Origin: an uncultured bacterium | GTDB lineage: Bacteria > Patescibacteriota > Gracilibacteria > Absconditabacterales > Absconditicoccaceae | Length of the DNA: 64,000 bases | NCBI GenBank assembly: GCA_903904875.1 | Contig: CAIVEC010000001.1 | Coordinates: 10,147-74,146 of the forward strand | Direction: 5' to 3' | In this document: one piece after another, positions 1 to 64,000 of the stretch | How the letters are laid out: every line of letters begins with the position of its first letter | Numbering within the stretch: position 1 is the first letter of the stretch | Translations under genes and position numbers: made by a program | Notes under the pieces: generated by a model | Seen by the model: the letters and a program-made list of their open reading frames with translations, nothing else | What the model was told of the DNA's origin: nothing | Databases searched by the model: none

Positions 1-2
1 CG

Positions 3-287
3 CTTGAAGATTATGTAGGATTGGATATGGACGCCGTCTTGAATAAGATAACCCAAGAAATGTGAGAGTTTAATGATGCTGTACAGAAATACAGATGAAT
101 CTATTGCAGGGAGAAACATGAAACACCCGAAGAAGTGGAGAAAGAGGTTGGTGATTTGTTCTTCAACATCATTTCTTTATGTAATAGATTATGAATTGAT
201 CCTGATAGGTTACCAGAGTTCGCAGAAAATACCTTGCACAAAGCAGAAGGAAGAAAAGATATCTACAAAAAAATAATGGAAGAATAA
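3..287 (+). CDS. MazG-like NTP pyrophosphohydrolase, C-terminal fragment (5' end outside window)
   Basis: Read with TGA=Gly: ...EVEKEVGDLFFNIISLCNRLGIDPDRLPEFAENTLHKAEGRK..., a MazG-type helix pair. TAA at 285-287. 3 in-frame TGA. Confidence 0.55.
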
Positions 288-309
288 CTTTTATTCATTG
301 TGTATAGCC

Positions 310-1020
310 GTGAAGATTGCGTGAATACAACAGTCGACGATGATAGATTACCCAGGCAAGATCGCTTGCGTGGTCTTTACCCAGTGATGCAATTTCCGCT
401 GTAATTTTTGCCATAACCCTGAATGTGTCTTGCCGGAAAAAATGATGCTGTTCCAGAACGACTTGATCCCTGAAGACGCGTTCTTCAATTTCCTGAGAGC
501 GAGAAAATGACTTTTGGATTGAGTGAGTATCTGTTGATGAGAACCTACCTTACAACAAGACTTATACGACTTTGCCAAGAGGTGCAAAGAGATGTGATTC
601 TTCGTCAAGTTGGATACGAACGGGAGGGATTATCAACTCGTCAAAAGGATGATCCAGGATAAGATTCTTGATTATGTCGCGGTAGACTTGAAACACTCCA
701 TGCATTGTTACGGTGATGCGGTAGGACTTGAACAGCCCACAGAATTCTATCTGAGTTTCCAGAAATTATTGCAGATATTATTGGAAAGCAAAATAGATTA
801 CGAATATAGGACTACGGTCGCTAAGTGACTTCATACGCTTGATGATGTAGAGAATATGGCGGTCTATATCAGAGGTGCGAAGCACTATTATCTCCAGAAT
901 TATATCGGAGGGAATACGCTGGATCCTGATTTCTGATGAACGCCGTTCAGCGAAGAGGAATTGGAAGAATTCAAAAAAATAGCTGAACGTTATGTCCAGC
1001 ATTGCGAGATCAGAATGTAA
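310..1020 (+). CDS. nrdG: anaerobic ribonucleoside-triphosphate reductase activating protein (radical SAM)
   Basis: VKIAGIQQSTMIDYPGKIACVVFTQ(TGA=G)CNFRCNFCHNPE radical-SAM CxxxCxxC motif. GTG start at 310 (ATG alternative at 340), TAA at 1018-1020, 711 nt. Confidence 0.8.
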
Positions 1021-1098
1021 TTATTTTAGTCATCGCGAGCAAAGCGTGGCGATCCAGTATTAGATTGCTTCATTCTTCGCAATGACATCAATCAGTTA

Positions 1099-1875
1099 TT
1101 ATTTAAAGTGTTTCATACAGTCCTCGTATCCTTGAAGATATGCCTTGTGCATATTTTTTTTGCTGATATCCAAGACCTTGAGCGGAAGATCTTTATAGAA
1201 GAGATGTTTGACCGACGCCATGTTTTCTATGGTATGATGTCTGAGAAGAATCTCGAATGAAACCGATAAGGTATCGAAGATATTTTTTATTTTCTGATTC
1301 TCTTGGTATTTATTAAGCGCGATACCGATGATATCGTTTTTTGGATATCTCTTTTTCGCGATATCGACCGGGAAATTATTCGTCGCTCCTCCGTCCATCA
1401 GGACATGGTCCTGATAATGTACGACAGGGAATATTCCCGGGATGGAGACACTAGCAAGAAGGATAGGAGTCAGATCACCTTTGTCGAATAAAAGGAATTT
1501 TCATGTTTTGGTGTTGGTGGTTCAGATATAGGTCTTTATTTTGAGGTCGATGATTTTTTTTGGCAGATCCTTGATAAATTTCTTTTCGAAGTAATTGAGT
1601 TTTAGTAAGCTCTGTTTGGAAAAAATATTGATTGAAGAGAATCAAAACGCGTGATCGGCAATAAAGATATCGTAGATCTCTTGAGCGGAATATCCAGCTG
1701 ACCGGTAGCATCCTGCAATCGCTCACGCGCTTACTCCGTAGATGGCTTGGATTTTATCTTTATATCACAACTCCTCTAGTCACTTCAAAATCCCCAACGC
1801 ATAAAACCCTCTCGTTCCTCATCACGAAATTACGAGTGTGTATTTCTTTTTAGGAAGGAAGGAAAAAAGTTTCAT
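1099..1875 (-). CDS. patatin-like phospholipase
   Basis: MKLFSFLPKKKYTLVISGGGTRGFYALGILKGLEELG...GVSAGAIAG...DGGATNNFP. The GGGxRG oxyanion motif is partly encoded by TGA TGA (1819-1824). 777 nt. Confidence 0.85.
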
Positions 1876-1882
1876 AAACTTA

Positions 1883-2044
1883 ATGAAAAACTAAAAATGA
1901 AAAACGAATGAATTGTATACCTAAAGACTATCGTAATCTACAATAGTTTATAATAGAGCAAAAACAACATTATTCATTATTCATCGTTCATTATTCATTA
2001 TTCATCGTTCATTATTCATTATTCATCGTTCATTATTCATTATC
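1883..2044. repeat. intergenic hairpin element copy 1 (A/T-word arms, conserved core); right arm contains about 3.5 x 21-bp tandem repeat (1969-2041)
   Basis: Left arm aatgaaaaactaaaaatgaaaaacgaatgaa. Core ttgtatacctaaagactatcgtaatctacaatagtttataata. Right arm (ttcattattcattattcatcg)n is complementary to the left-arm words. Confidence 0.7.
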
Positions 2045-2603
2045 TGATGAGTTCTGCTCGATCTCCTGGCTTGATACCAGCAGCATTTGCTTCTTCGATG
2101 TCGACATGGAAATCCAACGCATAATCGTCTCTCGCTCTGACATCTACATTTTCAAAAACCAATCCTCTGATTCCTCAGACACGCATTTTTATCAAATCAT
2201 TGTTTTTGATCCCTAATTCCTGTGCATCCTTGATCGTGCAATGCAGATGTCTCTGCGCGACTAATGCGAACGGTCCGTAGACTTCTCCTGCCGGTCCGAC
2301 GATTTTGATATATGCGAGATCCTTGGTTTCTCCGGATACTTCGATAGGCGCATTTGTTCACAGTATGAAATTATCGCCAACCATGATTTCCACTTGCGTG
2401 GTTCTTCTATTTGGTCACATCACTCTCACTTTTTCTATTTTTCATTTCTCTCAGACAAGCGTAACGGTTTCCTCGCAGGCGTATTGGCCTGGCTGCGTGA
2501 TGTCTTTGAATTTCTTGAATGCATATCCTGGTCCGAAAAGCTTATCCGCTTCCAGCTGCCCGAGGTGAACGTGTCTATTGGAAATGCCTATAGGTATTCT
2601 CAT
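2040..2603 (-). CDS. pduL: phosphate acyltransferase PduL
   Basis: MRIPIGISNRHVHLGQLEADKLFGPGY...ITQPGQYACEETV...AQRHLHC; both PduL repeats recognised. 5 in-frame TGA. 564 nt. Confidence 0.85.
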
Positions 2604-2628
2604 ATTTTGAATGTAAAGAATAAATACA

Positions 2629-3108
2629 TTATTGTATTATTTTTCTCATCTTATGAGAGTATGTCGTGAATCAAGATTTTTCATAGAATTTAATTGCTCA
2701 TTGATTGAAATCCCGGACATTCAATTCAATATCGGATATAGCATTTTCTTTTGCCCGATCTTCTACTTTCTGGAGTAATATCTTCCCTATTCATTTTTTT
2801 TTGTATGTTTCTTGTACAACGATCGTATCTATATCAACCCATATTCTTGGCTTCAAAACTGGAATATCACTTGCTTTTTTTATGAATGCGAGAGCACATC
2901 AGACAACACGTTCGCCATCCTTGGCCAGCAAAAGTTTTGAATCGGCGCTAGTTATTATACTCATATAATACTCTTTAGTAAATAATTCCGGTTCCGGTTG
3001 TTTGAATTTCCATGGTGCTTGAAGCCTATGGAATTCTTCCACTTCTTTGAATACCTCGACAAATCAGAGATAGTCTTCTTGGGTAGCAGGCACTAGTATT
3101 ATATTCAT
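2629..3108 (-). CDS. GNAT family N-acetyltransferase
   Basis: ...IVVQETYKKKGIGKILLQKVEDRAKENAISDIELNVRDFNQGAIKFYEKSGF, the GNAT acetyl-CoA motif (Q/RxxGxG). 480 nt, 4 TGA. Confidence 0.7.
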
Positions 3109-3116
3109 GGTATATA

Positions 3117-3674
3117 TTAAATATTAAATGTAGCAATCACTTTCTCTATCTGTTCATTGAGTTCTTCGAATGTTCAATTATTGATGAATATATGGTCAGC
3201 CATTTGGATACATTTAGCGACATTCTGTTTGGTAGGATCTTCGTTCTCCATTTCTCTTTGTTCGTCACTGATAAATTTTTCGTACGACACATGATCGCTT
3301 TCATTATTCCTCAATACAACTCTTTCATATCTGATCTTCGGATCTGCGTCGATTGCGAAGAAATGGAAATTCTCCTTGCCTTTGAGCGCTTCAACTTCAC
3401 CCACGGTCCTTAAGCTTTCGATGATAGCATTCTTTCCGCTGAGTTTCGCTTGTTCATAGAGTTGTTCAGCGATATAGGAAGATCAATATATTGCACGAAG
3501 GTCATTACCGACGATGACCATACTATCCCTATTCACCGGCATTCCTCTCTTCTCTATTTCTTGGATCAGATACGCTCTCACGGAAAAATGCTGGAATCAT
3601 TTCTTCTGGACAAGATAGTCCACGATGGTGCCTTTTCCTGCACCGAGTGTTCACGTGATTCAGACGATAATCAT
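3117..3674 (-). CDS. P-loop nucleotide/nucleoside kinase-like protein (dephospho-CoA kinase / dNMP kinase-like)
   Basis: MIIVGITGTLGAGKGT Walker A, with two of the Gly as TGA. 558 nt. Exact family not resolved. Confidence 0.6.
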
Positions 3675-3769
3675 GATAATATGATTAAGGGATAAATTTC
3701 ATTGAGTATAGTTATTTAGACAAGAATTGAAACAATTTTTTTTGAAGGTCGATTATAATATTTTTATAT

Positions 3770-3885
3770 ATTTTGTCCTCCTTTTGAAAAGGAGGGGTGG
3801 TGCGGAAGCACAGGAGGATTTAAGTCGTGGACACGAAATCCCTCATCCGCAAAATGCGGATACCTCTCCCTTTTATAAAGGGAGA
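3770..3885. repeat. cluster of short GC-rich REP-like hairpins
   Basis: cctccttttgaaaaggagg, atccgcaaaatgcggat, tctcccttttataaagggaga. Similar hairpins at 1020-1090, 18170-18290 and 42880-42935. Confidence 0.5.
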
Positions 3886-3986
3886 CAAATTTTGTAAGTC
3901 CAACGAAGTGTTTACTATTTATGTTTGAAAACAGCATTACACTTGTATATAGTTATAGCAATAATTTATCTTTTCACTTATGCACC

Positions 3987-4883
3987 ATGCGAGAACAGAT
4001 ACAGAAATATTATGCTGACAAAAAAATCTTCTGGAGGATTATTCTCGTCATCATCCTCGTTTTGATTATCATCTTCCTGATGAACGGAGGAAAGAGATGA
4101 GTGCATCTCAATATCAATAATAACTTAAATTTTGCTGGCGAAACAATGCCAATTGACGGAAAGTATGCGTTGAATATCGAAAGGTTTGACAGGGAAGTTG
4201 CGTTGTTGGAAATCAATGAAGCGCAATTTATCATGATCTACAAAAGACGAAATCTGATCATGCCAACGATAGAAAAAGCGCTCAAAAAGGCTGATCTTCC
4301 TGACGACTTTAAATACATCCCGGTCATCGAAAGCGCATTGAGGGAGAACGTGGTCAGTTCGGCAGGCGCTGCAGGATTGCGGCAATTGATGCCGGGTACT
4401 GCGCAGAAATATGGTTTACTGGTGAATGAATTTGTTGATGAGAGATACGATGTCGCTAAGTCTACGGCGGCGGCTGTCAGTCATTTGAAGGAATTATGAA
4501 AACTGTTTAACAAGCGGACGCTCGTAGCCGCCGCCTACAACAGAGGCGAAAACGGCTTGCAGAATAGTTTGGAATCGCAATATAGCAATAACTTCTACGA
4601 CCTCCGATTGAATAACGAAACCTCAAGATACGTCTTCAGATTATTGGCGATGAAGTATATACGGGAGAATAAATACAGATTCTTTGACCGTGGAATTCTA
4701 GGTGATATGTATACACCGTTCATCACCAAAAGTATGAGCGTGAAACAAGTGGACGATCTAGCGGACCGAGCGAGAAAAAATAATTTGGGGTATTATGAAG
4801 TTAAGAAGTTGAATCCGCGGATCATGAAGAATAATCTCCCGGAAGGCAAACGGAATATAGAAGTATTTCAGTCAGATAAATAG
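3987..4883 (+). CDS. membrane-anchored lytic transglycosylase (SLT domain)
   Basis: N-terminal TM, then IPVIESALRENVVSSAGAAGL(CGG)QLMPGTA and (CGG)TLVAAAYNRGENG. Both CGG fall where this family has Trp (GLWQ, W..AAYN). 897 nt. Confidence 0.8.
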
Positions 4884-4898
4884 GTTTATAAGTTTTTA

Positions 4899-4927
4899 AA
4901 AAAAGAGCCTTCATCGGCTCTTTTTTA
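4899..4927. terminator. bidirectional intrinsic terminator between SLT gene and efp
   Basis: aaaaagagcc-ttcatc-ggctctttttt hairpin flanked by an A-run and a T-run. Confidence 0.65.
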
Positions 4928-4941
4928 CTATATATTCAATA

Positions 4942-5493
4942 TTAATTTGTTTCTCAGGTAAGCGTATTTAATGTCACGGTGTCACCTTCATTCTTGTGGA
5001 GCGGGATCATGATTTCCATCCCTGTCTCTATCTTTGCTGGTTTCTTTCCTGCCTGCGCTCTGTCTCATTTCACGCCGGGAACCGTGGAAACTATTTTGTA
5101 CGAAACGGTCGGCGGCAAGATGACGCTAATGACATTCCCTTTGTAGACCATAACGAAACAATCCATATTCTCTTTGAGATATCCTGTGATATCGTCAACC
5201 ATGGATTTGTTCAAGTCGTGCATCTCTCCTGTATCATTTTCCATGAACGTATAGCTGTCTCCTGCACTATATAAGAAGATTGCGTTCTTGGTGATTACAT
5301 CACCTTTTTCGAGAACAGTCCCAGATTTGTACGTGAATGTCTGCACACCACCCGTGATAAGATTCTTCATTTTGAAAGAATAGCTTCCTTGCCTTTGCTG
5401 CATCTGCATAAACGCAAAATCCACTACTTTATACAACTGACCATCAATTTCTACGATGGTATTTTTTTTAATTTCAGAAACATCTAACTTCAT
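4942..5493 (-). CDS. efp: elongation factor P
   Basis: MKLDVSEIKKNTIVEIDGQLYKVVDF...PGVK(TGA=G)DRAQAGKKPAKIETG. 552 nt. The ORF-track TTG start at 5511 is less likely. Confidence 0.9.
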
Positions 5494-5517
5494 AACATTA
5501 TGACTAAACAATTAAAA

Positions 5518-8500
5518 TTAATTTAATTCGAACACGATAAGCTGACTTCCTCCGCCGAGACTTTGACCGAGGATATTGTTAACGAATTCCTGATATTGAG
5601 GATTATTCGCTTTGACAAGATTCACTAGTCCGAGATATTGTGTCAAAATCAAACGTTCATCCTGGGAAAGTCATTCAATGGTTTTAGTGAGTTCTTCTGA
5701 AGCTCATTGTTGTTCAAGTATTTTTGCCGCTATAGGGAAGAGTTTATTTTCATCAACCACCTTTCCATAGACATCAGCGATATCGCCTATCACTTGTCCA
5801 TCAGCTATCCTGTTTGTAAATGTCTCTCCGATGAAGTTAAGCAAGGTTTGTGAATCCGGGAAGAATCTTGCAACTGAAAGCTTAGCTCTGAGGAATACGA
5901 GATCATCAGCAGACATAGCTCCGAATTTTGCGATAAGCGTAGCGTCGTCCAAACTGAATGCATATTTCGCTCATAAATTATTTGTTGAGAATAAACTGAT
6001 ATATCACGCTTTCCGGAGTTTGACTAAATCGCTGATCGCTCCGTCCTCTTGGATCTTTCCGGTGACCGGATCTCTCTTGGCAAAGAATCTATTGAAGAGT
6101 GATTCATTTCCTTCTCACATTACCACGGTTCCGATATTCGGATCGATGACGAGATATTTGAGATTGCTGTCTACGAGTCTCTGGTAGGATTTACATAAAT
6201 TTCCATCGCTGTTCTGTTCTCGGAATCGGTCAAGCATTCCATCGCTTCTGATATTGTGTTGATTATCCAAGAAGTATTGCATATAGGTTCCTGCAATCAA
6301 AACCCCATCTTTGTTCGGCCTATTTTTTACGTAGTCAATGAATTTATTATAATGAGGGAATTGGAGATCGAAAACATCCTTTTGTCCGTATCCTGCTTTC
6401 ACTACTTCTTTCTGTTGAAGCGTGTCGGTGATCTCTGTGGTCTTTCCGTTATTCATCTTGTATCGAAGGAAAGGGCCTCATCCGCCTTGTGAAGAGATTC
6501 TTACAAAGTTGAGTACGAATTGCACTAATCCTCGGATAGCAAAAAGGAAGAGAATAATGTAGATCATAGTCTTATCTTTTTCATCCTTGGAATGTTCAAA
6601 CATATCCCTGAAAATCATAGCTACTGCGATGACGGTCCGTATGACAAGTCCCATTCCATACCGGAGGATACCTCATCCTATAATCCGCCAGATTGCTCGC
6701 CCTATAATGGTCACTCCTGAAAGCACGACGAGATTGGTATCTTGTCTGAAATGTTTTGCGTTGCACAATGCGTAAATGAATCCAAGTACTAACAATGCCA
6801 TGATCATCAACCATACAAATCCGATATCCGTATAATAACTGCTGAGATTCTGCAATGATCGATTGAAGACGATATTGAATGGTACGAGATATCTATAGGG
6901 TATATTGATTTTTCCTGCTTGAGTCTGAATTACATGATCTTGATAATATCCTCTCAGTGCGACTATCTGATCTCTGTATTCAGTGGGATTGATGACAGTT
7001 CCGCTTCCTTTGGCTGCATAGGCAGCAAGCGCTCAGCTCAAGAGATCATATGCTTTAGTCCCTGGCTGCACTTGTGTAAAGAGTTTCTGAAGTGTCGGAA
7101 CATTGAAGTTATCTATGGCTTGCGCATTTACACAGAGCAATTTCGCCGCTGCATTGACTCCATAACAGGTATTATTGTTTGGATAGAATATCCTCAGCAA
7201 TCCATAGCCGAGATTGAGCCCTCCACCCTTATCAATTTCCTTCCGGCCATATCCGATATATCTTCCCACATCCTCATTCGTAGTTACCGCTTTTTTGATA
7301 TTGGCATTCAATTCTTCTGTAGTGAAACTGGTTTGTTTACATTGTTCAGGAGATAGGACAGCGGTATTTACTACTGTCGTGTCTACTGCTGTTTGTAGGG
7401 CTAATGCCTTAGTATCCGTAGCAGCCAGTAATGGTTTTGATTGATCTTGTTTTCCCAGGAGAATGCTTTTTATGAAATTTCCTGGAGTAAGGGTATGATC
7501 ATTGATTCCTTTGATCAGCATATTCGGTCCTTTGAAGACAAGCAAGGTCACCGCTAATGTCACCGCCCAAATGCATATATATTTGAATAACCTTTTTTTA
7601 TCTGAAAGATTTCCTTGGGCTTTATTTTTGTTCATCATCATCCTTACCAATCCAAGAACGACTATAATCAATCCTATCACCACAATATATTTTCCTGCTG
7701 CAGGAGTCATCATATCAGGGGCATTGGCAATTTTGAGAATACCCGTCACTCCCACAGTCATGATACCTGCTCCGATAGCGACAATACTATCTATCCAGAG
7801 CCCTACAAGCAATAATCCGAATAATGCCATATCGATAAATGCTGTTGGTTTAGCCATACCTGCTCGAGCAAACATCACTCACGAGATGATGATATATTTG
7901 AGCGAATCTCGATGAAGCTTGAGTCCATGCTCGCGATTGTCCAGGATATATTTAAGGAAGATGAATCCAGAAAGGATCGCTAAGATCGTCAATGCCATCA
8001 CTCACAGATCACTCTTATTATCCACGAAAACCAAGAACGCTCACATTCAGCTCGTAAGCCGGAATAATAGCATCATCCATCCGCTATACATACCAAGTGT
8101 CGTAGTAATATCTTCTTCGTCTTTTTCCTCTTTTTTCGGAGAGAAATACGTCAATACTTCCTTGATGAGTCCTGTTCAGAAAATAAGGACGAATACTCAA
8201 CTAAGGAAGTTCATCGCAACAGCTATCGTATCCGGTGCTAGCCAAAATCGGCTTTTGATAGGTTGTATGAGTGCAAACCGGAATGTAACAAAAATATGCC
8301 GGAGATATGGCGCTGCTGCCGCTGGTCCTACATTACCTCGAAGCACTCCATGGCTTTGTGCAAGCACTCTCGGGATATACATATATTCATGATTAGCATC
8401 CCATGCGGTTGAATACGGAATAAATGATAATTGGAATCCATAGAGATAGTAGATAAGTGAAACCGCTAGGAGTATGATTCACAATCGTTTTCGCCGATTA

Positions 8501-9132
8501 GCTTTCAGTTTTTCTCCTCTAAATTCGTCGGCGATATCGCTGATGATGGTTTTGTAGGGAAGTATATCAGCTTTTGTACGCCGATAGATATATCCGATTC
8601 CCACAAAAAGAATCCGGATTACGATTCATCGTAATAAATGAATCATAGAGAAGATATATACGATCAATAAGAAAATTCAGAGTCACATTCAGAAATTGAT
8701 AAGCATCTCTTGCCATCTGGTCTCTTTGAACTTGATGTAGGTTTTGGATATCCATGTTCCGAATGCCATGATACCGAGAACAAAATACATTCCTAGGAAA
8801 TACAGTATCAAGGTATTGAGCATAAGGATGATGAATCATGCCGATCATCAGATTATGGTATCTTTGATCAGCGTGAACGCAGTGGTATACACCATCAACG
8901 TCAATGGGATGATATATATGAAGAATCTCTTTACGGAAAATACTTTTGATCTGATGATATATACGATAGGAATACACACCGCGATAATGCTCCGAATCAC
9001 TAATTTCCGATTATCCCAACTTGCCAGCATAGTCTGATAGTACGTATGGTTCGCCATGAATTCGTTGTAGATGGTCACTCCGAAAAAACTGAGGAGCAAG
9101 ATACCGATAATCAAAAAGATTTTTTGTTTCAT
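5518..9132 (-). CDS. giant polytopic membrane protein (1204 aa), family not recognised
   Basis: ORF-track fragments 5704, 6115, 6673, 7033, 8197 and 8848 share one frame. Codon-by-codon checks of 5518-5706 and 7876-8199 show only TGA between them. Many TM helices flank a hydrophilic stretch of about 280 aa. 3615 nt. Confidence 0.75.
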
Positions 9133-9177
9133 TACAGAAATGGGAAATGAATAAAAGATAATATGCTGAAAAAATTA

Positions 9178-10881
9178 TTAATTACTTTTTTCCGGATCGT
9201 AGAATACATGAAGAAGTATCTTGGTTAATGGTACATTGAGAAATAAGGTAAGAAACATAGTCACAAGCATCATAGATCCAAATCCTTTGAACATATTTGT
9301 TCCCATGGAAAAGAGGACAAACGCTATCAATCACGTACTGATGTTACCATCCCTGATAGCTGACCGGCTTCTGTCTTTGGCATTATCAATCGCTCATCTT
9401 ATGCTTTTCCCTTCTTTAAGCTCTTCACGCAATCTCTCGTAGATCAAGATATTCGCATCCACTCACATTCCTATAGAAAGGATGATAGCTGCTATACCGC
9501 TCAGTGATAATGCGTAGTCGGTAAGTTTCATGAACGCTGCAAGAACCGTCAAGGACGTAATCAACACCATACCGGTAAGAATCATTTTTTTGTACCCATA
9601 CATGCTGCAGATCAAAATCATGATAGCAAAAAAGCCTATCAATCACGCGAACAACGCTCCCGTCAATGCATTGACTCATAGACTCGGACTGATTTTTTCT
9701 TCTTGCATCAAGATCAAAGGCGCAGGCAATGTTCCTTCATTCAATGCATTAGATAATTGTTTAGCGGATTCTGTGGTAAATGATCAGTTGATTTCCGCTG
9801 TTCCTCCACAGATTTTGGTTTGGATATTTGGTGCGGTAAGCAGATTTCCACCTACGAATATTGCCATAGGTTTTCCTACATTCGCTTGAGTTATATTACA
9901 GAACACTTCTTTTCCATTCTCATCCAAATTGATGACTACGGTAGGTTCTCCGACTTGTGAAGTTGACGTGTTAGCAAATTTGAAGTAGGCACCATTGAGG
10001 ATTTTTTCTCCATCAGTTGCTGGTATCCGCGTTTCCCTATCTTGGATAAAAATATCTTCAAATACATAGATTGTCGCTGTATTCCCTGACAAATCCTTGC
10101 CTTGTTTTCTGTCCAAGACACGGAATATCGTATATCCGTCCAATGCGACTCAGGTTCATTGGGTAAGCGCATTCTCTTGTTGCTGATAGACAGTAGTATA
10201 ATTTCCTTCTATAAGTCCGTAGATTTTCCCTATTTCTGCAGCATCAAGAAGCTTCGGATTCTTTTTGTAGATATCTGGCAACTGATCCAAGGTATTTCCT
10301 GTGAATACCGTATGATAGATATTTTCTGACATCCTTCCTTCGAGCATTTTCTGGATATTTTCTGGATCTTTTTGTACTTCAGCAAGGACCTGAGCAGCTA
10401 ATGCCTTTCTGGCTGCTATACTTGCTTTAGTGGGTTTCTCAGGATTCTGAAGTTTGAATTCGAGTTCGAGCGTCTTACCGATAAGCTCTTTCGCCTGATC
10501 AAGATCAGCGATACCACCTATCTCTACAACGATATAATGTTGATTATCCATATTCTGGACATATGCTTTATAATCACTGACTCCGAGTTTGGAAATCCTG
10601 TTATCGATATTTTTCATGATAATAGTTTCTATCGTCTTTTCGATAGTAGCAAGCTCCGTGGTATTGGTATATATTTTTTCATATTTATCATAAGAGATTT
10701 TGTAGACCAATCTGGTTCATCCTGATACATCCAATCCTTTCCTGAAATGAGCAAATCCATTTGTAGTAAGGATAAAACTTCTGGTTCATGTCTGAGGATC
10801 AAATTTTCTTCCTACAAAGAGGACAAATATCAAGGATACGATAAACAGTGCTGCAAAAATCGTTTTTTTACTAATTTTCAT
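9178..10881 (-). CDS. secD: protein translocase subunit SecD
   Basis: GLDVSGGTRLVY..., VGKPMAIFVGGNLLTAPNIQTKICGGTAEI(N)G, GMGVDANILIYERLREE. S(CGG)SAIRDGN matches the family W. 1704 nt. No secF next to it. Confidence 0.85.
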
Positions 10882-11002
10882 CTGCTGCCATAATATGGAT
10901 AAAATTTTGAAATAACAAAAAATAACAAAAAAGTTGAACGCTATTTTTTAGTTTTTTAGTGGTATAATGCAAGTGAAATTGGCTGAAATGCGGCAGTTAA
11001 AA

Positions 11003-12298
11003 TTAGGCTTCAAGCCTGACAAGTTTAAACTGTTTCTTCCCTTTTCTGAGAAGAATCGTTCCGTTGATGAAATCCTCTTTTTTGACTGTATGTTGGATGT
11101 CGATGACTTTTGCTTCATTACAATATAAGGAACCAGAAGCGAGAAGTTTCTTCGCTTCGCCGTTGGATTCGGTAAGTCCAGCTTGCGTAAAGAGGTCTAT
11201 GAGTTTAAATTCTGTTCCTGAGATCTCACATCCGCCGGTCTCTTTCTGGAGTGCAGCTAAATCATTTTTGGTCATCGTCCTGATGGTCTGTAATTTATCG
11301 CCTTGGCCAAAAAGAATTTCGGTAATTTTCATGGCCTGATTAGCAGCATCTTCGCCGTAGACGGTAGTAACCAAATAATTAGCCAATTGTTTTTGTCCGT
11401 ATCTGAGTTCCGGGTTCTGCCTATGATTTTTGACGATGCCTGCTACCACGTCGAAATCGAGCAAAGTGAAAATCTTGAGATATTTTTCCACATCTTCATC
11501 TGTCGTATTCATAAAGTATTGATACGCGAAATACGGGCTGGTCTTATTCGGATCAAGAAAAATGGCGTTTCATTCAGATTTTCAGAATTTTTTTCCGGTT
11601 GAATCGTTTATCAAGGGAAACGTCATCACATATCCTTCCGCTTCGTTTCCAAGTTTTTTCCTGATCATTTCCGTACCGGTCACCATATTCCCCCGTTGGT
11701 CGGATCATCCTATCTGCAATTTTACCTTATGCTTTTCATATAAGGTAAGGAAATCGTATCCTTGCAGAAGCATATAGCTGAATTCGGTATAGGTGATGCC
11801 CATTTCCGGATCTTCTATCCTTTTTTTCACCGTCTCTTTGTTGAGCATATTATTGACGGTGATATATCTTCCTGCCGTTCTGAGAAATTCAAAAATGCTC
11901 ATGTTTTTGTAAAAGTCATAGTTATTGATCACTTCGAATTTGAAGTCGTATCCACTAAGTGATTTAAGATTTTCGAGGATTTGTTTTACTTGTTTGGTGA
12001 TTGCTTTTTCGTTGTCTCTCAGCATAGTTTCGTCGAGCATTGTCCTGTCACTAGTCTTTCCACTCGGATCTCAGATCATTCCTGTTGCTCCTCCGACGAT
12101 CATCACGAAGGTGTTGTTCCTTTTCATGAAATTCACTGCCGTCATGAAGCTGACAAAATTTCCGAGCTGGAGAGAATCCGACGTCGGATCGAATCCACAG
12201 TAAAATTTCTGTCCTCCTTTTTCGTAGAGATCAAAAAGCTTTTCATCAGTGAATTGATATACTAAACCACGGGTTTCCAATTCTTCACGCAAATGCAT
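11003..12298 (-). CDS. tyrS: tyrosine--tRNA ligase
   Basis: [15 protein letters not shown] (HIGH-type region), GGSDQ(CGG 11693-11695)GN = GGSDQWGN, KFGKSEG (KMSKS), C-terminal S4-like domain. 1296 nt. Confidence 0.95.
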
Positions 12299-12411
12299 AC
12301 TTCATTACTTATAAAATAAATATTGTATTGTCACATATTGCTACAGATTGTTCCAGGTTGCAGCAATCTGAATCTATCTGCAACTATCTGAAGCAACCTG
12401 AGACAAATTTT

Positions 12412-14319
12412 TTACATACGTTCAAGAAATTTCATTCAGACCAGATTCATTCACTTTTGTAGTATTTCATGGACTTTTTTCAACAACATTATTCTCGCTA
12501 TCTTCGTTTGTTTTTCTGATTTGAGAATAATCACATTGGCGTAATAGCTGTTAAGCAATTTGGCGGTGTCTAATAAGTATCTACAGAGAAGATACGGAGC
12601 TAACTGGTCTTTTGCTTGCAGAAGCATGTCATTGAATTCAGCAAGTTTTTTTATGAGAGCGAATTCTTCCGGTTGGGTAAGTAATGAAGCAGTTGTAGTT
12701 TCATCCAAATTTTTTATAGCTCATGCATTGTCGATGATGCTTTGTACCCTTGCTCCCGCGTAAAGGATATATGCTCATGTTTCGCCTTGCATGTCTAATG
12801 CTTCGTCGATATCAAACACCAAGTCCTTGTCGATATCAGATCTCATGAGGAAGAATCTGAGCGATCCGATGGCAATGGTCTCTGCAACCTCATCCAGCCG
12901 GGTATCGTCTTTTTCCGGATTTCTTTCTTTGGATTCTCGATACGCTTTACCATGAAGCATAGTAAGCATTTCGTCCAAGGTGACGGTCCGTCATTTCCTG
13001 CTGGAAAACGGGAGTCTTTTTTCCGCCAGTTCTTCTGTGGTAAGTTTGTATCATAATTTAGTTAAGGTCTGTGGAGTAAGATAAACAACACCGTAGCCAA
13101 GCGGAAGATAATGTTTATGCTTCGCTGTATAATCTAATAAGGTGAATGTAGATTTTACAATCGTCTGTGCAGGGATTTGTCTGTTGTCGATAACGGTAAT
13201 TGCGGTGTCGTAATTTCAGAAATCATGCTTAGTCACTTTTGCATCTGGTTGTGAATTGGTGGTATACATAGTTTTACCTCTTGGATCTTCTTCGAAAATA
13301 TCGTAGCCGAAATCTTTGGAGATATAGCCAAGTTTCCAGAGTGCGAAAGCGATATCTTTTGCGATGTATGTAGCAACGCCATCGGACTTGATGAGAATCT
13401 GATATTGTTTTTCTTCTTTGGCGTATTCAGGCAGCGATGAGAGATCAAGCACTCGACATCATTTTGCTTCGCCGTCATCAACGAATTTTACGAATCATTT
13501 CTCTCTGAGCAGATCTATCGCTTCAGCGAAAAATTTGAGATGTAAGACATCCGTCTCTCGTGCGATTGCATCGAAAAACGCGTTCATCCTCCAGCACGTT
13601 CTGATCTGATCTAGCGCGCATCTTCTGGTATAGTTGAAATGAAGCTGGTTGAGATTTTCGTCTTTCCCTTCTTCTATTTTGAATAAGGTCTCTGAGAGTA
13701 TTTTTTTGAATCCTGGATCTTCGTCCTGTTTCCTCATCTCTTCGTAAATATTTCCGCAATAATGATCAAATTTTTTGTCCGTATCTAATGGATAGTCATA
13801 GAATAAATGTCCTACTATATTATAACCGACATTGACGCCGCTATCATCACCGTAGTTGAATGCGTGAACGGTATATCATAGCTCTTCATAAATCCTTCTC
13901 ATACTATCCCCTATACAGACATTTCTTGCCTGACCGATATGGAGGGGTTTATTCGGGTTGGCGTTCATATATTCTATCATCACCCTCGTCTTCGACGATC
14001 CTTTAATTCAGAATTCAGAATTCAAAATTCAGAATTCAAAAAAATCATTGATAAATGTTTTTTTGTCGATGTGTGCGTTGAGATATCCGCTGAGATGTTC
14101 GAACGAAGAAAAATAATCAGATTGTAATTTTTTTGTCAATTCTTCAGCAATCTGCTGAGGAGATTTTTTGAGGAGTTTAGAAAGTCTGAAACACGGAAAA
14201 GCAAAATCTCCCGGAATGTTTTCCGGCGGAATCTCTATCAATGCTAAAATCTCCGCCAATGGCAGATCGATATGTTTAGCTAATAATTCTGCAAAATGCT
14301 GTGTATAGAGAGTAAGCAT
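12412..14319 (-). CDS. argS: arginine--tRNA ligase
   Basis: EYMNANPNKPLHIGQARN (HIGH-type region), anticodon-binding domain, ends ...FLERM as ArgRS typically does. All five ORF-track fragments are in one frame. 1908 nt. Confidence 0.9.
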
Positions 14320-14334
14320 ATATGATGATAAATG

Positions 14335-14760
14335 CTAAAGTTCTAATTTTGGTTTCTGTCTAAATTGTTTGATCTTGCTAACAAGTTTTTTTTCTATGAT
14401 GCGCGTTTCGCGCTGTTTCTTTGGTATCTTGGTAGGGATTCTTTTTTTCGGTTCCGGAAGTATTTGTATCAATAGTTGTTTGAAATGATGGATCACTTTC
14501 TCTTTGTTCGCCACCTGCAGACGCTCTTCCTGACACGTCATAATAAGGATGCCTTCTTCGTGATGAACCATATGTCCGGCTAAATCTATGAGCCTTTGTT
14601 TTTGGGCAGGAGTGAGATAATCGGAATCGTGGATATTGAAATAGAGTTCCGCCTTGGTTTCTTTCTTGTTCACCTTCTGGCCGCCATGCCCTTTGCTTTT
14701 GGAGAAATGGAAATGGACCTCTTTCTGTAAAATAGCATTTATGATATCTTGATTATTCAT
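14335..14760 (-). CDS. arfB: alternative ribosome-rescue factor ArfB (GGQ peptidyl-tRNA hydrolase)
   Basis: 141 aa, SKSKGHGGQKVNKKET GGQ motif plus basic C-terminal tail. No TGA. Confidence 0.8.
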   Translation of the reverse strand: MNNQDIINAILQKEVHFHFSKSKGHGGQKVNKKETKAELYFNIHDSDYLTPAQKQRLIDLAGHMVHHEEGILIMTCQEERLQVANKEKVIHHFKQLLIQILPEPKKRIPTKIPKKQRETRIIEKKLVSKIKQFRQKPKLEL

Positions 14761-14900
14761 AATGTTTTGTGCTAAGTGTTAAATGTTAAGTGCTAAATGC
14801 TAAGTGTAGGAATATGTACCATTATCGACTATTGTAATTTACAATAGTTCATTAAAAGATAAATCTTTCACTTAAAACTTAAAACTTAGAATTTAAAATG
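14761..14900. repeat. intergenic hairpin element copy 2
   Basis: Arms gctaagtgttaaatgttaagtgctaaatgctaagtg / cacttaaaacttaaaacttag are complementary. Core atgtaccattatcgactattgtaatttacaatagttcattaaaag has a perfect inner hairpin ctattgta-attt-tacaatag. Confidence 0.75.
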
Positions 14901-14906
14901 GTTTTT

Positions 14907-15122
14907 TTATTGTTTCTTGTGTCTTTCTATTCTGCCTGTTTCATATCTATCGAGTTCCTGAGAGATCTGGTTTTTGGCTAGCGTTTCTCATTTTTTACCG
15001 GATTTTTTTGCACCGCTCACTGCACGTGAAAGATCTTCGACACCTAACCAAAGCGTGTTTCCTATCGTATCTGCTAAATTCGTTTTGCGTTTTTCTTCGA
15101 ATTTTTTGAGATCGGTAGTCAT
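14907..15122 (-). CDS. small hypothetical protein (71 aa)
   Basis: MTTDLKKFEEKRKTNLADTIG...; ATG to TAA, 216 nt, one TGA. No family recognised. Confidence 0.35.
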
Positions 15123-15261
15123 GCGTAATAATAGGGATAAAAACAAGAATATCTAAACTCTAAGGTATGAAAAATGATCAGAAAATCAATGATATTTTTA
15201 GTTGATATTTTTGGTTCCATTTGTATAATAAACACATAATTTTACCCTATTAGCCAATTAC

Positions 15262-16458
15262 ATGGCAAAAACAAAAAATATACTCGCTCGATGAATCATC
15301 GGTATCATTACAATGATTGGATTTACGCTCTGAGCTAAAGTCACTTTCCAACCATTATACTCTGACGTAAGATTCCAACCTTCTGACAAACTCCACGCCG
15401 GGTGCACTAATTCTGCCGACATTTTGTTTTCTCCGCAGGGACAGAAAGTGAGCAAATTTACGCTGGTACTCTATTATAATCCGCAAGATGTGGAAATCCT
15501 TCGTATCTTGCCAAGCACGACGAATGGTATAGCAAGCTCAAAAATCGAGTATGATAAAATCATCCTTGAAGTGCAGAATCCTACATTTGCTTCGTCAACG
15601 GAAACAAAATCGTTTTTTCAACTCTATTTCAAAAGTAATATCATAGGCAAAGAGATATTAACGTTAGGAACAGGTTCTGAAGTCGTTACGGCAAACAAAA
15701 CCTCTCCGCTTGCAGGAACATTTAATCTAACGTTTGAACAGGTGCCGGAATGTGAACCTGATATCGTCCCCCCAAGCATTAATTTAATTTATCCAAAAAA
15801 TACCGACGATAGGATTACCTTGGATCAATATTTTATCTTTGACATCAAGGATATCGGCAAATGAGTGGACAAAAATAGCGTCATCATAAACTTTGATGGA
15901 GACCAGTATTTCTATGGATCGGATAATCTCAAACGAAATGGAAATTATCTGACGTTCTACCCAGATAAATGGATTCCTATCGATACATCTATGGACCTCA
16001 AAATCCTTGTTGCTGACCAACAATCCTATGGATGAGCAAACAAGACGGAGAGCATGTATACCTTCCAAAGCGCTACAGGGATGATGCTCAATAAACAAAT
16101 TACGCCGATGATATTCAGAAGAATGGCGCAGGAAGCAGAGAAAATATCTGCATCAGTAGATGAATGCGGACTTCTATGAGACTTATACAACAAAGCACAA
16201 TTCAGCTATCAAGTGGATCTGAGATCTATCATGCAGAAACTTGGATGTGATGTAAATACCATAGATGCAACCTTGACTGCTCCTAAGGAAGATAAGGTGC
16301 CTGCAATGAATGCTAGCCAACAACAATACAGAAATATCTCTGTCTTTGCTACGCTTGGATGGATACTCTTCTTCATCGCATTTACCTTAAAAATACATTA
16401 TCTTCTTGCATATAGGAAACACAAAAAAATTAATGAAAAATTAAGAATTAAGAATTAA
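15262..16458 (+). CDS. membrane-anchored surface protein, cohesin-like plus Ig-like (Big_5/SbsA-type) domains
   Basis: Checked codon by codon. N-terminal TM, FTLVLYYNPQDVEILRI cohesin-like region, DIVPPSINLIYP...GKGVDKNSVIINFDG Ig-like motif, C-terminal TM. The last codons lie in the arm of element copy 3. Confidence 0.7.
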
Positions 16459-16552
16459 GAATGAATGAACTGTATATCTACAAACTATAGTAATATACAT
16501 TAGTTCATAATATAGCAAAATCCGACATTATTCATTTTTAATTAATTAGTTA
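16430..16552. repeat. intergenic hairpin element copy 3
   Basis: Arm (aattaaga)n-atgaatgaa, core ctgtatatctacaaactatagtaatatacattagttcataatatagcaaaatccgac, arm attattcatttttaattaatt. Confidence 0.7.
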
Positions 16553-16557
16553 AAGTT

Positions 16558-17046
16558 ATGGCATTTGAAATTGAAAGAAAATTTTTGGTAAAAGATATAC
16601 CCATGGATATCGAGCAATTTCCTCATAAGGAAATCATCCAATGATATTTTAATGATCCGACTACCGGCAAAAGTGTCAGAGTCAGAAAAATCTGAGATGA
16701 ATATAAAGTCACCAGAAAAAAATGACATGGACTCGTTAGAGAAGAGATAGAAGTAGCGGTCAGCAAAGAGGAATTTGATCAGTTACGATTCCAAGTAGAA
16801 AATCATTTTCTCGAAAAGACTCGTTATGAAATACCCTATAATGGTATAGCTATAGAGCTCGATGTCTATAAAAATCTTCAAGGACTCAAAACCGCTGAAG
16901 TGGAATTCGGCAGCAAAAGAGATGCGAAAAAATTTATTGTTCCTGAGCGATTCAGTGAAGAAGTAACGAGAATGAGAGAAGCGACCAACGGATATATAGC
17001 CAATCACTGACTTGCTGATGAACTGATTGAATTAATGAAAAATTAA
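16558..17046 (+). CDS. CYTH-domain protein (CyaB/ThTPase-like triphosphate tunnel enzyme)
   Basis: MAFEIERKFLV start. VPE(CGA)FSEEVT fits the family PEWF...EVT. 489 nt, checked codon by codon. Confidence 0.8.
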
Positions 17047-17160
17047 TAATGAAAAATGTATGACTTGTACACTTATAGGCTATCGTAATATACGATAGTT
17101 CATAACAAAAACAAAATCCGACATTATTCATTATTCACTATTCATTATTAATTATATTTA
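17028..17160. repeat. intergenic hairpin element copy 4
   Basis: Core ttgtacacttataggctatcgtaatatacgatagttcataac. The inner hairpin ctatcgta/tacgatag carries a compensatory C-G where copies 2 and 7 have T-A. Confidence 0.75.
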
Positions 17161-17163
17161 AGT

Positions 17164-17967
17164 TTAGAAGTTTCTGAATATTTCCTGTAATTTTTTTCTT
17201 TCTCTTTCCCCTTCCTCTTTTTCTTTGATTTCTTTTTCCAATTTTCTGAGTTCCTCTGAAGTCAAGAATATGAATTTATTGAGTTTGTCTACGACTTGCA
17301 GTTTTTTCTTCTGATCTTCCGTAAAATCCTGTATCTCATCGAATAATAAGCTATCATTTACCATCACTTCCAATGAGGATGTCTCTTCGTTGAAGGTAAA
17401 TCTCAATTCGTTGACGGTCTCTTCTTCTGTTTCCTTGTCTTGTTCGATCTTGGTGATAAAGATTGTAGGATCATCGGTCTCATCAAGCAGGAATTTATAG
17501 GAGATGAATATTTTGTCATTATCTGCTCAGAGGATATCGAATGTCTCTTCACCGCCTACTCATAACGTATCTTTGAGTTCATAGATCTTCTTTGTTGTGA
17601 AAAACAGTTCACCGAATTTCTTCTGTACGTCAGTCTGGAGTTTAGTATCTAATAAATCTTCTACCTGACTTTGTTCCAGTGATGATTGTTGTTGGATATT
17701 CTGTGCTTCTTCTTCAGCAAAATCTTCAATAACATGTTTTTGTCCACGAAGGTGGGCTTCTGGAATATATATGGGTTCCTGTGTTTCAGGTATCTTATTA
17801 AATTGATATTTTTTTTCCAACATATCGCCATATGGAAGATCTTCTTCCTCGGGAGTCGCCTCAGGAATTGTAGAGAATATATCTTCTCACGCAAAAATAT
17901 CATCAGTATATCACTGGTGTCCTTGTTGTTGCGGATTGGTTCATTGGATAGGATCGGTCATACTCAT
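17164..17967 (-). CDS. acidic hypothetical protein with C-terminal coiled coil
   Basis: Two ORF-track fragments share one frame, and 17407-17562 was checked. MSMTDPIQG... 804 nt. Confidence 0.6.
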
Positions 17968-18375
17968 TAGCTTAAAGATTAAAGCTTGAAGCTTAAAGCT
18001 TTTTGCTTTTGGCTTATAGTAATTATATCCAGATTCTGTAATTTTGCAAATTTCCGAAGGGGAAATTTATAAGTCCTTTATCTACGTAAAGAACAAACGC
18101 TCCGTAAAGGACAAACAAATTTTAGATAGTTTTAAAGCGGTAGAAATCCATAATTCACTCTTAGACGTCATTCCGGCAGTAAGTTTTGCAGCCGAAATCC
18201 ATACTAAAATGCTCTTTAGTTTCTATGGTTATGGATTCCCGCTTTCGCGAGAATGACGCTGAAACGAGAGAGATGGATTCCGGATTATATCTTTTTTTAA
18301 GAGAAAATGCTTGTATTTTAGTAGCCATTCTATAATATGTATTCTGTCAATTCTTTATTTTGTTTTTTTGGGTAC

Positions 18376-18726
18376 ATGTCAGAAGACAACACTATTATCA
18401 GCCAGACAAAACTCTTTGTCGGTGGGCTAAATTGGAAATTGAGATGAAAAGATCTCAGAGAAGAATTCTCAAAGTTCGGAGAAGTCGCTTTCGCTAGAGT
18501 GAAGCTCGATCAAGAGACAAACAAGAGCAGAGGGTTCGGTTTCGTAGAATTCGTTAATCCAGAAGATGCTGCTAAAGCGCAGAAAGCAATGGATGGACAG
18601 GAAATCATGTGAAGAGCGGTAAAAGTCGATTTCGCTAAAGAGAATCCTGATAGGATACAGGCGAGAGAAGATGCCATTGCAGGAAAAGCCAAAGAAGAAG
18701 ATCCAAACGAGATACCGGAATTCTAA
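18376..18726 (+). CDS. RRM-domain RNA-binding protein
   Basis: KLFVGGLNWKL (RNP2) and SRGFGFVEF (RNP1). 351 nt. Confidence 0.85.
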
Positions 18727-18748
18727 TCACTATATGATTTCTATAAAA

Positions 18749-18784
18749 GACACGCGACAACCTTTGGTGAGCGTGTTTTTTTTA
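18749..18784 (+). terminator. intrinsic terminator
   Basis: gacacgc...gcgtgt hairpin followed by a run of 9 T. Confidence 0.7.
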
Positions 18785-18965
18785 TTTTCGCTTGAAAACA
18801 CGGTGAATACTAATAGTCTGAAATAGACTGCAGGGCCCGTACGTAAGGGGAGGAATATTACTTCCTATCTATCTCATGGGAGCCACAAAGTTGAGTCTCG
18901 TATTCAACGGAGCTACCCACTTCTAAGTCTTTAGGAGAACTACTCGCCTTCTACGACCATGTGGT

Positions 18966-19438
18966 CACTTAAAACGCTTAATCGCTCAAACGACAAAACG
19001 AAAAAACGATGTGTTTTAGCTTATTAATGTATTAAACATGCAATTTGAAGAACTAAATATGTGGCAAGATTCTCAGGAAGTATATTTCAAATTAGCACAA
19101 ATTTTTAACAAAGAAATATTTAAAGATTATTTTTTTAGAGATCAAATATTAAGAGCTGCTTTAAGTATTTCCAATAATATAGCTGAATGATTTGAAAGAG
19201 AAACAAATAACGAATTAAGAAGGTTTCTTTATATAGCTAAATGAAGCTGTGGGGAAGTTAGAAGTATGCTTAATTTGGCTTATAAAAACGATTATATAGA
19301 CAAAAAGCTATTTGAAGAATTAGCAGATAAAGCGAAACACATAAGCATTATGATATATAAGTACATTGAAAAACTAAAATAATTAAGAAACGTCGTTTAA
19401 TCGTTTAATCGTTTCAACGTTTAGTCGTTTAGTCGAAT
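18966..19438. mobile_element. IVS-like element: long imperfect inverted arms enclosing a four-helix-bundle ORF
   Basis: Left arm cttaaaacgcttaatcgctcaaacgacaaaacgaaaaaacg and right arm cgtcgtttaatcgtttaatcgtttcaacgtttagtcgtttagtcg are built from complementary aaacga/tcgttt words. Confidence 0.5.
19038..19382 (+). CDS. four-helix-bundle protein (23S rRNA intervening-sequence protein family)
   Basis: ...ISNNIAE(G)FERETNNELRRFLYIAK(G)SCGEVRSML, the family signature. 345 nt. Confidence 0.85.
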
Positions 19439-19441
19439 TTC

Positions 19442-19753
19442 ATGAAAAAAATAAATGAGTCATTCATATGCATCAACTGTTGAAAAGAGGTTTCCCAGGC
19501 TGCCAGAACCTGTAGGAATCATTGTCCGTATTGTTTTGTTTCCTTGCATGTAGACGAGAAAATACCGTGAGACAGGAAAACTACCTGCGGCGGAAAGATG
19601 TATCCCACCGCGTATGAAATCAGGAACTGACAATTGAAGATATGTTTCCAATGCAAGGAATGCGGAAAAATTCATCGGAATAAAAGAGCAGATGACGACC
19701 ACGTTGAAAAGTTAGATGAGTATATCAAACAATATAAGGAAATACTCTATTAA
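19442..19753 (+). CDS. RNHCP-domain zinc-ribbon protein
   Basis: FICINCGKEVSQAARTCRNHCPYCFVSLHVD...CFQCKECG. 312 nt. Confidence 0.8.
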
Positions 19754-19905
19754 CTAAATAATTTTGAATGCTAAATGCTAAATGTTGAATGATGGTTTTT
19801 GTCTTATTATGAACTATAGCTACACCATGTGATGGTAATAATAGTCCATGATAATACATATCCTACATTCAAAATTCAACATTCAAAATTTAAAATTATA
19901 TTTAA
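19754..19905. repeat. intergenic hairpin element copy 5 (core in opposite orientation, longer)
   Basis: Arms ttgaatgctaaatgctaaatgttgaatg / cattcaaaattcaacattcaaaat are complementary. Core contains ttattatgaactatagc. Confidence 0.65.
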
Positions 19906-20901
19906 TTAGGCGGCTTGTGCCGTTGGTGCTTTCTTCGACAATATTTCTTCAAAATATCCTGCTATGGTAGGATTTTCTTTTTTTACGGCGATTATGATCT
20001 GATCGATATTATCTCATTTCTTATTCTTTTTTCCTCGCTCCAGGATACTTTCTTCACTGGCTTTTCAACCTAGCACTTTTTCATAATCCTTGATATATTC
20101 TTTCTTGAACGTATCATCCATGGTTTTCCAGGAAAGGTTTTCCTGATCTGCTTGGTCTTTTGCTTCGGTTTCTTCTTTGTTCTTTTTCTTTATTTCGTCG
20201 ATGGAGTTCTGTTTATTATTTCAGGATGCCGGAGGATTATCGGATGGCGTTGATGGCGGAGTGGAATCTGGTTTTTTGTCAGATGATTGGTCTGGTTTTT
20301 CTTCTGATTTCTTTTCCTTCGTTCCTCAGGATACATCTTCGTTTTTTGGAATTTCTGCTTTAGGTGTTTCGCTTTCTGCGGGAGTTGAAGATCATCATGT
20401 CGCACCAAGGAATCCGAAACTTTTTTCTTGGATCTGATTGACCCAAGTATCTCATCCTGTTTCATGCGTATCATAGGTTTGGAAATCGAATCCTTTCTTT
20501 TTGCTGAATATCCTCGTAGCGTTCCGCATTCATTTGAACATCTTGCCTGGCGTATATAAGAGCTTTTTGAATGGCTGTCGGATTCACTGATTAAGTGCGC
20601 TTGCCATACCGGCACCTGCTATCATTACTGGTCTTCGTGTCACTGCAGAAGCTAAATTCATTGAACCTTTAAGAAATCTCTGATACCATTTCCCTTGTAC
20701 TTTGGAAAAATTGAGAAAATTATGAACTAAAGCATTTCCTGTTTGTTTGGTGACTTCTGCAATATTTTTGAGCCCGCTTATTCATTGTCTAGGAATATTT
20801 GCTCAAGCATTTAAAATCTCTCCTCATCGTCTGACAGGGGTTGCTATCGTATTTCCTACTCTCAATCACGCAGTACTGACTCATTGTTTAATTTTTCCCA
20901 T
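19906..20901 (-). CDS. hypothetical protein (331 aa) with low-complexity Ser/Pro/Lys linker
   Basis: Every codon checked: no TAA or TAG, about 15 TGA, 996 nt. The 141-aa ORF-track entry 20190..20615 is a different frame. Confidence 0.6.
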
Positions 20902-21037
20902 GGTTCATGGCTATAAATAAACACCTATATTATACTTGTTTTAAAAAAATTGTCAAATATTGCTTTATGGTTGAATTGAGCGACTAAAAAGCTAATTTTA
21001 CCCCAACAACCAGTTTTTAGTTGTTAGTTATAAAGCA

Positions 21038-22081
21038 ATGGATTTAGCTTCATTCAAGACTACGTTTGACGGCATTCTGCAGACCTACATCCAAGCCAAG
21101 ATAGAGCAAGCGCAAGCGCTTATCAGCGATAAAAAAATCAATAAATTCATCGACTATATCAACACGTTTATTTTTTCCGGCGGGAAGAGAATCAGGCCGT
21201 TCGGACTACGAATTGTCTATAAATGATTTGGCGGTGAGAATGAAAAGGCGATTCTGAATTTCGGGATCATCTTTGAACTCCTCCACTCCATGGCGCTCAT
21301 TCATGACGATATCATCGATCAAGCAGAGAAAAGACATAACGCGCCCACGGTACATTCGTTCATCCAATCAACCTTAAGTGGCGTTAATGCAAAGCATATC
21401 GCGGAAGGACAAGCTATCCTGCTTGGTGATCTATTGCTTTCTCGAGTTTATGAGCTTCGATACCAACAACATGATTTCCAAGAAAATCTGCTCCGGGAAG
21501 CGAGAAAAAATGTTCACAGCATGATTGAAGAAGTGATTCTCTGACAAATGATTGACGTTGATATGATGATTTCCGAACCTGCTTCCTTGACCTTGATCGA
21601 TAAAAAAAATATGTATAAAACCGCTTCCTATACATTCATCAGACCTATGCTCACCTGAGCCATTTTAGCTGATGCCCCAGAAGAACAAAAACAGCTTATC
21701 ATAGAGCTTGGAAAATATATGGGACTCGCATTCCAGATGAGAGATGATTACCTCGATATCATAGGCGGCGACAAAACCAAGTCCACATTCAGCGATATCC
21801 AGGAAGGACAGCAGACATATTTCACCAATTATATTGTTGAAAAGTGAACCACAGACCAGCAAAAACTTTTGAAATCCTGCATGAGCAAATCGCTCAATGA
21901 TAAACAGATCAAAGCTTTGCAAGTTATGTTCCACGATAGTGGAGCGATAGATTTCTGAAAAAAAATGATTCTCGAATGCAGCCAAAAAGCCAGAGACATT
22001 TTGGCAGAAACCCAGCTCAACGAAGAAGCTAAAAACGGCATCCTCGCGTTGATCAAGAAGATGGAGAAGCTCGAGCACTAA
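21038..22081 (+). CDS. polyprenyl diphosphate synthase (trans-isoprenyl diphosphate synthase)
   Basis: LIHDDIIDQAEKRH and FQMRDDYLD aspartate-rich motifs. 1044 nt. Confidence 0.9.
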
Positions 22082-22095
22082 AATCCTCACTCGAT

Positions 22096-22200
22096 ATTTT
22101 GTGATAAAGTAACTTTCCTCACCCCCTTTATCCCCCTCTCCTTCAGAGAAGGGGATGATTACTACTCCCTCTCTGAAGGAGAGGGTTGGGGTGAGGACAT
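22096..22200. repeat. REP-like imperfect palindrome of about 95 bp (second copy at 60690-60800)
   Basis: cctcaccccctttatccccctctccttcagaga...ctctctgaaggagagggttggggtgagg. About 85% identical to the 60.7-kb copy by eye. Confidence 0.7.
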
Positions 22201-22371
22201 ATTTCATTGATTTTCTCAATGATTTCCTTAGTACATACGTAGCAAAACAAAAACATAATATACCCTAACATCAAGCCTTATCATCAGGCTATTTTTTGCT
22301 AGGTCCAGTCGATTTTTCCGTCAAATAAAAATAAAAATAATAATAAAAACTAAAAAAGAAAGGTCATTAAA

Positions 22372-23916
22372 ATGAAAAAAAACTTTACTAAATTTTTGTT
22401 CATCGCAGTAGCGGTGATCGGCATGTTTTTTGCCAAATCAAGTCAGGGACAAACAGCTTATGTAAGCTTGGATACACTTAGCAATGGAGATACTATCCAT
22501 TATTGTACTTCACAGTATACCCAGGTAGTCCTTTACAAACCAACGGCAGCATTAACAAATCCTCAATGGGATATTCAACAGCCTTCATATCATAATGTTT
22601 TTGCTGATTCTGTTATCTTAAACACCACAAACGCTGGGACAATCTGGTTTTCGTCTGATCAAACATCAACGATAGAATTAAATTTTTTTCTTGTAGGAGT
22701 ACCAAATTCTCCAGGATTAGCTGATATCAATGCCTGTGGAGATATCTACAGTTACCCGCTTGATGCATTGAATCATAATACCGGGTCTTTTTATACCTGG
22801 TCAACGGGAGCAACAACACAAAACATTACTGCTACAAGTCCCGGGACGTACTGGGTACATATTGATGATGGGTGCGGTACGATATCAGATACTGCTATCA
22901 TTACTGCAGATCATACCAATGACGCTAATCTTGGTCCTGATCAAACGATTTGTCTGTATGATACTATCACGTTGACCAGCGGTAATACCAACATCACTAC
23001 CTATGCATGGTCAACCAGTAGTTCTGCTTCGACTATTACTGTTTCGCAAGCAGGGAGCTATAGTATCACAACAACTGACAATTCTGGTTGTGTAAGTACT
23101 GATACAATGAATCTCATTATTATCGTTCCCTATGATCAGCAGCAAATCTGCATGGTAGAATATGACACTCTTGCGTCCGAGAATCGTATCAATTGGGATC
23201 AGCATCTTGGCGAAAGAATTGACAGTATTAATATCGAAAAACAGATATCACTTACTGAATGGGAAAGTATCGGAGTTGTACCCAATACAATAACTAATTT
23301 TTTGGATACCAATAGTACTCCGCAAACCAATAGCGATTCTTACCGGATTCTTGTAATAGATAGTTGTGGCAACAAATCATCAGCTTCTGATGCTCATAAG
23401 ACCATTACGCTTTTGACGAGCTACACTCCAGGAACTGGGGTTATGGGATTTAATTGGTCTCACTATCTAGTCAATGGCATACTCGTTGCACCGACCTATA
23501 CTATCTATGGTATAGATACCAGTGGAAGTACTCATGTGGTTGGCACGGTTCCGGGAAGCCAGAATTATTATAACTGGACCACCCCCGATTTGAGCTATAT
23601 CAAATTCTTTGTCGGATTTACGCTTAGTTGCGGAGCCAAAACAGATTATCTGGTACGCTCAAACTATACAGGCAACCCTGCAGGAATTGACGAATATTCT
23701 TTGACTGACCAAATTCATGTATATCCGACACTGACCAACGGTCCGATAACTATCATGACCGATCTCTTTATCAAGGATATCAAACTTTATAATACTTTGG
23801 GACAAGTACTCTTGGTCACCAAGGAGAAAAAAATTGATATTCCTTACCATGGACTTTACTTTTTACACATCAACACCGATAAAGGTGTGATGGTAACTAA
23901 AATTATGATCCAATAA
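22372..23916 (+). CDS. secreted repeat protein with Bacteroidota-type T9SS C-terminal sorting domain
   Basis: Signal peptide MKKNFTKFLFIAVAVIGMFFAKSSQG. 3 x Y.WSTGATT..ITV..GTY.V...D..GC..DT repeats. Two Fn3-like ...SCGNKS modules. CTD VYPTLTNGPITI...LYNTLGQVL...GLYFLHINTDKGVMVTKIMIQ. 514 codons with no TGA. Confidence 0.85.
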   Translation: MKKNFTKFLFIAVAVIGMFFAKSSQGQTAYVSLDTLSNGDTIHYCTSQYTQVVLYKPTAALTNPQWDIQQPSYHNVFADSVILNTTNAGTIWFSSDQTSTIELNFFLVGVPNSPGLADINACGDIYSYPLDALNHNTGSFYTWSTGATTQNITATSPGTYWVHIDDGCGTISDTAIITADHTNDANLGPDQTICLYDTITLTSGNTNITTYAWSTSSSASTITVSQAGSYSITTTDNSGCVSTDTMNLIIIVPYDQQQICMVEYDTLASENRINWDQHLGERIDSINIEKQISLTEWESIGVVPNTITNFLDTNSTPQTNSDSYRILVIDSCGNKSSASDAHKTITLLTSYTPGTGVMGFNWSHYLVNGILVAPTYTIYGIDTSGSTHVVGTVPGSQNYYNWTTPDLSYIKFFVGFTLSCGAKTDYLVRSNYTGNPAGIDEYSLTDQIHVYPTLTNGPITIMTDLFIKDIKLYNTLGQVLLVTKEKKIDIPYHGLYFLHINTDKGVMVTKIMIQ

Positions 23917-23936
23917 AATTATTTCATGTAATATAA

Positions 23937-23968
23937 ATCCCGAAGTTTTTCTTCGGGATTTTTTTTAT
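23937..23968 (+). terminator. intrinsic terminator (near-copy at 44645-44675)
   Basis: aatcccgaag-ttttt-cttcgggatt followed by a T-run. Confidence 0.75.
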
Positions 23969-23993
23969 TTATATATTTTATTTTTTCTGATTA

Positions 23994-25703
23994 CTAAAAA
24001 CAAACGGTAGTATAAAAACTAATAGATCATCAAGCATATATTAAAAATGAGCCATCAATAGGTATTGCTGTATTGGTTGAATCACAGAAACAATACATAT
24101 CAGGGCGAGGGGGATGATTAGCAGCACGAACATAGAACATTGTTCATTCAGGATAACCAGTAGTTCAACATGGATCTCAAGCTTGTCGTCTTATTGCTTT
24201 AATACCACCTTGTACAGTAAGCATAGCATCTGGGTTAGTTATTCCGATACCGACTCATCATGTTAATACCGTCATTATATTACTATAACCAATAGAACCA
24301 CCTCAGTTTCATATTTCAAATAAAGAATTAGATAATCATACATTATGACTTCATATCGCCAATGAATTATCTCAATTAGCGGTTGTATAAGATCCCATTA
24401 CAGTAGACATAGCTCAACTAGCAAGGGATCTATTTCCCATTGCTGTGGAATAATCTCAGTTAGCTTGTGTCTGATGTCCTATTGCTGTAGAAGCATATCA
24501 ACTAGCTATTGTACTATATCCCATCGCTGCAGAATAGGTTCAGTTAGCAGCATTGACACTATTTCACGCTATAAATGTCCCTACAACCTGCAAGTTTGCT
24601 GTTGGACCAGTCGTTCCGATTCCTACATTGCCATTTACATATAAATCTCCCGCACCTGAACCAGTTAAAATATTATATCATATACCGACATTTCATCACA
24701 TTGATACCGTCATTATATTATTTCTATTAGAACTATTAAGTCAATTTCATATTTCAAATACAGAATCAGATAATCATATATTATATTTTCATATCGCTAG
24801 TGAATAATTTCAATTAGCATGTGTTCCTTGTCCCATGGCAGTTGAATAATCTCAACTAGCTATGGTATTAGCTCCCATAGCAGTAGAAGTATTTCAATTA
24901 GCTGTTGTAGTAGCTCCCATAGCAGTTGAATAATCTCAATTAGCTGTTGTACTAGCTCCCATAGCAGTTGAATAATCTCAATTAGCATAAGTTAAATTTC
25001 CCATCGCTGTAGAAGTATTTCAATTAGCTGTTGTACTATGTCCCATAGCAGTCGATCGACTTCAAATAGCTCGTGTTAAATTTCCCATCGCTGTAGAGAC
25101 CACTCAAATAGCATGTGTTCCATATCCCATTGCAGTTGAAATCGTTCAGGTAGCATAAGTTCAATTTCCCATCGCAGTAGAGTAATTTCCACTAGCAGTT
25201 GTTCATTGTCCCATCGCTATAGAATTGGTTCAAATAGCACTATTACTAGTACTTCATGCTATAAATGTTCCTGAAACTTGTAAGTTTGCTGATGGACTAG
25301 CTATTCCGATACCGACTTTACCAGAATTATAGTAAGCGATTCAAGCTCCTCATGTAGACCATATGGATTCACCACCTGCAGTACCTCCTGTAGGCCATGT
25401 AGTTCTACACTTTGTAAGAGATGTATCATCAGAAAGACATATAGTAGAACCGGTTACTGTACCAGAAAAGTATGCGTCTCCATTTGCTCCATTGAAAAAG
25501 ATTCCTGTATCGGAACCAACATCGCCGTCTATAGTCATAAGAACATCTCTTATAACCATTGCAGCATTTTTTTGTGCAGGCACAACCTCAAATGCCTTTG
25601 CCATAAAGAGTATGCAAGACATTCAGAGGAAAAACAGCGTAGCTCATTTGATGAAGCTCATACCGCCTTTCTTTGACTGTAAGTTTTTGCTTGTGAAGCT
25701 CAT
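23994..25703 (-). CDS. surface fibre protein with YadA-head / Hep_Hag-type 14-residue repeats
   Basis: Whole gene translated codon by codon (569 aa, TAG stop). N-terminal signal-anchor MSFIKGATLFFLGMSCILF. Two blocks of STAMG..T.A.G.. repeats, the A.G Gly mostly TGA. NVGIGTTGPTANLQV spacers. Cys-containing C-terminus. Confidence 0.8.
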
Positions 25704-25847
25704 TTTATTGAATGTAGAATGTAAAATGCAGAATTCAGAATGTATAAATTGAACTACTATAATTGTATTCCATATAGCTAGAAAAACAAAAAATCTAGCT
25801 TTTGAGGGCTAGATTATCTTGCTATTTTATGTTTTTATTATGTAATA

Positions 25848-26651
25848 TTAATTTACCCGTAACTCTCCTGGACTACCTCATTGTCCGACCTTCCAAACTC
25901 CTCCTGTTAATCATTCAATTACTAAATTATCACCAGAAACAATGATTCTTCGTGGAGTTGTTCATCAGGTAAGATAGAATCCTGAGTTGCTTTGTACTGC
26001 ACCACTAACATCTAACGCATATTCTGGTGAAGTTATTCATCCGATACCGACATTTAATCAAACATTGTAAATATTTGTACTATTGGTGATCCAGGAAGCT
26101 CAATCCCAAAATGGCGTTGCTCACAATCATATTCATGCTTGTAAAAATCCTGTAGCTCCTGTATCTCCTGTCGCTCATGTTGCTCCTGTATCTCCTGTCG
26201 CTCATGTTGTTCACATTGCTCATGTCGCTCACGTTACTCATATTGGTCATATCGCTCACGTTACTCATATTGGTCATATAGCTCATGTTGGTCCACTCAG
26301 TGCAAATCCACTAATGAAGTTGTATACTGCACCACTTGTAGATGCTATTAATTTTCCACTTGCATTAGTTCCAAGCACAGCAAAGTTTAGTAAACTGTCC
26401 ATCGTTACATCGCCTTTGAACCATGCGGTTCCGCTAGCACCGTTTAAAAAAACTCCTGTAGCAGAAGTAGAATTTCCGTCTAGAGTAAGAATAAGATTTC
26501 CTACAAGTATCGTCGCATTCTTTTGTGCAGTTTTAATTTCAAACGCTTTTACCATAAAGAGTATGCAGGACATTCAGAGGAAAAACAGCGTAGCTCATTT
26601 GATGAAGCTCATGCCTTTTCTTGATTGTAAGTTTTTGCTTGTAAAGCTCAT
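25848..26651 (-). CDS. collagen-like (G-X-Y) surface fibre protein
   Basis: Same N-terminal cassette as 23994..25703. About 16 uninterrupted GXY triplets (GAIGPIGVTGAIGPIGVTGATGAMGTTGATGDTG...) at about 26100-26285, about 10 of the Gly encoded by TGA. 804 nt. Confidence 0.8.
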
Positions 26652-26783
26652 TTTTTATGGTGATGAAGGTATAAAGTACAAAGATTAACATACTTTAATT
26701 GTATTCTAGATTTTGAAAAAAACAAAAAACCTGACCCTTTCTAGCCAGATTTACTTGCCAATTTATATTTTTGTGATATAATA

Positions 26784-28898
26784 TTAAATAAATATATCTC
26801 TCGGTTTTGCGCCGTCTTGTGGGCCGATGATTCCTTTCTCTTCCAGGATATCCATAATCCTAGCGGCGCGAGCAAATCCTACTCCGAGTTTTCTTTGTAA
26901 TAAGGTTGCTGAAGCTTTTCTCGTCTGCGAGATGACTTGGATCGCTCTTTCTACGAGCTCATCATCATTATCGCCATTATTGCTGAAGAGCTGTTGTCCT
27001 GCTTCAAGTTTGTTTTCAAGCAAACTGACTATTTCCTGGTTGTAGATATCCTCTTCCGTGAGTCCTCCCATGTATTTCGTTTTCAAGGTCATCACGACTT
27101 TTTCTATCTCTTCCGTTGAAATGAATGGCGCCTGGATTCTTGTCGGCGATTTCGTTGAAGGATCCATATAGAGCATATCTCATTTTCCGAGCAAGGTCTC
27201 CGCTCATTTTCTTCCAAGGATTGTTCTGCTGTCGATTTCTGATACTGTTCAGAATGCTATTCTCGTCGGCATATTCGCTTTAATCAATCAGGTTATGACA
27301 TCAACGGATGGTCTTTGTGTCGCGATGATCAAGTGAATTCCCACGGCACGAGCTTTCGCTGAAATGTGCGTGATGCAGTTTTCCACGTCTCTCTTGGATC
27401 TGGAAAGCATCATGGATGCAAGCTCATCTACTACAAATACAATGCGGAACATTTTTTCTCCGCCGGTTTTCTGATTGTATTCATCGATATTTTTCACTCT
27501 CGCTTCTTTGAGTGCGCCGTATCTTCTCTCCATCTCATGTTCTGTCCGCTTCAAAAGCTTCAACGCTTTTTCCGGCTCGAAGACTATCGGTGCGAGCAAG
27601 TACGGAAGTCCTGCGTACAATTCCAATTCCACCTGCTTCGGATCAACCATCAGGAATTTGAGTTCAGAAGGCGTATTTTGGTACATCAATGATAAGATGA
27701 AATCATTTATTCCCACAGACTTTCCGGAACCGGTCGCTCCTGCAACAAGCAGATGCGGCATAGATTCTAGGGTTTTGATGATTATAGATCCGTCAATCGC
27801 TTTTCATAATGAAAGATTATTGTCGGATTTTTTCATATCATTGGCAAAATCATTTGAGCTGAGGATATCGCCGAGACGCACCATAAGCGGCTTCGGATTT
27901 GGCAATTGAATACCTACACAATCCGTTCATGGGATCGGCGCGACGATACGAACGGATTTGGATTTGAGCGAAAGTGAAATATCGTTGGATAATCCTTCTA
28001 TCATTGATAATCTGATTCCTTCATCCGGTTTAATCCTTATTTGTACGATGGAAGGCCCGATATCGAATCACTCAATCATGATCGGAACATTGAATTCCAT
28101 GAGTTTATTCTGTAAGGCTTTCGCTTTTTCCATAAGGAACGTTTCGTCGATTGTCTCCGTTTGATCGGAATTGGTTTCAAGAACGGATACATTGAACGTA
28201 GGTTTCTCTCCAGAAAAATTAATGGTCGGCCTTATCTTTTTCTCTCTGACCTGTTCTTTCTCTTCTATCTTGCGCTGAAGTTTATCTTTTATCAATGATT
28301 TGATGAGTGAACGGGAAACCGGTCTTCAAAACTCTGGTTTCTCTTCTTCCTCTTCATCGTCTTCTTCGTATCTTGAAGATTTCTGTTTGAATGCCTTGGG
28401 TTTATTTTCGGTCTTGAGGCTGATATTCGGGAATGAAAAATTGAACGAATAAAGAATCCGTACAATAGCGAGGATTAATAAAATGATGATGAATGATTTG
28501 GTCGCGATAGCTTTGCCGCCGAACATCACCTGCAACAATGCGATGACGGGCCGAGAGATATATCATCCCAGTTTTTCGTATTTGGTCGCATCTCCATCTA
28601 TGATCGGGAAATTGATGATTGCTGAAATGATGATGATGATCACCATAAACTGTCTGATGAGTAATTTCATCAGATACCCTTTGGCCAGAATTATTATTCC
28701 TACGAGGAAACACAAAGCAAAAAAGACATAGAGTCCGATTTCTCCGAATGCGATGCTTGCATAGGTCCTGAGGAACATGATTACCGGTGATCCTTCCGCG
28801 AAATAGAGCGAAAAGAAAAAGAGTGATCCCAAGACCGTTAGGCTGATTCCGAGCTTGTATTTATTTAAGACTACGTTTTTTTTTCTTCTTCTGGACAT
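26784..28898 (-). CDS. ftsK: DNA translocase FtsK/SpoIIIE
   Basis: N-terminal TMs, PHLLVAGATGSGKSVGIN Walker A, VVDELA, C-terminal gamma domain ATLLQRKLGVGFARAARIMDILEEKGIIGP. Five fragments in one frame. 2115 nt. Confidence 0.9.
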
Positions 28899-28904
28899 GA
28901 ACTA

Positions 28905-29035
28905 TGTAATGAAAAATGAAAAGTGAATAATGAAAAATGAAAGATTTGTTTTATTATGAACTATTGTAGATTATTATAGTCGATAGTAACATATTCCAAC
29001 ATTATTCATTATTCATTATTAATTATTAATTAGTT
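28905..29035. repeat. intergenic hairpin element copy 6 (core reversed)
   Basis: Arms atgaaaaatgaaaagtgaataatgaaaaatgaaag / cattattcattattcattattaatta. Core ttattatgaactattgtagattattatagtcgatagtaacatattcc. Confidence 0.75.
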
Positions 29036-29177
29036 ATTATGGTTTAAGTCTATTTTTTCAATACAAAATCCCTCTCGTGGTTTACTGACCCAATATCTAC
29101 ACTATCTATTGACATTTATACTAAAATATCTATCTTAATAGGGAACTTTATTTAGCTTATGGCAATGATGTATGGTA

Positions 29178-30050
29178 ATGAGGCAACTCAAGATAACAAA
29201 AGGCATTACAAACCGTGTTGATGCATCCCTTGATAAATATCTTCAGGAAATAGGCAGGATAGAGCTTATCACTGCAGAAGAAGAGGTTAATCTTGCGAAA
29301 AGAATTAAGGAGGGAGACGAAAAAGCTTTGGAAAAACTTGTCAAAGCCAATTTGAGGTTTGTCGTATCTGTCGCTAAACAATATCAAAACCAGTGACTTT
29401 CACTTCCTGATCTTATAAATGAAGGGAATCTGGGCCTCATAAGGTCAGCCATCAGATTTGACGAAACCAGAGGATTCAAATTCATCTCCTACGGCGTGTG
29501 GCGAATCAGACAAGCAATCCTGCAGGCAATTGCTGAAAAAAGCAGAACCATAAAACTTCCTCTCAATAAAATATGGGAAATCAATAAATTAAATAAAATA
29601 TCAGAAAGATTGGAACAAGAATATGAAAGACTAGCGACCTCTGATGAGATTGCTGATATTTTGGAAAAATCAGTAGATGACGTAAAAGAGATGGAAGCGC
29701 ATATCCAAAGGACGACTTCTTTAGATAGCCCGTTAAGGCAAGAAAATTCTGATGATGGAAAGGTTATAGACACTATAAGAAGCACAGAATTCAAAGATCC
29801 TGATGATGCACTAATGTTGGAGTGACTCAAAAAAGAGATAGCGAGCAGTCTTTCTAAACTTACTCCAAGAGAAGAGGACATCATAAAAATGTATTACTGA
29901 CTTGGTTATGAAATAAATTACACCCTGGAAGAAATAGCGGTTAAATTTGAACTTACCAGAGAAAGAGTCAGACAGATCAAGGAAAAAGGACTCAGAAGAC
30001 TAAAACATCCTACAAGATCCAGAAATCTCAAACCATATCTCGGACAATAA
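29178..30050 (+). CDS. rpoD: RNA polymerase sigma-70 factor (short, Bacteroidota-like RpoD)
   Basis: [13 protein letters not shown]..., [15 protein letters not shown](G)L, ISYGVW(CGA 29502-29504)IRQAI = WWIRQ. 873 nt. Confidence 0.9.
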
Positions 30051-30120
30051 ATTTTTTATTGAAAGCCAAAGGGTTTTGTATACTATTAAGCCCGTCTTTT
30101 TTGAATTTTGAATATAAAGT

Positions 30121-32688
30121 ATGGATCTCAAAGAGATAAGCAAAAAACGACAGAAAAAACGGAAAGAAACAGATCTCTACAAAGTCAGAGAAGATATTTC
30201 TAAACCAAAATTTTATATTCTGGCTATGTTCCCCTATCCGTCCGGTGCATGATTACATGTAGGACATCCGAAGGGATATATTGCTACCGACACGTTGGCG
30301 AGAAAAAAAATGCTTGAAGGATATAATGTACTTCATCCGATGGGATTCGATACCTTCTGATTATGAACGGAAAATTATGCGATAGAGCATAAGATGAAAC
30401 CACAGGATGTAGCGAAAAAAAATATTGCAACATATATGAAGCAACTTGAAATGTTTGGTACTACCTATGATCGAAGTAGAGCCGTCAATACGGCAGATCC
30501 GAAATATTTCAAGCGGACGCAACGAATATTCTTACAGATGTACAATCATTATTATGATGAAAAGTTGAAAAAAGCGATGCCGATCACTGATCCAAGTAAA
30601 CAAGAACGTTTAGCATATGTAGATTACAAGCCGATAAACCGATGTCCATCATGTATGACCGGATTAGCGAATGAAGATCTCGATGACGGAAAATGCGAAA
30701 GATGCGGAAGTGTCGTTGAACAGAGACCGATGAAGCAACGAGTATTGAGGATTACGAAATATGCCGAAAGATTGTTGGAATGATTGGATGTCTTGAAACG
30801 GGAAGAGTCCATGAAAGATTTGGAAAGGAACTGGATCGGGAAATCAGAATGAACAGATTTCGATATGCAGGTCGATGGAACGGATGAAAAATTCAGCGTG
30901 TATACGACAAGGATAGATACGGTTTTCTGAATGTCATTCGTTGCTATCGCACCAGAGCACCCATTAGTGGATAAGATAACCACGAAAGAATATAAAAAAG
31001 AAGTTGAAAAATACAAAGACGCAGCGAAGCACAAAACCCAGTTGGAAAGGACAGAATTACAGAAAGAGAAGACAGGAGTCTTCTGTGGAGCCTACGCGAT
31101 CAATCCGTTCAATGGCGAAAAAGTGAAAATATTCGTCGCCGATTATGTCTTGGCAAATTACGGAACTGGAGTCGTGATGGCCGTGCCCGCGCATGATGAA
31201 AGGGATTTCGAATTCTATAAAAATTACAATAAGAACTGAATAGATATTATATGTGTAAATCAGAGTGAATATGGTGTTGAACCTAGAAATTGAGTTTCTT
31301 TTAATATTGAATACGAATCATTTAAAAAATATTGTAATCAATTAGATAAGTTACCACCTTTCTTATCTGCCAATTGAGATAATCAAAAATTAGTAAATTC
31401 ATGAAAGTTTGATTGACTAACCTTATCAGAAGCAAGAGAAGAAATGAACAAGCGATTAAAAAAAGAATGAATCTGAGGTAGTAAAGTGAATTATAAGATG
31501 CAGGATCGGGTATTCAGCAGACAGAGATATCGAGGCGAACCATTTCCGATTGTACGGACCGAAGATGGAGAAATTGTCGCACTTGAGGAAAAAGATTTAC
31601 CGGTGGAATTACCTGATGTAGATAATTATCAACCGACGGGAACAGAAGAATGACCGCTCGCAAACATCACCGATTGGGTCAATGTTACGTTGCCCGATGG
31701 TAGGAAAGCAAAACGTGAAACGAATACGATGCCAGGACGGGCAGGCAGTTCGCGATACCGGCTCAGATATATGGATGTGAATAATGAGAAGGCATTAGTA
31801 GGAAAAGATAAGGAAAAATACCGAGGGAATGTCGACGTCTATGTCGGAGGTGCGGAGCACGTTACCAGACATATGATCTACGCGAGATTCTGGCAGAAAT
31901 TTTTGTACGATATCGGTGTGGTTACAAAACAGGAACCGTTCGAAGAATATCATTATGTAGGGCTCATCATGGGAGAAGACGGCAGGAAAATGTCCAAAAG
32001 ACGAAAAAATGTTGTCAGTCCAGATGATATTATTAACGAGTTCTGAACTGATGCCTTGAGGACCTATGAGATGTTCATGGGACCGTTCGATCAGCCGATT
32101 GCATGGAGTACGAACGGACTGAAATGAATCAAAAAATTCTTAGATAAAGTTGTTGCGTTGAAAGACAAAATAGGGAGCAAGGAGCAAGGAGCAGGGAGCA
32201 AAGAACCTGAAACCTGAAACATGGAACCTGCAACCCATATAATAGTAAACCAGACAATAAAAAAAGTTTGAGAAGATATCGATGTATTCAGATTCAATAC
32301 CGGGGTTTCACAGCTCATGATCCTCGTCAATCACCTGACCGAATGTAAAACCATCAATAAGAAAACATTCGAAGATTTGGTTGTCTTGATATCGCCTTTC
32401 GCTCCGCATTTAGCTGAGGAATTACGGGAGTGATTAGGTAATGAATACTCCATATTCACGAAAGCGAAATGGCCGAGTTATGATAAAAAATATCTCGTAG
32501 CTGATACCGTAACCATCGCTGTACAAGTGAACGGCAAGGTGAGAGGAACGATTTCTATCGATAAGAACGCTGAAGAAAGTGAGGTCATGAAGCTCGCGAA
32601 ATCAGATGAAAAAATAAAAACACGGATTACGGGCGAACCGAAAAAAGTGATCTACGTCAAAGGAAAAATTTTAAATGTTGTAATATAG
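30121..32688 (+). CDS. leuS: leucine--tRNA ligase
   Basis: KK(CGA)QKK(CGG)K = [12 protein letters not shown](TGA)LHVGHP, D(CGG)VFSRQRY(CGA)GEP = [20 protein letters not shown]. 2568 nt, TAG stop. Confidence 0.95.
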
Positions 32689-32689
32689 T

Positions 32690-33457
32690 ATGATACGTAA
32701 GTGAAAATGAACCGTTGTCATCACGTGATGATCGAGCGGAATCGGTGCTGGATTCGCCAGAGAGTTTGCAGAGCAAGGATATGCTTTATTGCTCGTCGCC
32801 AAGGATAAGAATCAGATGGCTACGTTTGTGAAATATCTGAAAGTGTTGTTTCCGGTGAATATTTCTACCATGATTTTGGATCTGTCTAAAAAGAACGAAC
32901 TAAAACACCTCGAAGCCGAGATAGCAAAAATCAGCGATTTGGAGGTTCTGATCAATTGCGCCGGATATGGCATCAACAGCGATTTTCTTGTAGAAAATAT
33001 CGAAAAATGGGAAGATATGGTGACTGTTCACGATGTAGTATCCATGAGACTCACCTATCAAGCGCTCAAAATCATGAAAAAAAGAAAACATGGAAGTATC
33101 ATCCATGTCTCTTCATTAGCGTCATTGCTTGCAATCGGAAATAATCCCGTCTACGCAGCCAGTAAGATATTTTTGAATAGTTTCTCACAAAACCTCTATC
33201 GGATATACAAGAAATACGGAATCTATGTGCAGTCGCTTTGTCCAGGCTTCACCGCTACGAATTTTGCTAAGAGATGAGGATATACGTTCAAAGGAAAACA
33301 TATGAAAGTAGAAGAGGTGGTGAATGCAAGTTTATCGTGTATGAGAAGGAAAAAATTGCTTTGCATTCCATGACGAAGGAATCAGTTAATTATTCTGACC
33401 TACCATTTGCTTCCGAAAACACGGTCACATAAAATCTTTAAACGATTGATTCATTAG
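32690..33457 (+). CDS. short-chain dehydrogenase/reductase
   Basis: VVIT(TGA TGA)SSGIG = TGGSSGIG, NCAG, YAASK active site. 768 nt. Confidence 0.8.
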
Positions 33458-33458
33458 T

Positions 33459-33543
33459 GGAAGGTTGGCAGAGTGGTCTAATGCGCACCGTTGGAAACGG
33501 TGTGTGCCGCAAGGTACCGGGGGTTCGAATCCCCCATCTTCCG
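33459..33543 (+). tRNA. tRNA-Ser (anticodon GGA), type II with long variable arm
   Basis: Acceptor GGAAGGT/ATCTTCC plus discriminator G. Anticodon stem CACCG/CGGTG with loop TTGGAAA. Variable arm. T-arm GGGGG-TTCGAAT-CCCCC. No encoded CCA. Confidence 0.9.
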
Positions 33544-33550
33544 AAGGATT

Positions 33551-33578
33551 TTCACAGCAAATGCTGTGAATTTTTTTT
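33551..33578 (+). terminator. intrinsic terminator after tRNA-Ser
   Basis: ttcacagc-aaat-gctgtgaa followed by 8 T. A second hairpin, agccgtct/agacggct at 33591-33612, serves the convergent minus gene. Confidence 0.7.
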
Positions 33579-33632
33579 ACATAAAAAAAAAGCCGTCTAA
33601 AAACAGACGGCTTCATTAATAATAATACTATT

Positions 33633-35090
33633 CTACTCATCGAGTTTTTCGATAGCGAATTGGCGTGCCATATACGCTTCCGGACTCTTTTGTGTAAAAA
33701 TATCCAAGGCAAACATATAGGCATCCTTGAGATTCAGGAATGTCGCATTGGGAACAAGTGAAGGCATTCTCAGTGAGCTCCATATATCTTCCGGATGAGT
33801 CTCTGCTGAATTACAATACGACAACACCGGCCATGCTGTTCTGGCGGAAAGTGTTGGTCCGAGGCCGTTGATCATGCCGACTATGGCAATGATCACTGCG
33901 CCTTCCGGATACTTTGCATGCAATTCATTGAGTTTTTTGGCAGCTTTCAAAGGCATTTTGTGTCCTGAAATCACCACATCTTCAATGATTATGCTTGCAG
34001 GAATAGCTTTGAGGAATTCTTCATCTGCGAAACATTCAAGCTTATCATCAGGAGATCCTCTCCATAAGATGATCGGCTGTTTCGGGATGTAAAATTGGTT
34101 AACAAGCTGTGCTACGCGCATATAATTTTCCTGCACCTGAGCTAATGGATGACCATCACGGAAAGTCTGTTTTGATAATTCTTTCCAGTCGGCTGTCCTT
34201 AGTCTCCAGGAGTCATTGTCGATGACGTCAGCAACAACCAAGTTTCCAGCGGTATCGATTCCGAATTCGATTTTAAAATCGATTAAGCGGTAGCCCAATG
34301 TATTCCATGCTCCTTCCAACACCAGGAAAGTTTTGCGGGTGATTTCTTCGATTTTTACGAGCATATCAGGATTGGTAATAGTACTGCCGTCCATTGTTGT
34401 CAATGGAGTGATTTCCCAGGTCGGTTTCTTTGGATGTCGTAAAGTCCACTTTGAAATATCTTTCGGATTTTCGATCCAGGGATCATCAATGATTTTAATT
34501 GCCTCTTCAACAAGGTCTTCGATGGAAAGTTCCATGAGTTTTGTAATTTCCGGAAGCTTTTTTCCCACCAGTTTCTCGTTGATCTCTTTTAAAGATTTTT
34601 TAACATTCAGATATTTAATCAATTCTTCCTTATCCTTGGGAAGATAATCACGGAGATCCATGTCTCCTAATTTTCCTCCTTTGGTTTTCAGAAAGAGTTC
34701 AAATACCAGCTTATGGAAGCGATCTGGATTTCCTGGTTTGGCTAAATGAGGCATTCTTTCAAGGTATGATCCCGTAGCAAATCGACGGATAATTACTTCT
34801 AAGGGTATCATAGTACAATTTTTTGCCAAAATTTCTGTATCAGACAACTGTTCGATATACGCCGTACGGATACCTGCCTGTTCCAGCAATTCGAATATTC
34901 TGCTGGTTGTCTGAGTTGCACAAATGGCTTTTTTCTCCAGAGAACGGGTTTTTGAGGCATCATTGTCTGCCGTAGTTTCATTAGTGCTTTCCATGATAAC
35001 TAGATCATGGCGCTGGGCAACTGCCCAGATCTTTTTTGTTTTCCCTGATGTTAAGGGATTTTTGCCAAATTTCTTGAATTTTTTCTGCAT
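33633..35090 (-). CDS. bifunctional SAICAR synthetase / class II AIR carboxylase (PurC-PurE fusion, PAICS-like)
   Basis: 485-aa intact ORF. IPLEVIIRRFATGSY, DFKIEFG, ADVIDNDSWRL (PurC part). ISGHKMP, GMINGLGPTLS, IWSSLRMPS (PurE part). No TGA. Confidence 0.85.
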   Translation of the reverse strand: MQKKFKKFGKNPLTSGKTKKIWAVAQRHDLVIMESTNETTADNDASKTRSLEKKAICATQTTSRIFELLEQAGIRTAYIEQLSDTEILAKNCTMIPLEVIIRRFATGSYLERMPHLAKPGNPDRFHKLVFELFLKTKGGKLGDMDLRDYLPKDKEELIKYLNVKKSLKEINEKLVGKKLPEITKLMELSIEDLVEEAIKIIDDPWIENPKDISKWTLRHPKKPTWEITPLTTMDGSTITNPDMLVKIEEITRKTFLVLEGAWNTLGYRLIDFKIEFGIDTAGNLVVADVIDNDSWRLRTADWKELSKQTFRDGHPLAQVQENYMRVAQLVNQFYIPKQPIILWRGSPDDKLECFADEEFLKAIPASIIIEDVVISGHKMPLKAAKKLNELHAKYPEGAVIIAIVGMINGLGPTLSARTAWPVLSYCNSAETHPEDIWSSLRMPSLVPNATFLNLKDAYMFALDIFTQKSPEAYMARQFAIEKLDE

Positions 35091-35314
35091 AAGTTTTCTT
35101 TTTTTTTAATGATTATTAACGACTTTTTTTAATTTCACCAAGTATAGAAAAATGGCGGCTCTCGGCCTTTCGAATTTTTTATTTTCATATGTATATTGGT
35201 TTTAGTGATTTTTTTGTTTACAATGTTTGGATAATCTATCTATATACCATCAAATGTCAAGTCATCTAATTTTTACATAAAGAAAAACGTATCCTGAAAG
35301 GCAGAACACGTTTA

Positions 35315-36100
35315 TCAATGATTTCTCAGATCTAGTTTGATACCAAGATGAAGTGAGATCTTTTGGGTTTCGAAATTAAATTCCGGTCCGCAGATAAAGG
35401 TAAATCCATGATAGAAATCTTTGGAAGATCCAACTGAAATATGATCGTACCCATGTTTATTCACTTCCACTTCAGCACAGATACCTGCTTGCTGGAGATG
35501 ATATTCTTGGCGATAATAGTATTTCAACCAGGTATTTCCGATAGGTTTTACCTTAAAATACGTATCAATCAGCCAAGAAGGCGTAATTAATCCAAAGAAC
35601 ATAAAGGAACCCTTGCGATACTTGATCGTATGATCGCCTCTTGCGCTTTGAGGAAGGTGAAGATAACTTATATACATTTCTCCATTCAGATACCTGTATA
35701 CTTCTTCCAACGGATATTGTTGAGCATATGGATCCGCTTCCACGATCAATGCAAATCCCATACGAAGCTTGTTCCAATATCAGAACGTATTCGCTGCTTT
35801 TTTATCAAATGGAGCAGCCATAAGATCAAAATCTATACCATAGATCCTGGCACCGATCATAGAATTACGCTTGTACAATGAATGAAAATTGTATACCGTT
35901 TTTTCCAGATTTGTACGATCGTAGCACTTCCGCCAGTAGATTGTTTGATCAATTGTGGACTGATCCAAGAAACTTGGATTATTGAAATTCTGATCCATAG
36001 AGACAACCGAACCTTCTACGAGCGTAGAAGACCGTACCAATATTTGCGCATTACTTTGTAATGCAGCAAACATCACAAGTAATATCACAAATTTTTTCAT
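35315..36100 (-). CDS. secreted hypothetical protein, possibly beta-barrel (Bacteroidota-like signal peptide)
   Basis: Two ORF-track pieces joined by one TGA at 35780. MKKFVILLVMFAALQSNAQ. Alternating aromatic/hydrophilic pattern. 786 nt. Confidence 0.55.
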
Positions 36101-36180
36101 AATAAAATAAATTTAAGGTTTTTGTTAGAACCTATTTTATATTTATTTACTATAAAATGTCAATACTGTATTATATTTCA

Positions 36181-36588
36181 CTATTTCCTATTCATAGCAG
36201 TAACCGTGAGCTGTAAGACCGTAGCAATAGAAACTCGGAGCAGGTATGGAATCTGCATATATGCGAGCCGAGGATGATATGAAGAGATAGCAATGGTCGC
36301 CCGAATAAGCGTTCCGAGAATCAATAAGATATCTATAGCCGCGAGAAAATTGTTTTGAAGACGAAATTGAATGGGAGAAAAAATAATATTAAATATCAGA
36401 TTAAGGATGAATGGAAGCATTACCATGAACGAAATCTCTTTTCCCCATCACATCAAGAATACCTTCCCGAAGGAGATAATGATCAAAATATAAAGAACTG
36501 TCCATACCGGCCCGAAAAGCCATGCAGGCGGTGCCCGTCTTGGTTTCTTTAATTTTGCATACCGATTTTTGGTGGTTGTCTTTTTCAT
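36181..36588 (-). CDS. tspO: TspO/MBR tryptophan-rich sensory protein
   Basis: N(CGG)YAKLKKPR(CGG)APPAWLFGPVW and PYLL(CGA 36235-36237)VSIA match the W positions of the family (WY..L.KP.W.PP, PYl.Wv.fA). 408 nt. Confidence 0.85.
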
Positions 36589-36611
36589 GATTTTTGAAAA
36601 AAAAATAAAAG

Positions 36612-37010
36612 TTATTTTTTTCTATTATGACGTCGATTAAAAAAGAAACAGAGACCGACTGCTATAGCAGGAAGTGCGATAATCAGCGGCCGAGTAAGCA
36701 TATAGTAAGGGGTTGGTATTCCAGGCGTCCCTGTGGTCGTAATGAATTTGGCTATGCACCGGAATGTATACCGCAATCCGAATCCTCAGAAACCGATAGC
36801 GCCAATCAGCGGACATTTTTTTCGGCTAAGAATGAGGACGATGAGCAGAATCCATGTCGGAATCAGATGCATGAACAATCCTACTACGGTCTGCCGGAAC
36901 GTATATCCGTTTCCGAAGATATCCGCAGCAAACATGCTGATGAAGAGGATGAAAACAATGCTTGCGATTCTCGGAAACCGGAAGAGAAACCCTTTGGAAA
37001 TTTTTTTCAT
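36612..37010 (-). CDS. hypothetical membrane protein (132 aa)
   Basis: ORF 36786..37010 extended through TGA and checked codon by codon to TAA at 36612. 3-4 TM helices. Confidence 0.5.
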
Positions 37011-37543
37011 TATTTAGATAATCTGATAAAACTGAATGCGAGCATGCCTGCAATAATTACCGTGAAAAGCTGGAATATGCCCATAGCTTTGAGGAAAATC
37101 GTCGGTAATACTCACAAGCGAACAAGAATGTATGCGACAGCAAAAAGGAAAAATGTCTTGAGGATTCATCATGCGAGAATTCATAATCGTTGAGTTTGGA
37201 TATGTTGAATAACATAAACCAAAATGAAATTTCCCAGCCAAATCGCTGGCATCAGGTATACGAGGAATATGGTGAACGGTCAGAATATCAATCAATTCAA
37301 TGAAGCGGCAATGCTTGGCAGCATCACCATCGGAATGATTGCAGAGTAATTTTTGTACTTAAGTGCGACAAAAATAAGAAGAAGATTAACAAGTGTTCCC
37401 ACGAGCAATTGCGGTCATCCAAGAAGGAACGGAATGAAAAATAGAGGAATCAGATAAAAGAATATTTTAGTAGTTGAAGTGATGCGGAGTCATAAGCCTG
37501 CTCGCCGTGGCGAGATTTTTTGTTGTACAACAACTTCTTCCAT
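37010..37543 (-). CDS. hypothetical membrane protein (177 aa)
   Basis: All codons checked. Its stop overlaps the next start by 1 nt (TAATG). 5-6 TM helices. Confidence 0.55.
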
Positions 37544-37674
37544 AGAAAATGTAAGGGTATAAAGGGATTTGAGTATATTGAAGAACACGAAAGTTTCAAC
37601 GAAAAATGCATAGTTGAAATCATTTGCTGCTTGTATATATTTACTCTAATCTTTTATCCTTTATCATTTCTTGC

Positions 37675-37938
37675 ATGAAATCACATCTCAAAACCCCTGT
37701 TGCGGTAGGTTTGGCTCTTGGTATCTATTTCGGCATTGGATTGTTTGTGTTCGCGATTACTGCTTCATTATGGGGATACTGTAGAATTTTCGTCAGTTTT
37801 ATGAGTACGTTTTATATCGGTTACGCACCGACATTACTCGGAGCGTTCATCGGACTTTTGCGAGGATTCGTCGACGCGTTCATCGGATGATTCATCGTTA
37901 CGCGATTGGTGGGATATTTTCAAAAAAGGATGAAGTAA
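37675..37938 (+). CDS. small membrane protein (87 aa)
   Basis: MKSHLKTPVAVGLALGIYFGIGLFVF... Followed by terminator hairpin aataccgat/gtcggtatt plus T-run at 37963-37998. Confidence 0.4.
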
Positions 37939-38006
37939 AAATATTTTTTCTGGCACTATATCACGAAAATACCGATTTTCTACGTCGGTATTTTTTTGAA
38001 AAAAGA

Positions 38007-39512
38007 ATTGTACTATTAATTTGTTTCTATTAATGCATCTACTCCTCATCCGATAATGTAATCGATTACTGATCTCTCAGCGACTAATCATAAGTCATCA
38101 GCACGTTTCAACATTACCCGGACATATCCTCTTGTCTCCGGATTGAAAATCAACGGAGCGTCTATATATTGCATGACTCATTTGTCTTTGAGCGCTTGCA
38201 GATGGTTTTTGTAAAATATTTTCCATTGAGTGTTATCTATATTATACGATCCGTCAAAAAGCATCCTGGATAATACTGTTCCGAATTCCGTTCTCGGCAC
38301 CGGATCATTGGGGTCAAACACCGTCTTCGGAGTGACGCCATCAGGCTCCATTCACATGAGTTCCAATTGGCACGCAGTCTTCATATAAAATTTCATTTCT
38401 TCACTTTCATTGGCGATATCGGTATATGCATCGCATCACGGTTTCTGATAATCCGGTATCAGTCACATTTTTCTGATAGCGAATTCAGATATCATTTTTG
38501 CAAGATGCTTCCTCAACAAAGGACCCATGACGTCAGCCTGGGTGATAGGGATTTTTGTCGTAACGGCGAGATTGCATGCATAGAGATATCCTTGTTCCAA
38601 TTCTGAAGAATAGGTGCTTCCCTCCAATGAACAATCAGTTGCGCTGGTATGCGATGGAACATATTCTTCACAGCAGGTATGGTCATAATAACTTGGTGAA
38701 TTATCTATTCCTTCATCATTCGCACATTCCAAGGTACTTGGAAGTTCACAATCATCTTGGTATAATATACCTGGTCAGTTTCAACAATTTTTTGTCCCTA
38801 GAACATATTGAGTATTTCAGCAATTACTCGTTTGCACAAAAGATAGTCACGCACAGACGGTATTTGGATTCGGATTCCGAACATCTGTACACATCCCGCT
38901 TCACCATACCAAACCTATTCATCCATAGTTATCTCGTAAATACCCTGAAAGCATATCTCCATCGGGTGTAGGGACAAAACGCAGTGTCTGAGAAAAGGTA
39001 GGAAGATATTGGTTACTAGAAAATTGTAATTGGGTTCAGGCAATAAGTTCATACCTATATCATGATCGTATATGCGTTATATCTCCATAGACATAGGAAT
39101 CGCTACTTCCATTACAGCCAAGAAATAATCATCCCGTCATCTGAAGAGCGTCGTAGGCTCAAGAAAGTGTTTGGAGAATGGTTAATGTATCTTGATCTAA
39201 CGGCCGGAATCTCATTCCTCTCTGATTATTGTAATATACTCCTCTGAGTTTTTTGTAGCAAGTTTTGGTAGAGCTTCCGAGCTGGACTGTTTCTGGAGTT
39301 CCAAGATTTTCCGGTGAGCGTAAAAATACAAGCCCTCCAAAATTATTTCATCAATAGAAAAATCAGACCGTGCTTTGGTTATTCTGTAGATCGGAAAGCG
39401 CTCATGTAAACAATACCGTATCTTCTGCATCATAGTCTATAAGAGCTGCTTGTACAACAACAGGAATACAGAGACCGATAACCAGCAATAAGAGTATTTT
39501 TTTTATCTGCAT
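38007..39512 (-). CDS. secreted protein with Cys-rich linker and SLH-like C-terminal anchor module
   Basis: All codons 38733-39512 checked. Signal MQIKKILLLLVIGLCIPVVVQA. DDCELPSTLECANDEGIDNSPSYYDHTCC and GCDAYTD...MKTACQLELMGMEPDGVTPKTVFDPNDPVPRTEFGTVLSR are paralogous to the end of 48363..50885. 1506 nt. Confidence 0.7.
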
Positions 39513-39871
39513 AACAAAAAAACGAATAAATCAATAAACAGAACACTAGAGAATAGTTTTTTGGAGATTGAAAACAAGAATATTCCTTTACACATGAAGA
39601 GAGTATTACTGCATAACACCTAGTATTTTTGTCAATTCAAATTTTTGGAAAGTAGACAATATTGTCATGTTTTTTTGAATACATTACATGAATTTTCTTT
39701 GGCTTCTCAGCTATTTTTTTTCACAGAAATTATCTGTCTACATCGACACAGCAAAATTTTTCGGTTTTCTGTCAACATACAAATGGCTTGAAAACTGGTG
39801 TTTCTTTTCTATCTCCAATGTATATTGCGCACATTTTTTACGTATGTATTTTTTAATCTTTTTGCTTAGCA

Positions 39872-42754
39872 ATGAAGAAAAAATTAGCTTCTTGGAAATC
39901 AGGTTGAAAATATCTTGTGGTATTTTTGTTGGGAGTGCTTTTCACTTTTGCAATCACCAATGGATTCACACTGATCCACTCTACAGTAGAAAACGCTATC
40001 CAGTTTATCAGGCAGACGAAGTTCACTGATTCCGGTTTGGATACAGGTACCGTATTCGTGGATATCAATGCAGGATCCGGATATATCAACATCAATACCT
40101 GATCGCTCGGTAATTGAACATGATGGAATTCAAGGTTTTTGGCATTGGATGCTTTGGGAAATATAACCTATGCAGCAGAACAAGATCCGATTTTTTCATC
40201 AAGTCCTGTAAGCGGAATCACACTCACCAATATAAATACTTGGAACGCAGCATATAATCGGGTACAGACCAATTCATGAGACGCATTATATTTTATCAAC
40301 AATTCATGAGATTGGGTTAATATGAGTATGACTGGCAATTGGAATAGTGGATACAATCGAATAATTACTTCATGAGATATTTTACGAGATCGATATACCA
40401 TGAGTGGATTTTCCTCACTCAGTTGTTCTACAGGAGAAATTATAAAATACAATGGGTCTACTTGGATATGTAGTAGTGATTTGGTAGGATGAAGTGGATG
40501 AAGCAACTATTACACTACCGGACTCTATTTTGATAGCGGAACTAATCTACTGACCCTCTATGTCAGCGGTTATGGACCTGTCACAGGATATATCATTTTC
40601 TCCGGTATGGATAACTGGAATAGTGCGTATAATCGAATTAATAATTCAGGAACCTTTTTACGAAGCTGGTATACTACCACAGGAATTTATATAAATACTT
40701 TAGCGACTACAACCGGGCTTAATTGTTCAACATGAGAAATCGCAAAATACAATGGGTCTACTTGGGTATGTAGTAGTGATTTAATAGGAAGTTGAGGTGG
40801 ATGAAGCAACTTTTACACTACCGGACTAGATTTTGATAGCGGAACTAATCTACTGACTCTCTATGTCAGCGGCTATGGACCTGTCACAGGATTCATCCTT
40901 TTCTCCGGTATGGATAACTGGAATAGCGCATACAATCGAATTAATAATTCAGGAACCTTTTTACGGAACCGATATACTAATTCATGAACCTTTTTACGAA
41001 ACTGGTATACCACTACAGGTATATACATCAATACGTTAGCAACAACTACTGGTCTTACTTGTTCTGCATGAGAACTTATAAAATACAATGGATCTGCTTG
41101 GGTATGTAGCGGGGATTTGGTAGGAAGTTGAGGAATTAGTTATTGGACTGCAATAGGAGACTGAACATATACATGAATACAATATCTCGGATGAGATATC
41201 GTCACTACATGATTTATTACCAAATGAATATGAGTGAGTGCTCTATGAATATATGCTACAGCGATGGGATATCAAGCAACTGCTAATTGATCTTATTCTA
41301 TCGCTATGGGATATCAGACAACTGCTAATTGATCTTATTCTACAGCTATGGGAAATACTACACAAGCTAATTGAGATTATTCTACAGCGATGGGATGGTG
41401 AACAATTGCTAGTGGAAATTATTCTACAGCGATGGGATATAATACAAAAGCTTATATAATGGGTGCTACATCTTTATGATGGAATACAACGGCTAGTTGA
41501 AGCTTTTCTACTTCAATGGGACAAAATACACAAGCAATATGACCAAGTTCTACCGCTATGGGACAAGGTTCAATGGCTATTTGAGATTCATCTACGGCGA
41601 TGGGATATCAGACACAAGCTAATTGAGATTATTCTACAGTGATGGGAAGGGACACAATTGCTAGTTGACAATATTCTACTGCGATGGGACGTCAGACAAT
41701 TGCTAATGGACTAAATTCTACGGCGATTGGATTGTGTACACATGCTAATTGAATTGATTCTACAGCAATGGGAAATATAACTACAGCAAACTGAGATGCT
41801 GCTACAGCAATGGGAACTCAGACAATTGCTAATGGACTAAATTCTACAGCAATGGGTGCAACGACACATGCTAATTGAACTGATTCTACGGCGATGGGAA
41901 ACAATACAATTGCTAGTGGATATATTTCTACTGCGATGGGAAGTTGGACAATTGCTAATTGAAATTCATCTACAGCGATGGGATCTTATACACAAGCCAT
42001 TTGAGATTATTCTACTGCTATGGGAGATGAAACAACTGCTAATGGAATTGGTTCTATTGCTATGGGATATCAAACAACCGCTGATGGAACTGGGTCTTTT
42101 GCTATTGGAAATGGAACAACCGCTAATTGAAATGGTTCTATTGCAATGTGATATTATACACATGCTAATTGAGATAGTTCTACTGCCATGGGCGATCATA
42201 CAATTGCTAATGGATATGCCTGTACGGTAATGGGGGCTTCAAATGAAATAACGACATGATCAGATTATTCCAGCATATTAGGATGACAATGAAATAAAAT
42301 ATATTGAGTATTAAATGCTTTTATCGGTGGAGGATGAAGTAATATCATAAGTTGAAGTTCCTCAATGTATTCAGTTATTCCTTGATGATCATTTAATCTT
42401 ATAGAAAATGCACAACATAGTTTTGCTTGAGGGAAAAATGCACAAGCATTGCATGATTATACTTTTGTACGAAATGGAGTTGGAGGTAGTACGGTGTTTC
42501 AATCAGAGCATTCAAATAGTTTTATTATTAATGCACCTGGAGGAGTAGGTATCGGAACTAATAATCCACAAGGAGATCTTCATGTTGCAGGAAGCGGGGT
42601 CGTGGTTTTTGAGCCACAAGACACTAATCCTCAATGAGTATGAACAGGATGTACCGTCACGTGATCAGTAGTATATGCTAAGACATCCAATAATCTTTGT
42701 TATTGTAACTGATCATGACGAACAAAATTAGTTGGACTTAATTGCGCATTCTAA
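39872..42754 (+). CDS. 960-aa surface fibre: tandem ~100-aa repeats, Hep_Hag/YadA-head repeats and beta-helix-like tail
   Basis: Checked line by line. Signal-anchor N-terminus. 2.5 x ~300-nt tandem units (40495-41130). About 25 STAMG..T.ANG.. repeats with TGA at the ANG Gly. Ends LCYCNGSG(CGA)TKLVGLNCAF. Confidence 0.85.
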
Positions 42755-43098
42755 ATAGTCATTTGTACAATCAATCCATTGTAATATCGGGGTTTATCCA
42801 TGAAGGTGGAGATTTTTTTAATTAACTATGTTCTATATCTCAATACATCAAAATTTTGATAAAATAAGACGCCGGAAATCCCTAAAGGATTTCAACGTCG
42901 TTTCTATCCCGCTTTAGCGGAATAGAAATTATTCAAATTCCTATGTGATAAAAAATTTCTTAAACTATTGTTTATCTACCGTTTATCGTTCGCCTATACG
43001 AACCTTTATCTATCGTAATTCGATTGACTTTTTAGAGCAAATCTGTATACTATTTTCACTAAAAAAACAAATATATCAACTAAAACAAAAATAAAATT

Positions 43099-44640
43099 AT
43101 GAAAACGCAGAAATTTTTCTTTTTTTTGTTGGTTTTCAGCATAAGCTGGATATCAACTAGAGCAACTATTCATCATGTCTATCTGGATAATACCTATAAT
43201 ACAGAATGGCATACGTTTTGCGGGGGAGTGAATGATACTGTCATCCTTCACAAACCAATAATTGCCATGAACAATATTACTTGGGTTACTCCGTTAGGTC
43301 TAATGATTTTTGCTCAGGACACCGTGATTGTGCCGTACAATAATCAAGGGGATTGGTATTTCAGTTCCACCGAAGTAGGAAAGGATGTTTATGTGTATTT
43401 CATTTCTACTCCGCCAGTTCAGCCGGCTTGCATGGCTCATGATACGAGCTTTTGTACAGCAAGTATCAATTGGACCTTGAATGCACAAAACACCAGTACA
43501 TTTTCTACCTATCTCTGGGACAATGGTGCAACTACTAAAAACAGAATAGTCACTACGGTCGGCACCTATTGGGTACAAATCACTAATGCCTGTGGTCAGA
43601 GAACTGATACGCTTCACATCACTCAGTCCAACCCTAATGCTCCTCATCTTGGAGCTGATCAGAGTTTTTGCTGGGGAAGTGGTACGATTCTCAATCCAGG
43701 AAGTACTAATGTAACTTCGTATCAATGGTCAACTGGTGCTATAACACCAACAATCACCGTAGATACGACTGGTACGTACTGGGTATATGTAATTGATGGC
43801 AATGGCTGCAGCGGCAGAGACACGATTCAAGTCACCACTTTGATTCCTATCGGTGAAGAAGAATGTTATGTAGGATTTGATACGCTCACATGGAAAAATG
43901 ATGTTAATTGGACGGTAAATTTACCCGGTAATGCTGACTCCGTACGGATCTACAAAGAGACTTCACTGAATGTGTGGACGCTTATCGGAACTGTTTCCAA
44001 GACCGTTGATCATTTCCTGGATATGGCATCTCTACCACAACAACAGAGCTATAGTTACAAAATAGCTCTAGTGGATACTTGCGGTAATGAGTCTAATCTC
44101 TCATCATTCCATACTACAATCTCACTATTGAGTGCTTACGACCAACCCAGTAACACGTATGGGTTTACATGGTCTGCATATGATGGGATTATAGTAAATG
44201 ATTATTATCTGTATGGTATCTATGGTAACGGAACTGTTACCCAAGTGGGCAGTGTACCTGGTAATCAGTTTATGTTCAATTACCTTAATCCTGATCCTGG
44301 CTTTGTAAAATATTTCGTGGGTTTTGAAACTCCGGATTGTGATGCAAAGACCAATATTGTGGTAAAAAGCAATTGGGTACTGAGAGATTCTCTACTTACC
44401 AGTGTTCATGAAGTGGGAATCATTCCGTTCGCTGTTTATCCTAATCCAGCCAGCTCACAATTGACGATCAATATCGGAGTTGAAGACTTCCAAGTGAATG
44501 TGCTTACCACGATCGGACAGGTAGTCTTGTCTGAACACAATGTGAAAACATTGGACGTAAGTAGTTTATCCAAAGGTCTGTACATTATGCAGGTAACTGC
44601 TAACGGTACAACCAGCGAAAAAAAGATTATTATCAATTAA
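43099..44640 (+). CDS. secreted repeat protein with T9SS C-terminal sorting domain (paralog of 22372..23916)
   Basis: Signal peptide and the same architecture as the paralog. CTD VYPNPASSQLTINI...GLYIMQVTANGTTSEKKIIIN. 513 codons with no TGA. Confidence 0.85.
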   Translation: MKTQKFFFFLLVFSISWISTRATIHHVYLDNTYNTEWHTFCGGVNDTVILHKPIIAMNNITWVTPLGLMIFAQDTVIVPYNNQGDWYFSSTEVGKDVYVYFISTPPVQPACMAHDTSFCTASINWTLNAQNTSTFSTYLWDNGATTKNRIVTTVGTYWVQITNACGQRTDTLHITQSNPNAPHLGADQSFCWGSGTILNPGSTNVTSYQWSTGAITPTITVDTTGTYWVYVIDGNGCSGRDTIQVTTLIPIGEEECYVGFDTLTWKNDVNWTVNLPGNADSVRIYKETSLNVWTLIGTVSKTVDHFLDMASLPQQQSYSYKIALVDTCGNESNLSSFHTTISLLSAYDQPSNTYGFTWSAYDGIIVNDYYLYGIYGNGTVTQVGSVPGNQFMFNYLNPDPGFVKYFVGFETPDCDAKTNIVVKSNWVLRDSLLTSVHEVGIIPFAVYPNPASSQLTINIGVEDFQVNVLTTIGQVVLSEHNVKTLDVSSLSKGLYIMQVTANGTTSEKKIIIN

Positions 44641-44644
44641 TATA

Positions 44645-44675
44645 AATCCGGGAGTTTTTCTTCCGGATTTTTTTA
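44645..44675 (+). terminator. intrinsic terminator (near-copy of 23937-23968)
   Basis: aatccgggag-ttttt-cttccggatt followed by a T-run. Confidence 0.75.
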
Positions 44676-44793
44676 TTATATATATTTTCTTTATAAATGG
44701 TTGTTAAAAGGTCAGTATTTTGGCACGAAAAATGACAAATATATCCTCCGGGGATATACTTGAATATACATTTATTTGGTCGATGAATTGCAA

Positions 44794-45906
44794 ATGTATG
44801 TGTCACGAACAAGAATGCGTAATATTTTCCTCTGAGGAATGGGAATAATTGTCCTTTTCCTAGCTTTTTTGTATTCTGACAATACCATGGTCGGTTTCTC
44901 AGAATTTAAATTTCTCTCAGGAGGAAATGAAATCGATACCTTGAATTTGGAAATCACCGGAGGAGATACGACCGGTTTCTCAGTCAAGATCTACAACAAG
45001 GAAGATATAGCTATGACCTATAGATTATGATTTGTCGATGCAGGAGTGACAAATGACTCGTTCGCGCAAAGCGGTTGTCTAGGCCAGCATGAAACATCGC
45101 AATTTTGAGAGTACGTGACAGGAGATACTTCATTTTTTACTCTCACGTCATGAAATGATGTCACCAAAAGTTTGTCAGTAACATTTCCGACATATTACAG
45201 CTGAGTATATCATGGATGTATTATGTTTTATCCTGTGATGACGGGAATAACTACCAGCATTAGCGGTAGTGAAGTAACTAATGATACGAACACGCTTCCT
45301 CGCAGAGGATGATTTATGGATGTACTTGTACACCCAAGTACGTTTCCTGTGGATGTAAAAGCGTTTCCGTCTAACCGTGTGTACCAAGCAACGAATAATG
45401 CCAACACATGAATATTAAAAGTCTATGATAGCAGCAAAACATTGATAGCAACCAGTCCTCTCTTTACGCTCAACAGCGCAGGAACAGGTGAAGCATTGAT
45501 AAGTGCTCCTGCAGGAACGTATTACATGGTATTCAAATGACAATCGCATCTTGCATCATATCTCAGCGGAGTGATCCTTGGGGGAACATGAGGAGAATTT
45601 TTGGATTTCACGACAGGAACGGATTTGTACAACACGCAACAATTGAATGATGCTGAAGATGACGGATATAGATATCAGACAGCAGGAGATCTCAAAAACG
45701 TTCTCGGAGATTATGACTTCACCATCAATGGAAATGACATAGCAATCCTGACCGCGAATGGATTCCAGGAATGAGGGATCAATGTTTTGGATCCAAGAAA
45801 TTTAAATGGCGATACCGCAGTCAATGCATCGGATATCAGTGTGATAGGAGTCAATTTTGCAAAAACCGATCCGTTCTTTTCGGACAACGGAATTTTTATT
45901 TGGTAA
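44794..45906 (+). CDS. membrane-anchored protein with C-terminal dockerin-like double Ca-binding motif
   Basis: Checked codon by codon. DYDFTINGNDIAILTANGF and DPRNLNGDTAVNASDISVIGVNF resemble dockerin repeats. Start uncertain (44794, 44815 or 44839). Confidence 0.65.
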
Positions 45907-45921
45907 GAGAAGATCCGGCGA

Positions 45922-47676
45922 ATGATGTGAATCACAAGATCAGCAAAAATCATTTCTCTCTTCGTACTCGGCGTACTCAGTATTTTGGGTATCGCAAGTT
46001 TTGCCGCTGATCCAAGTTTCAGTCTCAGCATAAGTTCTTGAACGCAATTGAAATTGCATTGTAATTATATAATGGGCGTAATAATCAATCCTGGTGCGGT
46101 AAGTTACAACTGATTTGATAGCACCGTAAAGTTTGATAGTGGATTTGCTACAATCACGCATATCTCTATCAACCCATTTTTTACGAGTTCTACTAACGGA
46201 TATATCAAGAGCGGATTCCTTTACAGAGCGTATGGAGTAAGACCTGCGTGATCCGGAAATTCCGTTTTGCAAGCTGCTACGTTCTGATTCAAAACCATAC
46301 AAAATACGCTGAGCACTATGCTCGAATTTACTACCCTCACCGGATGAACTATTATCTTCGATAAGAATACGACGGACGATGGAGCAGTAATCAACTCAAG
46401 TATTTCTTCACTGGATACGCTTACCGGAATAACTGATGCAACGTATACCTTTGTGCCATTGTCATGTATCGTAGATAGCAATGCACCCGGGATGTCCAAT
46501 ACCGATCCAAGCAATGGCGATAGATATGTGGATACAGGACATGTTGTTTCGTTTATCTTGTACGACTGGGCCGGACCATGAACAGCGGTTTGACCAGCAC
46601 CGTTAGGAACGAATAATAGGAGCCATTACCGATATTCCTGATTGAATGCCATCTTAACAAATTATCAGCCAGCACCAAGTACGGTAGATAACCAAGAATG
46701 AGTAAACAGCGGAAGCATCGTCGTCAATATTTCATGTCCGACCTGTTCCTGATCATGGGCATATACGTTCACGGCAGCGAATCTGAACATCACTACGTGG
46801 TTATGAAATTCTTCGATCAACAGATATACGCGAGATAGTAAAGACAGATGATACGCGGTGAATTTTCCTGCACCAGCCCCATATGAAATAGAAAAACTTG
46901 TTACGGTAAATGTGCAATGAGTGGATAATCCAAATGAAAACGGAAATATACATACAGGAAATTATTCCTTCTCATTCAACGCTCCTTCACTTCCAACAAT
47001 TACAAGAATAGCGCCATCTCTATCGACGAATATCAATCCAAAGATAGATCCGATTATTTTCCATTTTGAAGACGATTGGGCTGGAGTGAATCCTGATACG
47101 ATCAGTCTCACTATTCCAGAAATTTTATCTGGAAGTACCGTTATCTATACTGGATATACCTATTCATGATCTGATTTCACTATCATCCTTATCAACGGAT
47201 CAGCAGGAACAGGAAACTCTGGATGATATGAAGTATCCTTTACCCCGAAACGGGAATTCCCTTCAAATACCACCATTACCCTTACCTGATCTGTCTATGA
47301 TTATGCGGGCAATCATGGAATATATGCAGGCAGCTTTACCACAAGGATGAGTTGTGCCGATCGGTGATGTGCAGATATTTTTCAGCTTAATATTTTATGA
47401 TGAACAAACATCTGAAATTATCTCTTCACGTGATCACTGATTATCGTCACATGAACGAATCTCTCTTCGCCATATCCATATCTCACATGAACCAATAATG
47501 ATATCCTCATGTGCGGACGACCTTATACCTGAACAATCCTTACTTGAAATATCTGAATCTACGACAAGAGCGGAACACAAATCAATGGAAGCATGTTTAC
47601 CGGAAATGAGATTTATATCACGGGAATGGACGGATTGGATTTTATATTCAGCGGCGACAAAATTATCATTCAATAG
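45922..47676 (+). CDS. secreted protein with cohesin-like N-domain and Ig-like (Big_5-type) domains
   Basis: Checked codon by codon. Signal peptide. HFEDDWAGVNPDTISLTIPE motif. TAG stop. 1755 nt. Confidence 0.7.
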
Positions 47677-47691
47677 TTTTATTTTGGAAAT

Positions 47692-48378
47692 ATGATGATG
47701 AAAAAAATTCTTGGAATAGCAGCACTCATAATGATCCTCTGAGTCAGTACGGCGGCAGAAATCAGATTTTCTCCTGATAGTGGAAATATAGGAAAAGGAT
47801 GTTTAGTGACAGCGGATATTATCGTAAATACCGATAGTAGAGATATAGCCGCAACAGACATAATGATAGAAAGTTCTCTTGATTTTGTGGACTTCGTGCC
47901 TACGAAGATGTTTCCGTATTTTCTTCCTCCCCAAGTAAAAGATAGCATGATCCATATTGTCGGATTCACTATCGATCCCAAACATCGTGTCAAAGGGAAA
48001 TGAAGTATCGGAACATTGTATCTGAAACAAAAAGGATATGATGATAGCGATGGAACAATAAAATTATATTTCAAAAAGAAATGAGATACCACAGATTCCA
48101 ATCTTAGTGTCGCAGGAGGTATAGATATCCTCGATACGGTAGGAACAGCATATTATCAATTTACTGATAGCGGAGCTTGTGCACATTATGCAGGAGAAGC
48201 TATCAACTGATGAATAGCTAATGCATCGCTCAATAGCGTGATAACAAAAATCAATCGCAATCAGCGAATGCAAAAAATATTCAATCGAAAAACACTCATA
48301 GCGTTTGCGTGATTATTGATCGTGATAACATTTTTATTTCTTTATTATAAAAACACTAAGCAATGAAAAAAAAGGTAG
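47692..48378 (+). CDS. cohesin-like domain protein with C-terminal TM anchor
   Basis: Signal peptide, then EIRFSPDSGNIGKGCLVTADIIVNTD...IMIESSLDFVDFVP, then a C-terminal TM. 687 nt. Confidence 0.7.
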
Positions 48379-50885
48379 TACAGTATAAATTATGAATATT
48401 TGTATGTACTCTTCTCGGAGGAATATTTTCTCTCGTTGCTGGACAATATTATTATTTTGATACCTGAAGCACCAATTATCCGCTTCAACAATGATGTAAT
48501 GAAACCTTGAACATAAGAGCAAATACAGAATCTCATCCGTATGGAGCAAGAGCATGACTTTTACGTCTGCTGTTTGATCCGCTCCATTTTTCGTATTCCA
48601 CATCTTCGCTTGCCAGCGTCTTGCAGACAGATTTATTTCTTGCAAGCACACAGACATTTCTGATGTATACCAACCCTTCGCTTTCACCGACATGGGTAGG
48701 TACCGGTACAACTATTTTGCAGATTGATCGTTACAATCCTAGCAGTGATTATATCTGAAGTAATGGGCTGTATGGAACGTTAAAATTTGTACCGTTATAT
48801 AATGCAACTGATTATACGTGAACTTTTGCTATGATCTACAATGGCGATACGGTTAAAACATCATTGAGTATGATATGAGGTACTAATATTATTATTTCTG
48901 GACATCAAATACCTCGCCTTACATGATATTATTATATTACTCAAGCGCCTTGTGTAGTAGATACTACAGCACCTAGTGTTGCGATACTTGTACCAAGCTG
49001 AGGAACAAAACAATCTCATCTTAGTGGAATAGCACTTACGCTTAATGAAAATGGTGGATCAACAGATGTACCGTATGTATGGACAGGAGGAATTCCCGGT
49101 ATCGGTATATGGACAGGAAATAGTTGGGGACTCACCAACCAATATGGAGTGAATTTTGATACCTTCCAGATACGGATTTCTGGAAATGGGACAGGAAGAT
49201 ATTTTACGGGAGGAATGTTCTCTCCTTCGTGAACGCTTTCCACAGTGGCTAATGGAACCACATGGCAATTCCGCGACAAAAATTATACCGTAGATATCAG
49301 CGGTTCAGAACTCTTTGATTATGGTATAGAAAAACCGATTATTATCTCTGGAAATGTAAGAGACCGAAATAACAATCTCAGAACTTTCAGTCTGAATTTC
49401 AATCCTGCTGTAGGACCATGGCTTATTCCATGATCAGCTAATCCTGCATGATGAGCAACCTGGATAGGAACGGCAGTGCCGATACAATTGGGAATAGCAG
49501 ATGATTGGGCATGAGTAAACTCATGAACTATTCGTGTCACTATACAATGAATTTGATGAACGACATACTGACCGTATATTTTCTCATGAAACAATCTCAA
49601 CCTTTCTGGTGTACGATGAATCGCTAATCAGCCTGATTATTATATCACTATTTCCGGTCATGTTGTATTCCCTACATCATGAACTATCCAAGTGAGCGTC
49701 TATGCGGAAGACATGGAAGGCAATGCAAGCAGTATCTCTCCGTATAGTTTCTGAACAAGGCCGTCATGCGGAGATCTTGGATGTTGCAATGAGGTATATA
49801 TTCAGACAGGAATAAATATTCCGTTCCTCTATAGCGGATTTACCCTCAATGTTTCTGGTGGACTCGACGCGTCATTTACGATGAGCGGAAGTACAGGAAC
49901 TTTGTATTGTGGTACAGAAAATCAGGGAATGGATATCTACAGGTGAACAGAAGCAAATACCTGAAGTGCAATATATGTCAGCTACTTTGATCTGCCAAAT
50001 TTAGTTCTCTCATGACATAATGTCAAAGCTGTGCTTTCAGGAAAAACACTCTATCTCCAAAAAATATATGTACCGCCAATCACCTGATGATGTATAGGTA
50101 CTTGTCCTGGTGGATGAGGTGGTGGTTGATGATGAGGAAACATTATTAGAGATGATTGTGAGCTTCCAAGCAATTTTGAATGTGCAAATACTGGAGGAAT
50201 AGATAATTCCCCAAGTTATTATGATACCACATGTTGTGCTGCTCCTATGACAGGACACGGTGCAGCAGAGTGTGATATTTCTTTTCCAGCATCATATAGC
50301 CAGGAAATCAGTGAAGCATACCAACGATGATATAATCTCAATATTACGAACAAATGCCCTATCGTTGAAGCTCGTCTAGATGATACTATTGTGAGAAAGG
50401 AAGTCGCCAAAATGATGACGATGTTTACGATCCAGATCATAGGTATTTTCCCTGATACGCATAAAGCGTGATGTGACGAATTCACGGATACGAAATATCT
50501 GACCGATGAAATGAAATTCTTCACCAAGACTGCTTGTCAGCTTGATCTCATGGGACTCGAACCTAACGGAAATACCGTAAAAAAGACATTTGAACCTAAT
50601 GATCCTGTCGATAGGGCGCAGTTTGGTACTATCCTTTCGAGATTGATTTATGGTGACGTATATAATGTCTATAGCGGTGAAACATATCAACGATATGAAA
50701 AACATCTCCAAGTATTGTTTGAAGATGGTATCATAAAAAAAATACAGGATCCGTTTATGCTAGAAAAAAGAGCTCGAATATTATTGATGCTAAAAAGAAC
50801 TGATGATAGTAATTTCATCGAACAATACCGTCTTGTAGCTCCGGCTCACAACGGCGCACTTTCTCTCTTGGAAAACGTTTGGTAA
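48363..50885 (+). CDS. 840-aa surface protein: cohesin-like plus Ig-like domains, poly-Gly, Cys-rich linker, SLH-like anchor
   Basis: Checked line by line. Overlaps the previous gene by 16 nt. GIADDWAGVNSGTIRVTI. Run of 10 Gly at 50109-50138. DDCELPSNFECANTGGIDNSPSYYDTTCC. SLH-like end. Confidence 0.75.
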
Positions 50886-50925
50886 TTTATATATACAGAC
50901 TATCTTTATTTATTTTTTCTCACGC

Positions 50926-51549
50926 ATGAAAAAATCATTTTTCTTGGTTATTGTAGCATTTTCACTATTCCTATTTACCGGTTGTCGGAACAAACCATTG
51001 GATGCACAAACATGCGCATTGACATGATGAGTCGCTTGCTGAATAGCTGATCATAGCGATCTCAGCGGTTCTATTGATACTGTTTTATTGGCATTGAAAA
51101 ATCAGGATTTCGCTACATTAGCGCAATTCGTCTGACCGCAAGGACTCCGTTTTTCTCCCTATGAACATGTAAGCACGGGAACAGATATCGTTCTCAGTAC
51201 GGAAGAAGTAGCTAACGCATTAACGATATCCAGATCGTATATCCGGTGAGCGTATGACGGCTCAGGCGAACCTATCGACTTATGAATCTGACAGTATTTC
51301 GAGAAATTCGTCAACGACGCGGATTATGCAACCGCACCAGAAGTGTATCAGAATCAAAGCATCCAAAGAGGAAATACCATCAATAATATCGCTGAAGTGT
51401 ATTCAGGCAAACAATGGGTGGAATTCTATTTTTCAGGATTCGATGCTCAATACCAATGAATGGATCGAAAGAGTCTGACATTAGTATTTGAACAAGTGAA
51501 TAATGAATGGTATCTCATCGGTATCATTCACGGGCAACGGACTATATAA
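50926..51549 (+). CDS. lipoprotein (207 aa)
   Basis: Lipobox LFLFTGC. All codons checked. CGG/CGA sit at plausible W sites (SYIWGAYDG, GMDWKSL, HGQWTI). Confidence 0.7.
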
Positions 51550-51551
51550 CA

Positions 51552-51652
51552 TATAATTTTAAGTTTTAAGTGCTAAGTTTTAAATAAAATTTTTCCTATA
51601 TTTAACACTTAACATTTAGCACTTAGCATTGAATTTATTTAATTAATTTTTC
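51552..51652. repeat. core-less long hairpin of the same arm type
   Basis: ttttaagttttaagtgctaagttttaaat ... atttaacacttaacatttagcacttagcattgaa. Overlaps the last codons of rlmN. Confidence 0.6.
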
Positions 51653-52732
51653 ATATCCTAACTGACCGCAAGCTCATTTCATTTTTCTTCACAGGCTATC
51701 CCTGACGGTCACGGTAAGCCCTCCGTCCTCCAATATCTTCTTGAATGCTTGTATCGATGCGGCGTCGCTTTCTACGAGATCAATAGCAGGATTTTTGTTG
51801 TAAGGAATCAAGTTCACATGCGCTAATTTTTTTCTGAGCAAGGCAACGAGTTGGTGTGCAAGCTCCGGTTTGTCGGTCACATTTTTGATCATGATGTATT
51901 CGTAGAAAATCCTATTATCTGAAGCATTGACGTATTCACTTAATGCTTTATTAAGTTCATCGAGCGGATATGCTTTAGCGATCGGCATAAGTTTGTCGCG
52001 TAAGGTCTGATTGGGTGCGTGAAGTGAGATAGCTAATTTTACGGGAATCTCGTCTTTGACGAGTTGTTTGATTCATGGAATAATTCACGCCGTGGAAATC
52101 GTGATGTGTCTTCTTGAAAGTGAGAATCCCGCTTCCTGTCTGAGCATAATCTCGATAGCTTTTTTGACGTTATCATAGTTCAGCAACGGTTCTCCCATGC
52201 CCATGAAGACGACATTCCTTACGGAATATAAACTTCCGTCTTCCTGTTTTCCGAATTTCTGTTTGATGTAGTTGTTGGCGAATAATATCTGCGAAACCAT
52301 TTCGTCTCGGGTAAGGTTCCTTTTGAAGCCGAGTTTTCCGGTTACACAAAATAAACAACCCATCGGGCATCCGACCTGGGAAGAGATGCAGAGGGTGATT
52401 CTGTTCAATTTCTCTTCATCGTTCTTGTTGTATTTTTCGTCCTGCCGGTGAAAGATGATGACCGCTTCGATCATGTAGCCGTCGTGTGTCTGGAATCAGA
52501 TTTTGGTAGTGGTTTTGTCTTCCAAAAGTTTATCTACCTTCAAGGTGACGACAGAAAAATGCTTGTCCAGGTCTTCTCTCAGATCTTTGGAAAGTGTCGT
52601 CATCTGCGAAAAATCTATATTCTGGTTATTGAATATCTCTTGGTAGATCTGTTTGATCCTGAACGGCTGGAGCTTGCGCTCTTTGGCGAACGCTTGGAGC
52701 TTTCCGGCGTCTAATATTGATGTTTTGATCAT
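51635..52732 (-). CDS. rlmN: 23S rRNA/tRNA (adenine-C2)-methyltransferase RlmN (radical SAM)
   Basis: FRIKQIYQ, SSQVGCPMGCLFCVTG, GMGEPLLNY, ACGQL. Three fragments in one frame. 1098 nt. Confidence 0.9.
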
Positions 52733-52768
52733 AGTACGATATAAGGGTAAATATATTTTCAAGCGATA

Positions 52769-53413
52769 CTAATCGATTTTTCTTGCGACAAAACCCATCC
52801 ATGTTTTATTATACGGATCGGCAAAGATTCTTTTATTGATGATTTCAAATCCATGATTCTCGAGTGTCTCCTGAAGTTCTTGTTCAGTCCGATGTTTTCT
52901 GAATCTAATCATTCTTTTATTATAATCATGTTTCGTCTCTAGCCCTTCCCTGGACACCTCCGCTTTTGTAGTGCTCAAGAAGATAAGACCATTTGGTTTC
53001 AATATCTTTTTCACTTTTTTGAATACTTCCTGAATCTTGTCTTTGGGGAAGAGATGGATGAATGCACTCATATACACCGAATCAAATGTCTCTTGGAATT
53101 CATGCTGCAAAAAATCCGCCTCAATGATATCTGACATAGGGTTTCTTGTTTTCGCATACGTTGTCATTTCATGAGAAAGCTCAACACCAGTACACAAAAA
53201 CCCCTTATCATTGAAACACTTAACGGCTATCCCGACAGCGCAACCTATGTCCAAAACACTGTTTCCAGGCTGTAAGTATGTTGCGCAAATCTCTATAGCT
53301 TCTACCGTCATCGGGATTAAACTTCCGACACGAGACTCATACTCATCAGCAAGCGTATCATATGCTTGTTTGTGAATACTATCATCAGATTTATGTTTGA
53401 GGTTTCTTTTCAT
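52769..53413 (-). CDS. class I SAM-dependent methyltransferase
   Basis: VLDIGCAVGI motif I. 214 codons with no TGA. Confidence 0.8.
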   Translation of the reverse strand: MKRNLKHKSDDSIHKQAYDTLADEYESRVGSLIPMTVEAIEICATYLQPGNSVLDIGCAVGIAVKCFNDKGFLCTGVELSHEMTTYAKTRNPMSDIIEADFLQHEFQETFDSVYMSAFIHLFPKDKIQEVFKKVKKILKPNGLIFLSTTKAEVSREGLETKHDYNKRMIRFRKHRTEQELQETLENHGFEIINKRIFADPYNKTWMGFVARKID

Positions 53414-53430
53414 GGAATCAGCAACACAAA

Positions 53431-54582
53431 TTAAATGGTATTTTTCTCCGACCTGGTATCATCATTATTTTTCAGCAGCGTCTTTTTGTAGAATCGGCAT
53501 CTTTCTCAGCCGTTGAAAATCATGGACTTCTTCCGTGTTCACGATACGTCATCAGTGGTGAACTTATCATACGAGGTGATGATTCATCAATGCAATTTCG
53601 GATGATGAGCGAATAATTCAGTGATGGTGTAATAGAGCTTCTCTAGGTCATAGGTGTTCATCCTCAATCCGTACGGCGGATTGGAGACCATCGTTCATAC
53701 GAGTTCCGGACCGGAGATATAGTCAGCGATAGCTTTGGTTTCGAAGGTGATATATTTTTCCATTCAGGCATGTTTCGCATTCTCTTTGGCGATGCTGATC
53801 ATGGTCGGATCGATATCAGAAGCGATGATGGTATGTTCTTTTGTTAGCATCATTTTAGCTTTTGCCGCCTCAAGTTCTGCAGTGAATAATTTTTGATCGT
53901 ATCGTTTGAACTGCTGGAACGCGAACGAGCGGAACATTCCCGGTGCGATATTCTTCGCAAGCAATGCTGCTTCGATAACGATGGTTCCACTTCCGCAGAA
54001 AAAATCATAGAGCGGTTCGCTGAATTTCCAGCCGGATAAAAGCAATAATCATGCCGCTAACGCCTCGTTGATCGGCGCTTCTCCCGTGGCTTTTTTGTAG
54101 CCTCTCTTGTGGAGCGATTCTCAGGTAGTATTAAGCAAAACGGAACACATATCGTGTTCTATGTAGACAAGAATTTCTATCGGTTGTAATTTTTCATCTT
54201 CGATGACGAGTCATTCTTTGCCATTAAGAATTTTTTTTGTGATGGATTTTTTGACTATTTTTTGGATGGCTGGTACGCTGGTAAGGAGTGATTGTTTGGT
54301 AATAGCGGTGACGATGATGGGATTGTTCTGAATGTAGATTGCTCGGTCGATCGTTGAAATCATGTCGAAAAGTTTGTCGAAATCAGTGGTTTGGTATTGT
54401 TTCAATTCAAGGAATACTTTGTTGCCTACCCTGCTCCGGAGATTCATTTTCGCGATTGCAGGAAGCTCTCCCTGGAAACGGACCAGCGTCGGTCATGAAC
54501 CGAGCATTTTGTATCCAGCGATTTCTATCTCTTTCTTGAGGATGGACTCTAGCCCTGCAGCGCAGGAAATGGCAAAATTCAT
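53431..54582 (-). CDS. THUMP-domain RNA methyltransferase (RlmL/COG0116-type)
   Basis: MNFAISCAAGLESILKKEI..., DFFCGSGTIVIEAA, SNPPYG. NL(CGG)SR fits the family W. 1152 nt. Confidence 0.85.
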
Positions 54583-54589
54583 GAAACAC

Positions 54590-54716
54590 AATGAATAATG
54601 AAAGATGAAAAATGAATAATGTCGGATTTTATCGTGTATAAACTATTGTAGTTTACAATAGCTGATAAAAAACAATACAATCATTATTCATTATTAATTA
54701 TTAATTTTTCATTAAA
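54590..54716. repeat. intergenic hairpin element copy 7 (core reversed)
   Basis: Arms aatgaataatgaaagatgaaaaatgaataatg / cattattcattattaattattaat. Core tcggattttatcgtgtataaactattgtagtttacaatagctgat. Confidence 0.75.
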
Positions 54717-54787
54717 TTTGTAGGGATTTACGTCCTGATTTCTATCCGAAAAACTTCCTTGACTTTTTTTGTGAAATAGGTAATTTT

Positions 54788-56200
54788 ATGTTTCAAAATA
54801 AAAAATCTAAAATAAAAAAAGATATGATACAAACCAAAACATTTATTCGCGCTACGGGAAAGTATATTCCTGAGCGTGTCGTGCCAAACTCGGATTTTGA
54901 AGATCCAGAGAAATATGAATTCTTCATATCCAATGACAAAAAAGAAGAACGCTCCAATCTTGAAATTGCCGACAAACTTGCAGAAATCACGGGTATCAAA
55001 GAACGACGATATTTTGATGAGCATACGACAACTTCAGATGCAGGCTATCGTGCCGCAAAAAACGCTTATGATGCTTCCAGAGATGATCCACAAAAAACCG
55101 ATGTCTTCATTTTCGCTCATAATTTCGGTGACATCCGTTATGAAGAGGATAAGTTTGATTGTGTGCCCTGCCATGCAGCAAGAATCAAGAATAATCTCGG
55201 TGTAGAAAACCCTTATACGGTTGCTTATGATATCGCTATCAGCGGTGCTTGTTTGATAAGGGATCTCACGAAACTAAAGGAGTATCTTGCTTTGGGGCCT
55301 AATGATCTTGTCGTAGAAACTGAGAATTATGAGCTCACTGGTATCTATGAAAAAGCTCAGCGTGCTTTTTCTCTTCTTGACGTGCAAAAGGAAAGCTTAC
55401 ATCGGATTATTGTGATTCATATTATTTATGAAAAATTATGTCTTGCAGCCAAAGTAAAAAGAAGGCTGGAAACAGCTAATCCCGATGCGCTTGCTTTTGA
55501 TGTGCTTTTCGGCTGTCCTGGGTGGCTCCATAGTGTAAGCATTGCTGACGCATTCATCACCTCAGAGAAAGCAAAAAAAATCATGGTTATCGGTGCTGAA
55601 GCATTATCACGAGTATCTGATTATTCAGATCCGGATAGCCAGATCTATTCTGATGGAGGAGGCGCCATCTATCTTGAGGGACGAAAAGTAGACGTTTCTG
55701 AGACCCTGGATGATAGTTTTTTCATCTTTGCATCTGTGGGTGCCGGTATGAATCGTAATGTCATGGTGTACTCCAAAAAGTATGGCATCTTAGGTTATCT
55801 TGTATGTTCAGATACCACATCGAAGTATCTCAATCTGCTCTGGATGGATAGATCGTATAATTCTAAGATCGCTGGCTTATATCTCAAAATAAAGGGATCA
55901 ACTGTCTTTGGATATGCAAAAGGGAAAGTTCCTGAGCTTATCAAACAGCTGATGGACAAGCTTGGAATAAACATCAATCAAGTAATCCGCATGTATCTTC
56001 ACCAGGCTAATGAGACATTGGATATAGCAATGACAAAGGGCGTCTTCGAACTTTGTTGTGGCAGAAAAGACTATTCCACTGATCCTCCTACCCCTAGCTA
56101 CATCATTCCTGATGGGCTCGTTCCTATGACCATTCAAAAGTATGGCAATAATTCCGTTGCTACACTACCTATACTGTTGGATGAGTTTGGATTGCAGTAA
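54788..56200 (+). CDS. FabH-like beta-ketoacyl synthase III family protein with ~90-aa internal insertion
   Basis: ITGIKE(CGA CGA)YFDE, AFDVLFGCPGW active-site Cys, IGAEALS(CGA)VSD, HQAN, GNNSVATLP. 470 codons with no TGA. True start may be ATG 54824. Confidence 0.8.
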   Translation: MFQNKKSKIKKDMIQTKTFIRATGKYIPERVVPNSDFEDPEKYEFFISNDKKEERSNLEIADKLAEITGIKERRYFDEHTTTSDAGYRAAKNAYDASRDDPQKTDVFIFAHNFGDIRYEEDKFDCVPCHAARIKNNLGVENPYTVAYDIAISGACLIRDLTKLKEYLALGPNDLVVETENYELTGIYEKAQRAFSLLDVQKESLHRIIVIHIIYEKLCLAAKVKRRLETANPDALAFDVLFGCPGWLHSVSIADAFITSEKAKKIMVIGAEALSRVSDYSDPDSQIYSDGGGAIYLEGRKVDVSETLDDSFFIFASVGAGMNRNVMVYSKKYGILGYLVCSDTTSKYLNLLWMDRSYNSKIAGLYLKIKGSTVFGYAKGKVPELIKQLMDKLGININQVIRMYLHQANETLDIAMTKGVFELCCGRKDYSTDPPTPSYIIPDGLVPMTIQKYGNNSVATLPILLDEFGLQ

Positions 56201-56217
56201 AAAAACTATTGTTATAT

Positions 56218-56248
56218 TACTCCGGTTATTTACCGGAGTTTTTTTTCT
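56218..56248 (+). terminator. intrinsic terminator after the FabH-like gene
   Basis: tactccggt-tattt-accggagt followed by 8 T. Confidence 0.7.
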
Positions 56249-56250
56249 AC

Positions 56251-56306
56251 AAAAAAACCACCCCGCTTTGGAGTGGTTTTTCTCTATTTCAGTAATAAAT
56301 TTATTT
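56251..56306. repeat. 56-bp direct repeat, copy 1 (hairpin terminator plus stop codon)
   Basis: aaaaaaaccaccccgctttggagtggtttttctctatttcagtaataaatttattt. Identical except 1 nt to 56901-56956. Confidence 0.85.
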
Positions 56307-56840
56307 CGCTGAAAATACTCTTCTACTCAATACCACTGCAACTCGTCCACATCATATTCACAGAACCGCTCCTGCGAGAATGTCGCTCGGATAGTGCATA
56401 CCGTTATGCATCCTGCTCCACGCCATAAGCAACGCGTAGAGAATCGCATACGGTCGAACTGCGGGAAATAAGAGTATCAACACGGTGATCATAGCAACAG
56501 TTAGCGCCATGTGAGTTGAAGGAAATGATGAGTCTGTATAAAGTTTTCCTATAGGTTGAATGGTTGTTGAATGAGCCATATACGGTCTCTGTCTGATTCC
56601 GGTTTCGTGGATAAGTGCAGTTTTGAATCCTATATCAGAAAGCGAATACGATAGTCCTGCTGCGAGGATGAATGCGAACACGACGAACTTCCGATATTTT
56701 TTTTTGAGGAGAATAGCAAGAATAATTATCAATGTCCGAATACCTATCATCGTCCGATTCCGGGAAATATATTGAGAAAAAATATCTAATCGTGTCCCGT
56801 GTCAGAGATGGTTGATGAAGGTAACTATCTGCACGTCCAT
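56301..56840 (-). CDS. PAP2-family phosphatase
   Basis: SFPSTHMA...SRMHNGMHYPSDILAGA. Start MDVQIVTFINHLGHGT(CGA)LD. 540 nt. Its stop lies inside repeat copy 1. Confidence 0.75.
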
Positions 56841-56900
56841 GTGAGTCAGAAAAAATTAAATATAGGTAGTGATAGTTTTCCACGCTCTTTTGTCAAAAAG

Positions 56901-56950
56901 AAAAAAACCACCCCACTTTGGAGTGGTTTTTCTCTATTTCAGTAATAAAT

Positions 56951-56956
<6 letters not shown>
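56901..56956. repeat. 56-bp direct repeat, copy 2 (dnaK stop plus terminator)
   Basis: Same sequence as 56251-56306, exactly 650 bp away. Confidence 0.85.
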
Positions 56957-58846
<1,890 letters not shown>

Positions 58847-59064
58847 AGTAATAGTAGTAAATATGTAAAAAAAAATTAGTAACTTTGAATATTTTTAAAA
58901 ATAGCACGTAGTGTATACAGATGCTACATCAAAAATCAAGAGATTTTTTGTCATCTTTTTTGCCTGCCTGCTATTGCATTGTTTTAGCAATAATTACTAA
59001 TATCTATTGTAATATGTCAATAAATAATTATATATTCTTTGTTTTTATGTCTTAATCATAAAAA

Positions 59065-59721
59065 ATGACTCCTCCGATTTGAGAAACGCCCGTCACACCA
59101 GAAAACGTGAATAATCTTACCGACACAGAACTGGATATTGTTTTGAATTCCGAAAAAGCCCAAGCAAAAATCGCAGCCAATCTGTTATCAAAAATCCCTG
59201 AATTTGAAAAAAACACTTTTAGGATAGATAGCGCATGATGGAAAGAAGAAACAAGACATATACAATGACAATGACCAGTCAGCCTGAAAGTAAATCCACA
59301 ATGAGACGTATTAGAATTTGTGGACGGTCCTGCAAAATGAGAACAGTTATTTATCACGTATAATGGATTTATAAGAGAAGCATGTGCGCAGAAAGGCGTT
59401 TCAAAAGAAGTATTAGAACAAAAATATTTGCCGACACCTGAAAAACTGACAAAAATGGCTGGTGGACAAGGACCAGGAAAAGAGCAATATAAAACATTTT
59501 ATGAGGCAGCTACCATCAATAAACATCTTGCTGGATATCGGATGCCTGATATCCCAAGATTTCATGAAACCGGTAAAAGTTTCTTTGTACGATTGGCTCA
59601 AGGCAATTCTGTCCAATTTGACATATCCGGATGGTATCGCTTCGATAACAGACCAAGTCGGTTTAATTATAAAGACCTTAATGCAGGTCATGGTTTAAGC
59701 GGTCTATTATTAAAGGACTAG
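59065..59721 (+). CDS. hypothetical protein (218 aa)
   Basis: ORF 59428..59721 extended upstream through 5 TGA to ATG 59065. 657 nt. No family recognised. Confidence 0.55.
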
Positions 59722-59735
59722 ATCAAATTTCTTCT

Positions 59736-60629
59736 TTAAAAAAAATGGAGACTGAAATACAGCCTCCATCATGTTTTAATGCCTTTATCTTTCCGCACAT
59801 ACAAGGTCGGTCGCCAAGGATAGCGCAGAAAGATCGAACCGAAGCTGATAGCTTTCGCACCGAGTTTCCTCACTTTCTCGATGTCGTCAAACTCCCATAC
59901 GCTTGGGCCGATCACGGGAATCGAAGTCGATGTGACAAGCTTCTCGATCAGGCTCCAGGTGAATGGCTGTGCCGCTTTGCCGGAAACACCGCCTCCTCCA
60001 AAGTTTGCCAGAGGGCTTTTTTTATTTGGAAAAGCTATCGCCCATGAGACACTGTTGATTGAAATAGCTTCGACAAGATTTTCGACTTCCTTCACGATTT
60101 GTTCTATGTCGTGGCTGACTGATAGTTTCAGAATCAACGGCAGACGGGAATTCTCCTTAACCGCTTTACAGCTTGCTATCACTCTTGCTGTATTATGAAG
60201 AATATCGGTTTTGGTATTCGGACAAGAAGCGTCTATTTCTAGTCCTACTAAATCAAATCTATCCAGCATCCTAGGCATTTCCGCCAGTTCTTCCGGTTCG
60301 CCGAAAATTGAAACAACCAAGGGAATTTTGTTTGAATCAACTGACGGGCCGATTTTTTCGCACCACCAGGCAATGCCGGGATTTGATAAACCGACTGCAT
60401 TCACTACTCCGCCATGGAGCAATCGTATGCATCGTAAAGGATTGTACCAACGAAGATTTCCTTCCGTTGGTTGAAGTGTGAGTGTTTTGGTGACTGAGGT
60501 GAAAAGTGTCGGGTCAAAAATTTTTAACCACTGCCAAGGACGTTCCCATGGCCAACCTTTTCCGTCGAAACCCAAAGCACCGCTTGCGGTCATATATTCA
60601 AAGGCATGACCATTAGAAAATTTTATCAT
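59736..60629 (-). CDS. dihydroorotate dehydrogenase-like (PyrD family) flavoenzyme
   Basis: GNLRWYNPL(CGA)..., VNAVGLSNPG, DASCPN, LKLS, FGGGGVSG. 286 codons with no internal TGA. The standard-code stop is TGA at 59769; under code 25 the frame runs 11 more codons to TAA at 59736. Confidence 0.75.
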
Positions 60630-60689
60630 ACTGCCTCCTTTTTTTGAAGAATTTTTTTCGACTATAGATATCCCATAGCTTTTATCAAG

Positions 60690-60800
60690 TCGGAAGGTTT
60701 GAAGAGTTTTTCCTCACCCCCTTTCTCCCCCTCTCCTTCAGAGAGGGGTATGATTACTGCTCCTTCTCTGAAGGAGAAGGTTGGGATGAGGAAAGTTACT
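60690..60800. repeat. REP-like imperfect palindrome, second copy
   Basis: cctcaccccctttctccccctctccttcagagagg...ctctgaaggagaaggttgggatgagg. See 22096-22200. Confidence 0.7.
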
Positions 60801-60880
60801 CAATACCTTGTAAACCAGCTTTGAAAAAATATAAAACAACCAATTCTGAATTCTGCATTTTACATTCTGCATTCAAAAAA

Positions 60881-62083
60881 ATGTCCGTCTATTCATTCTC
60901 GCAGACGCAGTGTTTCGTGCAATGTCCGCGCAAGTACCAGTATAAATATGTCGACAAGATCCAGGAAAAGGAATTTGAATCGAGTCCGGATCTGATTCTC
61001 GGACATAGCGTCCACGCAGCATTGGAACGGCTGTATAATCAGATAAATGTTTTTAAAGTCCCTGCCAAGGATGAGCTTTTGGCGAAGTTCAAGGACCAAC
61101 GGGATACTGAATTGAAAGAGGCGACCATCGAGAAACCATTGGAGATGAAATGAGAACAGACGCTTGAGGACTACATCCGCAGAGGCATCCATTATGTGGC
61201 GAACTATTATGACAAGTATAGTCCCTTTGAAAATATCACCGTCGTCGCTACGGAAGCGTCGATAGTTTTTGATCTGAATGACCAGGTAAAATTCCGTGGA
61301 TTCATCGATAGATTGGATAAAGAAGGAGAAACGTTCATCATCAATGATTATAAGACGAACAAGAATCTTCCGCCGGAGAGCAAGGAAGAATACATCGATC
61401 AGCTCACCTTGTATGGTCTAGGAGTGCAGCAGAATTATGCGAAATATTTTAAAACAATCAAAGCCAGACTCCACTATCTTCATTTTGACCTGATGGACGA
61501 ATGGGAGATCACTCCTGAGCTTTTGGCTACAGTCACGAAAAAATATGTGGATACAATCACCGATATTGAAGCAAAAAAATTCGCGTACAATATGGGAGAT
61601 AAAAAATGTTTCGATCCGAAACAGAATAATTTTTGTAAATATTGTGAATACTATTCGCTCTGCCCTTTGTGGGCGCATCTGAAATTCGACGACGAAGTCA
61701 TAGGAAGCGAATTAGGAGAGAAGACCGTGAAAGGATTGGTGGATGAATATGTCGCGTTGTCCAAGCAAGAATCACAGGCCAAGAACGATAGGGAGTTGAT
61801 CAAAATCTTGTTGGTCGAATATCTCGAGAAAAAGAACCTATTGAAATTGTTTTGAAACGTGTATAAAATATCAGCTTCACAAGCTGAAAATATCAGTATT
61901 GCCGATAAAGAAGCGCTAAAGAAAGTCTTGCAGGAATTGGGAATTTTGAATGAAGTGATGGAAGTCGATAGGTTTAAGTTACAGAAATTAGTCAAAGATA
62001 AAAAATTGTCGCTAGAACAACTTGGTGTGACTGTTCAAAAAAATAGTAGTCGGACACTCAGAGCTGGCGCAAAAAAGGAATAA
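60881..62083 (+). CDS. PD-(D/E)XK nuclease with Cas4/AddB-type Fe-S cysteines
   Basis: N-terminal QCPRKY Cys, FIDRLD...INDYKT catalytic motif, C-terminal CKYCEYYSLCP. Three ORF-track pieces joined by 2 TGA. 1203 nt. Confidence 0.75.
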
Positions 62084-62561
62084 AAAAAACGCACCTAATA
62101 CAGGTGCGATTATATAACATGGTAAGAAAAACTCATATACCGATAGCTTGGCATAAATTTTCACAGATTTTTTTTTGGGTGTCTGCTTCAGATATGTGGG
62201 TAAATATTTGACTGAGTGGATGTACAATTCCTACGGTATCATTATACGTGCTTGTATACTGGTATTTTTGATTTTCATGTATCGATAAAGCACTTGCAAT
62301 GTTGTCAAATTCTTTTTTACCGAAAGCTCTGAAACTTTCCGGATTGAAATCCATGCAGCGGTGTGCAAAAATCTTTATAGCCCTTTTGATGACGGCTATC
62401 TTTCCGTCTCTTTTAAATCTTTTTATTCCATTTATAACATAACGGATTTCTTTTTTTTGTCTCTGTATGGCATAGTGATCACATATACAAACGTACATTA
62501 TAATCGAGCCAATTATACCCCCAAAAATAAGGCATAGTACATAGTAAATTACGTGTGTCAT
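62013..62561 (-). CDS. hypothetical membrane protein; 142-aa ORF ends at TGA 62133-62135 and reads on to TAG 62013 under code 25
   Basis: N-terminal TM VIYYVLCLIFGGIIGSIIMYV. No internal TGA. Hairpin cgcacct/aggtgcg (62090-62108) with a T-run in minus orientation lies just after the TGA. Confidence 0.5.
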
Positions 62562-62692
62562 AGTTTTTTTTCTCCTTTTCGTTTTGGATTAATATATTTG
62601 TTTTAAAACTTATATACATATTTAATTTAAAAAGTCAATCAAAAAAACCTGAGACTCAAAGCGAACTCAGGTTAGAAAATATATCAATTATT

Positions 62693-63277
62693 TTAGTATT
62701 TCTCAGACTTCACAACATAATAATTTGATTCGTGATCGCATGACGGGCATTTTTCCGGTGGAGTTTTCCCTTTGTGGACGTATCCGCATTTGGTGCACAT
62801 CCGCTCGATGTCTTCGGATTTTTTCGCTAAGGTGCCTGCAGCCAATTGGTCGCGTAATGCTTGGTATCTCGCTTCGTGATGCTCTTCCGCGTGGGAAATT
62901 GCTCTGATTCTGGCAGCGATTTCCGGGAATCATTCCTCTTCGGCGATCTTGGCGAATTCAGGATACAACACTTCGTGTTCGTGATTCTCTCCGTTGATGG
63001 CGTATTGGAGATTGTCCAAGGTCGTTCATTTCTTGACGAAAGCTGGGGTTTCTATTACCACTTCGTCCATATCCTCTCCCATCTTCTCTTTGACCATCTG
63101 GATCATTTTGAAAAATCGTGATGCGTGCTCTTTTTCCTGTTCAGCGGTCAGTTCAAAGATATCGGCTATCTGCAATAATCATTCTTTTCTGGCTGCGCTG
63201 GCATAGATAGCATAACGATTCCTCGCTTGTGACTCGCCGATAAAGGCTTTGGTAAGGGCTTCTAGGGTCTTTTTCAT
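62693..63277 (-). CDS. rubrerythrin
   Basis: FIGESQARNRY, EQEKEHA, INGENHEHEVLYP, AEEHHE, and a rubredoxin end (CGG 62801-62803)MCTKCGY...CPSC where the family has W.C..CGY. 585 nt. Confidence 0.9.
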
Positions 63278-63310
63278 GATGTAGAATTTTAAAAGATAAA
63301 GATATGCTGA

Positions 63311-64000
63311 TTATTCTAAAAATTGCAACTCTTGGTACCACGATTTTCCTCATAATCCCCGAAGGACATCCTGCCCTCCATCGATGAAATAGAACTTGTT
63401 TTTATTCTCATTACCGACGAACATCATCACTGATCAACCGATAGCATACGGACCACAGAACGTTGAAGGATAACATAATCGGTCTGCAGGACATCATGAC
63501 AGAATCTTGTCCTGAGGATAATCGATGAAAAACGCTTTATATCCTGAGGCATACATGCTATCGTCAAATGATAATTTAACTGCTGGTTCTATCGTACAAT
63601 CTCCGCTATTCTCTATATTCGCCACTCTTTTGATAGCTTGTTCCAAGGTTTCGTTAGGCAATTTTTCGAACATCTGGACCGATTCTCACCTGGTCATTAT
63701 GGATACTTTATCTCCTGATCTCACCATCGTATAAAACTCATTATTCACAAGCGCGTTTCCATATACATATACGGAAAACGTAATGCCGAGATCCGGTGAA
63801 GTATATGTTTTGAAATATCAAGTCTGTTCTCCGGTCATCTCAGTACATTGTGTCGGAGTTGTGCAATTTGTAGAGGAATATATGAATCAGGTAGGTCATA
63901 CCACTTGCAGAGTATCTTGAGCTCAAACTACATCTCCTGAAGAAATGATGTCTGCCACGGATGGAGATATAGGTTTAGATGATCCGCATCATCAGAGAAT
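63311..64000 (-). CDS. hypothetical protein, C-terminal 229 aa (5' end outside window)
   Basis: Open minus frame from the window edge to TAA at 63311, with 9 TGA. Cys-rich, probably secreted. Confidence 0.5.

Follow-up and report, generated by a model that had tools for sequence, protein, structure and literature searches.

Why do some genes of a bacterium that reads TGA as glycine contain no TGA at all? The question is raised by the window analysed here (the whole stretch of 64,000 nucleotides), whose DNA is Absconditabacterales-like (SR1). In the native genes, TGA occupies invariant Gly positions of DnaK and TyrRS (in the motifs DLGxGTFD, VxGATRMP, GxSDQ and KFxKSExN), which bears out the premise of the preliminary description that TGA encodes Gly. 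The codons CGA and CGG (CGR) fall on conserved Trp positions of ordinary genes, among them LeuRS and TyrRS; in LeuRS, about 14 of the 19 CGA/CGG codons match a Trp of the T. thermophilus enzyme, and none matches an Arg. Judged from such alignments, three codons are reassigned in this genome, TGA to Gly and both CGA and CGG to Trp. The native genes used for reference are:

5518..9132, minus strand: giant membrane gene of native type, TGA at 22 of 101 Gly codons, 26 CGR against 10 TGG codons
30121..32688, plus strand: LeuRS, native control, TGA at 19 of 62 Gly codons
56951..58846, minus strand: DnaK, native control, TGA at 8 of 44 Gly codons, on invariant Gly positions

The same code, TGA as Gly (code 25) with CGA/CGG as Trp, has been described for Absconditabacteria (Shulgina & Eddy 2021, PMC8629427; Campbell et al. 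2013, as cited there). The native genes of the window obey it exactly, and their frequencies of CGA, CGG and TGG (50, 44 and 67 per 10,000 codons) resemble those of the 'advanced' genome of that study (30, 24 and 35). The study infers one code per genome, and the term 'horizontal' is absent from its text (PMC8629427), whereas here, in these same genomes, a subset of genes lacks TGA and writes Arg with CGA/CGG.

Across the 51 genes tabulated for the window, TGA accounts for 442 of 1525 Gly codons (0.29), with the highest fractions in Gly-rich YadA/collagen-like proteins (44–46%). Its use is uneven from gene to gene, as the preliminary description had claimed (chi2 = 147.4, df 49, P = 8.8e-12), and in-frame TGA is zero in all six of the genes listed there:

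22372..23916, plus strand: T9SS-tail paralogue, TGA at 0 of 35 Gly codons, 9 TGG, 1 CGR, binomial P 6e-6
33633..35090, minus strand: PurC-PurE fusion (PurCE), 0 of 21, 10 TGG, binomial P 8e-4
43099..44640, plus strand: T9SS-tail gene (513 aa), 0 of 36, 15 TGG, 1 CGR, binomial P 4.5e-6
52769..53413, minus strand: SAM methyltransferase, 0 of 10, binomial P 0.03, not significant alone
54788..56200, plus strand: long FabH-like (KAS III) gene, probably starting at 54824, 0 of 29, binomial P 5e-5
59736..60629, minus strand: DHOD-like (PyrD family) gene, 0 of 22 up to a standard-code stop TGA at 59771-59769

Some earlier figures shift on recounting. The gene at 22372..23916 holds 35 Gly codons instead of about 38, and of the genes said to write 30–55% of their Gly as TGA, the P-loop kinase (38%) and the 7879-8199 part of the giant gene (about 50%) do so, and pduL (5/20, 25%) falls below. 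The TGA-free run at 7033-7878 of the giant gene (281 codons) has 25 Gly, not about 30; it was dropped from the finding, being marginal (permutation P = 0.018, uncorrected) and constant in its Trp/Arg codon use, and is treated as chance or a domain effect.

Among genes with at least 10 Gly codons, five lack TGA against 0.19 expected (simulation P = 1e-5); the other genes, with the TGA-free ones set aside, are still overdispersed (chi2 = 82, df 43, P = 3e-4). Chimeric assembly, contamination, wrong frames, sampling noise or a local mutational regime might in principle produce such a pattern, and chance could account for the methyltransferase and the giant-gene segment. For the class as a whole an artefact is very improbable. 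Per-gene P values for the absence of TGA are as low as 1e-5 to 1e-7, and every TGA-free gene has family-level homology in its called frame. The same junctions and gene order recur in at least five independent assemblies, and also in several NCBI MAGs, so the junctions are not an assembly chimera. The depletion is restricted to the reading frame: in frames 0, 1 and 2, TGA occurs at 0, 24.6 and 44.7 per 1000 codons in the TGA-free genes and at 27, 26 and 29 in native genes, out-of-frame TGA being equal or commoner in the former. The local mutational regimes proposed earlier are rejected on this ground and because GC3 follows the host genome.

The TGA fraction is bimodal in a set of 149 genes, each with 15 or more Gly codons, drawn from 13 SR1 loci, and the smooth unimodal distribution named in the preliminary description as the contrary outcome was not obtained. 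Exactly 0 is found in 24 genes (against 0.7 expected from a beta-binomial fit to the non-zero genes), a count inflated by the choice of most loci for carrying a TGA-free gene, which leaves the gap between 0 and 0.1 unaffected; three genes lie between 0 and 0.10, and the rest are centred on 0.33 (SD 0.14). The TGA-free genes stand apart as a class of their own and are not one end of a continuum. For all three reassigned codons they follow the standard code, with Trp spelled only as TGG and CGA/CGG placed at Arg positions; apart from Gly, Arg and Trp, their codon use is native-like. Selection for translation independent of the code, one of the explanations first offered, finds support in a modified form, for the T9SS-tail, FabH-like and PurCE families. 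Code neutrality itself does not hold, as PurCE and the FabH-like gene write Arg as CGA/CGG, the standard-code spelling.

The product of 43099..44640 is secreted, with Ig/FN3-like repeats and a T9SS type A sorting tail (Por_Secre_tail, Pfam, 52 bits; TIGR04183, 41.7 bits). Its structure model (pLDDT 88) has Aureispira GhpA as top fold matches, and the paralogue at 22372..23916 is 35% identical over the full length. The T9SS-tail proteins are adhesin-like, and we know of no report of T9SS in these bacteria. Six further SR1 T9SS-tail genes, on five contigs, are all TGA-free, giving 0 of 251 Gly codons in eight genes. The order infB, Gly-rich gene, T9SS-tail gene, tig is kept in three genomes, with a four-fold-site identity of 0.45, and conserved Gly columns that mix TGA and GGN number 0 of 17 in the T9SS-tail gene versus 61 of 225 in its neighbours.

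The gene at 33633..35090 joins SAICAR synthetase to AIR carboxylase and is of the kind found in Patescibacteria, with an insert specific to SR1. It contains two CGA codons, one of them at an invariant Arg. Its six orthologues on other SR1 contigs are all TGA-free (seven genes, 0 of 157 Gly codons). In SR1 orthologues, invariant Gly columns carry TGA in 0 of 84 cases (78 GGN, 6 Ala) and invariant Trp columns TGG in 42 of 42; invariant Arg columns carry CGR in 8 of 42, with no depletion relative to standard-code relatives (34 of 140). The FabH-like gene has CGR codons at the conserved ERR motif and in further Arg columns. Its orthologues in L104 (0/41) and L105 (0/37) are syntenic, within the conserved order RlmN-RlmL-FabH...DnaK, and TGA-free (three genes, 0 of 107 Gly codons).

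DNA-level inspection covered 8 T9SS-tail, 7 PurCE and 3 FabH-like members. Pooled, the three families contain TGA at 0 of 515 Gly codons, none in any SR1 genome examined, against 20–36% in their neighbours, a comparison subject to ascertainment bias, as it was mostly the TGA-free genes that led to the loci. Among the remaining matches there could still be close homologues that form a standard-code reservoir. The meaning of CGR differs between the two kinds of gene (Fisher P = 4e-12). Alignment columns of 17 native families contain CGR only (75) or CGR with TGG (25) and never CGR with Arg, and those of the three TGA-free families contain CGR with Arg (17), CGR only (2) and never CGR with TGG. 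One change between CGR and another Arg codon is seen between sister species; slow repair of CGR codons brought in with the genes, instead of neutral exchange, could account for part of the mixed columns. Should the cell decode CGR as Trp, invariant Arg positions of the PurCE and FabH-like proteins would be occupied by Trp, implying that these positions are tolerant, that decoding is not as assumed, or that function is below what dN/dS hints.

T9SS-tail and FabH-like synteny spans genomes with synonymous sites near saturation, and GC3 of both tracks each host genome, the hosts differing by 0.12–0.14. Relative to the sister species L092, the T9SS-tail gene (dS 0.33, dN/dS 0.14) and PurCE (dS 0.25, dN/dS 0.18) are under purifying selection and have diverged about as far as most native genes (dS 0.27–0.33). 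In the same comparison, Gly columns mixing TGA with another codon number 0 of 68 in TGA-free genes and 36 of 332 in native genes (36 of 240 without TGA/TGA columns; P ~1e-4 by hand approximation). From the conserved absence of TGA, taken with synteny and GC3 (T9SS-tail, FabH-like) and neighbour-like dS (T9SS-tail, PurCE), we infer active selection, and not lack of time, as the cause of the standard spelling in the resident families.

The reading that we prefer, at a probability of roughly 0.55, is that the TGA-free class came from standard-code bacteria, that some of its members are fresh or decaying imports and that the resident families are held in the standard code by selection. The genes would have entered with standard spelling and kept it. 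A fresh or decaying layer (the DHOD-like gene, probably the methyltransferase, and a 262-aa gene described below) would have had too little time to change. In a long-resident layer (T9SS-tail, FabH-like and PurCE), purifying selection would hold the spelling: GGA to TGA and TGG to CGG, common and neutral in neighbouring genes, would be purged, and CGR and other Arg codons would swap freely. Such families would evolve as though their reader took TGA as stop and CGR as Arg. As a working reason, the cassettes may be tied to standard-code cells by continued exchange or by products made under standard decoding.

Two further features bear on the first layer and on PurCE:

33458..33544, plus strand: tRNA-Ser(GGA), directly adjoining the PurC-PurE gene
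35312..36100, minus strand: 262-aa secreted-protein gene of the same class as the TGA-free genes, ending CAT TGA TAA

Imports from standard-code organisms, also among the explanations first offered, find their best case in the DHOD-like gene, which the sequence clearly supports as a recent arrival. Under code 25 it would be read through its own terminator to a TAA at 59738-59736; an AGGAGG, found at no native gene, lies 5 nt before the ATG as a Shine-Dalgarno site; all four CGR codons align to Arg in relatives; and the nearest relatives (73–80% identity) are on standard-code Patescibacteria contigs. An import is plausible for the methyltransferase, which sits between RlmN and RlmL where these are adjacent without it in L011 and L104. 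It is likewise plausible for the 262-aa gene, in which a standard stop TGA is followed by the backup stop TAA. The single internal TGA of this gene is CGA in the sister genome, whose copy has 0 of 16 TGA, and the gene is apparently decaying (dN/dS 0.38). Import from standard-code organisms is probably the ultimate origin of all TGA-free genes.

The DHOD-like gene fits exactly an account by plain horizontal transfer, in which every TGA-free gene came recently from a standard-code donor and has yet to drift toward host codon use, and selection plays no part. The inserted methyltransferase, the moron-like, self-contained build of the genes and a PRPP synthase that is TGA-free in L003 and TGA-rich in L007 point the same way. 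For PurCE, which is GC3-rich in L011-L013, variable in its gene context and beside tRNA-Ser in three genomes, repeated transfer fits better than long residence; the tRNA-Ser(GGA), which adjoins TGA-free genes in L092 and L012 too, may be an integration site. As a general account, recent transfer is nonetheless unlikely, given the synteny across near-saturated genomes, the re-equilibrated GC3, and mixed Gly columns at zero in genes whose dS equals that of their neighbours. Nor were close standard-code homologues of the resident families found, as the next PurCE relatives reach no more than 48% identity, and those of FabH about 40% over 55% of the length. Imported genes begin with the codon usage of the donor and drift to that of the host (amelioration). 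T9SS-tail and FabH-like genes are already host-like in GC3 and general codon use, and differ from this model in that the reassigned codons are unchanged although the same mutations (G>T in GGA, T>C in TGG) should create them.

Most TGA-free genes form independent units, each equipped with a leader and a terminator of its own:

43024..43098, plus strand: promoter-leader region of the T9SS-tail gene, with promoter-like TTGACT-16-TATACT (43024-43051) and then an A-rich leader of ~47 nt
44644..44680, plus strand: intrinsic terminator of the T9SS-tail gene, 11-bp stem then T run
~23935-23969, plus strand: terminator of 22372..23916; A-rich leader also present
~33581-33614, minus strand: terminator of PurC-PurE; A-rich leader also present
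~56220-56246, plus strand: terminator of the FabH-like gene; A-rich leader also present

Their leaders are typically A-rich (A fraction 0.61 vs 0.33; 12 loci, Mann-Whitney P = 2e-10) and, unlike native leaders, lack a Shine-Dalgarno site, the DHOD-like gene excepted. Promoter-like sites lie 5' of many of them and, to our knowledge, are not of Bacteroidota type. The distinct leaders, the link to CGA/CGG reassignment and the conservation across genomes are additions to the preliminary description.

Resident families might instead actually be translated by a standard-code system: in a host or prey cell after DNA or RNA transfer, in a cell recoded by a standard-code phage, or in a symbiont state with the special tRNAs off. 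We regard this as doubtful, if a serious possibility. All three reassigned codons act as standard, including the neutral-looking CGR/Arg exchange at invariant Arg positions and the one such change between sister species. The leaders are unlike native ones, and the products carry a T9SS sorting tail or are PurC-, Prs- and FabH-type enzymes. Viral contigs often carry relatives of PurC; a search of such contigs found none of the T9SS-tail or FabH-like families. No transfer mechanism is known to us, the genes are dispersed singly and not in one transferable block, and they have promoters of the common TTGACT/TATAAT kind, as does at least one native gene.

Code-11-compatible phages of Absconditabacteria/Gracilibacteria likewise have no in-frame TGA despite their code-25 hosts, an avoidance argued to be advantageous and not merely recent, and those that use a TGA stop have a backup stop nearby (PMC10746230), as does the 262-aa gene. 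Those are whole phage genomes, and the CGA/CGG question is not part of that study; here the genes are single and chromosomal, some of them syntenic. In stop-codon-recoded phages, as outlined in PMC10746230 (its refs 21, 23), recoded codons occur only in late genes, an arrangement interpreted as making expression depend on the cell's decoding state. Two gene sets per genome, with and without the reassigned codon, are common to both systems. There, however, the host uses the standard code, and the phage, equipped with suppressor tRNAs, shields its late genes with recoded stops; here the recoding is that of a cellular genome, from which a minority of genes is exempt.

Translational selection would apply if TGA-free genes were very highly expressed and avoided new-code tRNAs that are scarce or error-prone. 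Some presumably abundant native proteins are indeed low in TGA (S1 1/33, ClpB 3/47, EF-P 2/16, TyrRS 4/36), A-rich leaders could act as strong initiation sites, and a surface adhesin could be abundant. We consider this quite improbable: DnaK holds 17–20% TGA here and in two other SR1 genomes, PurCE and FabH-like proteins are unlikely to exceed it in abundance, the TGA-free genes lack the high GC3 (~0.44–0.53) of DnaK, EF-P and rubrerythrin, and CGR at Arg positions is left unexplained.

In Streptomyces, the rare codon TTA marks a regulated minority of genes whose translation depends on one tRNA, bldA. There too a set of genes is delimited by whether they contain one particular codon; here it is the minority that is without the codons, and the use of CGR as Arg has no counterpart in that system.

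Absconditabacteria read TGA as Gly and both CGA and CGG (together CGR) as Trp (PMC8629427). In the window (G+C content 38.7%), coding density is near-complete only when TGA is read through, and ORF coverage collapses when TGA is taken as a stop. In-frame TGA falls at conserved Gly positions in motifs of DnaK, TyrRS, FtsK and LeuRS, as in code 25, and because it occupies invariant Gly positions of DnaK and TyrRS, the premise of the preliminary description, that TGA encodes Gly, holds. The conserved Trp of the TyrRS GGSDQ-W-GN motif is spelled CGG, and about 14 of the 19 CGA/CGG codons of LeuRS (30121-32688) align to Trp of the T. thermophilus enzyme and none to Arg. The native genes of the window thus show the Absconditabacteria code, and CGR at conserved Trp and never at conserved Arg is a property of these genes only. 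Among the few native CGR codons without an aromatic residue in the alignment is one in the KMSKS region of LeuRS, after the KMSK motif (KMSKR-CGR-KN), at a position occupied by Lys in T. thermophilus.

Fifty-one genes were called from ORFs delimited by TAA or TAG with a codon-usage score, and annotated with Pfam. They include TyrRS, ArgRS, LeuRS, DnaK, FtsK, a sigma-70-family factor, EF-P, SecD and several Gly-rich YadA-head and collagen-like surface proteins; tRNA-Ser(GGA) is the only tRNA. Homologues that NCBI names SR1 or Absconditabacterales confirm the lineage. Gene calling on TAA and TAG alone produces false in-frame TGA codons in proteobacterial loci of high GC content, and such loci were ignored.

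The use of TGA is strongly uneven, as the preliminary description had proposed. TGA accounts for 442 of 1525 Gly codons, with pronounced heterogeneity among genes (chi2 = 147, df 49, P = 9e-12), and all six genes listed there are without in-frame TGA.

TGA-free genes of the window (coordinates, strand, product, TGA/Gly codons and P)
22372-23916, +, T9SS-tail protein: 0/35, P within 8e-4 to 4.5e-6
43099-44640, +, T9SS-tail protein: 0/36, P within 8e-4 to 4.5e-6
54788-56200, +, FabH-like protein: 0/29, P within 8e-4 to 4.5e-6
33633-35090, -, PurC-PurE: 0/21, P within 8e-4 to 4.5e-6
52769-53413, -, methyltransferase: 0/10, weak on its own
59769-60629, -, DHOD-like protein: the sole TGA is the codon that closes the standard-code ORF

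Five zero-TGA genes with at least ten Gly codons are observed where 0.19 are expected (simulation, P = 1e-5), and chance is ruled out by the binomial, chi-square and simulation tests alike. A chimeric assembly is ruled out, since at least five independent assemblies show the same junctions of TGA-free with TGA-rich genes. A local mutational regime, one of the causes suggested at the outset, or an avoidance of the TGA motif as such, fails because depletion is confined to the reading frame: the TGA-free genes carry 0, 25 and 45 TGA per 1000 codons in frames 0, 1 and 2 (27, 26 and 29 in native genes), and their GC3 is host-like. Apart from Gly, Arg and Trp, no foreign codon usage is seen in the TGA-free genes, all z scores lying within the native range.

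One listed element does not belong with them. The TGA-free run at 7033-7878 of the giant membrane gene (5518..9132, -), which had been put forward as an outlier, comprises 25 Gly codons and is at best marginally unusual (P = 0.018); Trp and Arg are encoded there as in the rest of the gene, so it is dropped from the finding, and a foreign insert is unsupported. The ArfB-like gene at 14335-14760 is also left out of the class, having only five Gly codons and a native-type repeat leader. The most TGA-rich genes of the window are those for Gly-rich YadA-head/collagen-like proteins at 23994-25703 (41/94), 25848-26651 (23/50) and 39872-42754 (54/151), with very low GC3 (0.19-0.25); the Gly-rich gene beside the T9SS-tail gene in other SR1 loci is likewise TGA-rich with very low GC3.

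The other two reassigned codons follow the same division. Native genes spell Trp mostly as CGA or CGG (161 versus 86 TGG). The five TGA-free genes other than the DHOD-like gene contain 37 TGG and 10 CGR, and the DHOD-like gene 11 and 4. In these genes CGR is found at Arg: on the RR of the SAICAR-synthetase motif in PurC-PurE, on the ERR motif in the FabH-like gene, and at four of four aligned positions in the DHOD-like gene. In a column test of 17 native and three TGA-free families, with orthologues taken from other SR1 genomes, native families have 25 CGR columns shared with TGG and none with Arg, against 0 and 17 in the TGA-free families (Fisher P = 4e-12). At PurC-PurE columns that do not vary among 20 standard-code relatives, the SR1 orthologues use CGR in 8 of 42 Arg codons (34 of 140 in the relatives), TGG in all 42 Trp codons and CGR in none, and TGA in none of the 84 codons in Gly columns. 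Together, CGR at Arg, TGG at Trp and zero TGA indicate that the TGA-free genes are spelled in the standard code at all three codons.

The sister species L092 shares 92-98% protein identity with the window, and most native genes have a dS of 0.27-0.33. Conserved Gly columns switch between TGA and GGN in 36 of 332 native cases (36 of 240 without the TGA/TGA columns), versus 0 of 68 in the TGA-free genes (P about 1e-4 by a hand approximation). Switches between TGG and CGR occur at 11 of 83 native Trp columns and, in the TGA-free genes, at 0 of 29 Trp columns encoded by TGG; the four CGR/CGR columns of these genes are presumably Arg positions. At one PurC-PurE column CGR alternates with another Arg codon, and the CGR count at invariant-Arg columns is 1 versus 2 for this pair.

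The T9SS-tail genes encode paralogues of 513-514 aa (35% identity), each with a signal peptide and a T9SS type A sorting tail. The tail of 43099-44640 scores 52.4 bits against PF18962 (cut-off 27) and 41.7 against TIGR04183 (cut-off 23); that of 22372-23916 scores 26.1 against TIGR04183 (cut-off 23) and, at 22.6, falls under the Pfam cut-off (27). The predicted structure (pLDDT 88, confident) is a chain of Ig/FN3-like domains, and the folds that match it best are segments of the grappling-hook protein GhpA from Aureispira, a predatory bacterium of the Bacteroidota. No T9SS components are seen in the window or the fetched comparison loci, and we found no literature connecting Absconditabacteria with T9SS. 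The family has many full-length homologues; in the eight genes inspected, from six SR1 genomes, TGA makes up 0 of 251 Gly codons, against 27-35% in their neighbours. In three genomes the gene lies at the same locus, flanked by infB and a Gly-rich gene on one side and by tig on the other, where the neighbouring proteins are 82-98% identical (64-70% for the Gly-rich gene), the T9SS-tail protein 50-80%, and four-fold-site identity is 0.45. Conserved Gly columns here are mixed between TGA and GGN at 61 of 225 positions in the neighbours and at 0 of 17 in the T9SS-tail gene. GC3 tracks each host genome, and comparison with L092 gives a dS of 0.33, like that of neighbouring genes, and a dN/dS of 0.14.

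The long FabH-like protein has TGA-free orthologues in two further SR1 loci, L104 (0/41) and L105 (0/37), which share with the window the gene order RlmN-RlmL-FabH...DnaK...PDDEXK. Its GC3 is close to that of the host in each case (0.25 versus 0.26, 0.28 versus 0.28 and 0.36 versus 0.40). As GC3 of both families follows the host, their synonymous sites have re-equilibrated. Import from standard-code organisms, the explanation offered first in the preliminary description, does not stand as a recent event for the T9SS-tail and FabH-like genes, given their host-level GC3 and retained synteny. A phage reservoir was also considered. IMG/VR contigs yielded no relatives of the T9SS-tail family, even with a family alignment, none of the FabH-like protein, and for PurC-PurE ordinary PurC only (about 32% identity); these scans used few peptide patterns, and the absences therefore count weakly.

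The PurC-PurE gene encodes a fusion of a type common in Patescibacteria, and the PAICS-like eukaryotic origin hinted at by its best PDB matches is rejected for this reason. It is without TGA in six further SR1 contigs as well (0/157 Gly codons in total, including the window). Signs of recent transfer are mixed: between the window and L092 its dS is neighbour-like (0.25, with a dN/dS of 0.18), and GC3 is host-like in three genomes but high in three others (L011-L013). Since GC3-rich copies exist and the gene sits in differing contexts between genomes, repeated transfer of the family appears likely. An exact-sequence look-up of the window's PurC-PurE returned no match, and one 'Gracilibacteria' PurC-PurE contig (L076) proved to have a standard-code context and is uninformative.

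Several features accompany this gene. tRNA-Ser(GGA) directly adjoins TGA-free genes in three SR1 genomes (window 33458-33544, L092 11547-11633, L012 8241-8327) and may be an integration site for TGA-free cassettes. A hairpin lies upstream of the PurC-PurE orthologues (window about 35136-35180 (-), L011 about 9915-9960, L013 about 7690-7730), its loop reads TTTTTTATAT, and compensatory changes (CACCAG...CTGGTG versus ACCAA...TTGGT) flank that loop. The hairpin may have a regulatory role or belong to the promoter region. Near PurC-PurE in other SR1 genomes are more TGA-free genes with A-rich leaders, at L012 2804-3892 and 7059-8144, L013 15951-16871 and L106 5013-6158, so that the class is larger than the families studied. 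Of the three in L012 and L013, which were scanned, two have no Pfam match and one a weak radical-SAM match.

Direct evidence of import is found for the DHOD-like gene, a member of the dihydroorotate dehydrogenase family. The relatives most similar to it (73-80% identity) come from contigs on which the remaining genes (GyrA, FtsH, RuvB, DnaE) are without in-frame TGA, and which look like standard-code Patescibacteria. A perfect AGGAGG ribosome-binding site precedes the ATG by 5 nt, and a Shine-Dalgarno match is present in 0 of 44 native genes. Its TGA stop is read through under code 25, adding 10 codons across its own terminator hairpin to a TAA (59736-59771, -). In addition, the gene is missing between DnaK and PDDEXK in the related contig L104. 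It is the only gene with this combination of foreign relatives, donor signals and an empty site in a relative. Two relatives of the DHOD-like gene, on L100 and L101 (Ga0315293_10164034 and Ga0315288_10205544), have TGA in frame at codon 32, where Trp is conserved, in ORFs that are otherwise intact; they could represent a lineage with TGA = Trp or a recent nonsense mutation.

Three further cases touch on gain and loss. The SAM methyltransferase gene separates RlmN from RlmL, two genes that stand side by side in L011 and L104, and is probably a recent import. The gene at 35312-36100 (-), for a 262-aa secreted protein, ends CAT TGA TAA, with a tandem stop (35312-35320), and its single internal TGA (codon 107) derives by C>T from a CGA that L092 keeps. 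Its dN/dS of 0.38, at a dS of only 0.09, suggests relaxed constraint, and it looks like a decaying member of the TGA-free class. PRPP synthase genes differ between two related SR1 genomes: that of L003 (17881-18843) is TGA-free (0/23) with an A-rich leader, whereas that of L007 (14180-15682) is native-type (16/29 TGA), longer and on the opposite strand, which suggests a xenologue beside or replacing the native gene.

A TGA-free class exists, then, and there is good support for its having come by transfer from standard-code bacteria. In comparison loci that were ascertained through TGA-free genes, from incomplete genomes and with few family members inspected as DNA, we infer that lack of time does not account for the T9SS-tail, FabH-like or sister-species pattern. 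GGA>TGA and TGG>CGG changes appear to be removed from the T9SS-tail and FabH-like genes, and the codon pattern is the one that selection under standard decoding would give. High expression is a poor reason for avoiding TGA: DnaK keeps 17-20% TGA in three genomes, the GC3 of DnaK, EF-P and rubrerythrin is not matched by the TGA-free genes, and CGR at Arg positions is left unexplained by it. Selection of this kind could arise from continued cassette exchange with standard-code cells (direct for the DHOD-like gene, likely for PurC-PurE), from synthesis of the products in a host cell, or from a standard-code state imposed by a phage or by the symbiont itself.

A bolder and, in our judgement, improbable version is that the T9SS-tail adhesin-like, PurC-PurE, FabH-like and PRPP-synthase-type genes form a conserved regulon kept in standard code because it is decoded in standard code. 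Its products might be made in a host or prey cell, as parasite-encoded effectors like phage auxiliary metabolic genes; a standard-code phage might impose the decoding state; or the symbiont might switch its own code. If so, two genetic codes would be in use within one cellular genome. No candidate switch machinery (tRNA, release factor or synthetase) is seen. For the reading of selection under standard decoding, a real difficulty is that CGR = Trp in the cell would put Trp at invariant Arg of PurC-PurE and the FabH-like protein. Some phages of these bacteria avoid in-frame TGA and have been argued to profit from it (PMC10746230). The nearest precedents are such code-11-compatible phages and the recoded stops confined to late genes of recoded phages; a gene-level split of this kind was not found described in the searchable literature.

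Genetic-code changes are commonly regarded as affecting a genome as a whole and as hindering gene exchange. In this case the barrier can be seen at the level of single genes: imports stand out by three codons together, which sharply marks foreign genes in genomes that use code 25. Some families remain unassimilated although their other synonymous sites have assimilated, which points to an unrecognized cost of the reassigned codons, a continuing link to cells with the standard code or a second decoding state. All three possibilities are relevant to the spread of codon reassignment within a genome and to the dealings of these uncultured episymbionts with hosts and phages. Translating SR1 genomes with a single code mistranslates the TGA-free genes, placing Trp at encoded Arg, and per-genome code predictors pool two signals.

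The class also differs in architecture. The 30 nt before the start are 61% A in TGA-free genes versus 33% in native genes (23 versus 115 genes, 12 SR1 loci; Mann-Whitney P = 2e-10). A TTGACT-16/17-TATAAT-like site lies about 45-50 nt upstream of many TGA-free genes, and a strong hairpin terminator directly 3' of nearly all, making them self-contained single-gene units that resemble the morons of prophages. Rfam finds tRNA only, and no known RNA element in the A-rich leaders. A foreign promoter type is unusable as a class marker, as at least one native gene (19906-20901) also has TTGACA-17-TATAAT. Native 5' regions are T-rich, often with short tandem repeats (TTCATTTT..., TTAGCA..., AAGCTTT..., CTGCATT...), and the palindrome ACTATTGTAnnnTACAATAGT recurs at about -60 to -85 upstream of native genes; repeats and palindrome may constitute a native promoter or operator architecture, examples of which are listed here.

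Examples of native 5' regions
28899-28990, native 5' region
14761-14850, native 5' region
54583-54672, native 5' region
1876-1965, native 5' region
17968-18060, native 5' region
60790-60880, native 5' region

What the first reader, a model, noticed from the sequence alone, without database searches (positions are those of the whole stretch)
14761..14900. Dense family of intergenic hairpin elements: hypervariable but self-complementary word-repeat arms around a conserved ~55-nt core
There are at least 7 cored copies (1883-2044, 14761-14900, 16430-16552, 17028-17160, 19754-19905, 28905-29035, 54590-54716), one core-less hairpin (51552-51652) and an ORF-carrying relative (18966-19438). That is about one per 8 kb. 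Each has a left arm of short periodic words (aatgaa, ctaagtg, aattaaga, ttgaatg and others) and a right arm that is its reverse complement. Arm sequences differ between copies, but complementarity is kept. The core consensus, gTAtac..aCTAT(y)GTAAt.TAC(r)ATAGTTcATAA....AAAatccgac, occurs in both orientations. It contains an inner hairpin with a compensatory pair (ctatCgta/tacGatag in copy 4 versus ctatTgta/tacAatag in copies 2 and 7). Copies occur between convergent, divergent and tandem genes, and sometimes supply the last codons of a CDS (..KLRIKN*, ..ELMKN*). Candidate roles are REP/PATE-like MITEs mobilised by a Y1 transposase, RNase III processing or insulator stems, or a small-RNA family. 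I do not recognise them as a described family.
Basis: seen in the sequence. Interest (0 to 1): 0.7.

Follow-up and report, generated by a model that had tools for sequence, protein, structure and literature searches.

The report
Foldback mini-elements with heptamer-repeat arms
A bacterium that reads TGA as glycine carries, in about one intergenic gap in seven, a roughly 130-base foldback DNA element (conserved palindromic centre, arms of 7-base tandem repeats) that behaves like a small mobile element related to gene-carrying "intervening sequence" elements, not like a conserved structured RNA.

Summary
The seven cored copies, the core-less hairpin and the ORF-carrying relative are all real. 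A covariance model finds exactly those seven copies in the window. The same architecture occurs in about 100 copies from 18 species-level MAGs labelled Absconditabacterales, SR1 or "Peribacteria".

The arms are tandem heptamer arrays, phase-locked to a quasi-palindromic core: TGTAGGATTTGT…TATRRA-CTATYGTA-nnn-TACRATAG-TYYATA…ACAAATCCTACA.

The RNA reading fails its own test. There is no covariation: 73.8% of cells pair, against 76.0% in shuffles. The cited "compensatory pair" is C-G in only 2 of 100 copies. G·U pairs are not enriched on the mRNA-sense strand.

Copies behave as dispersed DNA:
- near-identical copies, arms included, sit in unrelated flanks;
- orthologous sites differ in presence or absence;
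- arms change in steps of 7 nt;
- copies occur at all junction types in proportion to their number.

The ORF-carrying relative encodes a PF05635 protein (23S rRNA intervening-sequence protein). PF05635 genes in other phyla are also flanked by inverted 7-9-nt tandem arrays: 30 of 57 loci on both sides, and none of 40 checked lies in rRNA.

Best reading: ORF-less miniature relatives of IVS-type foldback elements. Their means of mobilisation is unknown. RNase III cleavage when transcribed is plausible but untested.

The parts
1883..2044 (.). Cored copy 1. Left heptamer array 1885-1908, core 1902-1972, right array 1968-2043 (10.9 units, far longer than the left). The right end overlaps the stop of the gene 2040-2603 (-).
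14761..14900 (.). Cored copy 2, the finding's own coordinates. Left array 14769-14807 (GTGTTAA-type), core 14802-14873, right array 14870-14898 (ACTTAAA). It fills the 146-nt gap between two tandem minus-strand genes.
16428..16552 (.). Cored copy 3. Left array 16439-16462 (AATTAAG), core 16459-16530, short right arm. The upstream CDS ends inside the left arm at 16458.
17028..17160 (.). Cored copy 4. Left arm 17033-17066, core 17054-17126, right array 17122-17155 (CATTATT). The CYTH-like CDS ends inside the left arm at 17046. Convergent junction.
19754..19905 (.). Cored copy 5, a variant whose inner loop is expanded by a small extra hairpin. Arrays 19767-19784 and 19867-19897, core 19787-19870. 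Best-folding copy (z = -6.8).
28905..29040. Cored copy 6. Arrays 28908-28942 (AATGAAA) and 29000-29040 (CATTATT), core 28935-29004. Divergent junction. An orthologous copy appears to be present in L007 (read by eye from the listing); the element is absent from the matching gap in L050.
54590..54716 (.). Cored copy 7. Arrays 54590-54621 and 54681-54714, core 54617-54686. Divergent junction.
51552..51652 (.). Core-less hairpin. Inverted heptamer arrays 51557-51583 and 51600-51630 with about 16 nt between them. Convergent junction.
18966..19438 (+). ORF-carrying relative. Left 8-mer array 18988-19009 (AAACGACA), a PF05635 (23S_rRNA_IVP, four-helix-bundle) ORF at 19038-19382 with two TGA=Gly codons, and an inverted right array 19393-19435 (TCGTTTAA). 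It is inserted directly 3' of a conserved structured-RNA-like region.
17969..18001 (-). Lone heptamer array (AGCTTAA, 4.7 units) abutting the start codon of the gene 17164-17967 (-). A half-element or free array.
25710..25744 (-). Lone heptamer array (GAATGTA, 5 units) 6 nt upstream of the start of the gene 23994-25703 (-). The same unit is found at L007 positions that align to this window region.
60843..60874 (+). Lone heptamer array (ATTCTGC, 4.6 units) 6 nt upstream of the start codon at 60881.
14005..14038 (-). Heptamer array (AATTCAG, 4.9 units) translated inside the ArgRS gene, in the linker between the N-terminal domain and the catalytic core. The orthologous position in L002 carries a different unit (AGCTTGA).
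32174..32235 (+). Two adjacent heptamer arrays (GGAGCAA x4, AACCTGA x4.6) inside the 855-aa ORF 30121-32688.

Best explanation
These are ORF-less miniature members of a family of foldback, IVS-type selfish DNA elements found in a set of related, TGA-recoding CPR MAGs (labelled Absconditabacterales, SR1 or 'Peribacteria').

Anatomy. Each copy is a 120-160-bp quasi-palindrome: a strongly conserved central palindrome (TATRRA-CTATYGTA-nnn-TACRATAG-TYYATA), two inverted inner boxes (TGTAGGATTTGT / ACAAATCCTACA), and two inverted microsatellite arms of about 4-5 heptamers ([NNNNATG]n on the left, [CATNNNN]n on the right).

Shown here.
- The unit, arms included, is copied to new intergenic sites within a genome and is gained or lost between species.
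- The arms then evolve like microsatellites: changes in steps of 7 nt, one-sided expansions beyond 30 units, and homogenisation of units within an arm.
- The central palindrome stays intact.
- Larger relatives carry a PF05635 four-helix-bundle gene between the same kind of inverted 7-9-nt arrays. This arrangement is widespread in other phyla and lies outside rRNA.

Inferred.
- The central palindrome and boxes are the part recognised in trans by whatever moves or maintains the element.
- Palindromy is a property of the DNA, as two degenerate half-sites or a foldback/cruciform. It is not a selected RNA fold.
- When a copy is co-transcribed with its neighbours, the imperfect A-U-rich stem is a likely RNase III substrate, as in 23S rRNA intervening sequences. 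Copies would then act incidentally as cistron punctuation.
- The mobilising enzyme is unknown. The PF05635 protein is the only candidate partner seen.
For: Family and architecture.
- The motif scan of genome contigs returned 96 stretches, of which 80 come from this group of MAGs (18 species-level assemblies) and share the same layout.
- The CM recovers exactly 7 copies in the window.
- Heptads are phase-locked to the core, with G/C peaks at 31, 38 and 45 nt from the centre.

Mobility.
- L017/L031 share about 150 nt, including both arms, with 1 difference in the 67-nt centre and unrelated flanks. L039/L062 differ at 3 positions, L022/L064 at 6.
- The nearest neighbour lies in the same genome for 20 copies, against 5.8 expected.
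- Orthologous sites are filled or empty: copy 3 is absent in L002 and L022; copy 2 is absent in L002 and L027 but a cored copy lies in the corresponding gap of L022; copy 6 is absent in L050; no cored copy appears at the copy-4 site in L059, and L097 has two canonical terminators there.
- 113 of the 114 copies that could be placed are intergenic. Junction types are 62 tandem, 21 convergent and 14 divergent, against 345/80/86 junctions available.

Microsatellite arms.
- Period 7 dominates: 212 arrays against 19 or fewer for any other period.
- There is a 14-nt indel in an arm among strains.
- One arm exceeds 30 units while its partner has 5.
- 94 of 212 arrays lie away from any core.

Not an RNA fold.
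- The formal pair count shows no covariation.
- The polarity of G·T versus A·C mismatches is inconsistent between positions.
- On the sense strand of tandem contexts there are 38 G·U and 73 A·C.
- A neighbouring structured RNA shows 10 of 45 compensatory pairs with only six sequences, so the method can detect covariation.

Link to IVS elements.
- The ORF is PF05635, E 2.5e-29.
- In L066 the PF05635 element has an 8-mer array, then the core palindrome CTATAGTAATGTACTATAG, then the ORF, then an inverted array.
- The same insertion site holds a PF05635 element in the window and a partial heptamer-armed copy (truncated core) in L005.
- Of 57 metagenomic PF05635 loci, 42 have a 7-9-nt array within 130 nt upstream, 36 downstream and 30 on both sides. 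Units are reverse-complementary in 20 of those 30. Proximal array density is 5.46 per kb against 0.5 distal. The own-flank inverted score is 20.2 against 12.9 for cross pairs.
- None of 40 such loci lies in rRNA.
- The Coxiella IVS has a variable number of tandem heptamers upstream of its PF05635 ORF, a 28-bp terminal stem and RNase III excision (PMC4990558).
Against: - No transposase, recombinase or RAYT gene was found in the window, so mobility has no mechanism.
- No target-site duplication could be defined. Ends look like TAATG...CATTA or TAA...TAA, but this is ambiguous.
- No strain-level insertion polymorphism was seen; the four strains compared differ only by an arm indel.
- Strong position-specific conservation of the central palindrome, also between orthologous copies whose spacers have diverged, is what a host function would produce. 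For a purely selfish element it needs rapid turnover or conversion between copies.
- Copies were collected with the core motif, so its conservation is partly ascertainment.
- Outside this group of MAGs the PF05635 loci lack the core. Only one PF05635 element (L066) carries it, so the parent-offspring link rests on few cases.
Confidence: 0.5

Rival explanations
1. Host-recruited RNA punctuation. The copies are transcribed with their neighbours, and the long A-U stem is cut by RNase III or blocks exonucleases or terminates transcription. This separates and stabilises cistrons in a genome with very short spacers. The element is kept because of this function.
For: - Copies abut genes. The stop codon lies inside the arm or less than 10 nt away in about half of the cases, and the start codon lies less than 10 nt from an arm end in about a third.
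- Six of the eight window hairpins fold with z <= -3 against shuffles.
- At the convergent copy-4 site, a related genome without the element has two canonical terminators instead.
- Convergent junctions are slightly over-represented: 21 against about 15 expected.
- The IVS precedent for RNase III cleavage of such stems (PMC4990558).
- The central palindrome is conserved in orthologous copies.
Against: - No compensatory changes in 100 copies.
- A copy's own arms are no more complementary than other copies' arms.
- Arm lengths are unequal, and one-sided expansions are tolerated.
- No orientation preference relative to tandem genes (30 vs 22), and more A·C than G·U on the sense strand.
- 14 copies sit between divergent genes, where no read-through transcript is expected.
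- No terminator-like G+C stem with a T-run inside the elements.
- Related species do without the element at the same junctions.
Confidence: 0.2
2. DNA-binding site array. The central 31-bp palindrome is the site of a dimeric host DNA-binding protein, for example a nucleoid-associated or chromosome-organising factor. The heptamer arrays are flexible, easily unwound flanks or secondary binding sites. The copies serve chromosome structure rather than their own spread.
For: - The two half-sites degenerate independently (Y at position 5, R/R at positions 11 and 12), which fits protein recognition of DNA half-sites rather than base pairing.
- The 8+8 centre is invariant across 18 genomes while neighbouring positions vary.
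- Density is roughly even, about one per 9 kb in the window.
Against: - Whole elements, arms included, are copied to new places and are present or absent between species. Known nucleoid-site palindromes are not carried on repeat elements of this kind (own knowledge).
- The restriction to intergenic DNA suggests insertion tolerance rather than spacing.
- No candidate protein was identified.
- The core has a real polarity (leave-one-out log-odds 6.2 vs about 3.3 in the null), so it is not a purely symmetric site.
Confidence: 0.12
3. Two independent phenomena. Heptamer arrays arise everywhere in these genomes by slippage, and inverted pairs of them form hairpins on their own. The core is a separate, very small mobile palindrome, in the manner of cyanobacterial small dispersed repeats, that prefers to insert into such hairpin tips. 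PF05635 genes insert there too.
For: - 94 of 212 heptamer arrays lie away from any core, some inside genes.
- Core-less hairpins exist: window 51552-51652, and L003, which keeps the boxes but lacks the centre.
- The same site holds different cargo in different genomes.
- A genome with arrays but no core in 20 kb exists (L097).
Against: - Near-identical copies share arms and core as one unit (L017/L031).
- Heptads are in fixed phase with the core.
- Most array pairs contain an intact core: 118 arrays lie next to cores.
- No isolated core without boxes or arms was found by the CM in the window.
Confidence: 0.13
4. A family of small regulatory RNAs or cis-regulatory RNA motifs whose conserved inner hairpin is the functional part.
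For: - Conserved hairpin-shaped core in many species.
- Good folding energies for most copies.
Against: - No covariation. The observed pairing (73.8%) is below every one of 500 shuffles.
- The cited compensatory pair is C-G in 2 of 100 copies.
- Both strands score alike with the CM.
- No orientation bias.
- No Rfam family.
- No consistent promoter or terminator signals.
Confidence: 0.05

Closest known systems
23S rRNA intervening sequences (IVS) carrying a PF05635 / S23p ORF (Coxiella, Leptospira, Salmonella)
   Same: - Terminal inverted repeats form a long stem around a loop that may hold a PF05635 four-helix-bundle ORF.
- The Coxiella IVS has a variable number of tandem heptamers next to the ORF and is regarded as a selfish element (PMC4990558).
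- The window element 18966-19438 has this layout and encodes PF05635.
   Different: - The window elements are not in rRNA; they sit between protein genes or after a small structured RNA.
- Seven of nine have no ORF but carry a conserved palindromic core instead.
- The arms are made entirely of tandem 7-8-mers.
- RNase III cleavage is not shown here.
Foldback (FB) transposons of eukaryotes (Drosophila FB; Tm1 of root-knot nematodes, PMC3169594)
   Same: - Long inverted arms built from short tandem sub-repeats.
- Arm length varies between copies and between the two arms.
- The central part is sometimes absent and sometimes carries an ORF.
- Copies are dispersed.
   Different: - FB elements are eukaryotic, kilobase-sized and linked to known transposase superfamilies.
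- Here the elements are 120-160 bp, bacterial, have a conserved palindromic centre and have no known transposase.
- The resemblance is architectural, from my own knowledge of FB elements. Membership is not claimed.
Bacterial MITE-like repeats processed as RNA (Neisseria Correia/NEMIS, pneumococcal RUP/BOX, enterobacterial ERIC)
   Same: - Size of 100-160 bp, inverted ends, intergenic location and high copy number (about one per 8-10 kb).
- Co-transcribed with neighbouring genes.
- Correia hairpins are RNase III substrates (own knowledge; general background in PMC3184786).
   Different: - No sequence similarity.
- The ends here are microsatellite arrays, not fixed TIRs.
- No TA duplication could be shown.
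- The conserved part is central, not terminal.
Long simple-sequence heptamer repeats of bacteria (Mrazek 2007 as cited in PMC4679880 and PMC4692102; TAACTGA repeats of Beggiatoaceae, Cyanobacteria and Bacteroidetes; cyanobacterial STRR)
   Same: - Tandem heptamers, 2-6 or more units, mostly intergenic and often ending a few nucleotides before a start codon.
- Indels in 7-nt steps between strains.
- Occasional arrays inside ORFs. All of this is seen here.
   Different: - Those reports describe direct arrays of one unit. They do not describe inverted pairs around a conserved core, or a link to PF05635 genes.
- Here the units are many (106 canonical heptamers).
REP/REPIN elements mobilised by RAYT (Y1) transposases
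   Same: Palindromic, intergenic, highly repeated and non-autonomous.
   Different: - REPs are 20-40-bp G+C-rich hairpins with a GTAG/CGTC head (PMC3733652).
- These elements are A+T-rich, 4-5 times longer, and have tandem-repeat arms.
- No RAYT or IS200 gene was seen.

Membership tests
Structured non-coding RNA family | Base pairs maintained by compensatory changes (covariation) | tested here: not met
   - 100 copies and 28 pairs give 73.8% paired against a shuffled mean of 76.0% (500 of 500 shuffles at least as high), and a covariation score of 0.100 against 0.126.
- A neighbouring RNA-like region shows 10 of 45 compensatory pairs with 6 sequences, as a positive control.
Structured non-coding RNA family | Defined transcribed strand (G·U tolerated, A·C avoided; orientation tied to genes) | tested here: not met
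   - On the sense strand of tandem contexts there are 38 G·U and 73 A·C.
- Orientation is 30 co-directional against 22 anti.
- The CM scores both strands alike.
Structured non-coding RNA family | Match to a curated RNA family | tested here: not met
   The Rfam gathering scan of the window gave only a tRNA. An E<=1 scan of 14700-17250 gave nothing.
Bacterial MITE | Short, non-coding, with terminal inverted repeats | tested here: met
   The elements are 120-160 bp with inverted boxes and inverted arrays.
Bacterial MITE | Dispersed copies of recent common origin in unrelated flanks; presence/absence at orthologous sites | tested here: met
   L017/L031, L039/L062 and L022/L064; filled and empty orthologous sites.
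Bacterial MITE | Target-site duplication | tested here: inconclusive
   Ends read TAATG...CATTA or TAA...TAA, which cannot be told apart from the TIR. No empty site at high identity was available.
Bacterial MITE | Cognate autonomous element with a transposase sharing the ends | tested here: not met
   No transposase among the 8 scanned window ORFs or in the Pfam hits recorded for genes of the 9-32 kb region. The only ORF-carrying relatives encode PF05635. The whole genome was not available.
IVS-type element (23S rRNA intervening sequence) | Terminal inverted repeats forming a stem around the insert | tested here: met
   Stems of the PF05635 element fold with z -2.5 to -4.6 in four species.
IVS-type element (23S rRNA intervening sequence) | PF05635 ORF in the loop | tested here: inconclusive
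   Met for 18966-19438 (E 2.5e-29), L066 and L014. Not met for the seven cored copies, which have no ORF.
IVS-type element (23S rRNA intervening sequence) | Located in 23S rRNA helix 25 or 45 | tested here: not met
   All window copies are between protein genes. None of 40 PF05635 loci from metagenomes lies in rRNA.
IVS-type element (23S rRNA intervening sequence) | Excised from the transcript by RNase III | not testable with these tools
   This needs RNA-end mapping. It is shown for Coxiella only (PMC4990558).
Foldback (FB) transposon architecture | Inverted arms composed of tandem sub-repeats, variable and unequal arm length, optional central ORF | tested here: met
   TRF period 7 in both arms. 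Unit numbers differ by 2 or more in 61 of 114 copies. One-sided expansion exceeds 30 units. Core-less and ORF-carrying versions exist.
Foldback (FB) transposon architecture | Homology to FB/MULE transposases or FB sequences | not tested
   No coding capacity in the cored copies. The analogy is by architecture only.
REP/REPIN-RAYT | 20-40-bp G+C-rich palindrome with a GTAG/CGTC head, and a RAYT gene in the genome | tested here: not met
   The elements have 21-30% G+C and are 120-160 bp. No such head is visible in the sequences read. No RAYT among the window ORFs checked; the whole genome was not searched.
Intrinsic terminator | G+C-rich stem followed by a T-run | tested here: not met
   None of the 7 terminator-like sites in 14000-20500 lies in an element. 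14 copies sit at divergent junctions.
Heptamer simple-sequence repeats (LSSR) | Tandem heptamers longer than chance, with 7-nt step variation | tested here: met
   212 arrays of 3 or more units at period 7, against 19 or fewer for any other period, in 618 kb. A 14-nt indel occurs among strains.

The most novel reading that the evidence does not exclude
PF05635 'intervening-sequence' four-helix-bundle proteins are described as homopentameric rings (Lin 2006, as cited in PMC4990558). They may be the trans-acting partners of 7-9-nt tandem arrays.

Together the two would define a widespread and so far unrecognised class of bacterial foldback elements. The classical 23S rRNA IVSs would be only the rRNA-resident subset. 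The cored hairpins of this group of MAGs would be the ORF-less miniature derivatives.

The typical array length of about 4-5 units (median 4.6 next to cores, 4.35 next to PF05635 genes) would then reflect one unit per subunit of the ring.

This reading would also offer a cause for the long-unexplained excess of heptamer repeats in Cyanobacteria, Bacteroidetes and Beggiatoaceae.
Probability: 0.2. Interest if true: 0.8.

Novelty: new variant of a known kind. Interest (0 to 1): 0.6.

Why it matters
- It gives a concrete, countable repeat family for a poorly known lineage (SR1/Absconditabacterales-type CPR bacteria, genetic code 25). The family occupies roughly 13-19% of intergenic junctions and breaks assemblies: one public contig ends 128 nt upstream of the gene that abuts copy 2, inside the element's span.

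- It shows that a convincing-looking hairpin family need not be an RNA. Palindromy at the consensus level, without covariation, points to DNA.

- It ties together three loose ends: heptamer microsatellites of bacteria, the function-less PF05635 / 23S-IVS protein family, and IVS elements. PF05635 genes in several phyla sit between inverted 7-9-nt tandem arrays outside rRNA. If the protein and the arrays work together, an old question (what IVS ORFs do, and why heptamers are over-represented) becomes testable with simple binding and mobility assays.

Tried and rejected
- **Compensatory inner pair.** Counted over 100 copies and rejected.
- **Own-arm against cross-arm complementarity by local alignment.** No difference. 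Unit types are nevertheless associated. I read that as subfamily descent or symmetrisation, not as proof of selection for pairing.
- **Per-copy excess of G·T over A·C.** It looked overdispersed. I discount it because repeated units are not independent.
- **Polarity from the whole element by EM.** The arms dominated and it contradicted the obvious core orientation, so I dropped it.
- **Promoter or terminator role.** Consensus scans show nothing specific to the elements.
- **Phage or plasmid origin.** No core match in viral contigs and no plasmid match.
- **Strain-level insertion polymorphism.** Exact-protein look-ups gave the same spacing but no DNA for the window's own species. In a related species only an arm indel was found.
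- **Target-site duplication.** It could not be defined.
- **Transposase search.** Eight window ORFs were scanned and none is a transposase.
- **Literature.** Searches found no description of this family in SR1, Absconditabacteria or Gracilibacteria. There is only a note that Gracilibacteria rank second among phyla in inverted-repeat density (bioRxiv 10.1101/2024.09.29.615628).
Full report
**Setting**

The window is 35-42% G+C. Long ORFs run through many in-frame TGA codons: up to 54 in one ORF, and 12 in an ArgRS of 635 aa. TGA falls where glycine is expected, for example NIAE-G-FER in the PF05635 protein. The genome therefore uses genetic code 25. All gene calls below use my own code-25 ORF finder and are approximate. 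An Rfam gathering scan of the window gives only one tRNA.

Yes, for the inventory.
- The palindrome ACTATnGTAnnnTACnATAGTT occurs in six copies, against 0.18 hits expected.
This includes the variant at 19787-19870, which was not used for training. Nothing else scores below E=6.5.
- Six of the eight hairpins fold with z <= -3 against dinucleotide shuffles. Copy 1 does not (z = -1.0) and copy 2 is weaker (z = -2.3).
- The arms do supply the last codons of two genes.

The arm 'words' are tandem heptamers, or octamers in the ORF-carrying element. The conserved part extends beyond 55 nt. The whole element is a quasi-palindrome:

[NNNNATG]n - TGTAGGATTTGT - about 6 nt - TATRRA-CTATYGTA-nnn-TACRATAG-TYYATA - about 6 nt - ACAAATCCTACA - [CATNNNN]n

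The heptads are in fixed phase with the centre.

**Distribution**

One scan of the GTDB species genomes with a 24-nt core pattern returned 96 stretches. Eighty come from MAGs labelled Candidatus Absconditabacterales, candidate division SR1 or 'Peribacteria'; the last label is probably a mislabel, which I did not check. These are 18 species-level assemblies, and all copies have the same architecture. The other 16 stretches are chance hits in unrelated bacteria without arms.

With motif and nhmmer searches I collected 100-114 copies in 618 kb. The pattern does not occur in IMG/VR viral contigs, and the element has no plasmid match.

**Is it a structured RNA?**

I tested this in four ways.

1. 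*The 'compensatory pair'.* The two positions are T/A in 31 copies, C/A in 18, T/G in 15 and C/G in only 2 of 100. That is fewer C/G than independence predicts.
2. *Formal pair count.* On an alignment of 100 copies with the full palindromic structure (28 pairs), 73.8% of cells pair, against 76.0% after shuffling partners between copies. All 500 shuffles were at least as high. The covariation score is 0.100 against 0.126.
3. *Polarity of mismatches.* The polarity of G·T versus A·C mismatches is not consistent between positions. When copies between tandem genes are read on the mRNA-sense strand, the central stem has 38 G·U and 73 A·C. Element orientation is 30 co-directional against 22 anti.
4. 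*Arm complementarity.* A copy's left arm is no more complementary to its own right arm than to right arms of other copies (12.7 vs 13.2; interaction test p 0.85).

As a positive control, the conserved non-coding stretch next to the PF05635 element (about 18826-18968) shows 10 compensatory pairs out of 45 with only six sequences.

So the palindromy is a property of the consensus, not something repaired by compensating mutations. One qualification applies. The unit types of the two arms are associated (GTG-type left arms go with CAC/AGT-type right arms; odds ratio 32, p 4e-7). In the window all eight hairpins have matching arm types. This can come from copying whole elements (subfamilies) or from template switching within palindromes. 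It does not require selection on an RNA.

**Does it behave as mobile DNA?**

- Within single genomes there are near-identical copies whose flanks are unrelated. L017/L031 share about 150 nt, including both arms, with 1 difference in the central 67 nt. L039/L062 differ at 3 positions and L022/L064 at 6.
- A copy's nearest relative lies in the same genome 20 times, against 5.8 expected.
- Orthologous junctions in relatives with 70-80% identical genes are filled or empty:
  - copy 3 is missing in L002 and L022;
  - copy 2 is missing in L002 and L027, while a cored copy lies in the corresponding gap of L022;
  - an orthologous copy 6 appears to be present in L007 (read by eye from the listing), and the element is absent from the matching gap in L050;
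  - at the copy-4 site L059 has other DNA, and L097 has two ordinary terminators.
- 113 of the 114 copies that could be placed are intergenic. They occupy tandem, convergent and divergent junctions (62/21/14) roughly in proportion to the junctions available (345/80/86).
- They fill the spacers. The neighbouring stop codon lies inside the arm or within 10 nt in about half of the cases, and a neighbouring start codon lies within 10 nt of the arm end in about a third.

**The arms are microsatellites**

- In these genomes period 7 dominates tandem repeats: 212 arrays of 3 or more units, against 19 or fewer for any other period, with 106 different canonical units.
- Ninety-four of these arrays are not next to a core. 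Some abut start codons (17969-18001, 25710-25744, 60843-60874).
- Some are translated inside genes. The ArgRS linker carries AATTCAG x4.9 in the window and AGCTTGA x4.4 at the same position in L002.
- Between species with 85% identical genes, an orthologous element kept its central palindrome while the spacers diverged. In one case all units of both arms changed together (GTG/CAC vs ATG/CAT). In another, one arm grew to more than 30 units while the other stayed at 5.
- Among four strains of one species the only element difference is a 14-nt (2 x 7) indel in an arm.
- Core-less hairpins and hairpins that keep the boxes but lack the centre also exist.

**The ORF-carrying relative and the wider link**

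The ORF at 19038-19382 is a PF05635 protein (23S rRNA intervening-sequence protein, a four-helix bundle; E 2.5e-29). It sits between inverted octamer arrays, directly 3' of the structured-RNA-like region.

The same site holds the PF05635 element in four other species. It holds a partial heptamer-armed copy with a truncated core in L005, and a G+C-rich hairpin in L027 and L059. In L066 a PF05635 element reads [GATGAAAT]x4 - CTATAGTAATGTACTATAG - ORF - inverted array, so it carries the core palindrome. In L014 the gene adjoins a cored copy.

Outside this clade:
- A Flavobacteriales PF05635 gene lies between TTTAAGG x5 and CCTTTAT-type arrays, between the E2 and E1 genes.
- A Yanofskybacteria gene lies between AAAGTTCAT and AACTTTAT arrays, between the frr and rseP genes.
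- In 57 metagenomic PF05635 loci with both flanks, 42 have a 7-9-nt array within 130 nt upstream, 36 downstream and 30 on both sides. In 20 of those 30 the two units are reverse complements.
- Arrays are 11-fold denser next to the gene than further away (5.46 vs 0.5 per kb).
- Here a locus's own flanks are more complementary than cross pairs (20.2 vs 12.9).
- None of 40 such loci lies in rRNA.
- The exact core palindrome is absent from all these loci.

The literature knows part of this. The Coxiella 23S IVS is called a selfish element. It has a 28-bp terminal stem cut by RNase III, a PF05635 ORF and a variable number of tandem heptamers just upstream of that ORF. An old proposal is that IVS ORFs serve mobility (PMC4990558). 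Heptamer arrays as such are a known but unexplained class (PMC4679880, PMC4692102). PF05635 ORFs occur in CPR rRNA insertions (bioRxiv 10.1101/2024.02.27.582315). Gracilibacteria rank second among phyla for inverted-repeat density (bioRxiv 10.1101/2024.09.29.615628). I found no description of the cored family, or of the general flanking of PF05635 genes by inverted arrays. Absence from the searchable library is not proof of absence.

**Most likely mechanism (confidence about 0.5)**

The cored hairpins are ORF-less miniature members of an IVS-type foldback element family.

Shown:
- dispersal as a unit;
- gain and loss between species;
- microsatellite dynamics of the arms;
- conservation of the central palindrome;
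- the architectural and positional link to PF05635 elements.

Inferred:
- the central palindrome and boxes are what a trans-acting factor recognises on DNA;
- pairing of the arms is a by-product of inverted arrays;
- transcripts through a copy are probably cut by RNase III, as IVS stems are.

Unknown: the enzyme that moves them, the target site, and whether the host now depends on them.

Rivals, with my confidence in each:
- host-recruited RNA punctuation (0.2);
- a DNA-binding-site array for a host protein (0.12);
- two independent phenomena, a tiny palindrome inserting into pre-existing array hairpins (0.13);
- a small-RNA family (0.05).

**Caveats**

- Copies outside the window were collected with the core motif, which inflates its apparent conservation.
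- Copies are related to one another, so the counts are not independent.
- ORF calls are crude.
- MAG labels were not verified.
- The whole genome of the window's organism was not available, so 'no transposase' holds only for the regions examined.

Noticed in passing
whole window (e.g. 39872-42754 with 54 in-frame TGA; 12412-14319 with 12): The genome uses genetic code 25 (TGA = Gly). Table-11 ORF lists fragment nearly every gene.
   Followed up: yes
window 18826-18968 (+): A conserved non-coding stretch of about 143 nt lies downstream of an RRM-domain protein gene. Its consensus structure (closing stem GACUACA...UGUGGUC) has 10 of 45 compensatory pairs in six species, and it has no Rfam match at E<=1. 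It is probably an undescribed structured RNA. Its 3' end is an insertion hot spot: a PF05635 element, a partial heptamer-armed copy or a G+C-rich hairpin, depending on the genome.
   Followed up: partly
window 22114-22197 and 60707-60794; also L010 5728-5812, L027 1566-1646: A second dispersed repeat family: an 84-88-nt G+C-richer hairpin (…CCTCACCCC…CCCTCTCCTTCAGAGAAGG/CCCTCTCTGAAGGAGAGGG…GGGGTGAGG), 86-88% identical between copies in different genomes.
   Followed up: no
window 14005-14038 (ArgRS) and 32174-32235 (ORF 30121-32688); L002 4215-4245: Heptamer arrays are translated inside essential genes. The ArgRS linker carries a different heptamer unit at the same position in a related species, so the array is positionally conserved but variable in sequence.
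   Followed up: partly
window 22372-23916, 33633-35090, 43099-44640, 52769-53413, 54788-56200, 14335-14760: Several long ORFs contain no TGA codon at all, in a genome where TGA=Gly is common. Two of them (22372-23916 and 43099-44640) look like paralogues with signal peptides. The first has a weak Por_Secre_tail (T9SS sorting domain) hit, which is a Bacteroidota-type feature. Others are a SAICAR synthetase/AIR carboxylase fusion, a FabH-like protein and a methyltransferase. These may be recent horizontal acquisitions from code-11 organisms.
   Followed up: partly
window 18150-18260; L005 about 2050-2150; L097 10700-10745: A third repeat type has inverted motifs such as GTCATTCCGGC...GCCGGAATGAC / GGATTCCCGCTTTCGCGAGAATGAC and GTCATTGCGAGGAACGAAGTGACGAAGCAATC. 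It occurs in the long spacer 17968-18336 and at orthologous spacers in relatives.
   Followed up: no
window 23994-25703 and 25848-26651 (-); 39872-42754 (+): Paralogous genes start with the same MSFTSKNLQS... leader and are very TGA-rich (41 and 23 TGA). They contain 21/42/84/126-nt tandem coding repeats. The ORF at 39872-42754 has related 42-nt repeats. The first gene is preceded by a heptamer array.
   Followed up: no
L062 2770-2986; L055 5092-5400; L022 2400-2530: Extreme heptamer arrays occur in relatives: 31 x GTCATTA, more than 30 x ATGAATG (interrupted by an assembly gap) and 18 x GGTCCCT-type units. This shows how far the arms can expand and why assemblies break there.
   Followed up: partly
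L097-L102 versus window 19038-19382: The PF05635 protein is 85-92% identical between species whose surrounding DNA is only 73-76% identical. The gene is either under strong constraint or was recently exchanged.
   Followed up: no

What the first reader, a model, noticed from the sequence alone, without database searches (positions are those of the whole stretch)
22372..23916. Bacteroidota-style T9SS cargo protein (signal peptide plus Por C-terminal sorting domain) in a CPR-type genome
The C-terminal ~70 aa (VYPTLTNGPITI...LYNTLGQVL...GLYFLHINTDKGVMVTKIMIQ) matches the type-A T9SS sorting domain. The body has Y.WSTGATT..ITV..G.Y.V...D..GC..DT repeats, typical of Bacteroidota secreted and gliding proteins. 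T9SS is known only from the FCB group and needs an outer membrane, and I am not aware of one in SR1/Gracilibacteria. The gene has no TGA. Its single CGG (S-Y-CGG-I-L-V, about 23341-23343) aligns with Lys in the paralog, so it looks like Arg. It sits between recoded genes: the polyprenyl synthase and the TGA-rich fibre genes.
Basis: partly seen in the sequence, partly recalled or inferred. Interest (0 to 1): 0.75.

Follow-up and report, generated by a model that had tools for sequence, protein, structure and literature searches.

The report
SR1 surface protein avoiding recoded codons
A bacterium that reads the genetic code differently (candidate division SR1) carries a conserved, cassette-swapping family of secreted adhesin-like proteins whose tail is a genuine Bacteroidota type IX secretion sorting domain, and every family gene avoids the organism's own reassigned codons for an unknown reason.

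Summary
ORF 22372-23916(+) encodes a 514-aa protein with a signal peptide, an N-terminal beta domain, two Ig-like repeats, an FN3-like region and a C-terminal domain. That domain is a T9SS type A sorting domain by profile (TIGR04183 above cutoff; paralog 52 bits on Pfam), by match to solved CTDs, and by predicted fold (TM 0.84 to a CTD bound in the Flavobacterium translocon). The genome reads TGA as Gly and CGA/CGG as Trp.

It is not a chimera or a recent import. The same slot (polyprenyl synthase, this gene, fibre genes, FtsK) recurs in at least six independent SR1 assemblies. A close relative (flanks 91-98% nt identical) keeps the signal peptide and CTD but carries a body only 24% identical, so the body is swapped as a cassette.

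The bigger finding: 16 non-redundant family genes (582 Gly codons) have no in-frame TGA, and never use CGA/CGG for conserved Trp. Synonymous sites are saturated, and the genes lack high-expression codon hallmarks. This points to sustained selection for standard-code compatibility. The cause is unresolved, and whether any T9SS exists in SR1 could not be tested.

The parts
22274..22290 (+). Terminator-like hairpin with a T-run that closes the upstream polyprenyl synthase gene. The target gene is therefore its own transcription unit.
22298..22371 (+). Very A-rich 5' leader. The last 50 nt are 70% A, the most A-rich leader of the window genes tested. All 16 family genes have this feature (54-76% A).
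   Evidence: The window mean is 36% A (sd 11%).
22372..23916 (+). Family gene W1: a 514-aa secreted multi-domain beta protein with a T9SS-type CTD. It has 0 TGA, 9 TGG and 1 CGG.
22372..22449 (+). Sec signal peptide, residues 1-26. The predicted cleavage site is SQG|Q, which leaves Gln27 at position +1. Gln27 is invariant in the 10 closest members.
   Evidence: Model helix 6-19 with low pLDDT over residues 1-25; alignments. The cleavage site is inferred; no predictor was run.
22454..23703 (+). Variable cassette, that is the mature body. Against the close relative L006, nucleotide similarity is lost here while the flanks are 91-98% identical. Body protein identity is 24%.
22717..23136 (+). Two Ig-like repeats (residues 116-255) carrying the Y.WSTG...GC..DT motif. 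This region is shared with Bacteroidota Ig_7/CHU_C/PKD surface proteins.
23344..23346 (+). The only CGG codon (residue 325). It lies in an R/K alignment column. It reads as Arg in the standard code and as Trp in this organism's code.
23704..23913 (+). T9SS type A C-terminal sorting domain homolog (residues 445-514), a small all-beta Ig-like domain.
23935..23961 (+). Strong terminator-like hairpin (11-bp stem plus a T-run) between the convergent family gene and the fibre gene.
23994..25703 (-). Convergent partner gene encoding a YadA-head-repeat fibre protein. It is TGA-rich (41 TGA against 53 GGN) and has the conserved N-terminus MSFTSKNLQ...
   Evidence: The same family-gene/fibre pairing occurs in L006 and L016, and twice in L019.
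25848..26651 (-). Second fibre gene, with collagen triple-helix repeats. It has 23 TGA against 27 GGN.
43099..44640 (+). Paralog W2: 513 aa, 35% identical to W1, with 0 TGA among 36 Gly codons, 15 TGG and a strong Por_Secre_tail hit. It lies just downstream of a 960-aa TGA-rich YadA-like repeat gene (39872-42754). A sigma-70-type promoter (TTGACT, 17 nt, TATACT) lies 75 nt upstream.

Best explanation
**What it is.** W1 is one member of a native, multi-copy family of secreted, adhesin-like surface proteins of SR1 (Absconditabacteria). The family descends from a Bacteroidota T9SS cargo protein.

**Shown.**
- The protein has a Sec-type signal peptide, an N-terminal beta domain, two Ig-like repeats, an FN3-like region, a short linker, and a C-terminal domain homologous in sequence and fold to T9SS type A sorting domains.
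- The gene is chromosomal and occupies a conserved slot next to fibre genes in several SR1 genomes.
- In the one close-relative comparison (window against L006), the signal peptide and CTD are kept while the body differs almost completely.
- All family genes avoid both of the organism's reassigned codon classes.

**Inferred mechanism.**
- The protein is exported through Sec.
- The variable Ig/FN3 body mediates contact with a host or prey cell, and is diversified by recombination at the conserved ends.
- The conserved CTD no longer signals to a T9SS, because SR1 is thought to have no outer membrane. It probably serves as a conserved docking module, either to the cell's own envelope or to the neighbouring fibre proteins.
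- The absence of reassigned codons is maintained by selection. The likeliest reason is that the gene must be translated independently of the tRNAs that read TGA as Gly and CGA/CGG as Trp, either for accuracy or because it is expressed at a stage when those tRNAs are limiting. This would resemble codon-gated expression of the bldA/TTA type.

**Confidence.** The figure given is for the whole package. The identity and native status of the family are near-certain. The role of the CTD and the cause of the codon avoidance are much less so.
For: **Domain identity.** TIGR04183 is above its cutoff. The paralog scores 52.4 bits on PF18962, and 16 of 24 members hit TIGR04183. The CTD profile matches solved T9SS CTDs: 8glk_D at 1.5e-9, the mirolase CTD at 1.5e-6 and the RgpB CTD at 1.8e-5. 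The CTD model has pLDDT 94.3, and its top Foldseek hits are T9SS substrate CTDs, led by 8glk_D (TM 0.84, rmsd 1.9 A). The full model has pLDDT 85.8 and is all-beta; the best matches are Ig/FN3 chains, led by fragments of the Aureispira GhpA grappling hook.

**Native SR1 gene.** TGA reads as Gly. CGA/CGG read as Trp, with 14 of 19 such codons in LeuRS on Trp positions, as published for Absconditabacteria (PMC8629427). A homolog lies in an NCBI SR1 MAG beside rpoC, L27 and L32. The same slot recurs in the window, L005, L006, L014, L016 and L019. The identical protein was recorded on 8 contigs, from at least 4 different samples.

**Cassette.** Neighbour proteins are 89-98% identical between the window and L006, but the family protein is only 40% identical. 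Nucleotide identity is 94% through the signal peptide, lost across the body, and 77% over the CTD. At protein level the signal peptide is 24/27 identical, the body 102/417 and the CTD 50/70.

**Codon avoidance.** There are 0 in-frame TGA among 582 Gly codons in 16 non-redundant genes, although GGA is the commonest Gly codon and out-of-frame TGA occurs 7-19 times per frame. All 77 Trp at conserved columns are TGG. Four-fold sites are saturated, at 0.345 observed against 0.30 expected. Neighbour genes show frequent TGA/GGN turnover. Members found by scans that do not depend on gene calls are also TGA-free.

**Distinct expression signals.** Leaders are 54-76% A, GGAG is present in 6 of 16 family genes against 3 of 51 native genes, and sigma-70-type promoters occur upstream of several members.
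Against: - No direct evidence exists for localisation, for partners, or for any role in host contact.
- The function assigned to the CTD in a cell without an outer membrane is a guess. The absence of a T9SS in SR1 rests on literature about Patescibacteria in general (PMC12102498) and was not tested on these genomes.
- The tRNA-independence idea has no direct support. Presumed highly expressed genes only halve their TGA use (15%). The family genes lack the other codon hallmarks of that set. TGA-rich fibre genes sit next door.
- About a quarter to a third of the family's rare CGA/CGG codons fall in Arg/Lys columns. This looks more like genes written in the standard code than like genes optimised for SR1 translation.
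Confidence: 0.5

Rival explanations
1. **Repeated import from an unsampled standard-code donor pool**, for example Bacteroidota or standard-code relatives of SR1. On this view each SR1 copy is young in its present genome. TGA never arose because the family has evolved mostly where TGA is a stop codon.
For: - The genes look as if written in the standard code: no TGA, Trp only as TGG, CGR partly on Arg/Lys columns, and CGT/CGC making up 36% of non-CGR Arg codons, as in other TGA-free genes of these genomes.
- The CTD, the Ig repeats and the +1 Gln signal peptide are Bacteroidota traits.
- The window does hold other genes written in the standard code, namely PurC-PurE and the FabH-like gene. PurC-PurE carries CGA on an invariant Arg.
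Against: - A search of 5.8 billion proteins found no standard-code relative closer than 27% over the full length.
- All 16 members with context lie in TGA-recoded DNA.
- None was found in phage records or viral contigs, and the only plasmid hit was a partial 32% match to a Chondrinema T9SS protein.
- Recombination break points lie inside the SR1-specific signal peptide and CTD, so the donors must be the same SR1 family.
- The slot is conserved across SR1 lineages whose LeuRS is only 78% identical.
Confidence: 0.12
2. **Ordinary translational selection.** On this view the family encodes one of the most abundant proteins of the cell (like an S-layer protein), and the reassigned codons are read slowly, so they are purged.
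For: - Presumed highly expressed genes use TGA at 15% against about 29% genome-wide, and L27 and L32 have 0 of 18.
- Family genes have strong-looking promoters, A-rich leaders and, more often than native genes, a Shine-Dalgarno.
Against: - Zero of 582 requires much stronger selection than is seen in DnaK (8 of 44) or RpoC (5 of 47).
- Family genes do not share the other biases of the highly expressed set. Their C-ending pyrimidine codons are fewer, not more, and their Arg CGY share is 36% against 6%.
- Only two ribosomal protein genes were available, so the upper end of the expression range is poorly sampled.
Confidence: 0.15
3. **The CTD is a mimic ligand.** On this view SR1 displays a T9SS substrate domain on its surface to latch onto the T9SS translocon or PorV shuttle exposed on a Bacteroidota host. 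That would explain why the CTD is conserved while the body varies.
For: - The CTD model superposes at TM 0.84 on a substrate CTD captured in the Flavobacterium translocon complex.
- The CTD is the conserved end of the cassette.
- A published coverage correlation gives moderate support for an Absconditabacteria-Bacteroidetes association (PMC8406219).
Against: - No binding data exist.
- It does not explain the codon avoidance.
- Known SR1 hosts are Gammaproteobacteria (Vampirococcus, as cited in PMC8406219).
- A C-terminal position is more typical of an anchor than of a distal tip.
Confidence: 0.1
4. **Assembly chimera or mis-binned Bacteroidota DNA** inside an SR1 contig.
For: The gene is free of TGA and has Bacteroidota-type domains, which is what first raised the suspicion.
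Against: - The same gene order occurs in at least six independent assemblies from different sources.
- The identical protein was recorded on 8 contigs, from at least 4 samples.
- Nucleotide identity to a relative runs unbroken from the SR1 flanks into the signal peptide and the CTD.
- There is a second copy 20 kb away in the same window.
Confidence: 0.01

Closest known systems
Bacteroidota T9SS type A cargo proteins (for example RgpB, mirolase, and the NucA and RemA CTDs; TIGR04183 / PF18962)
   Same: They share an N-terminal Sec signal peptide, Ig-like repeats in the body, and an extreme C-terminal CTD of about 70 aa. The CTD keeps the P-x-P, G-x-Y and terminal K-x-I-I motifs and the same fold. 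Gln follows the predicted cleavage site, as in the Bacteroidetes Q-rule (PMC5837995).
   Different: This family is encoded in a doubly recoded SR1 genome of a phylum proposed to lack an outer membrane (PMC12102498). No T9SS component was seen in the DNA examined. The family has no full-length Bacteroidota relative above 27% identity.
GhpA grappling-hook protein of the Bacteroidota Aureispira (PDB 9flp, 9flw, 9fly)
   Same: It is the best structural match to the full model: a chain of Ig-like beta domains. From memory, it is a T9SS-secreted protein used for contact with prey.
   Different: GhpA is roughly ten times longer. Identity is only 12-14% and the global TM-score is low (about 0.2). The resemblance is a beads-on-a-string architecture, not demonstrated orthology.
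Variable surface-antigen loci with conserved ends (from memory: streptococcal emm alleles, neisserial pilE/pilS-type cassettes)
   Same: A conserved export signal and a conserved C-terminal module bracket a body that differs almost completely between close relatives in the same chromosomal slot.
   Different: No silent cassette archive, invertase or retroelement was seen nearby. The donors appear to be paralogs or alleles in other SR1 genomes.
Codon-gated gene classes (from memory: TTA/bldA in Streptomyces; standard-code-compatible early genes of stop-codon-recoded phages)
   Same: A defined set of genes completely lacks codons whose reading depends on a dedicated tRNA, while neighbouring genes use them heavily.
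   Different: Here the avoided codons are the organism's own reassigned codons (TGA as Gly, CGR as Trp). Nothing is known about regulation of the corresponding tRNAs, and the genome is cellular, not viral.

Membership tests
T9SS type A C-terminal sorting domain (TIGR04183 / PF18962) | A significant match to the curated profile at the extreme C-terminus | tested here: met
   TIGR04183 scores 26.1 bits against a cutoff of 23, over residues 460-514 of 514. Pfam scores 22.6, below its 27 cutoff, for this member, but 52.4 bits for the paralog. Of 24 members, 16 hit TIGR04183 and 12 hit Pfam.
T9SS type A C-terminal sorting domain (TIGR04183 / PF18962) | A compact Ig-like beta-sandwich fold like the solved CTDs (3+4 strands; PMC11285876) | tested here: met
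   The CTD-only model has pLDDT 94.3, with six strands of three or more residues plus short bridges by DSSP. The four top Foldseek hits are T9SS CTDs: 8glk_D (TM 0.84, rmsd 1.9 A), 8gl6_D, 8gl8_D and 8qb1_A. The RgpB CTD scores TM 0.71-0.73. This is a prediction, not an experimental structure.
T9SS type A C-terminal sorting domain (TIGR04183 / PF18962) | Sequence homology to experimentally characterised CTDs | tested here: met
   The family CTD profile against PDB sequences gives 8glk_D at 1.5e-9, the mirolase CTD at 1.5e-6, 8glj_D at 4.5e-6 and the RgpB CTD at 1.8e-5.
Functional T9SS cargo | An N-terminal Sec signal peptide | tested here: inconclusive
   There is a hydrophobic helix at residues 6-19, a positively charged N-terminus and an SQG|Q site, and the first structured strand starts at residue 27. 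No signal-peptide predictor was available.
Functional T9SS cargo | The same genome encodes the T9SS machinery (SprA/Sov, PorV, PorU, GldK/L/M/N) and has an outer membrane | not testable with these tools
   Only 64 kb of this genome and about 200 kb of related loci were available. The precomputed Pfam labels and my Pfam scans, which cover only part of the genes, show no T9SS component. The literature proposes that Patescibacteria have no outer membrane (PMC12102498). No paper in the held library links T9SS with SR1 or Gracilibacteria.
Absconditabacteria (SR1) genome | UGA decoded as glycine | tested here: met
   ORFs of at least 100 aa sum to 137 kb across the six frames with TGA as sense, against 49 kb under code 11. 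TGA sits at invariant Gly positions of DnaK, TyrRS and LeuRS motifs (the motifs are from memory).
Absconditabacteria (SR1) genome | CGA/CGG decoded as tryptophan (Shulgina and Eddy 2021, PMC8629427) | tested here: met
   Of 19 CGA/CGG codons in LeuRS, 14 align with Trp of T. thermophilus LeuRS.
Absconditabacteria (SR1) genome | Orthologs and synteny in genomes deposited as SR1 | tested here: met
   A 54%-identical homolog lies in 'candidate division SR1 bacterium' GCA_026397395.1. The syntenic locus in the NCBI MAG GCA_019248075.1 (L005) is also TGA-recoded, though its taxon label was not shown.
Cassette-type variable surface protein locus | Near-identical flanks and conserved gene ends, with an unrelated-looking body in close relatives | tested here: met

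The most novel reading that the evidence does not exclude
The family may belong to a set of genes that an SR1 epibiont keeps written in the standard genetic code because they act in, or are expressed by, a standard-code host cell. The other TGA-free genes that use CGA for conserved Arg (PurC-PurE and the FabH-like gene) may belong to the same set.

This would be the bacterial counterpart of Agrobacterium T-DNA or of phage auxiliary metabolic genes. After delivery (for example through the conjugation-type T4SS of Patescibacteria), the host would make the protein, export it with its own Sec and T9SS machinery, and display it as a docking site for the parasite.

- **Fits:** the T9SS sorting domain in an organism with no apparent T9SS, the Bacteroidetes-type +1 Gln signal peptide, the A-rich leader, the strict standard-code compatibility, and the reported SR1-Bacteroidetes co-variation.
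- **Against:** the sigma-70-type promoters, the Shine-Dalgarno sequences in some members, and the absence of any precedent.
Probability: 0.04. Interest if true: 0.97.

Novelty: new variant of a known kind. Interest (0 to 1): 0.78.

Why it matters
- **Secretion and cell envelope.** T9SS sorting domains are treated as a hallmark of Bacteroidota and their relatives, and of a diderm envelope. A conserved, selected CTD family in SR1 means one of three things. The domain has a second function independent of T9SS, or it targets a host's T9SS, or SR1 envelopes are not what we think.
- **Genetic code.** The family is a natural experiment on code change. A chromosomal gene family has stayed compatible with the ancestral code through saturating divergence, inside genomes that use TGA for about 30% of their Gly codons and CGA/CGG for more than half of their Trp codons. 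Explaining this would show whether reassigned codons carry a hidden cost or a regulatory role, or whether parasite genes are tailored to another cell's translation system.
- **Host range.** The variable body next to fibre genes is a concrete candidate for the host-recognition apparatus of a lineage whose hosts are mostly unknown.

Tried and rejected
- **Chimera or mis-binning.** Rejected on synteny in at least six assemblies and on nucleotide identity that runs unbroken into the gene ends.
- **Recent one-off HGT.** Rejected, because the family is multi-copy and present across SR1 lineages, and synonymous sites between members are saturated.
- **Ascertainment bias from code-11 gene callers.** Addressed in three ways. 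Some members were called under code 25 in NCBI records. Others came from tblastn-type scans (L010-L013). No high-identity fragments appear in the hit list.
- **Motif avoidance at the DNA level.** Rejected, because out-of-frame TGA is common.
- **General codon-usage foreignness.** The test was uninformative: z = -0.7 and -1.1, with the suspected imports also in the native range.
- **Phage, plasmid or viral reservoir.** Nothing was found in phage records or viral contigs, and the plasmid search gave only a partial 32% hit to a Chondrinema T9SS protein.
- **Bacteroidota -7 promoter motif TAnnTTTG.** Absent from the 200 nt upstream of all 13 genes tested.
- **TGA-free as a marker of Bacteroidota import.** This did not hold for PurC-PurE, whose named relatives are mostly Patescibacteria.
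- **Scans that underperformed.** The first alignment was too divergent for the locus scan. The genome and metagenome scans returned only 2 and 3 loci because the peptide patterns were narrow. The Campbell 2013 SR1 paper is not held in the library.
Full report
**1. The observation**

The ORF lies at 22372-23916 on the + strand: 514 aa, ATG start, TAA stop. NCBIfam TIGR04183 (T9SS type A sorting domain) matches residues 460-514 at 26.1 bits, above its curated cutoff of 23. Pfam PF18962 matches residues 450-513 at 22.6 bits, just under its cutoff of 27.

They are the part of the protein that matches Bacteroidota proteins carrying Ig_7, CHU_C, PKD and Por_Secre_tail domains.

The gene has no in-frame TGA.

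**2. The genome**

ORFs of at least 100 aa sum to 49 kb under code 11 and to 137 kb when TGA is a sense codon. TGA sits at invariant Gly positions of DnaK, TyrRS and LeuRS motifs (the motifs are from my own knowledge).

Of the 19 CGA/CGG codons in LeuRS, 14 align with Trp in T. thermophilus LeuRS. This is the double reassignment (UGA to Gly, CGA/CGG to Trp) predicted for Absconditabacteria by Shulgina and Eddy (PMC8629427).

In the window, TGA makes up about 29% of Gly codons, and CGA+CGG outnumber TGG.

**3. The C-terminal domain is a genuine T9SS-type CTD**

- The paralog at 43099-44640 scores 52.4 bits on PF18962.
- Of 24 full-length family members, 16 hit TIGR04183 (best 3e-15) and 12 hit PF18962.
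- A profile of the family's last ~70 residues finds solved T9SS CTDs in the PDB: 8glk_D (1.5e-9), the mirolase CTD (1.5e-6), 8glj_D (4.5e-6) and the RgpB CTD (1.8e-5). The alignment keeps the P-x-P, G-x-Y and terminal K-x-I-I motifs.
- An AlphaFold model of the CTD alone has pLDDT 94.3. Its four best Foldseek matches are T9SS CTDs. The top one is a substrate CTD bound in the Flavobacterium translocon (8glk_D, TM 0.84, rmsd 1.9 A). The RgpB CTD scores TM 0.71-0.73.

The full-length model (pLDDT 85.8) is an all-beta chain of domains. Its best matches are generic Ig/FN3 chains, led by fragments of the Aureispira GhpA grappling hook.

The predicted signal-peptide cleavage (SQG|Q) leaves Gln27 at +1. 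Gln27 is invariant in the ten closest members. This matches the Q-rule described as Bacteroidetes-specific (PMC5837995). The cleavage site is inferred and was not predicted with a tool.

**4. It is a native, conserved SR1 family, not a chimera or a one-off import**

A search of 5.8 billion proteins found about 24 full-length relatives at 28-63% identity. One is annotated as candidate division SR1. The only full-length relative labelled Bacteroidetes is 27% identical.

The SR1 MAG copy lies beside rpoC, L27, L32 and nusB.

The window's arrangement is ArgRS, RF-1-domain gene, RRM gene, 23S-IVP gene, polyprenyl synthase, family gene, fibre genes, FtsK, sigma-70, LeuRS. It recurs, in full or in part, in L005, L006, L014, L016 and L019.

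The identical protein was recorded on 8 contigs, from at least 4 samples. All 16 members for which I hold DNA lie in TGA-recoded contexts.

A local HMM of the CTD finds it only in family genes, across the window and all fetched SR1 loci.

**5. The body is a swappable cassette**

Between the window and L006 the neighbours are 89-98% identical at the protein level: FtsK 96, ArgRS 95, polyprenyl synthase 97, sigma-70 98 and LeuRS 89. The family protein in the same slot is 40% identical.

At the nucleotide level the two loci are 91-98% identical through the flanks, the intergenic region and the first ~27 codons (94%). Similarity disappears from about 22454 to 23703 and returns at 77% over the CTD. 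At the protein level the signal peptide is 24/27 identical, the body 102/417 and the CTD 50/70.

Two near-identical strains (L010 and L015, flanks 99.5-99.96% identical) differ in the family gene by 17 non-synonymous and 10 synonymous codon changes.

Family genes are regularly paired with convergent fibre genes (YadA-head, collagen-like or Peptidase_S74 types). In L019 the family-gene/fibre module occurs twice in tandem.

W1 is its own transcription unit, bracketed by terminator-like hairpins at 22274-22290 and 23935-23961.

**6. The family avoids both reassigned codon classes**

This is the main new finding.

- **TGA.** Sixteen non-redundant family genes contain 582 Gly codons and no in-frame TGA. 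In the surrounding genes TGA makes up 24-42% of Gly codons (higher in one short contig), and per-gene P values range from 1e-4 to 1e-12 where enough context is held.
- **Frame-specific.** Each gene has 7-19 TGA trinucleotides in each of the other two frames. GGA, one substitution from TGA, is the commonest Gly codon.
- **Trp.** At the six conserved Trp columns, all 77 Trp codons are TGG. In native LeuRS most CGA/CGG codons encode Trp.
- **CGA/CGG.** The family's 14 CGA/CGG codons never fall on conserved Trp. Four fall in clear Arg/Lys columns, including the one in W1, and about four fall in mostly hydrophobic columns.
- **Not youth.** Conserved four-fold sites between family members share the same codon at a median of 0.345, against 0.30 expected at saturation. 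In the neighbouring LeuRS, 14 of 48 conserved Gly columns are mixed TGA/GGN across three genomes.
- **Not a gene-calling artefact.** Members annotated under code 25 and members found by translated DNA scans are equally TGA-free.

**7. Possible causes**

*Translational selection.* It exists in these genomes. Thirteen presumed highly expressed genes use TGA for 15% of Gly codons, and L27 and L32 have none in 18. But the family genes lack the other biases of that set. Their C-ending pyrimidine codons are rarer, not commoner. CGT/CGC make up 36% of their non-CGR Arg codons, against 6% in the highly expressed set. The very TGA-rich fibre genes lie next door.

*A foreign reservoir.* None was found in the protein database or in phage or viral collections, and the plasmid search gave only a partial 32% hit. 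The recombination break points lie inside SR1-specific gene ends.

*Expression signals.* Family genes differ from native genes. Their leaders are 54-76% A, against a window mean of 36%. GGAG occurs in 6 of 16 family genes and in 3 of 51 native genes. Sigma-70-type promoters (TTGACT, about 17 nt, TATAAT-like) lie upstream of several members. No Bacteroidota-type TAnnTTTG motif is present.

*My reading.* I conclude that selection keeps these genes compatible with the standard code, or equivalently independent of the tRNAs that carry out the reassignments. The reason is unknown. My preferred explanation, held with modest confidence, is stage-specific or accuracy-driven independence from those tRNAs.

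The boldest reading the data allow is that the genes are written for a standard-code host cell. I rate this at a few percent, because the promoters look like ordinary sigma-70 promoters.

**8. What could not be tested**

Whether SR1 genomes encode any T9SS or outer-membrane machinery could not be tested. [quoted passage not shown]

SR1 hosts are largely unknown. One study reports moderate co-variation of Absconditabacteria with Bacteroidetes in mats (PMC8406219).

**9. Verdict**

The inference of T9SS cargo function is unproven.

The gene is a member of a conserved, cassette-swapping SR1 surface-protein family of Bacteroidota ancestry. Its systematic avoidance of the organism's own reassigned codons is robust, apparently undescribed and unexplained.

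Noticed in passing
window 33633-35090 (-), next to tRNA-Ser(GGA) at 33458-33544: A PurC-PurE fusion gene has no TGA among 21 Gly codons and 10 TGG. It uses CGA at an invariant Arg of the IIRRF/Y motif and at an R/K column. Under this organism's own code those Arg would be read as Trp. Its named relatives are mostly Patescibacteria, and a 92% ortholog sits on a 134,325-bp contig, the same length as L006's.
   Followed up: partly
window 54788-56200 (+) and 52769-53413 (-): A FabH-like (ACP_syn_III) gene (0 TGA among 29 Gly codons) and a methyltransferase gene (0 among 10) also lack TGA. The FabH-like gene has CGA at GIKE-R-R and ALS-R, which are conserved Arg positions of KAS III enzymes as far as I recall. 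This was not checked by alignment.
   Followed up: partly
L002 2946-3830 and 3884-4585 (SR1 MAG GCA_026397395.1): The OMP decarboxylase and phosphoribosyltransferase genes are TGA-free (0 of 29 and 0 of 17 Gly codons) in an otherwise recoded locus. Together with PurC-PurE, this suggests that nucleotide-biosynthesis genes form a class written in the standard code in SR1 genomes.
   Followed up: no
window 23994-25703, 25848-26651 and 39872-42754; L019 5654-7015 and 9167-10651: The fibre genes (YadA-head and collagen-like repeats) use TGA for 36-46% of their Gly codons. Most share the conserved N-terminus MSFTSKNLQ...FLGMSC, which looks like a membrane anchor. The exception is the 960-aa gene at 39872-42754, which has a different N-terminus and was not scanned against Pfam. 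They alternate with the TGA-free family genes.
   Followed up: partly
window-wide upstream regions: Native genes have T-rich leaders and almost never carry a Shine-Dalgarno (3 of 51 have GGAG/GAGG/AGGA at -20 to -4). This suggests an unusual or leaderless mode of translation initiation in this SR1 lineage.
   Followed up: no
window LeuRS 30121-32688, codon 628: One CGA codon in LeuRS aligns with Lys in the KMSKS-loop region of T. thermophilus LeuRS rather than with Trp. Four others align with F, Y, H and H. CGA/CGG decoding may therefore not be uniform, or these sites may tolerate Trp.
   Followed up: no
window 35312-36100 (-): A 262-aa protein of unknown function has a signal peptide ending SNA|Q, giving +1 Gln as in the Bacteroidetes Q-rule. 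It has no Pfam match and uses native coding (2 TGA, and CGG at apparent Trp sites).
   Followed up: no
window 62688-63353 (-): This ORF has 12 CGA and 8 CGC codons in 221 codons, far above the window average. It may be a mis-called frame or another foreign gene.
   Followed up: no
L010 (CAYRIQ010000003.1): The contig is deposited as 'uncultured Candidatus Peribacteria bacterium', but its genes use TGA for about 34-42% of Gly codons (depending on the ORF set), and it is 99.5-99.96% identical to L015. The taxonomic label is probably wrong.
   Followed up: partly

What the first reader, a model, noticed from the sequence alone, without database searches (positions are those of the whole stretch)
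30121..32688. CGA and CGG occupy invariant tryptophan positions: a second and third codon reassignment on top of code 25
LeuRS starts ..KK-CGA-QKK-CGG-KE (30148, 30160), where bacterial LeuRS has KWQ..W. It also has D-CGG-VFSRQRY-CGA-GEP (31507, 31531) for DW.FSRQRYWGEP. The same pattern appears elsewhere. TyrRS: GGSDQ-CGG-GN (11693-11695) for GGSDQWGN. Sigma-70: VW-CGA-IRQ (29502) for WWIRQ. TspO: N-CGG-Y..KP.-CGG-APP and PYLL-CGA-V (36562, 36235). Rubrerythrin: CGG-x-C..CGY (62801). SLT: GL-CGG-Q (4380). Arg in these genes is AGA, AGG, CGT or CGC, and TGG is also still used for Trp. To my recollection, a CGA/CGG-to-Trp change has only been proposed computationally for a clade of Absconditabacterales. 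No NCBI table that I know of describes UGA=Gly plus CGR=Trp.
Basis: partly seen in the sequence, partly recalled or inferred. Interest (0 to 1): 0.85.

Follow-up and report, generated by a model that had tools for sequence, protein, structure and literature searches.

The report
CGA/CGG read as tryptophan, with exceptions
This SR1-group (Absconditabacterales) bacterium reads CGA and CGG as tryptophan instead of arginine, as was predicted by computation in 2021, but a small, conserved set of its genes is still written in the ordinary genetic code, and I found no report of that.

Summary
In LeuRS, 17 of the 19 CGA/CGG codons lie in columns where Trp is the majority residue in 78 standard-code LeuRS. 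None lies in an Arg column (P about 7e-25). TyrRS, sigma-70, TspO, rubrerythrin, the SLT protein and ArgRS agree. In orthologues from related genomes, CGA, CGG and TGG swap with each other and never with Arg codons. About 68% of Trp codons in ordinary genes of the window are CGA/CGG.

The reassignment is not new. Shulgina and Eddy (eLife 2021) predicted UGA=Gly plus CGA/CGG=Trp for Absconditabacteria, and it has not been tested experimentally. No CGR-reading tRNA could be reached here.

The unexpected part is a minority of genes that follow the standard code: at least 4 and probably 6-7 of 52 in the window. They are a PurC-PurE fusion, a KASIII-like enzyme, two T9SS sorting-domain proteins and probably two more. 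They have no in-frame TGA, Trp only as TGG, and CGA/CGG at invariant Arg positions. Their 5' leaders are A-rich. The pattern holds in orthologues from about a dozen related genomes: about 500 Gly codons without one TGA, and dN/dS of 0.14-0.36. The cause is unknown.

The parts
30121..32688 (+). Leucyl-tRNA synthetase gene: 10 CGA, 9 CGG, 5 TGG, 19 in-frame TGA. This is the gene of the finding.
   Evidence: 17 of 19 CGR codons lie in Trp-majority columns of 78 standard-code LeuRS. The other two lie in His and Tyr columns. None lies in an Arg column.
30148..30162 (+). KK-CGA-QKK-CGG-KE, aligned to KWQxxW at the LeuRS N-terminus
   Evidence: The columns have 61 of 78 and 71 of 78 Trp.
31507..31533 (+). 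D-CGG-VFSRQRY-CGA-GEP, aligned to DWxxSRQRYWGxP. The Arg residues in this motif are AGA.
   Evidence: Both columns are 78 of 78 Trp.
11003..12298 (-). Tyrosyl-tRNA synthetase; CGG at 11693-11695 in GGSDQ-CGG-GN
   Evidence: It aligns to GGSDQWGN in three solved TyrRS.
29172..30050 (+). Sigma-70 family factor; CGA at 29502-29504 in YGVW-CGA-IRQA
   Evidence: It aligns to the second Trp of WWIRQA.
36181..36588 (-). TspO/MBR protein; 4 CGG and 1 CGA. Codons 9, 18 and 118 lie on conserved Trp.
62693..63277 (-). Rubrerythrin; CGG at 62801-62803 before CxxCGY lies on Trp. CGA at 63116-63118 is ambiguous (Leu or Arg in the homologues).
3921..4883 (+). SLT/MltD-like lytic transglycosylase; 9 CGR codons; CGG at 4380-4382 in AAGL-CGG-QLMP
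   Evidence: It aligns to AAGLWQFIP. The other CGR sites lie in unconserved columns, none of them Arg.
12412..14319 (-). Arginyl-tRNA synthetase; 5 CGR codons. CGA at 13558-13560 lies on the conserved Trp of (Y)DxxxWE(S/T)D.
33458..33544 (+). tRNA-Ser(GGA), the only RNA gene in the window. No CGR-reading tRNA is present.
33633..35090 (-). Standard-code gene: PurC-PurE (PAICS-like) fusion. 0 TGA in 21 Gly codons, 10 TGG, and CGA at an invariant Arg column (103 of 103 homologues).
54788..56200 (+). Standard-code gene: KASIII (FabH)-like. 0 TGA in 29 Gly codons. TGIKE-CGA-CGA-Y corresponds to the invariant ERR of the family. The true start is probably the ATG at codon 13.
22372..23916 (+). Standard-code gene: signal peptide plus T9SS type A sorting domain. 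0 TGA in 35 Gly codons, 9 TGG, 1 CGG.
43099..44640 (+). Standard-code gene: paralogue of the previous one (35% identity). 0 TGA in 36 Gly codons, 15 TGG, 1 CGG.
35312..36100 (-). Probable standard-code gene: 261-aa protein with a signal peptide. TGA sits exactly where the L089 orthologue has its TAA stop and is followed at once by TAA. One internal TGA (35780-35782) lies where L089 has CGA.
59736..60629 (-). Probable standard-code gene, perhaps a recent import: dihydroorotate dehydrogenase-like. 12 TGG. Its only TGA lies 11 codons before the TAA, so it may be the real stop. It is the only gene in the window with a full AGGAGG ribosome-binding site.
52769..53413 (-). Possible standard-code gene: SAM methyltransferase. 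0 TGA in 10 Gly codons, which is not significant on its own. It is absent at this position in the relative L083.

Best explanation
The window is chromosomal DNA of an Absconditabacterales (candidate division SR1) bacterium. It reads UGA as glycine and, in nearly all of its genes, CGA and CGG as tryptophan. Arginine is left with AGA, AGG, CGU and CGC. UGG is still Trp but is now the minority Trp codon, at about 32% in ordinary genes.

Shown here: the match between codons and residues, and the free exchange of TGG, CGG and CGA at the same sites between related genomes.

Inferred from the published survey of the order, not shown here: tRNA(UCG) and tRNA(CCG) that lack the Arg identity base A20 and carry the Trp discriminator G73 are charged by TrpRS, and no tRNA-Arg reading CGA/CGG remains. 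The route would be codon capture under AT pressure. CGR became rare as an Arg codon, its tRNAs changed identity, and TGG then drifted to CGG (one transition) and on to CGA.

The rule is not genome-wide. A conserved minority of genes is written in, and evolves under, the standard code: no in-frame UGA, Trp only as UGG, CGA/CGG as Arg. These are the PurC-PurE fusion, the KASIII-like enzyme, all T9SS sorting-domain proteins, and probably two more in this window. Why they stay that way is not established.
For: Conserved columns. In LeuRS, CGA columns are 89.6% Trp and 0.5% Arg, and CGG columns are 70.6% Trp and 0.7% Arg. For comparison, TGG columns are 99% Trp and AGA and AGG columns are 74% and 70% Arg. 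17 of 19 CGR codons fall in the 24 Trp-majority columns and none in the 23 Arg-majority columns, P = 6.8e-25.

Codon budget. TGG+CGA+CGG = 24 in this LeuRS, inside the range of 20-28 TGG in standard-code LeuRS.

Independent proteins agree.

Orthologue codon exchange. There are 121 of 129 pairings within TGG/CGA/CGG and none with Arg codons. Against the close relative L089 there are 51 identical codons, 15 switches within the trio and none to Arg.

UGA=Gly. TGA columns are 58% Gly in LeuRS and 87% Gly in other genes. TGA makes up 29% of Gly codons.

Codon usage in ordinary genes per 10,000 codons: TGG 51.8, CGA 62.1, CGG 48.5.

Literature. The same reassignment, with matching tRNAs, was reported for Absconditabacteria. 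It is repeated in NAR 2026.

The exception class rests.
Against: No tRNA reading CGA/CGG, no TrpRS gene and no proteomic data were available. The window and all fetched related loci hold only tRNA-Ser(GGA) and tRNA-Arg(CCU).

In the published assembly with the most similar codon usage (GCA_002791215.1), no tRNA(UCG) or tRNA(CCG) was found.

In at least 4 genes of the same window, CGA/CGG sits at invariant Arg columns. A cell with a pure CGR=Trp reading would mistranslate these. So decoding may be more complicated than a clean reassignment.

A few CGR codons in ordinary genes lie in non-Trp columns (His, Tyr, Lys or unconserved).
Confidence: 0.9

Rival explanations
1. Ambiguous decoding. CGA/CGG are read as both Trp and Arg by competing tRNAs, or by one tRNA charged with either amino acid. 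Genes would then tolerate a mixed proteome, and neither gene class would be read cleanly.
For: Both signals coexist in one genome. CGR sits at invariant Trp in ordinary genes and at invariant Arg in the standard-code class. Shulgina and Eddy note that ambiguous translation cannot be excluded without experiments.
Against: It does not explain why the second class also lacks every in-frame TGA and never uses CGR for Trp: 0 of 29 TGG sites switched in that class against 9 of 26 in ordinary genes. A mixture at invariant catalytic Trp and Arg sites would be costly. No difference in neighbouring bases clearly separates the two classes.
Confidence: 0.1
2. C-to-U RNA editing turns CGG into UGG in the mRNA, as in plant mitochondria (where CGG was once misread as a Trp codon; this is from my own knowledge). 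The code itself would be unchanged.
For: CGG differs from TGG by one C/T. CGG and TGG alternate at the same sites between relatives.
Against: Editing CGA would give UGA, which is Gly in this organism. Yet CGA columns are 89.6% Trp and Gly is not among their six commonest residues. CGA is the commoner of the two codons. The relative L001 uses CGA 15 times and CGG 0 times in its LeuRS, and at 13 of the 19 window CGR sites L001 also has CGR, i.e. CGA. No bacterial editing system of this kind is known to me.
Confidence: 0.01
3. There is no reassignment. The lineage simply replaced Trp by Arg at many conserved positions.
For: None beyond the formal possibility.
Against: Seventeen Trp-majority positions, ten of them 78 of 78 Trp, would all have changed to Arg within one essential enzyme, while true Arg positions never use these codons. 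The Trp content of ordinary genes would be 0.5-0.7% without CGR and is a normal 1.5% with it.
Confidence: 0.005
4. The mixed signal is an artefact or a transient state. The TGA-free genes with CGR at Arg positions would be assembly chimeras, or recent imports from standard-code bacteria that have not yet adapted.
For: Foreign genes would look like this at first. The nearest homologues outside the group are often Bacteroidota. The DHODH-like gene has a TGA at its likely stop, is the only gene with a full AGGAGG site, and is absent from related loci. It may well be a recent import.
Against: The same gene order appears in five or more independent assemblies. The KASIII-like gene lies next to the PAP2 gene, with DnaK further downstream, in three genomes. 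Synonymous divergence between these genomes is saturated, with dS about 1-3. TGA and GGN swap rapidly in ordinary genes: in DnaK, 13 shared TGA against 22 discordant. Even so, about 500 Gly codons of the three families in about a dozen genomes contain no TGA. Usage of most other codons already matches the resident genes. dN/dS is 0.14-0.36.
Confidence: 0.08

Closest known systems
Absconditabacteria code with UGA=Gly plus CGA/CGG=Trp (Shulgina and Eddy, eLife 2021, Codetta screen; PMC8629427)
   Same: The same three codon changes, the same order of bacteria, low GC (0.385 here against 0.29-0.38 published), and AGA as the main Arg codon. The published outlier GCA_002791215.1 has CGA 30, CGG 24 and UGG 35 per 10,000 at GC 0.38, close to this window.
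   Different: Here CGA+CGG (111 per 10,000) outnumber TGG (52) about two to one in ordinary genes. A conserved class of genes does not follow the reassignment. The paper treats each genome as having one code. Its 'CGG=Arg' or '?' calls for some members might come from this class; that link is my inference.
NCBI translation table 25 (SR1 and Gracilibacteria)
   Same: UGA is read as Gly, and TAA/TAG are the only stops in most genes.
   Different: Table 25 keeps CGA/CGG as Arg. Translating this window with it puts Arg at about two thirds of the Trp positions.
CGG=Trp in Anaerococcus and in RFN20 Bacilli (Onthovivens)
   Same: An Arg codon from the CGN box is taken over by Trp in a low-GC lineage.
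   Different: Only CGG changes there, and it stays extremely rare. CGA remains Arg, read through tRNA(ICG). Here both codons changed and became the main Trp codons.
Phage genomes with mixed or dual-compatible codes: code-11-compatible phages linked to Absconditabacteria/Gracilibacteria (mBio 2023, PMC10746230), and recoded phages whose code differs between genome blocks (titles listed)
   Same: Some genes avoid in-frame TGA so that they are readable where TGA is a stop. There are tandem stops of different kinds at gene ends (TGA TAA at 35312-35317).
   Different: Those are phage genomes or blocks within them. Here the genes are single chromosomal genes scattered among recoded neighbours and conserved across genera. 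They are also not dual-compatible, because they use CGA/CGG for Arg. No phage homologues were found.
Agrobacterium T-DNA genes (from my own knowledge; a functional analogy only)
   Same: Genes carried in one organism but written with the expression conventions of another cell in which they act.
   Different: No transfer machinery, border repeats or clustering were seen. Transfer to a host is pure conjecture here.

Membership tests
Absconditabacterales UGA=Gly + CGA/CGG=Trp code (Shulgina and Eddy 2021) | In-frame UGA at conserved Gly positions | tested here: met
   TGA columns are 58% Gly in LeuRS and 87% Gly in other genes. 448 in-frame TGA make up 29% of Gly codons.
Absconditabacterales UGA=Gly + CGA/CGG=Trp code (Shulgina and Eddy 2021) | CGA at conserved Trp positions | tested here: met
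   All 10 LeuRS CGA codons lie in Trp-majority columns; pooled, 89.6% Trp. Also seen in sigma-70, TspO and ArgRS.
Absconditabacterales UGA=Gly + CGA/CGG=Trp code (Shulgina and Eddy 2021) | CGG at conserved Trp positions | tested here: met
   7 of 9 LeuRS CGG codons lie in Trp-majority columns. Also seen in TyrRS, TspO, rubrerythrin and SLT. There are 7 CGG/TGG switches against L089.
Absconditabacterales UGA=Gly + CGA/CGG=Trp code (Shulgina and Eddy 2021) | Arg encoded by AGA/AGG/CGU/CGC only | tested here: inconclusive
   True for ordinary genes: Arg-majority columns of LeuRS hold no CGR. Not true for the minority class, where CGR sits in columns that are 103 of 103 and 114 of 114 Arg.
Absconditabacterales UGA=Gly + CGA/CGG=Trp code (Shulgina and Eddy 2021) | tRNA(UCG) and/or tRNA(CCG) with Trp identity (G73, no A20) | not testable with these tools
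   Only tRNA-Ser(GGA) and tRNA-Arg(CCU) occur in the window and in the code-25 loci scanned. The rest of the genome could not be fetched.
Absconditabacterales UGA=Gly + CGA/CGG=Trp code (Shulgina and Eddy 2021) | No tRNA-Arg able to read CGA/CGG (no ACG/ICG, no Arg-type UCG/CCG) | not testable with these tools
   This needs the complete tRNA set.
Absconditabacterales UGA=Gly + CGA/CGG=Trp code (Shulgina and Eddy 2021) | Member of the order Absconditabacterales, with low GC | tested here: met
   GC is 0.35-0.41. Syntenic relatives include GCA_002414185.1 (the UBA5124 SR1 genome in the published table) and a MAG that NCBI names Candidatus Absconditabacterales. No marker-gene tree was made.
NCBI table 25 | All codons other than UGA keep their standard meaning | tested here: not met
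   CGA/CGG occupy Trp columns.
C-to-U RNA editing of CGG (plant-organelle type) | Only C-to-U changes are needed to restore the conserved residue | tested here: not met
   CGA would be edited to UGA (Gly here), yet CGA columns are 89.6% Trp.
Code-11-compatible / dual-coded phage genes | No in-frame TGA within a code-25 setting | tested here: met
   0 TGA in 21-36 Gly codons per gene for four window genes. About 0.1 such genes are expected in the window and 4 are seen (the expectation is my sum of its P(0 TGA) column). Across 13 loci, 0.54 are expected and 19 seen.
Code-11-compatible / dual-coded phage genes | Located in a phage or prophage | tested here: not met
   These are single genes between housekeeping genes, with conserved neighbours. 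There are no matches, or only weak ones (26% identity), in 50,697 phage records.
Code-11-compatible / dual-coded phage genes | Readable identically in both codes | tested here: not met
   They use CGA/CGG at invariant Arg positions. These would become Trp in the resident code.

The most novel reading that the evidence does not exclude
The standard-code genes may be kept in that code because their working protein is made by ribosomes of a standard-code cell, namely the host or prey of this epibiotic bacterium, which may be a Bacteroidota member.

Several observations fit this reading. TGA is avoided completely, or sits only at the stop. CGA/CGG mean Arg and Trp is only UGG. The untranslated leaders are A-rich, a feature I recall as favoured by Bacteroidota ribosomes. 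Every gene with a T9SS sorting domain belongs to the class, and T9SS is a secretion system that SR1 bacteria are not known to have (my knowledge). The rest of the class includes enzymes for purine, pyrimidine and fatty-acid precursors, which such reduced bacteria must obtain from a host. This would be a bacterial counterpart of T-DNA genes, or of phage early genes written for the host's code.
Probability: 0.15. Interest if true: 0.95.

Novelty: new variant of a known kind. Interest (0 to 1): 0.65.

Why it matters
The reassignment itself adds another genome, at the most advanced stage seen so far, to one of the few predicted sense-codon reassignments in bacteria. It also has a practical consequence. 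Translating this lineage with table 25 puts Arg at about two thirds of all Trp positions, which degrades every homology search and structure prediction.

The gene-class exception matters more if it holds up. It would mean that one bacterial chromosome carries two coding dialects that have stayed stable over long evolutionary time. That challenges the one-genome-one-code assumption behind code-inference tools. It may explain the puzzling 'CGG=Arg' or '?' calls within the same order. It also points to a set of genes (surface proteins with a foreign secretion signal, and nucleotide and lipid enzymes) whose translation regime differs from the rest. This is directly testable by metaproteomics.

Tried and rejected
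1. A concatenated query of eight window proteins in the large protein search, meant to collect reference homologues for many genes at once, returned nothing and cost one search.

2. tblastn of all window proteins against the flanks of the 78 standard-code LeuRS loci gave too few hits for a window-wide tally.

3. The search for the decisive tRNA failed.
- No such tRNA is in the window or in the code-25 loci scanned.
- Rfam found only the tRNA-Ser.
- The supplements of the 2026 NAR paper held no usable Absconditabacterales tRNA data.
- The 2021 source data list presence or absence only.
- The source assemblies (ERZ1426811, ERZ1426834, ERZ1426812) have no DNA on hand.

4. Context-dependent decoding: the bases flanking CGR differ only mildly between the two gene classes (P = 0.007 and 0.05), with no clear rule.

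5. A Bacteroidota-type promoter (TAnnTTTG) upstream of the standard-code genes is only weakly enriched, 4 of 20 against 11 of 185. These genes instead tend to have an ordinary TTGACW -35 box, 9 of 20 against 22 of 185. DNA-level expression in Bacteroidota therefore gets little support from promoter signals.

6. Phage origin: no matches, or only weak ones.

7. Solved-structure alignment of the DHODH-like protein did not settle its CGR sites or its C-terminus.

8. A possible counter-example, P0158 (a short PurC homologue), turned out to be a copy in a code-25 contig (in-frame TGA in the neighbouring ClpP gene) that lost its PurE half and is itself free of TGA.
Full report
1. THE OBSERVATION

The gene at 30121-32688 (+) is a leucyl-tRNA synthetase of 855 codons, matching Thermus LeuRS at E = 4e-163. 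It contains 19 in-frame TGA, 10 CGA, 9 CGG and 5 TGG.

I fetched 80 LeuRS loci from one genome per species. Seventy-eight have no in-frame TGA and carry 20-28 TGG. The other two, L001 and L002, are TGA-recoded relatives. I aligned the window protein, with CGA/CGG masked as X, to the 78 standard-code proteins.
- The 24 Trp-majority columns are filled in the window by CGA x10, CGG x7, TGG x5 and two other codons.
- The 23 Arg-majority columns are filled by AGA x11, AGG x6, CGT x1 and five non-Arg codons. None holds CGA or CGG.
- The chance of 17 or more of 19 codons landing in the 2.8% of columns that are Trp columns is 6.8e-25.
- The two remaining CGG codons lie in His and Tyr columns.
- Pooled, CGA columns are 89.6% Trp and 0.5% Arg. 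CGG columns are 70.6% Trp and 0.7% Arg.
- TGG+CGA+CGG = 24, which is the normal Trp count of a LeuRS.

- TyrRS GGSDQ-CGG-GN aligns to GGSDQWGN in three solved structures.
- Sigma-70 VW-CGA-IRQ aligns to WWIRQ.
- TspO has three of its five CGR codons on the family's conserved Trp.
- Rubrerythrin CGG-x-C..CGY lies on Trp.
- SLT GL-CGG-Q aligns to GLWQ.
- ArgRS adds one more clear case.
- No CGR codon in these proteins sits in a consistently Arg column. Rubrerythrin codon 54 is ambiguous: Leu in one homologue, Arg in another.

2. WHAT IT IS

TGA is a sense codon throughout the window. It accounts for 448 codons, or 29% of Gly codons, and it aligns to Gly. So this is a genome of the code-25 type.

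Comparing codons with orthologues from related recoded genomes gives evidence that does not depend on distant homologues.
- In six ordinary genes, CGA/CGG pair with TGG, CGA or CGG 121 of 129 times and never with an Arg codon.
- Against the close relative L089 (dS about 0.25-0.34 in the two longest genes compared), there are 51 identical codons and 15 switches inside the trio: 7 CGG/TGG, 6 CGA/CGG and 2 CGA/TGG. There are none to Arg codons.

The three codons therefore behave as synonyms. In ordinary genes of the window the usage per 10,000 codons is TGG 51.8, CGA 62.1 and CGG 48.5. That makes about 68% of Trp codons CGR, and the summed Trp content is a normal 1.5%.

3. ALREADY KNOWN

Shulgina and Eddy (eLife 2021, PMC8629427) predicted exactly this with Codetta for Absconditabacteria: CGA and CGG to Trp on top of UGA=Gly. 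They report the following.
- The tRNAs are consistent with the change. A tRNA was scored provisionally as Trp-type if it has G73 and no A20.
- These bacteria lack tRNA(ACG) and use tRNA(GCG) for CGU/CGC.
- One assembly, GCA_002791215.1 (GC 0.38), has CGA 30, CGG 24 and UGG 35 per 10,000, which they call a more advanced stage.

A 2026 NAR paper repeats the assignment. A 2026 preprint notes that these Arg reassignments are still not verified experimentally.

The window matches that advanced stage and goes slightly beyond it. Its own genome was not among the species representatives; the best LeuRS match is 64% identical. The same genes occur in several ENA assemblies.

4. LIKELY MECHANISM

What is shown is the codon-to-residue correspondence and the synonymous behaviour of the three codons. 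The remaining steps are inferred from the published tRNA survey and from general knowledge of tRNA identity:
- tRNA(UCG) and tRNA(CCG) lost the ArgRS determinant A20 and are charged by TrpRS.
- No Arg-type reader of CGR remains.
- AT pressure had made CGR rare before the change.
- Afterwards TGG drifted to CGG (one transition) and then to CGA.

The related LeuRS genes show different degrees of replacement. L002 has 19 TGG and 3 CGA. L001 has 8 TGG, 15 CGA and 0 CGG. The window has 5 TGG, 10 CGA and 9 CGG.

I could not reach any CGR-reading tRNA. The window holds only tRNA-Ser(GGA). All fetched related loci added only tRNA-Ser(GGA) and tRNA-Arg(CCU).

5. THE UNEXPECTED PART: GENES THAT KEEP THE STANDARD CODE

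Four long genes of the window have no TGA at all among 21-36 Gly codons, with P from 8.5e-4 down to 5.4e-6 each. Summing the P(0 TGA) column gives about 0.1 such genes expected in the window. They use TGG for nearly all Trp. The four genes are:
- 33633-35090 (-), a PurC-PurE fusion;
- 54788-56200 (+), KASIII/FabH-like;
- 22372-23916 (+) and 43099-44640 (+), paralogues at 35% identity. Each has a signal peptide and a T9SS type A sorting domain scoring above NCBIfam's cut-off.

In these genes CGA/CGG align to Arg. The PurC-PurE CGA matches the Arg of human and insect PAICS. TGIKE-CGA-CGA matches the ERR of FabH.

They are not assembly chimeras. The same gene order recurs in five or more independent assemblies.

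They are also not recent arrivals.
- The KASIII-like gene lies next to the PAP2 gene, with DnaK further downstream, in three genomes whose synonymous sites are saturated (dS about 1-3).
- In those genomes TGA and GGN swap quickly in ordinary genes. In DnaK, 13 TGA are shared and 22 are discordant.
- All 79 Gly-Gly columns of KASIII are GGN, and its CGR codons pair with AGR/CGY Arg codons nine times.

The pattern extends to orthologues in other genomes.
- PurC-PurE orthologues from nine code-25 genomes have 0 TGA in 197 Gly codons, while their neighbours use TGA for 24-50% of Gly. The pattern scan that found five of them, four of them new, does not depend on TGA content.
- A tenth copy that lost its PurE half is also free of TGA.
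- Six T9SS-domain genes in four genomes, one of which NCBI labels Candidatus Absconditabacterales, have 0 TGA in 196 Gly codons.

I then ran a column analysis against 103 and 114 standard-code homologues. CGA columns are 61% and 66% Arg, Trp is not among their four commonest residues, and many sites are 103 of 103 or 114 of 114 Arg. This is the mirror image of the LeuRS result.

Between the window and L089, 29 of 29 TGG codons in this class are unchanged. In ordinary genes 9 of 26 switched to CGR. My hypergeometric estimate is P about 5e-4.

Other properties of the class:
- dN/dS is 0.14-0.36, so the genes are under purifying selection as proteins.
- Usage of most other codons matches the resident genes. 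The exception is that Arg is 39% CGY against 15%.
- The 40 bases upstream are A-rich, with median A fraction 0.61 against 0.33 (Mann-Whitney P = 1.7e-10).
- A TTGACW box is common at -75 to -52, in 9 of 20 against 22 of 185 genes.

Two further window genes probably belong to the class.
- In 35312-36100 (-), TGA sits exactly where the L089 orthologue has its TAA stop and is followed at once by TAA. One internal TGA lies where L089 has CGA. In another strain the gene is intact when called in the standard code.
- In the DHODH-like gene 59736-60629 (-), the only TGA lies 11 codons before the TAA. This gene has the only full AGGAGG site in the window and may be a recent import.

Across 168 genes with 12 or more Gly codons in 13 code-25 loci, 0.54 TGA-free genes are expected and 19 are seen. 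That sample is enriched, because the loci were fetched through such genes. The window itself is an unbiased sample.

I found no report of such a class in cellular genomes. The nearest analogues are phages that avoid TGA or that use different codes in different genome blocks. The paper library is not complete.

6. WHAT THE EXCEPTION MIGHT MEAN

A cell that reads CGR only as Trp would put Trp at invariant Arg positions of these enzymes. Yet these positions evolve as Arg, and TGA is selected against. So the selection acting on these genes is that of the standard code.

I can offer only hypotheses.
- Recent import is contradicted for three families (section 5).
- Ambiguous decoding does not explain the avoidance of TGA.
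- Context-dependent decoding has no support.
- The boldest reading is that the proteins are made in a standard-code host cell. It would account for every feature, including the T9SS signal, which I know only from Bacteroidota and relatives. However, it requires a transfer of nucleic acid that nothing here demonstrates, and the promoters look like ordinary sigma-70 promoters rather than Bacteroidota ones. I put it at about 15%.

One side inference: the published 'CGG=Arg' call for GCA_002414185.1 and the '?' calls for other members could result from these genes. CGG is rare in ordinary genes of those genomes.

7. RIVALS FOR THE MAIN FINDING

C-to-U editing fails because CGA would become UGA, which is Gly here. 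Mass replacement of Trp by Arg fails on the column statistics and on amino-acid composition. Chimeric assembly fails on reproducibility across assemblies.

8. VERDICT

The reassignment itself was published in 2021 as a computational prediction and is still unverified experimentally. This window is a further, very advanced example. What appears to be new is that the reassignment is not uniform across genes. I score interest at 0.65: about 0.3 for the reassignment alone, raised because of the conserved standard-code gene class.

Noticed in passing
window 22372-23916, 33633-35090, 43099-44640, 54788-56200; probably 35312-36100 and 59736-60629; possibly 52769-53413. Also L083, L087, L089, L091, L093, L096-L102, L108, L109, L111: A conserved class of genes inside this recoded genome is written in the standard code: no in-frame TGA, Trp only as TGG, CGA/CGG at invariant Arg positions, more CGY among Arg codons, and A-rich 5' leaders. 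It covers a PurC-PurE fusion, a KASIII-like enzyme and every T9SS sorting-domain protein seen.
   Followed up: yes
window 35312-35317 and 35780-35782; window 59766-59768: In two of these genes TGA sits where a stop is expected. TGA TAA lies exactly at the orthologue's TAA. A lone TGA lies 11 codons before the TAA of the DHODH-like gene. One internal TGA replaces a CGA of the close relative, and would be a nonsense mutation in a standard-code reading.
   Followed up: partly
window 1968-2043, 14769-14807, 17122-17155, 17969-18001, 19393-19435, 25710-25744, 28908-28942, 29000-29040, 54590-54621, 60843-60874 and others: Many intergenic spacers hold short tandem repeats of period 7 or 8 (4-11 copies, for example CATTATT, AGCTTAA, TCGTTTAA, AATGAAA), often directly upstream of ordinary TGA-containing genes. 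Their function is unknown. The standard-code genes have A-rich leaders instead.
   Followed up: partly
window, upstream of nearly all genes: Almost no gene has a Shine-Dalgarno motif: 45 of 46 ordinary genes have none within 20 bases of the start. The exceptions are 59736-60629 (AGGAGG) and 61974-62561 (AGGAG).
   Followed up: partly
window 23994-25703 (-) and 39872-42754 (+): Two large repeat proteins are built of 14-residue 'YSTAMG'-type units (42-base repeats; weak YadA-head match). They use TGA very heavily for Gly (41 of 94 and 54 of 151 Gly codons). One lies next to a TGA-free T9SS-domain gene, as also happens in L089 and L109.
   Followed up: no
window 14335-14760 (-): An ArfB-like ribosome-rescue protein (RF-1 domain with a GGQ motif). 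This is of interest in an organism that has given up UGA as a stop.
   Followed up: no
window 32174-32235, inside the LeuRS gene: A low-complexity insert ([16 protein letters not shown]...) is encoded by heptamer DNA repeats (GGAGCAA, AACCTGA), the same repeat period as in the intergenic spacers.
   Followed up: no
L002 (CAMOEC010000065.1) and L001 (CAZZEA010000005.1): Related recoded genomes differ widely in codon use. L002 uses TGA for about 65-90% of Gly codons but has few CGR. L001 uses CGA for Trp 15 times in LeuRS and never uses CGG.
   Followed up: partly
Published table (Shulgina and Eddy, Figure 4 source data), compared with L093 (GCA_002414185.1): The published 'CGG=Arg' inference for this SR1 genome, and the '?' calls for others, could be produced by the standard-code genes. 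Their CGG codons sit in Arg columns, while CGG is rare in ordinary genes.
   Followed up: no
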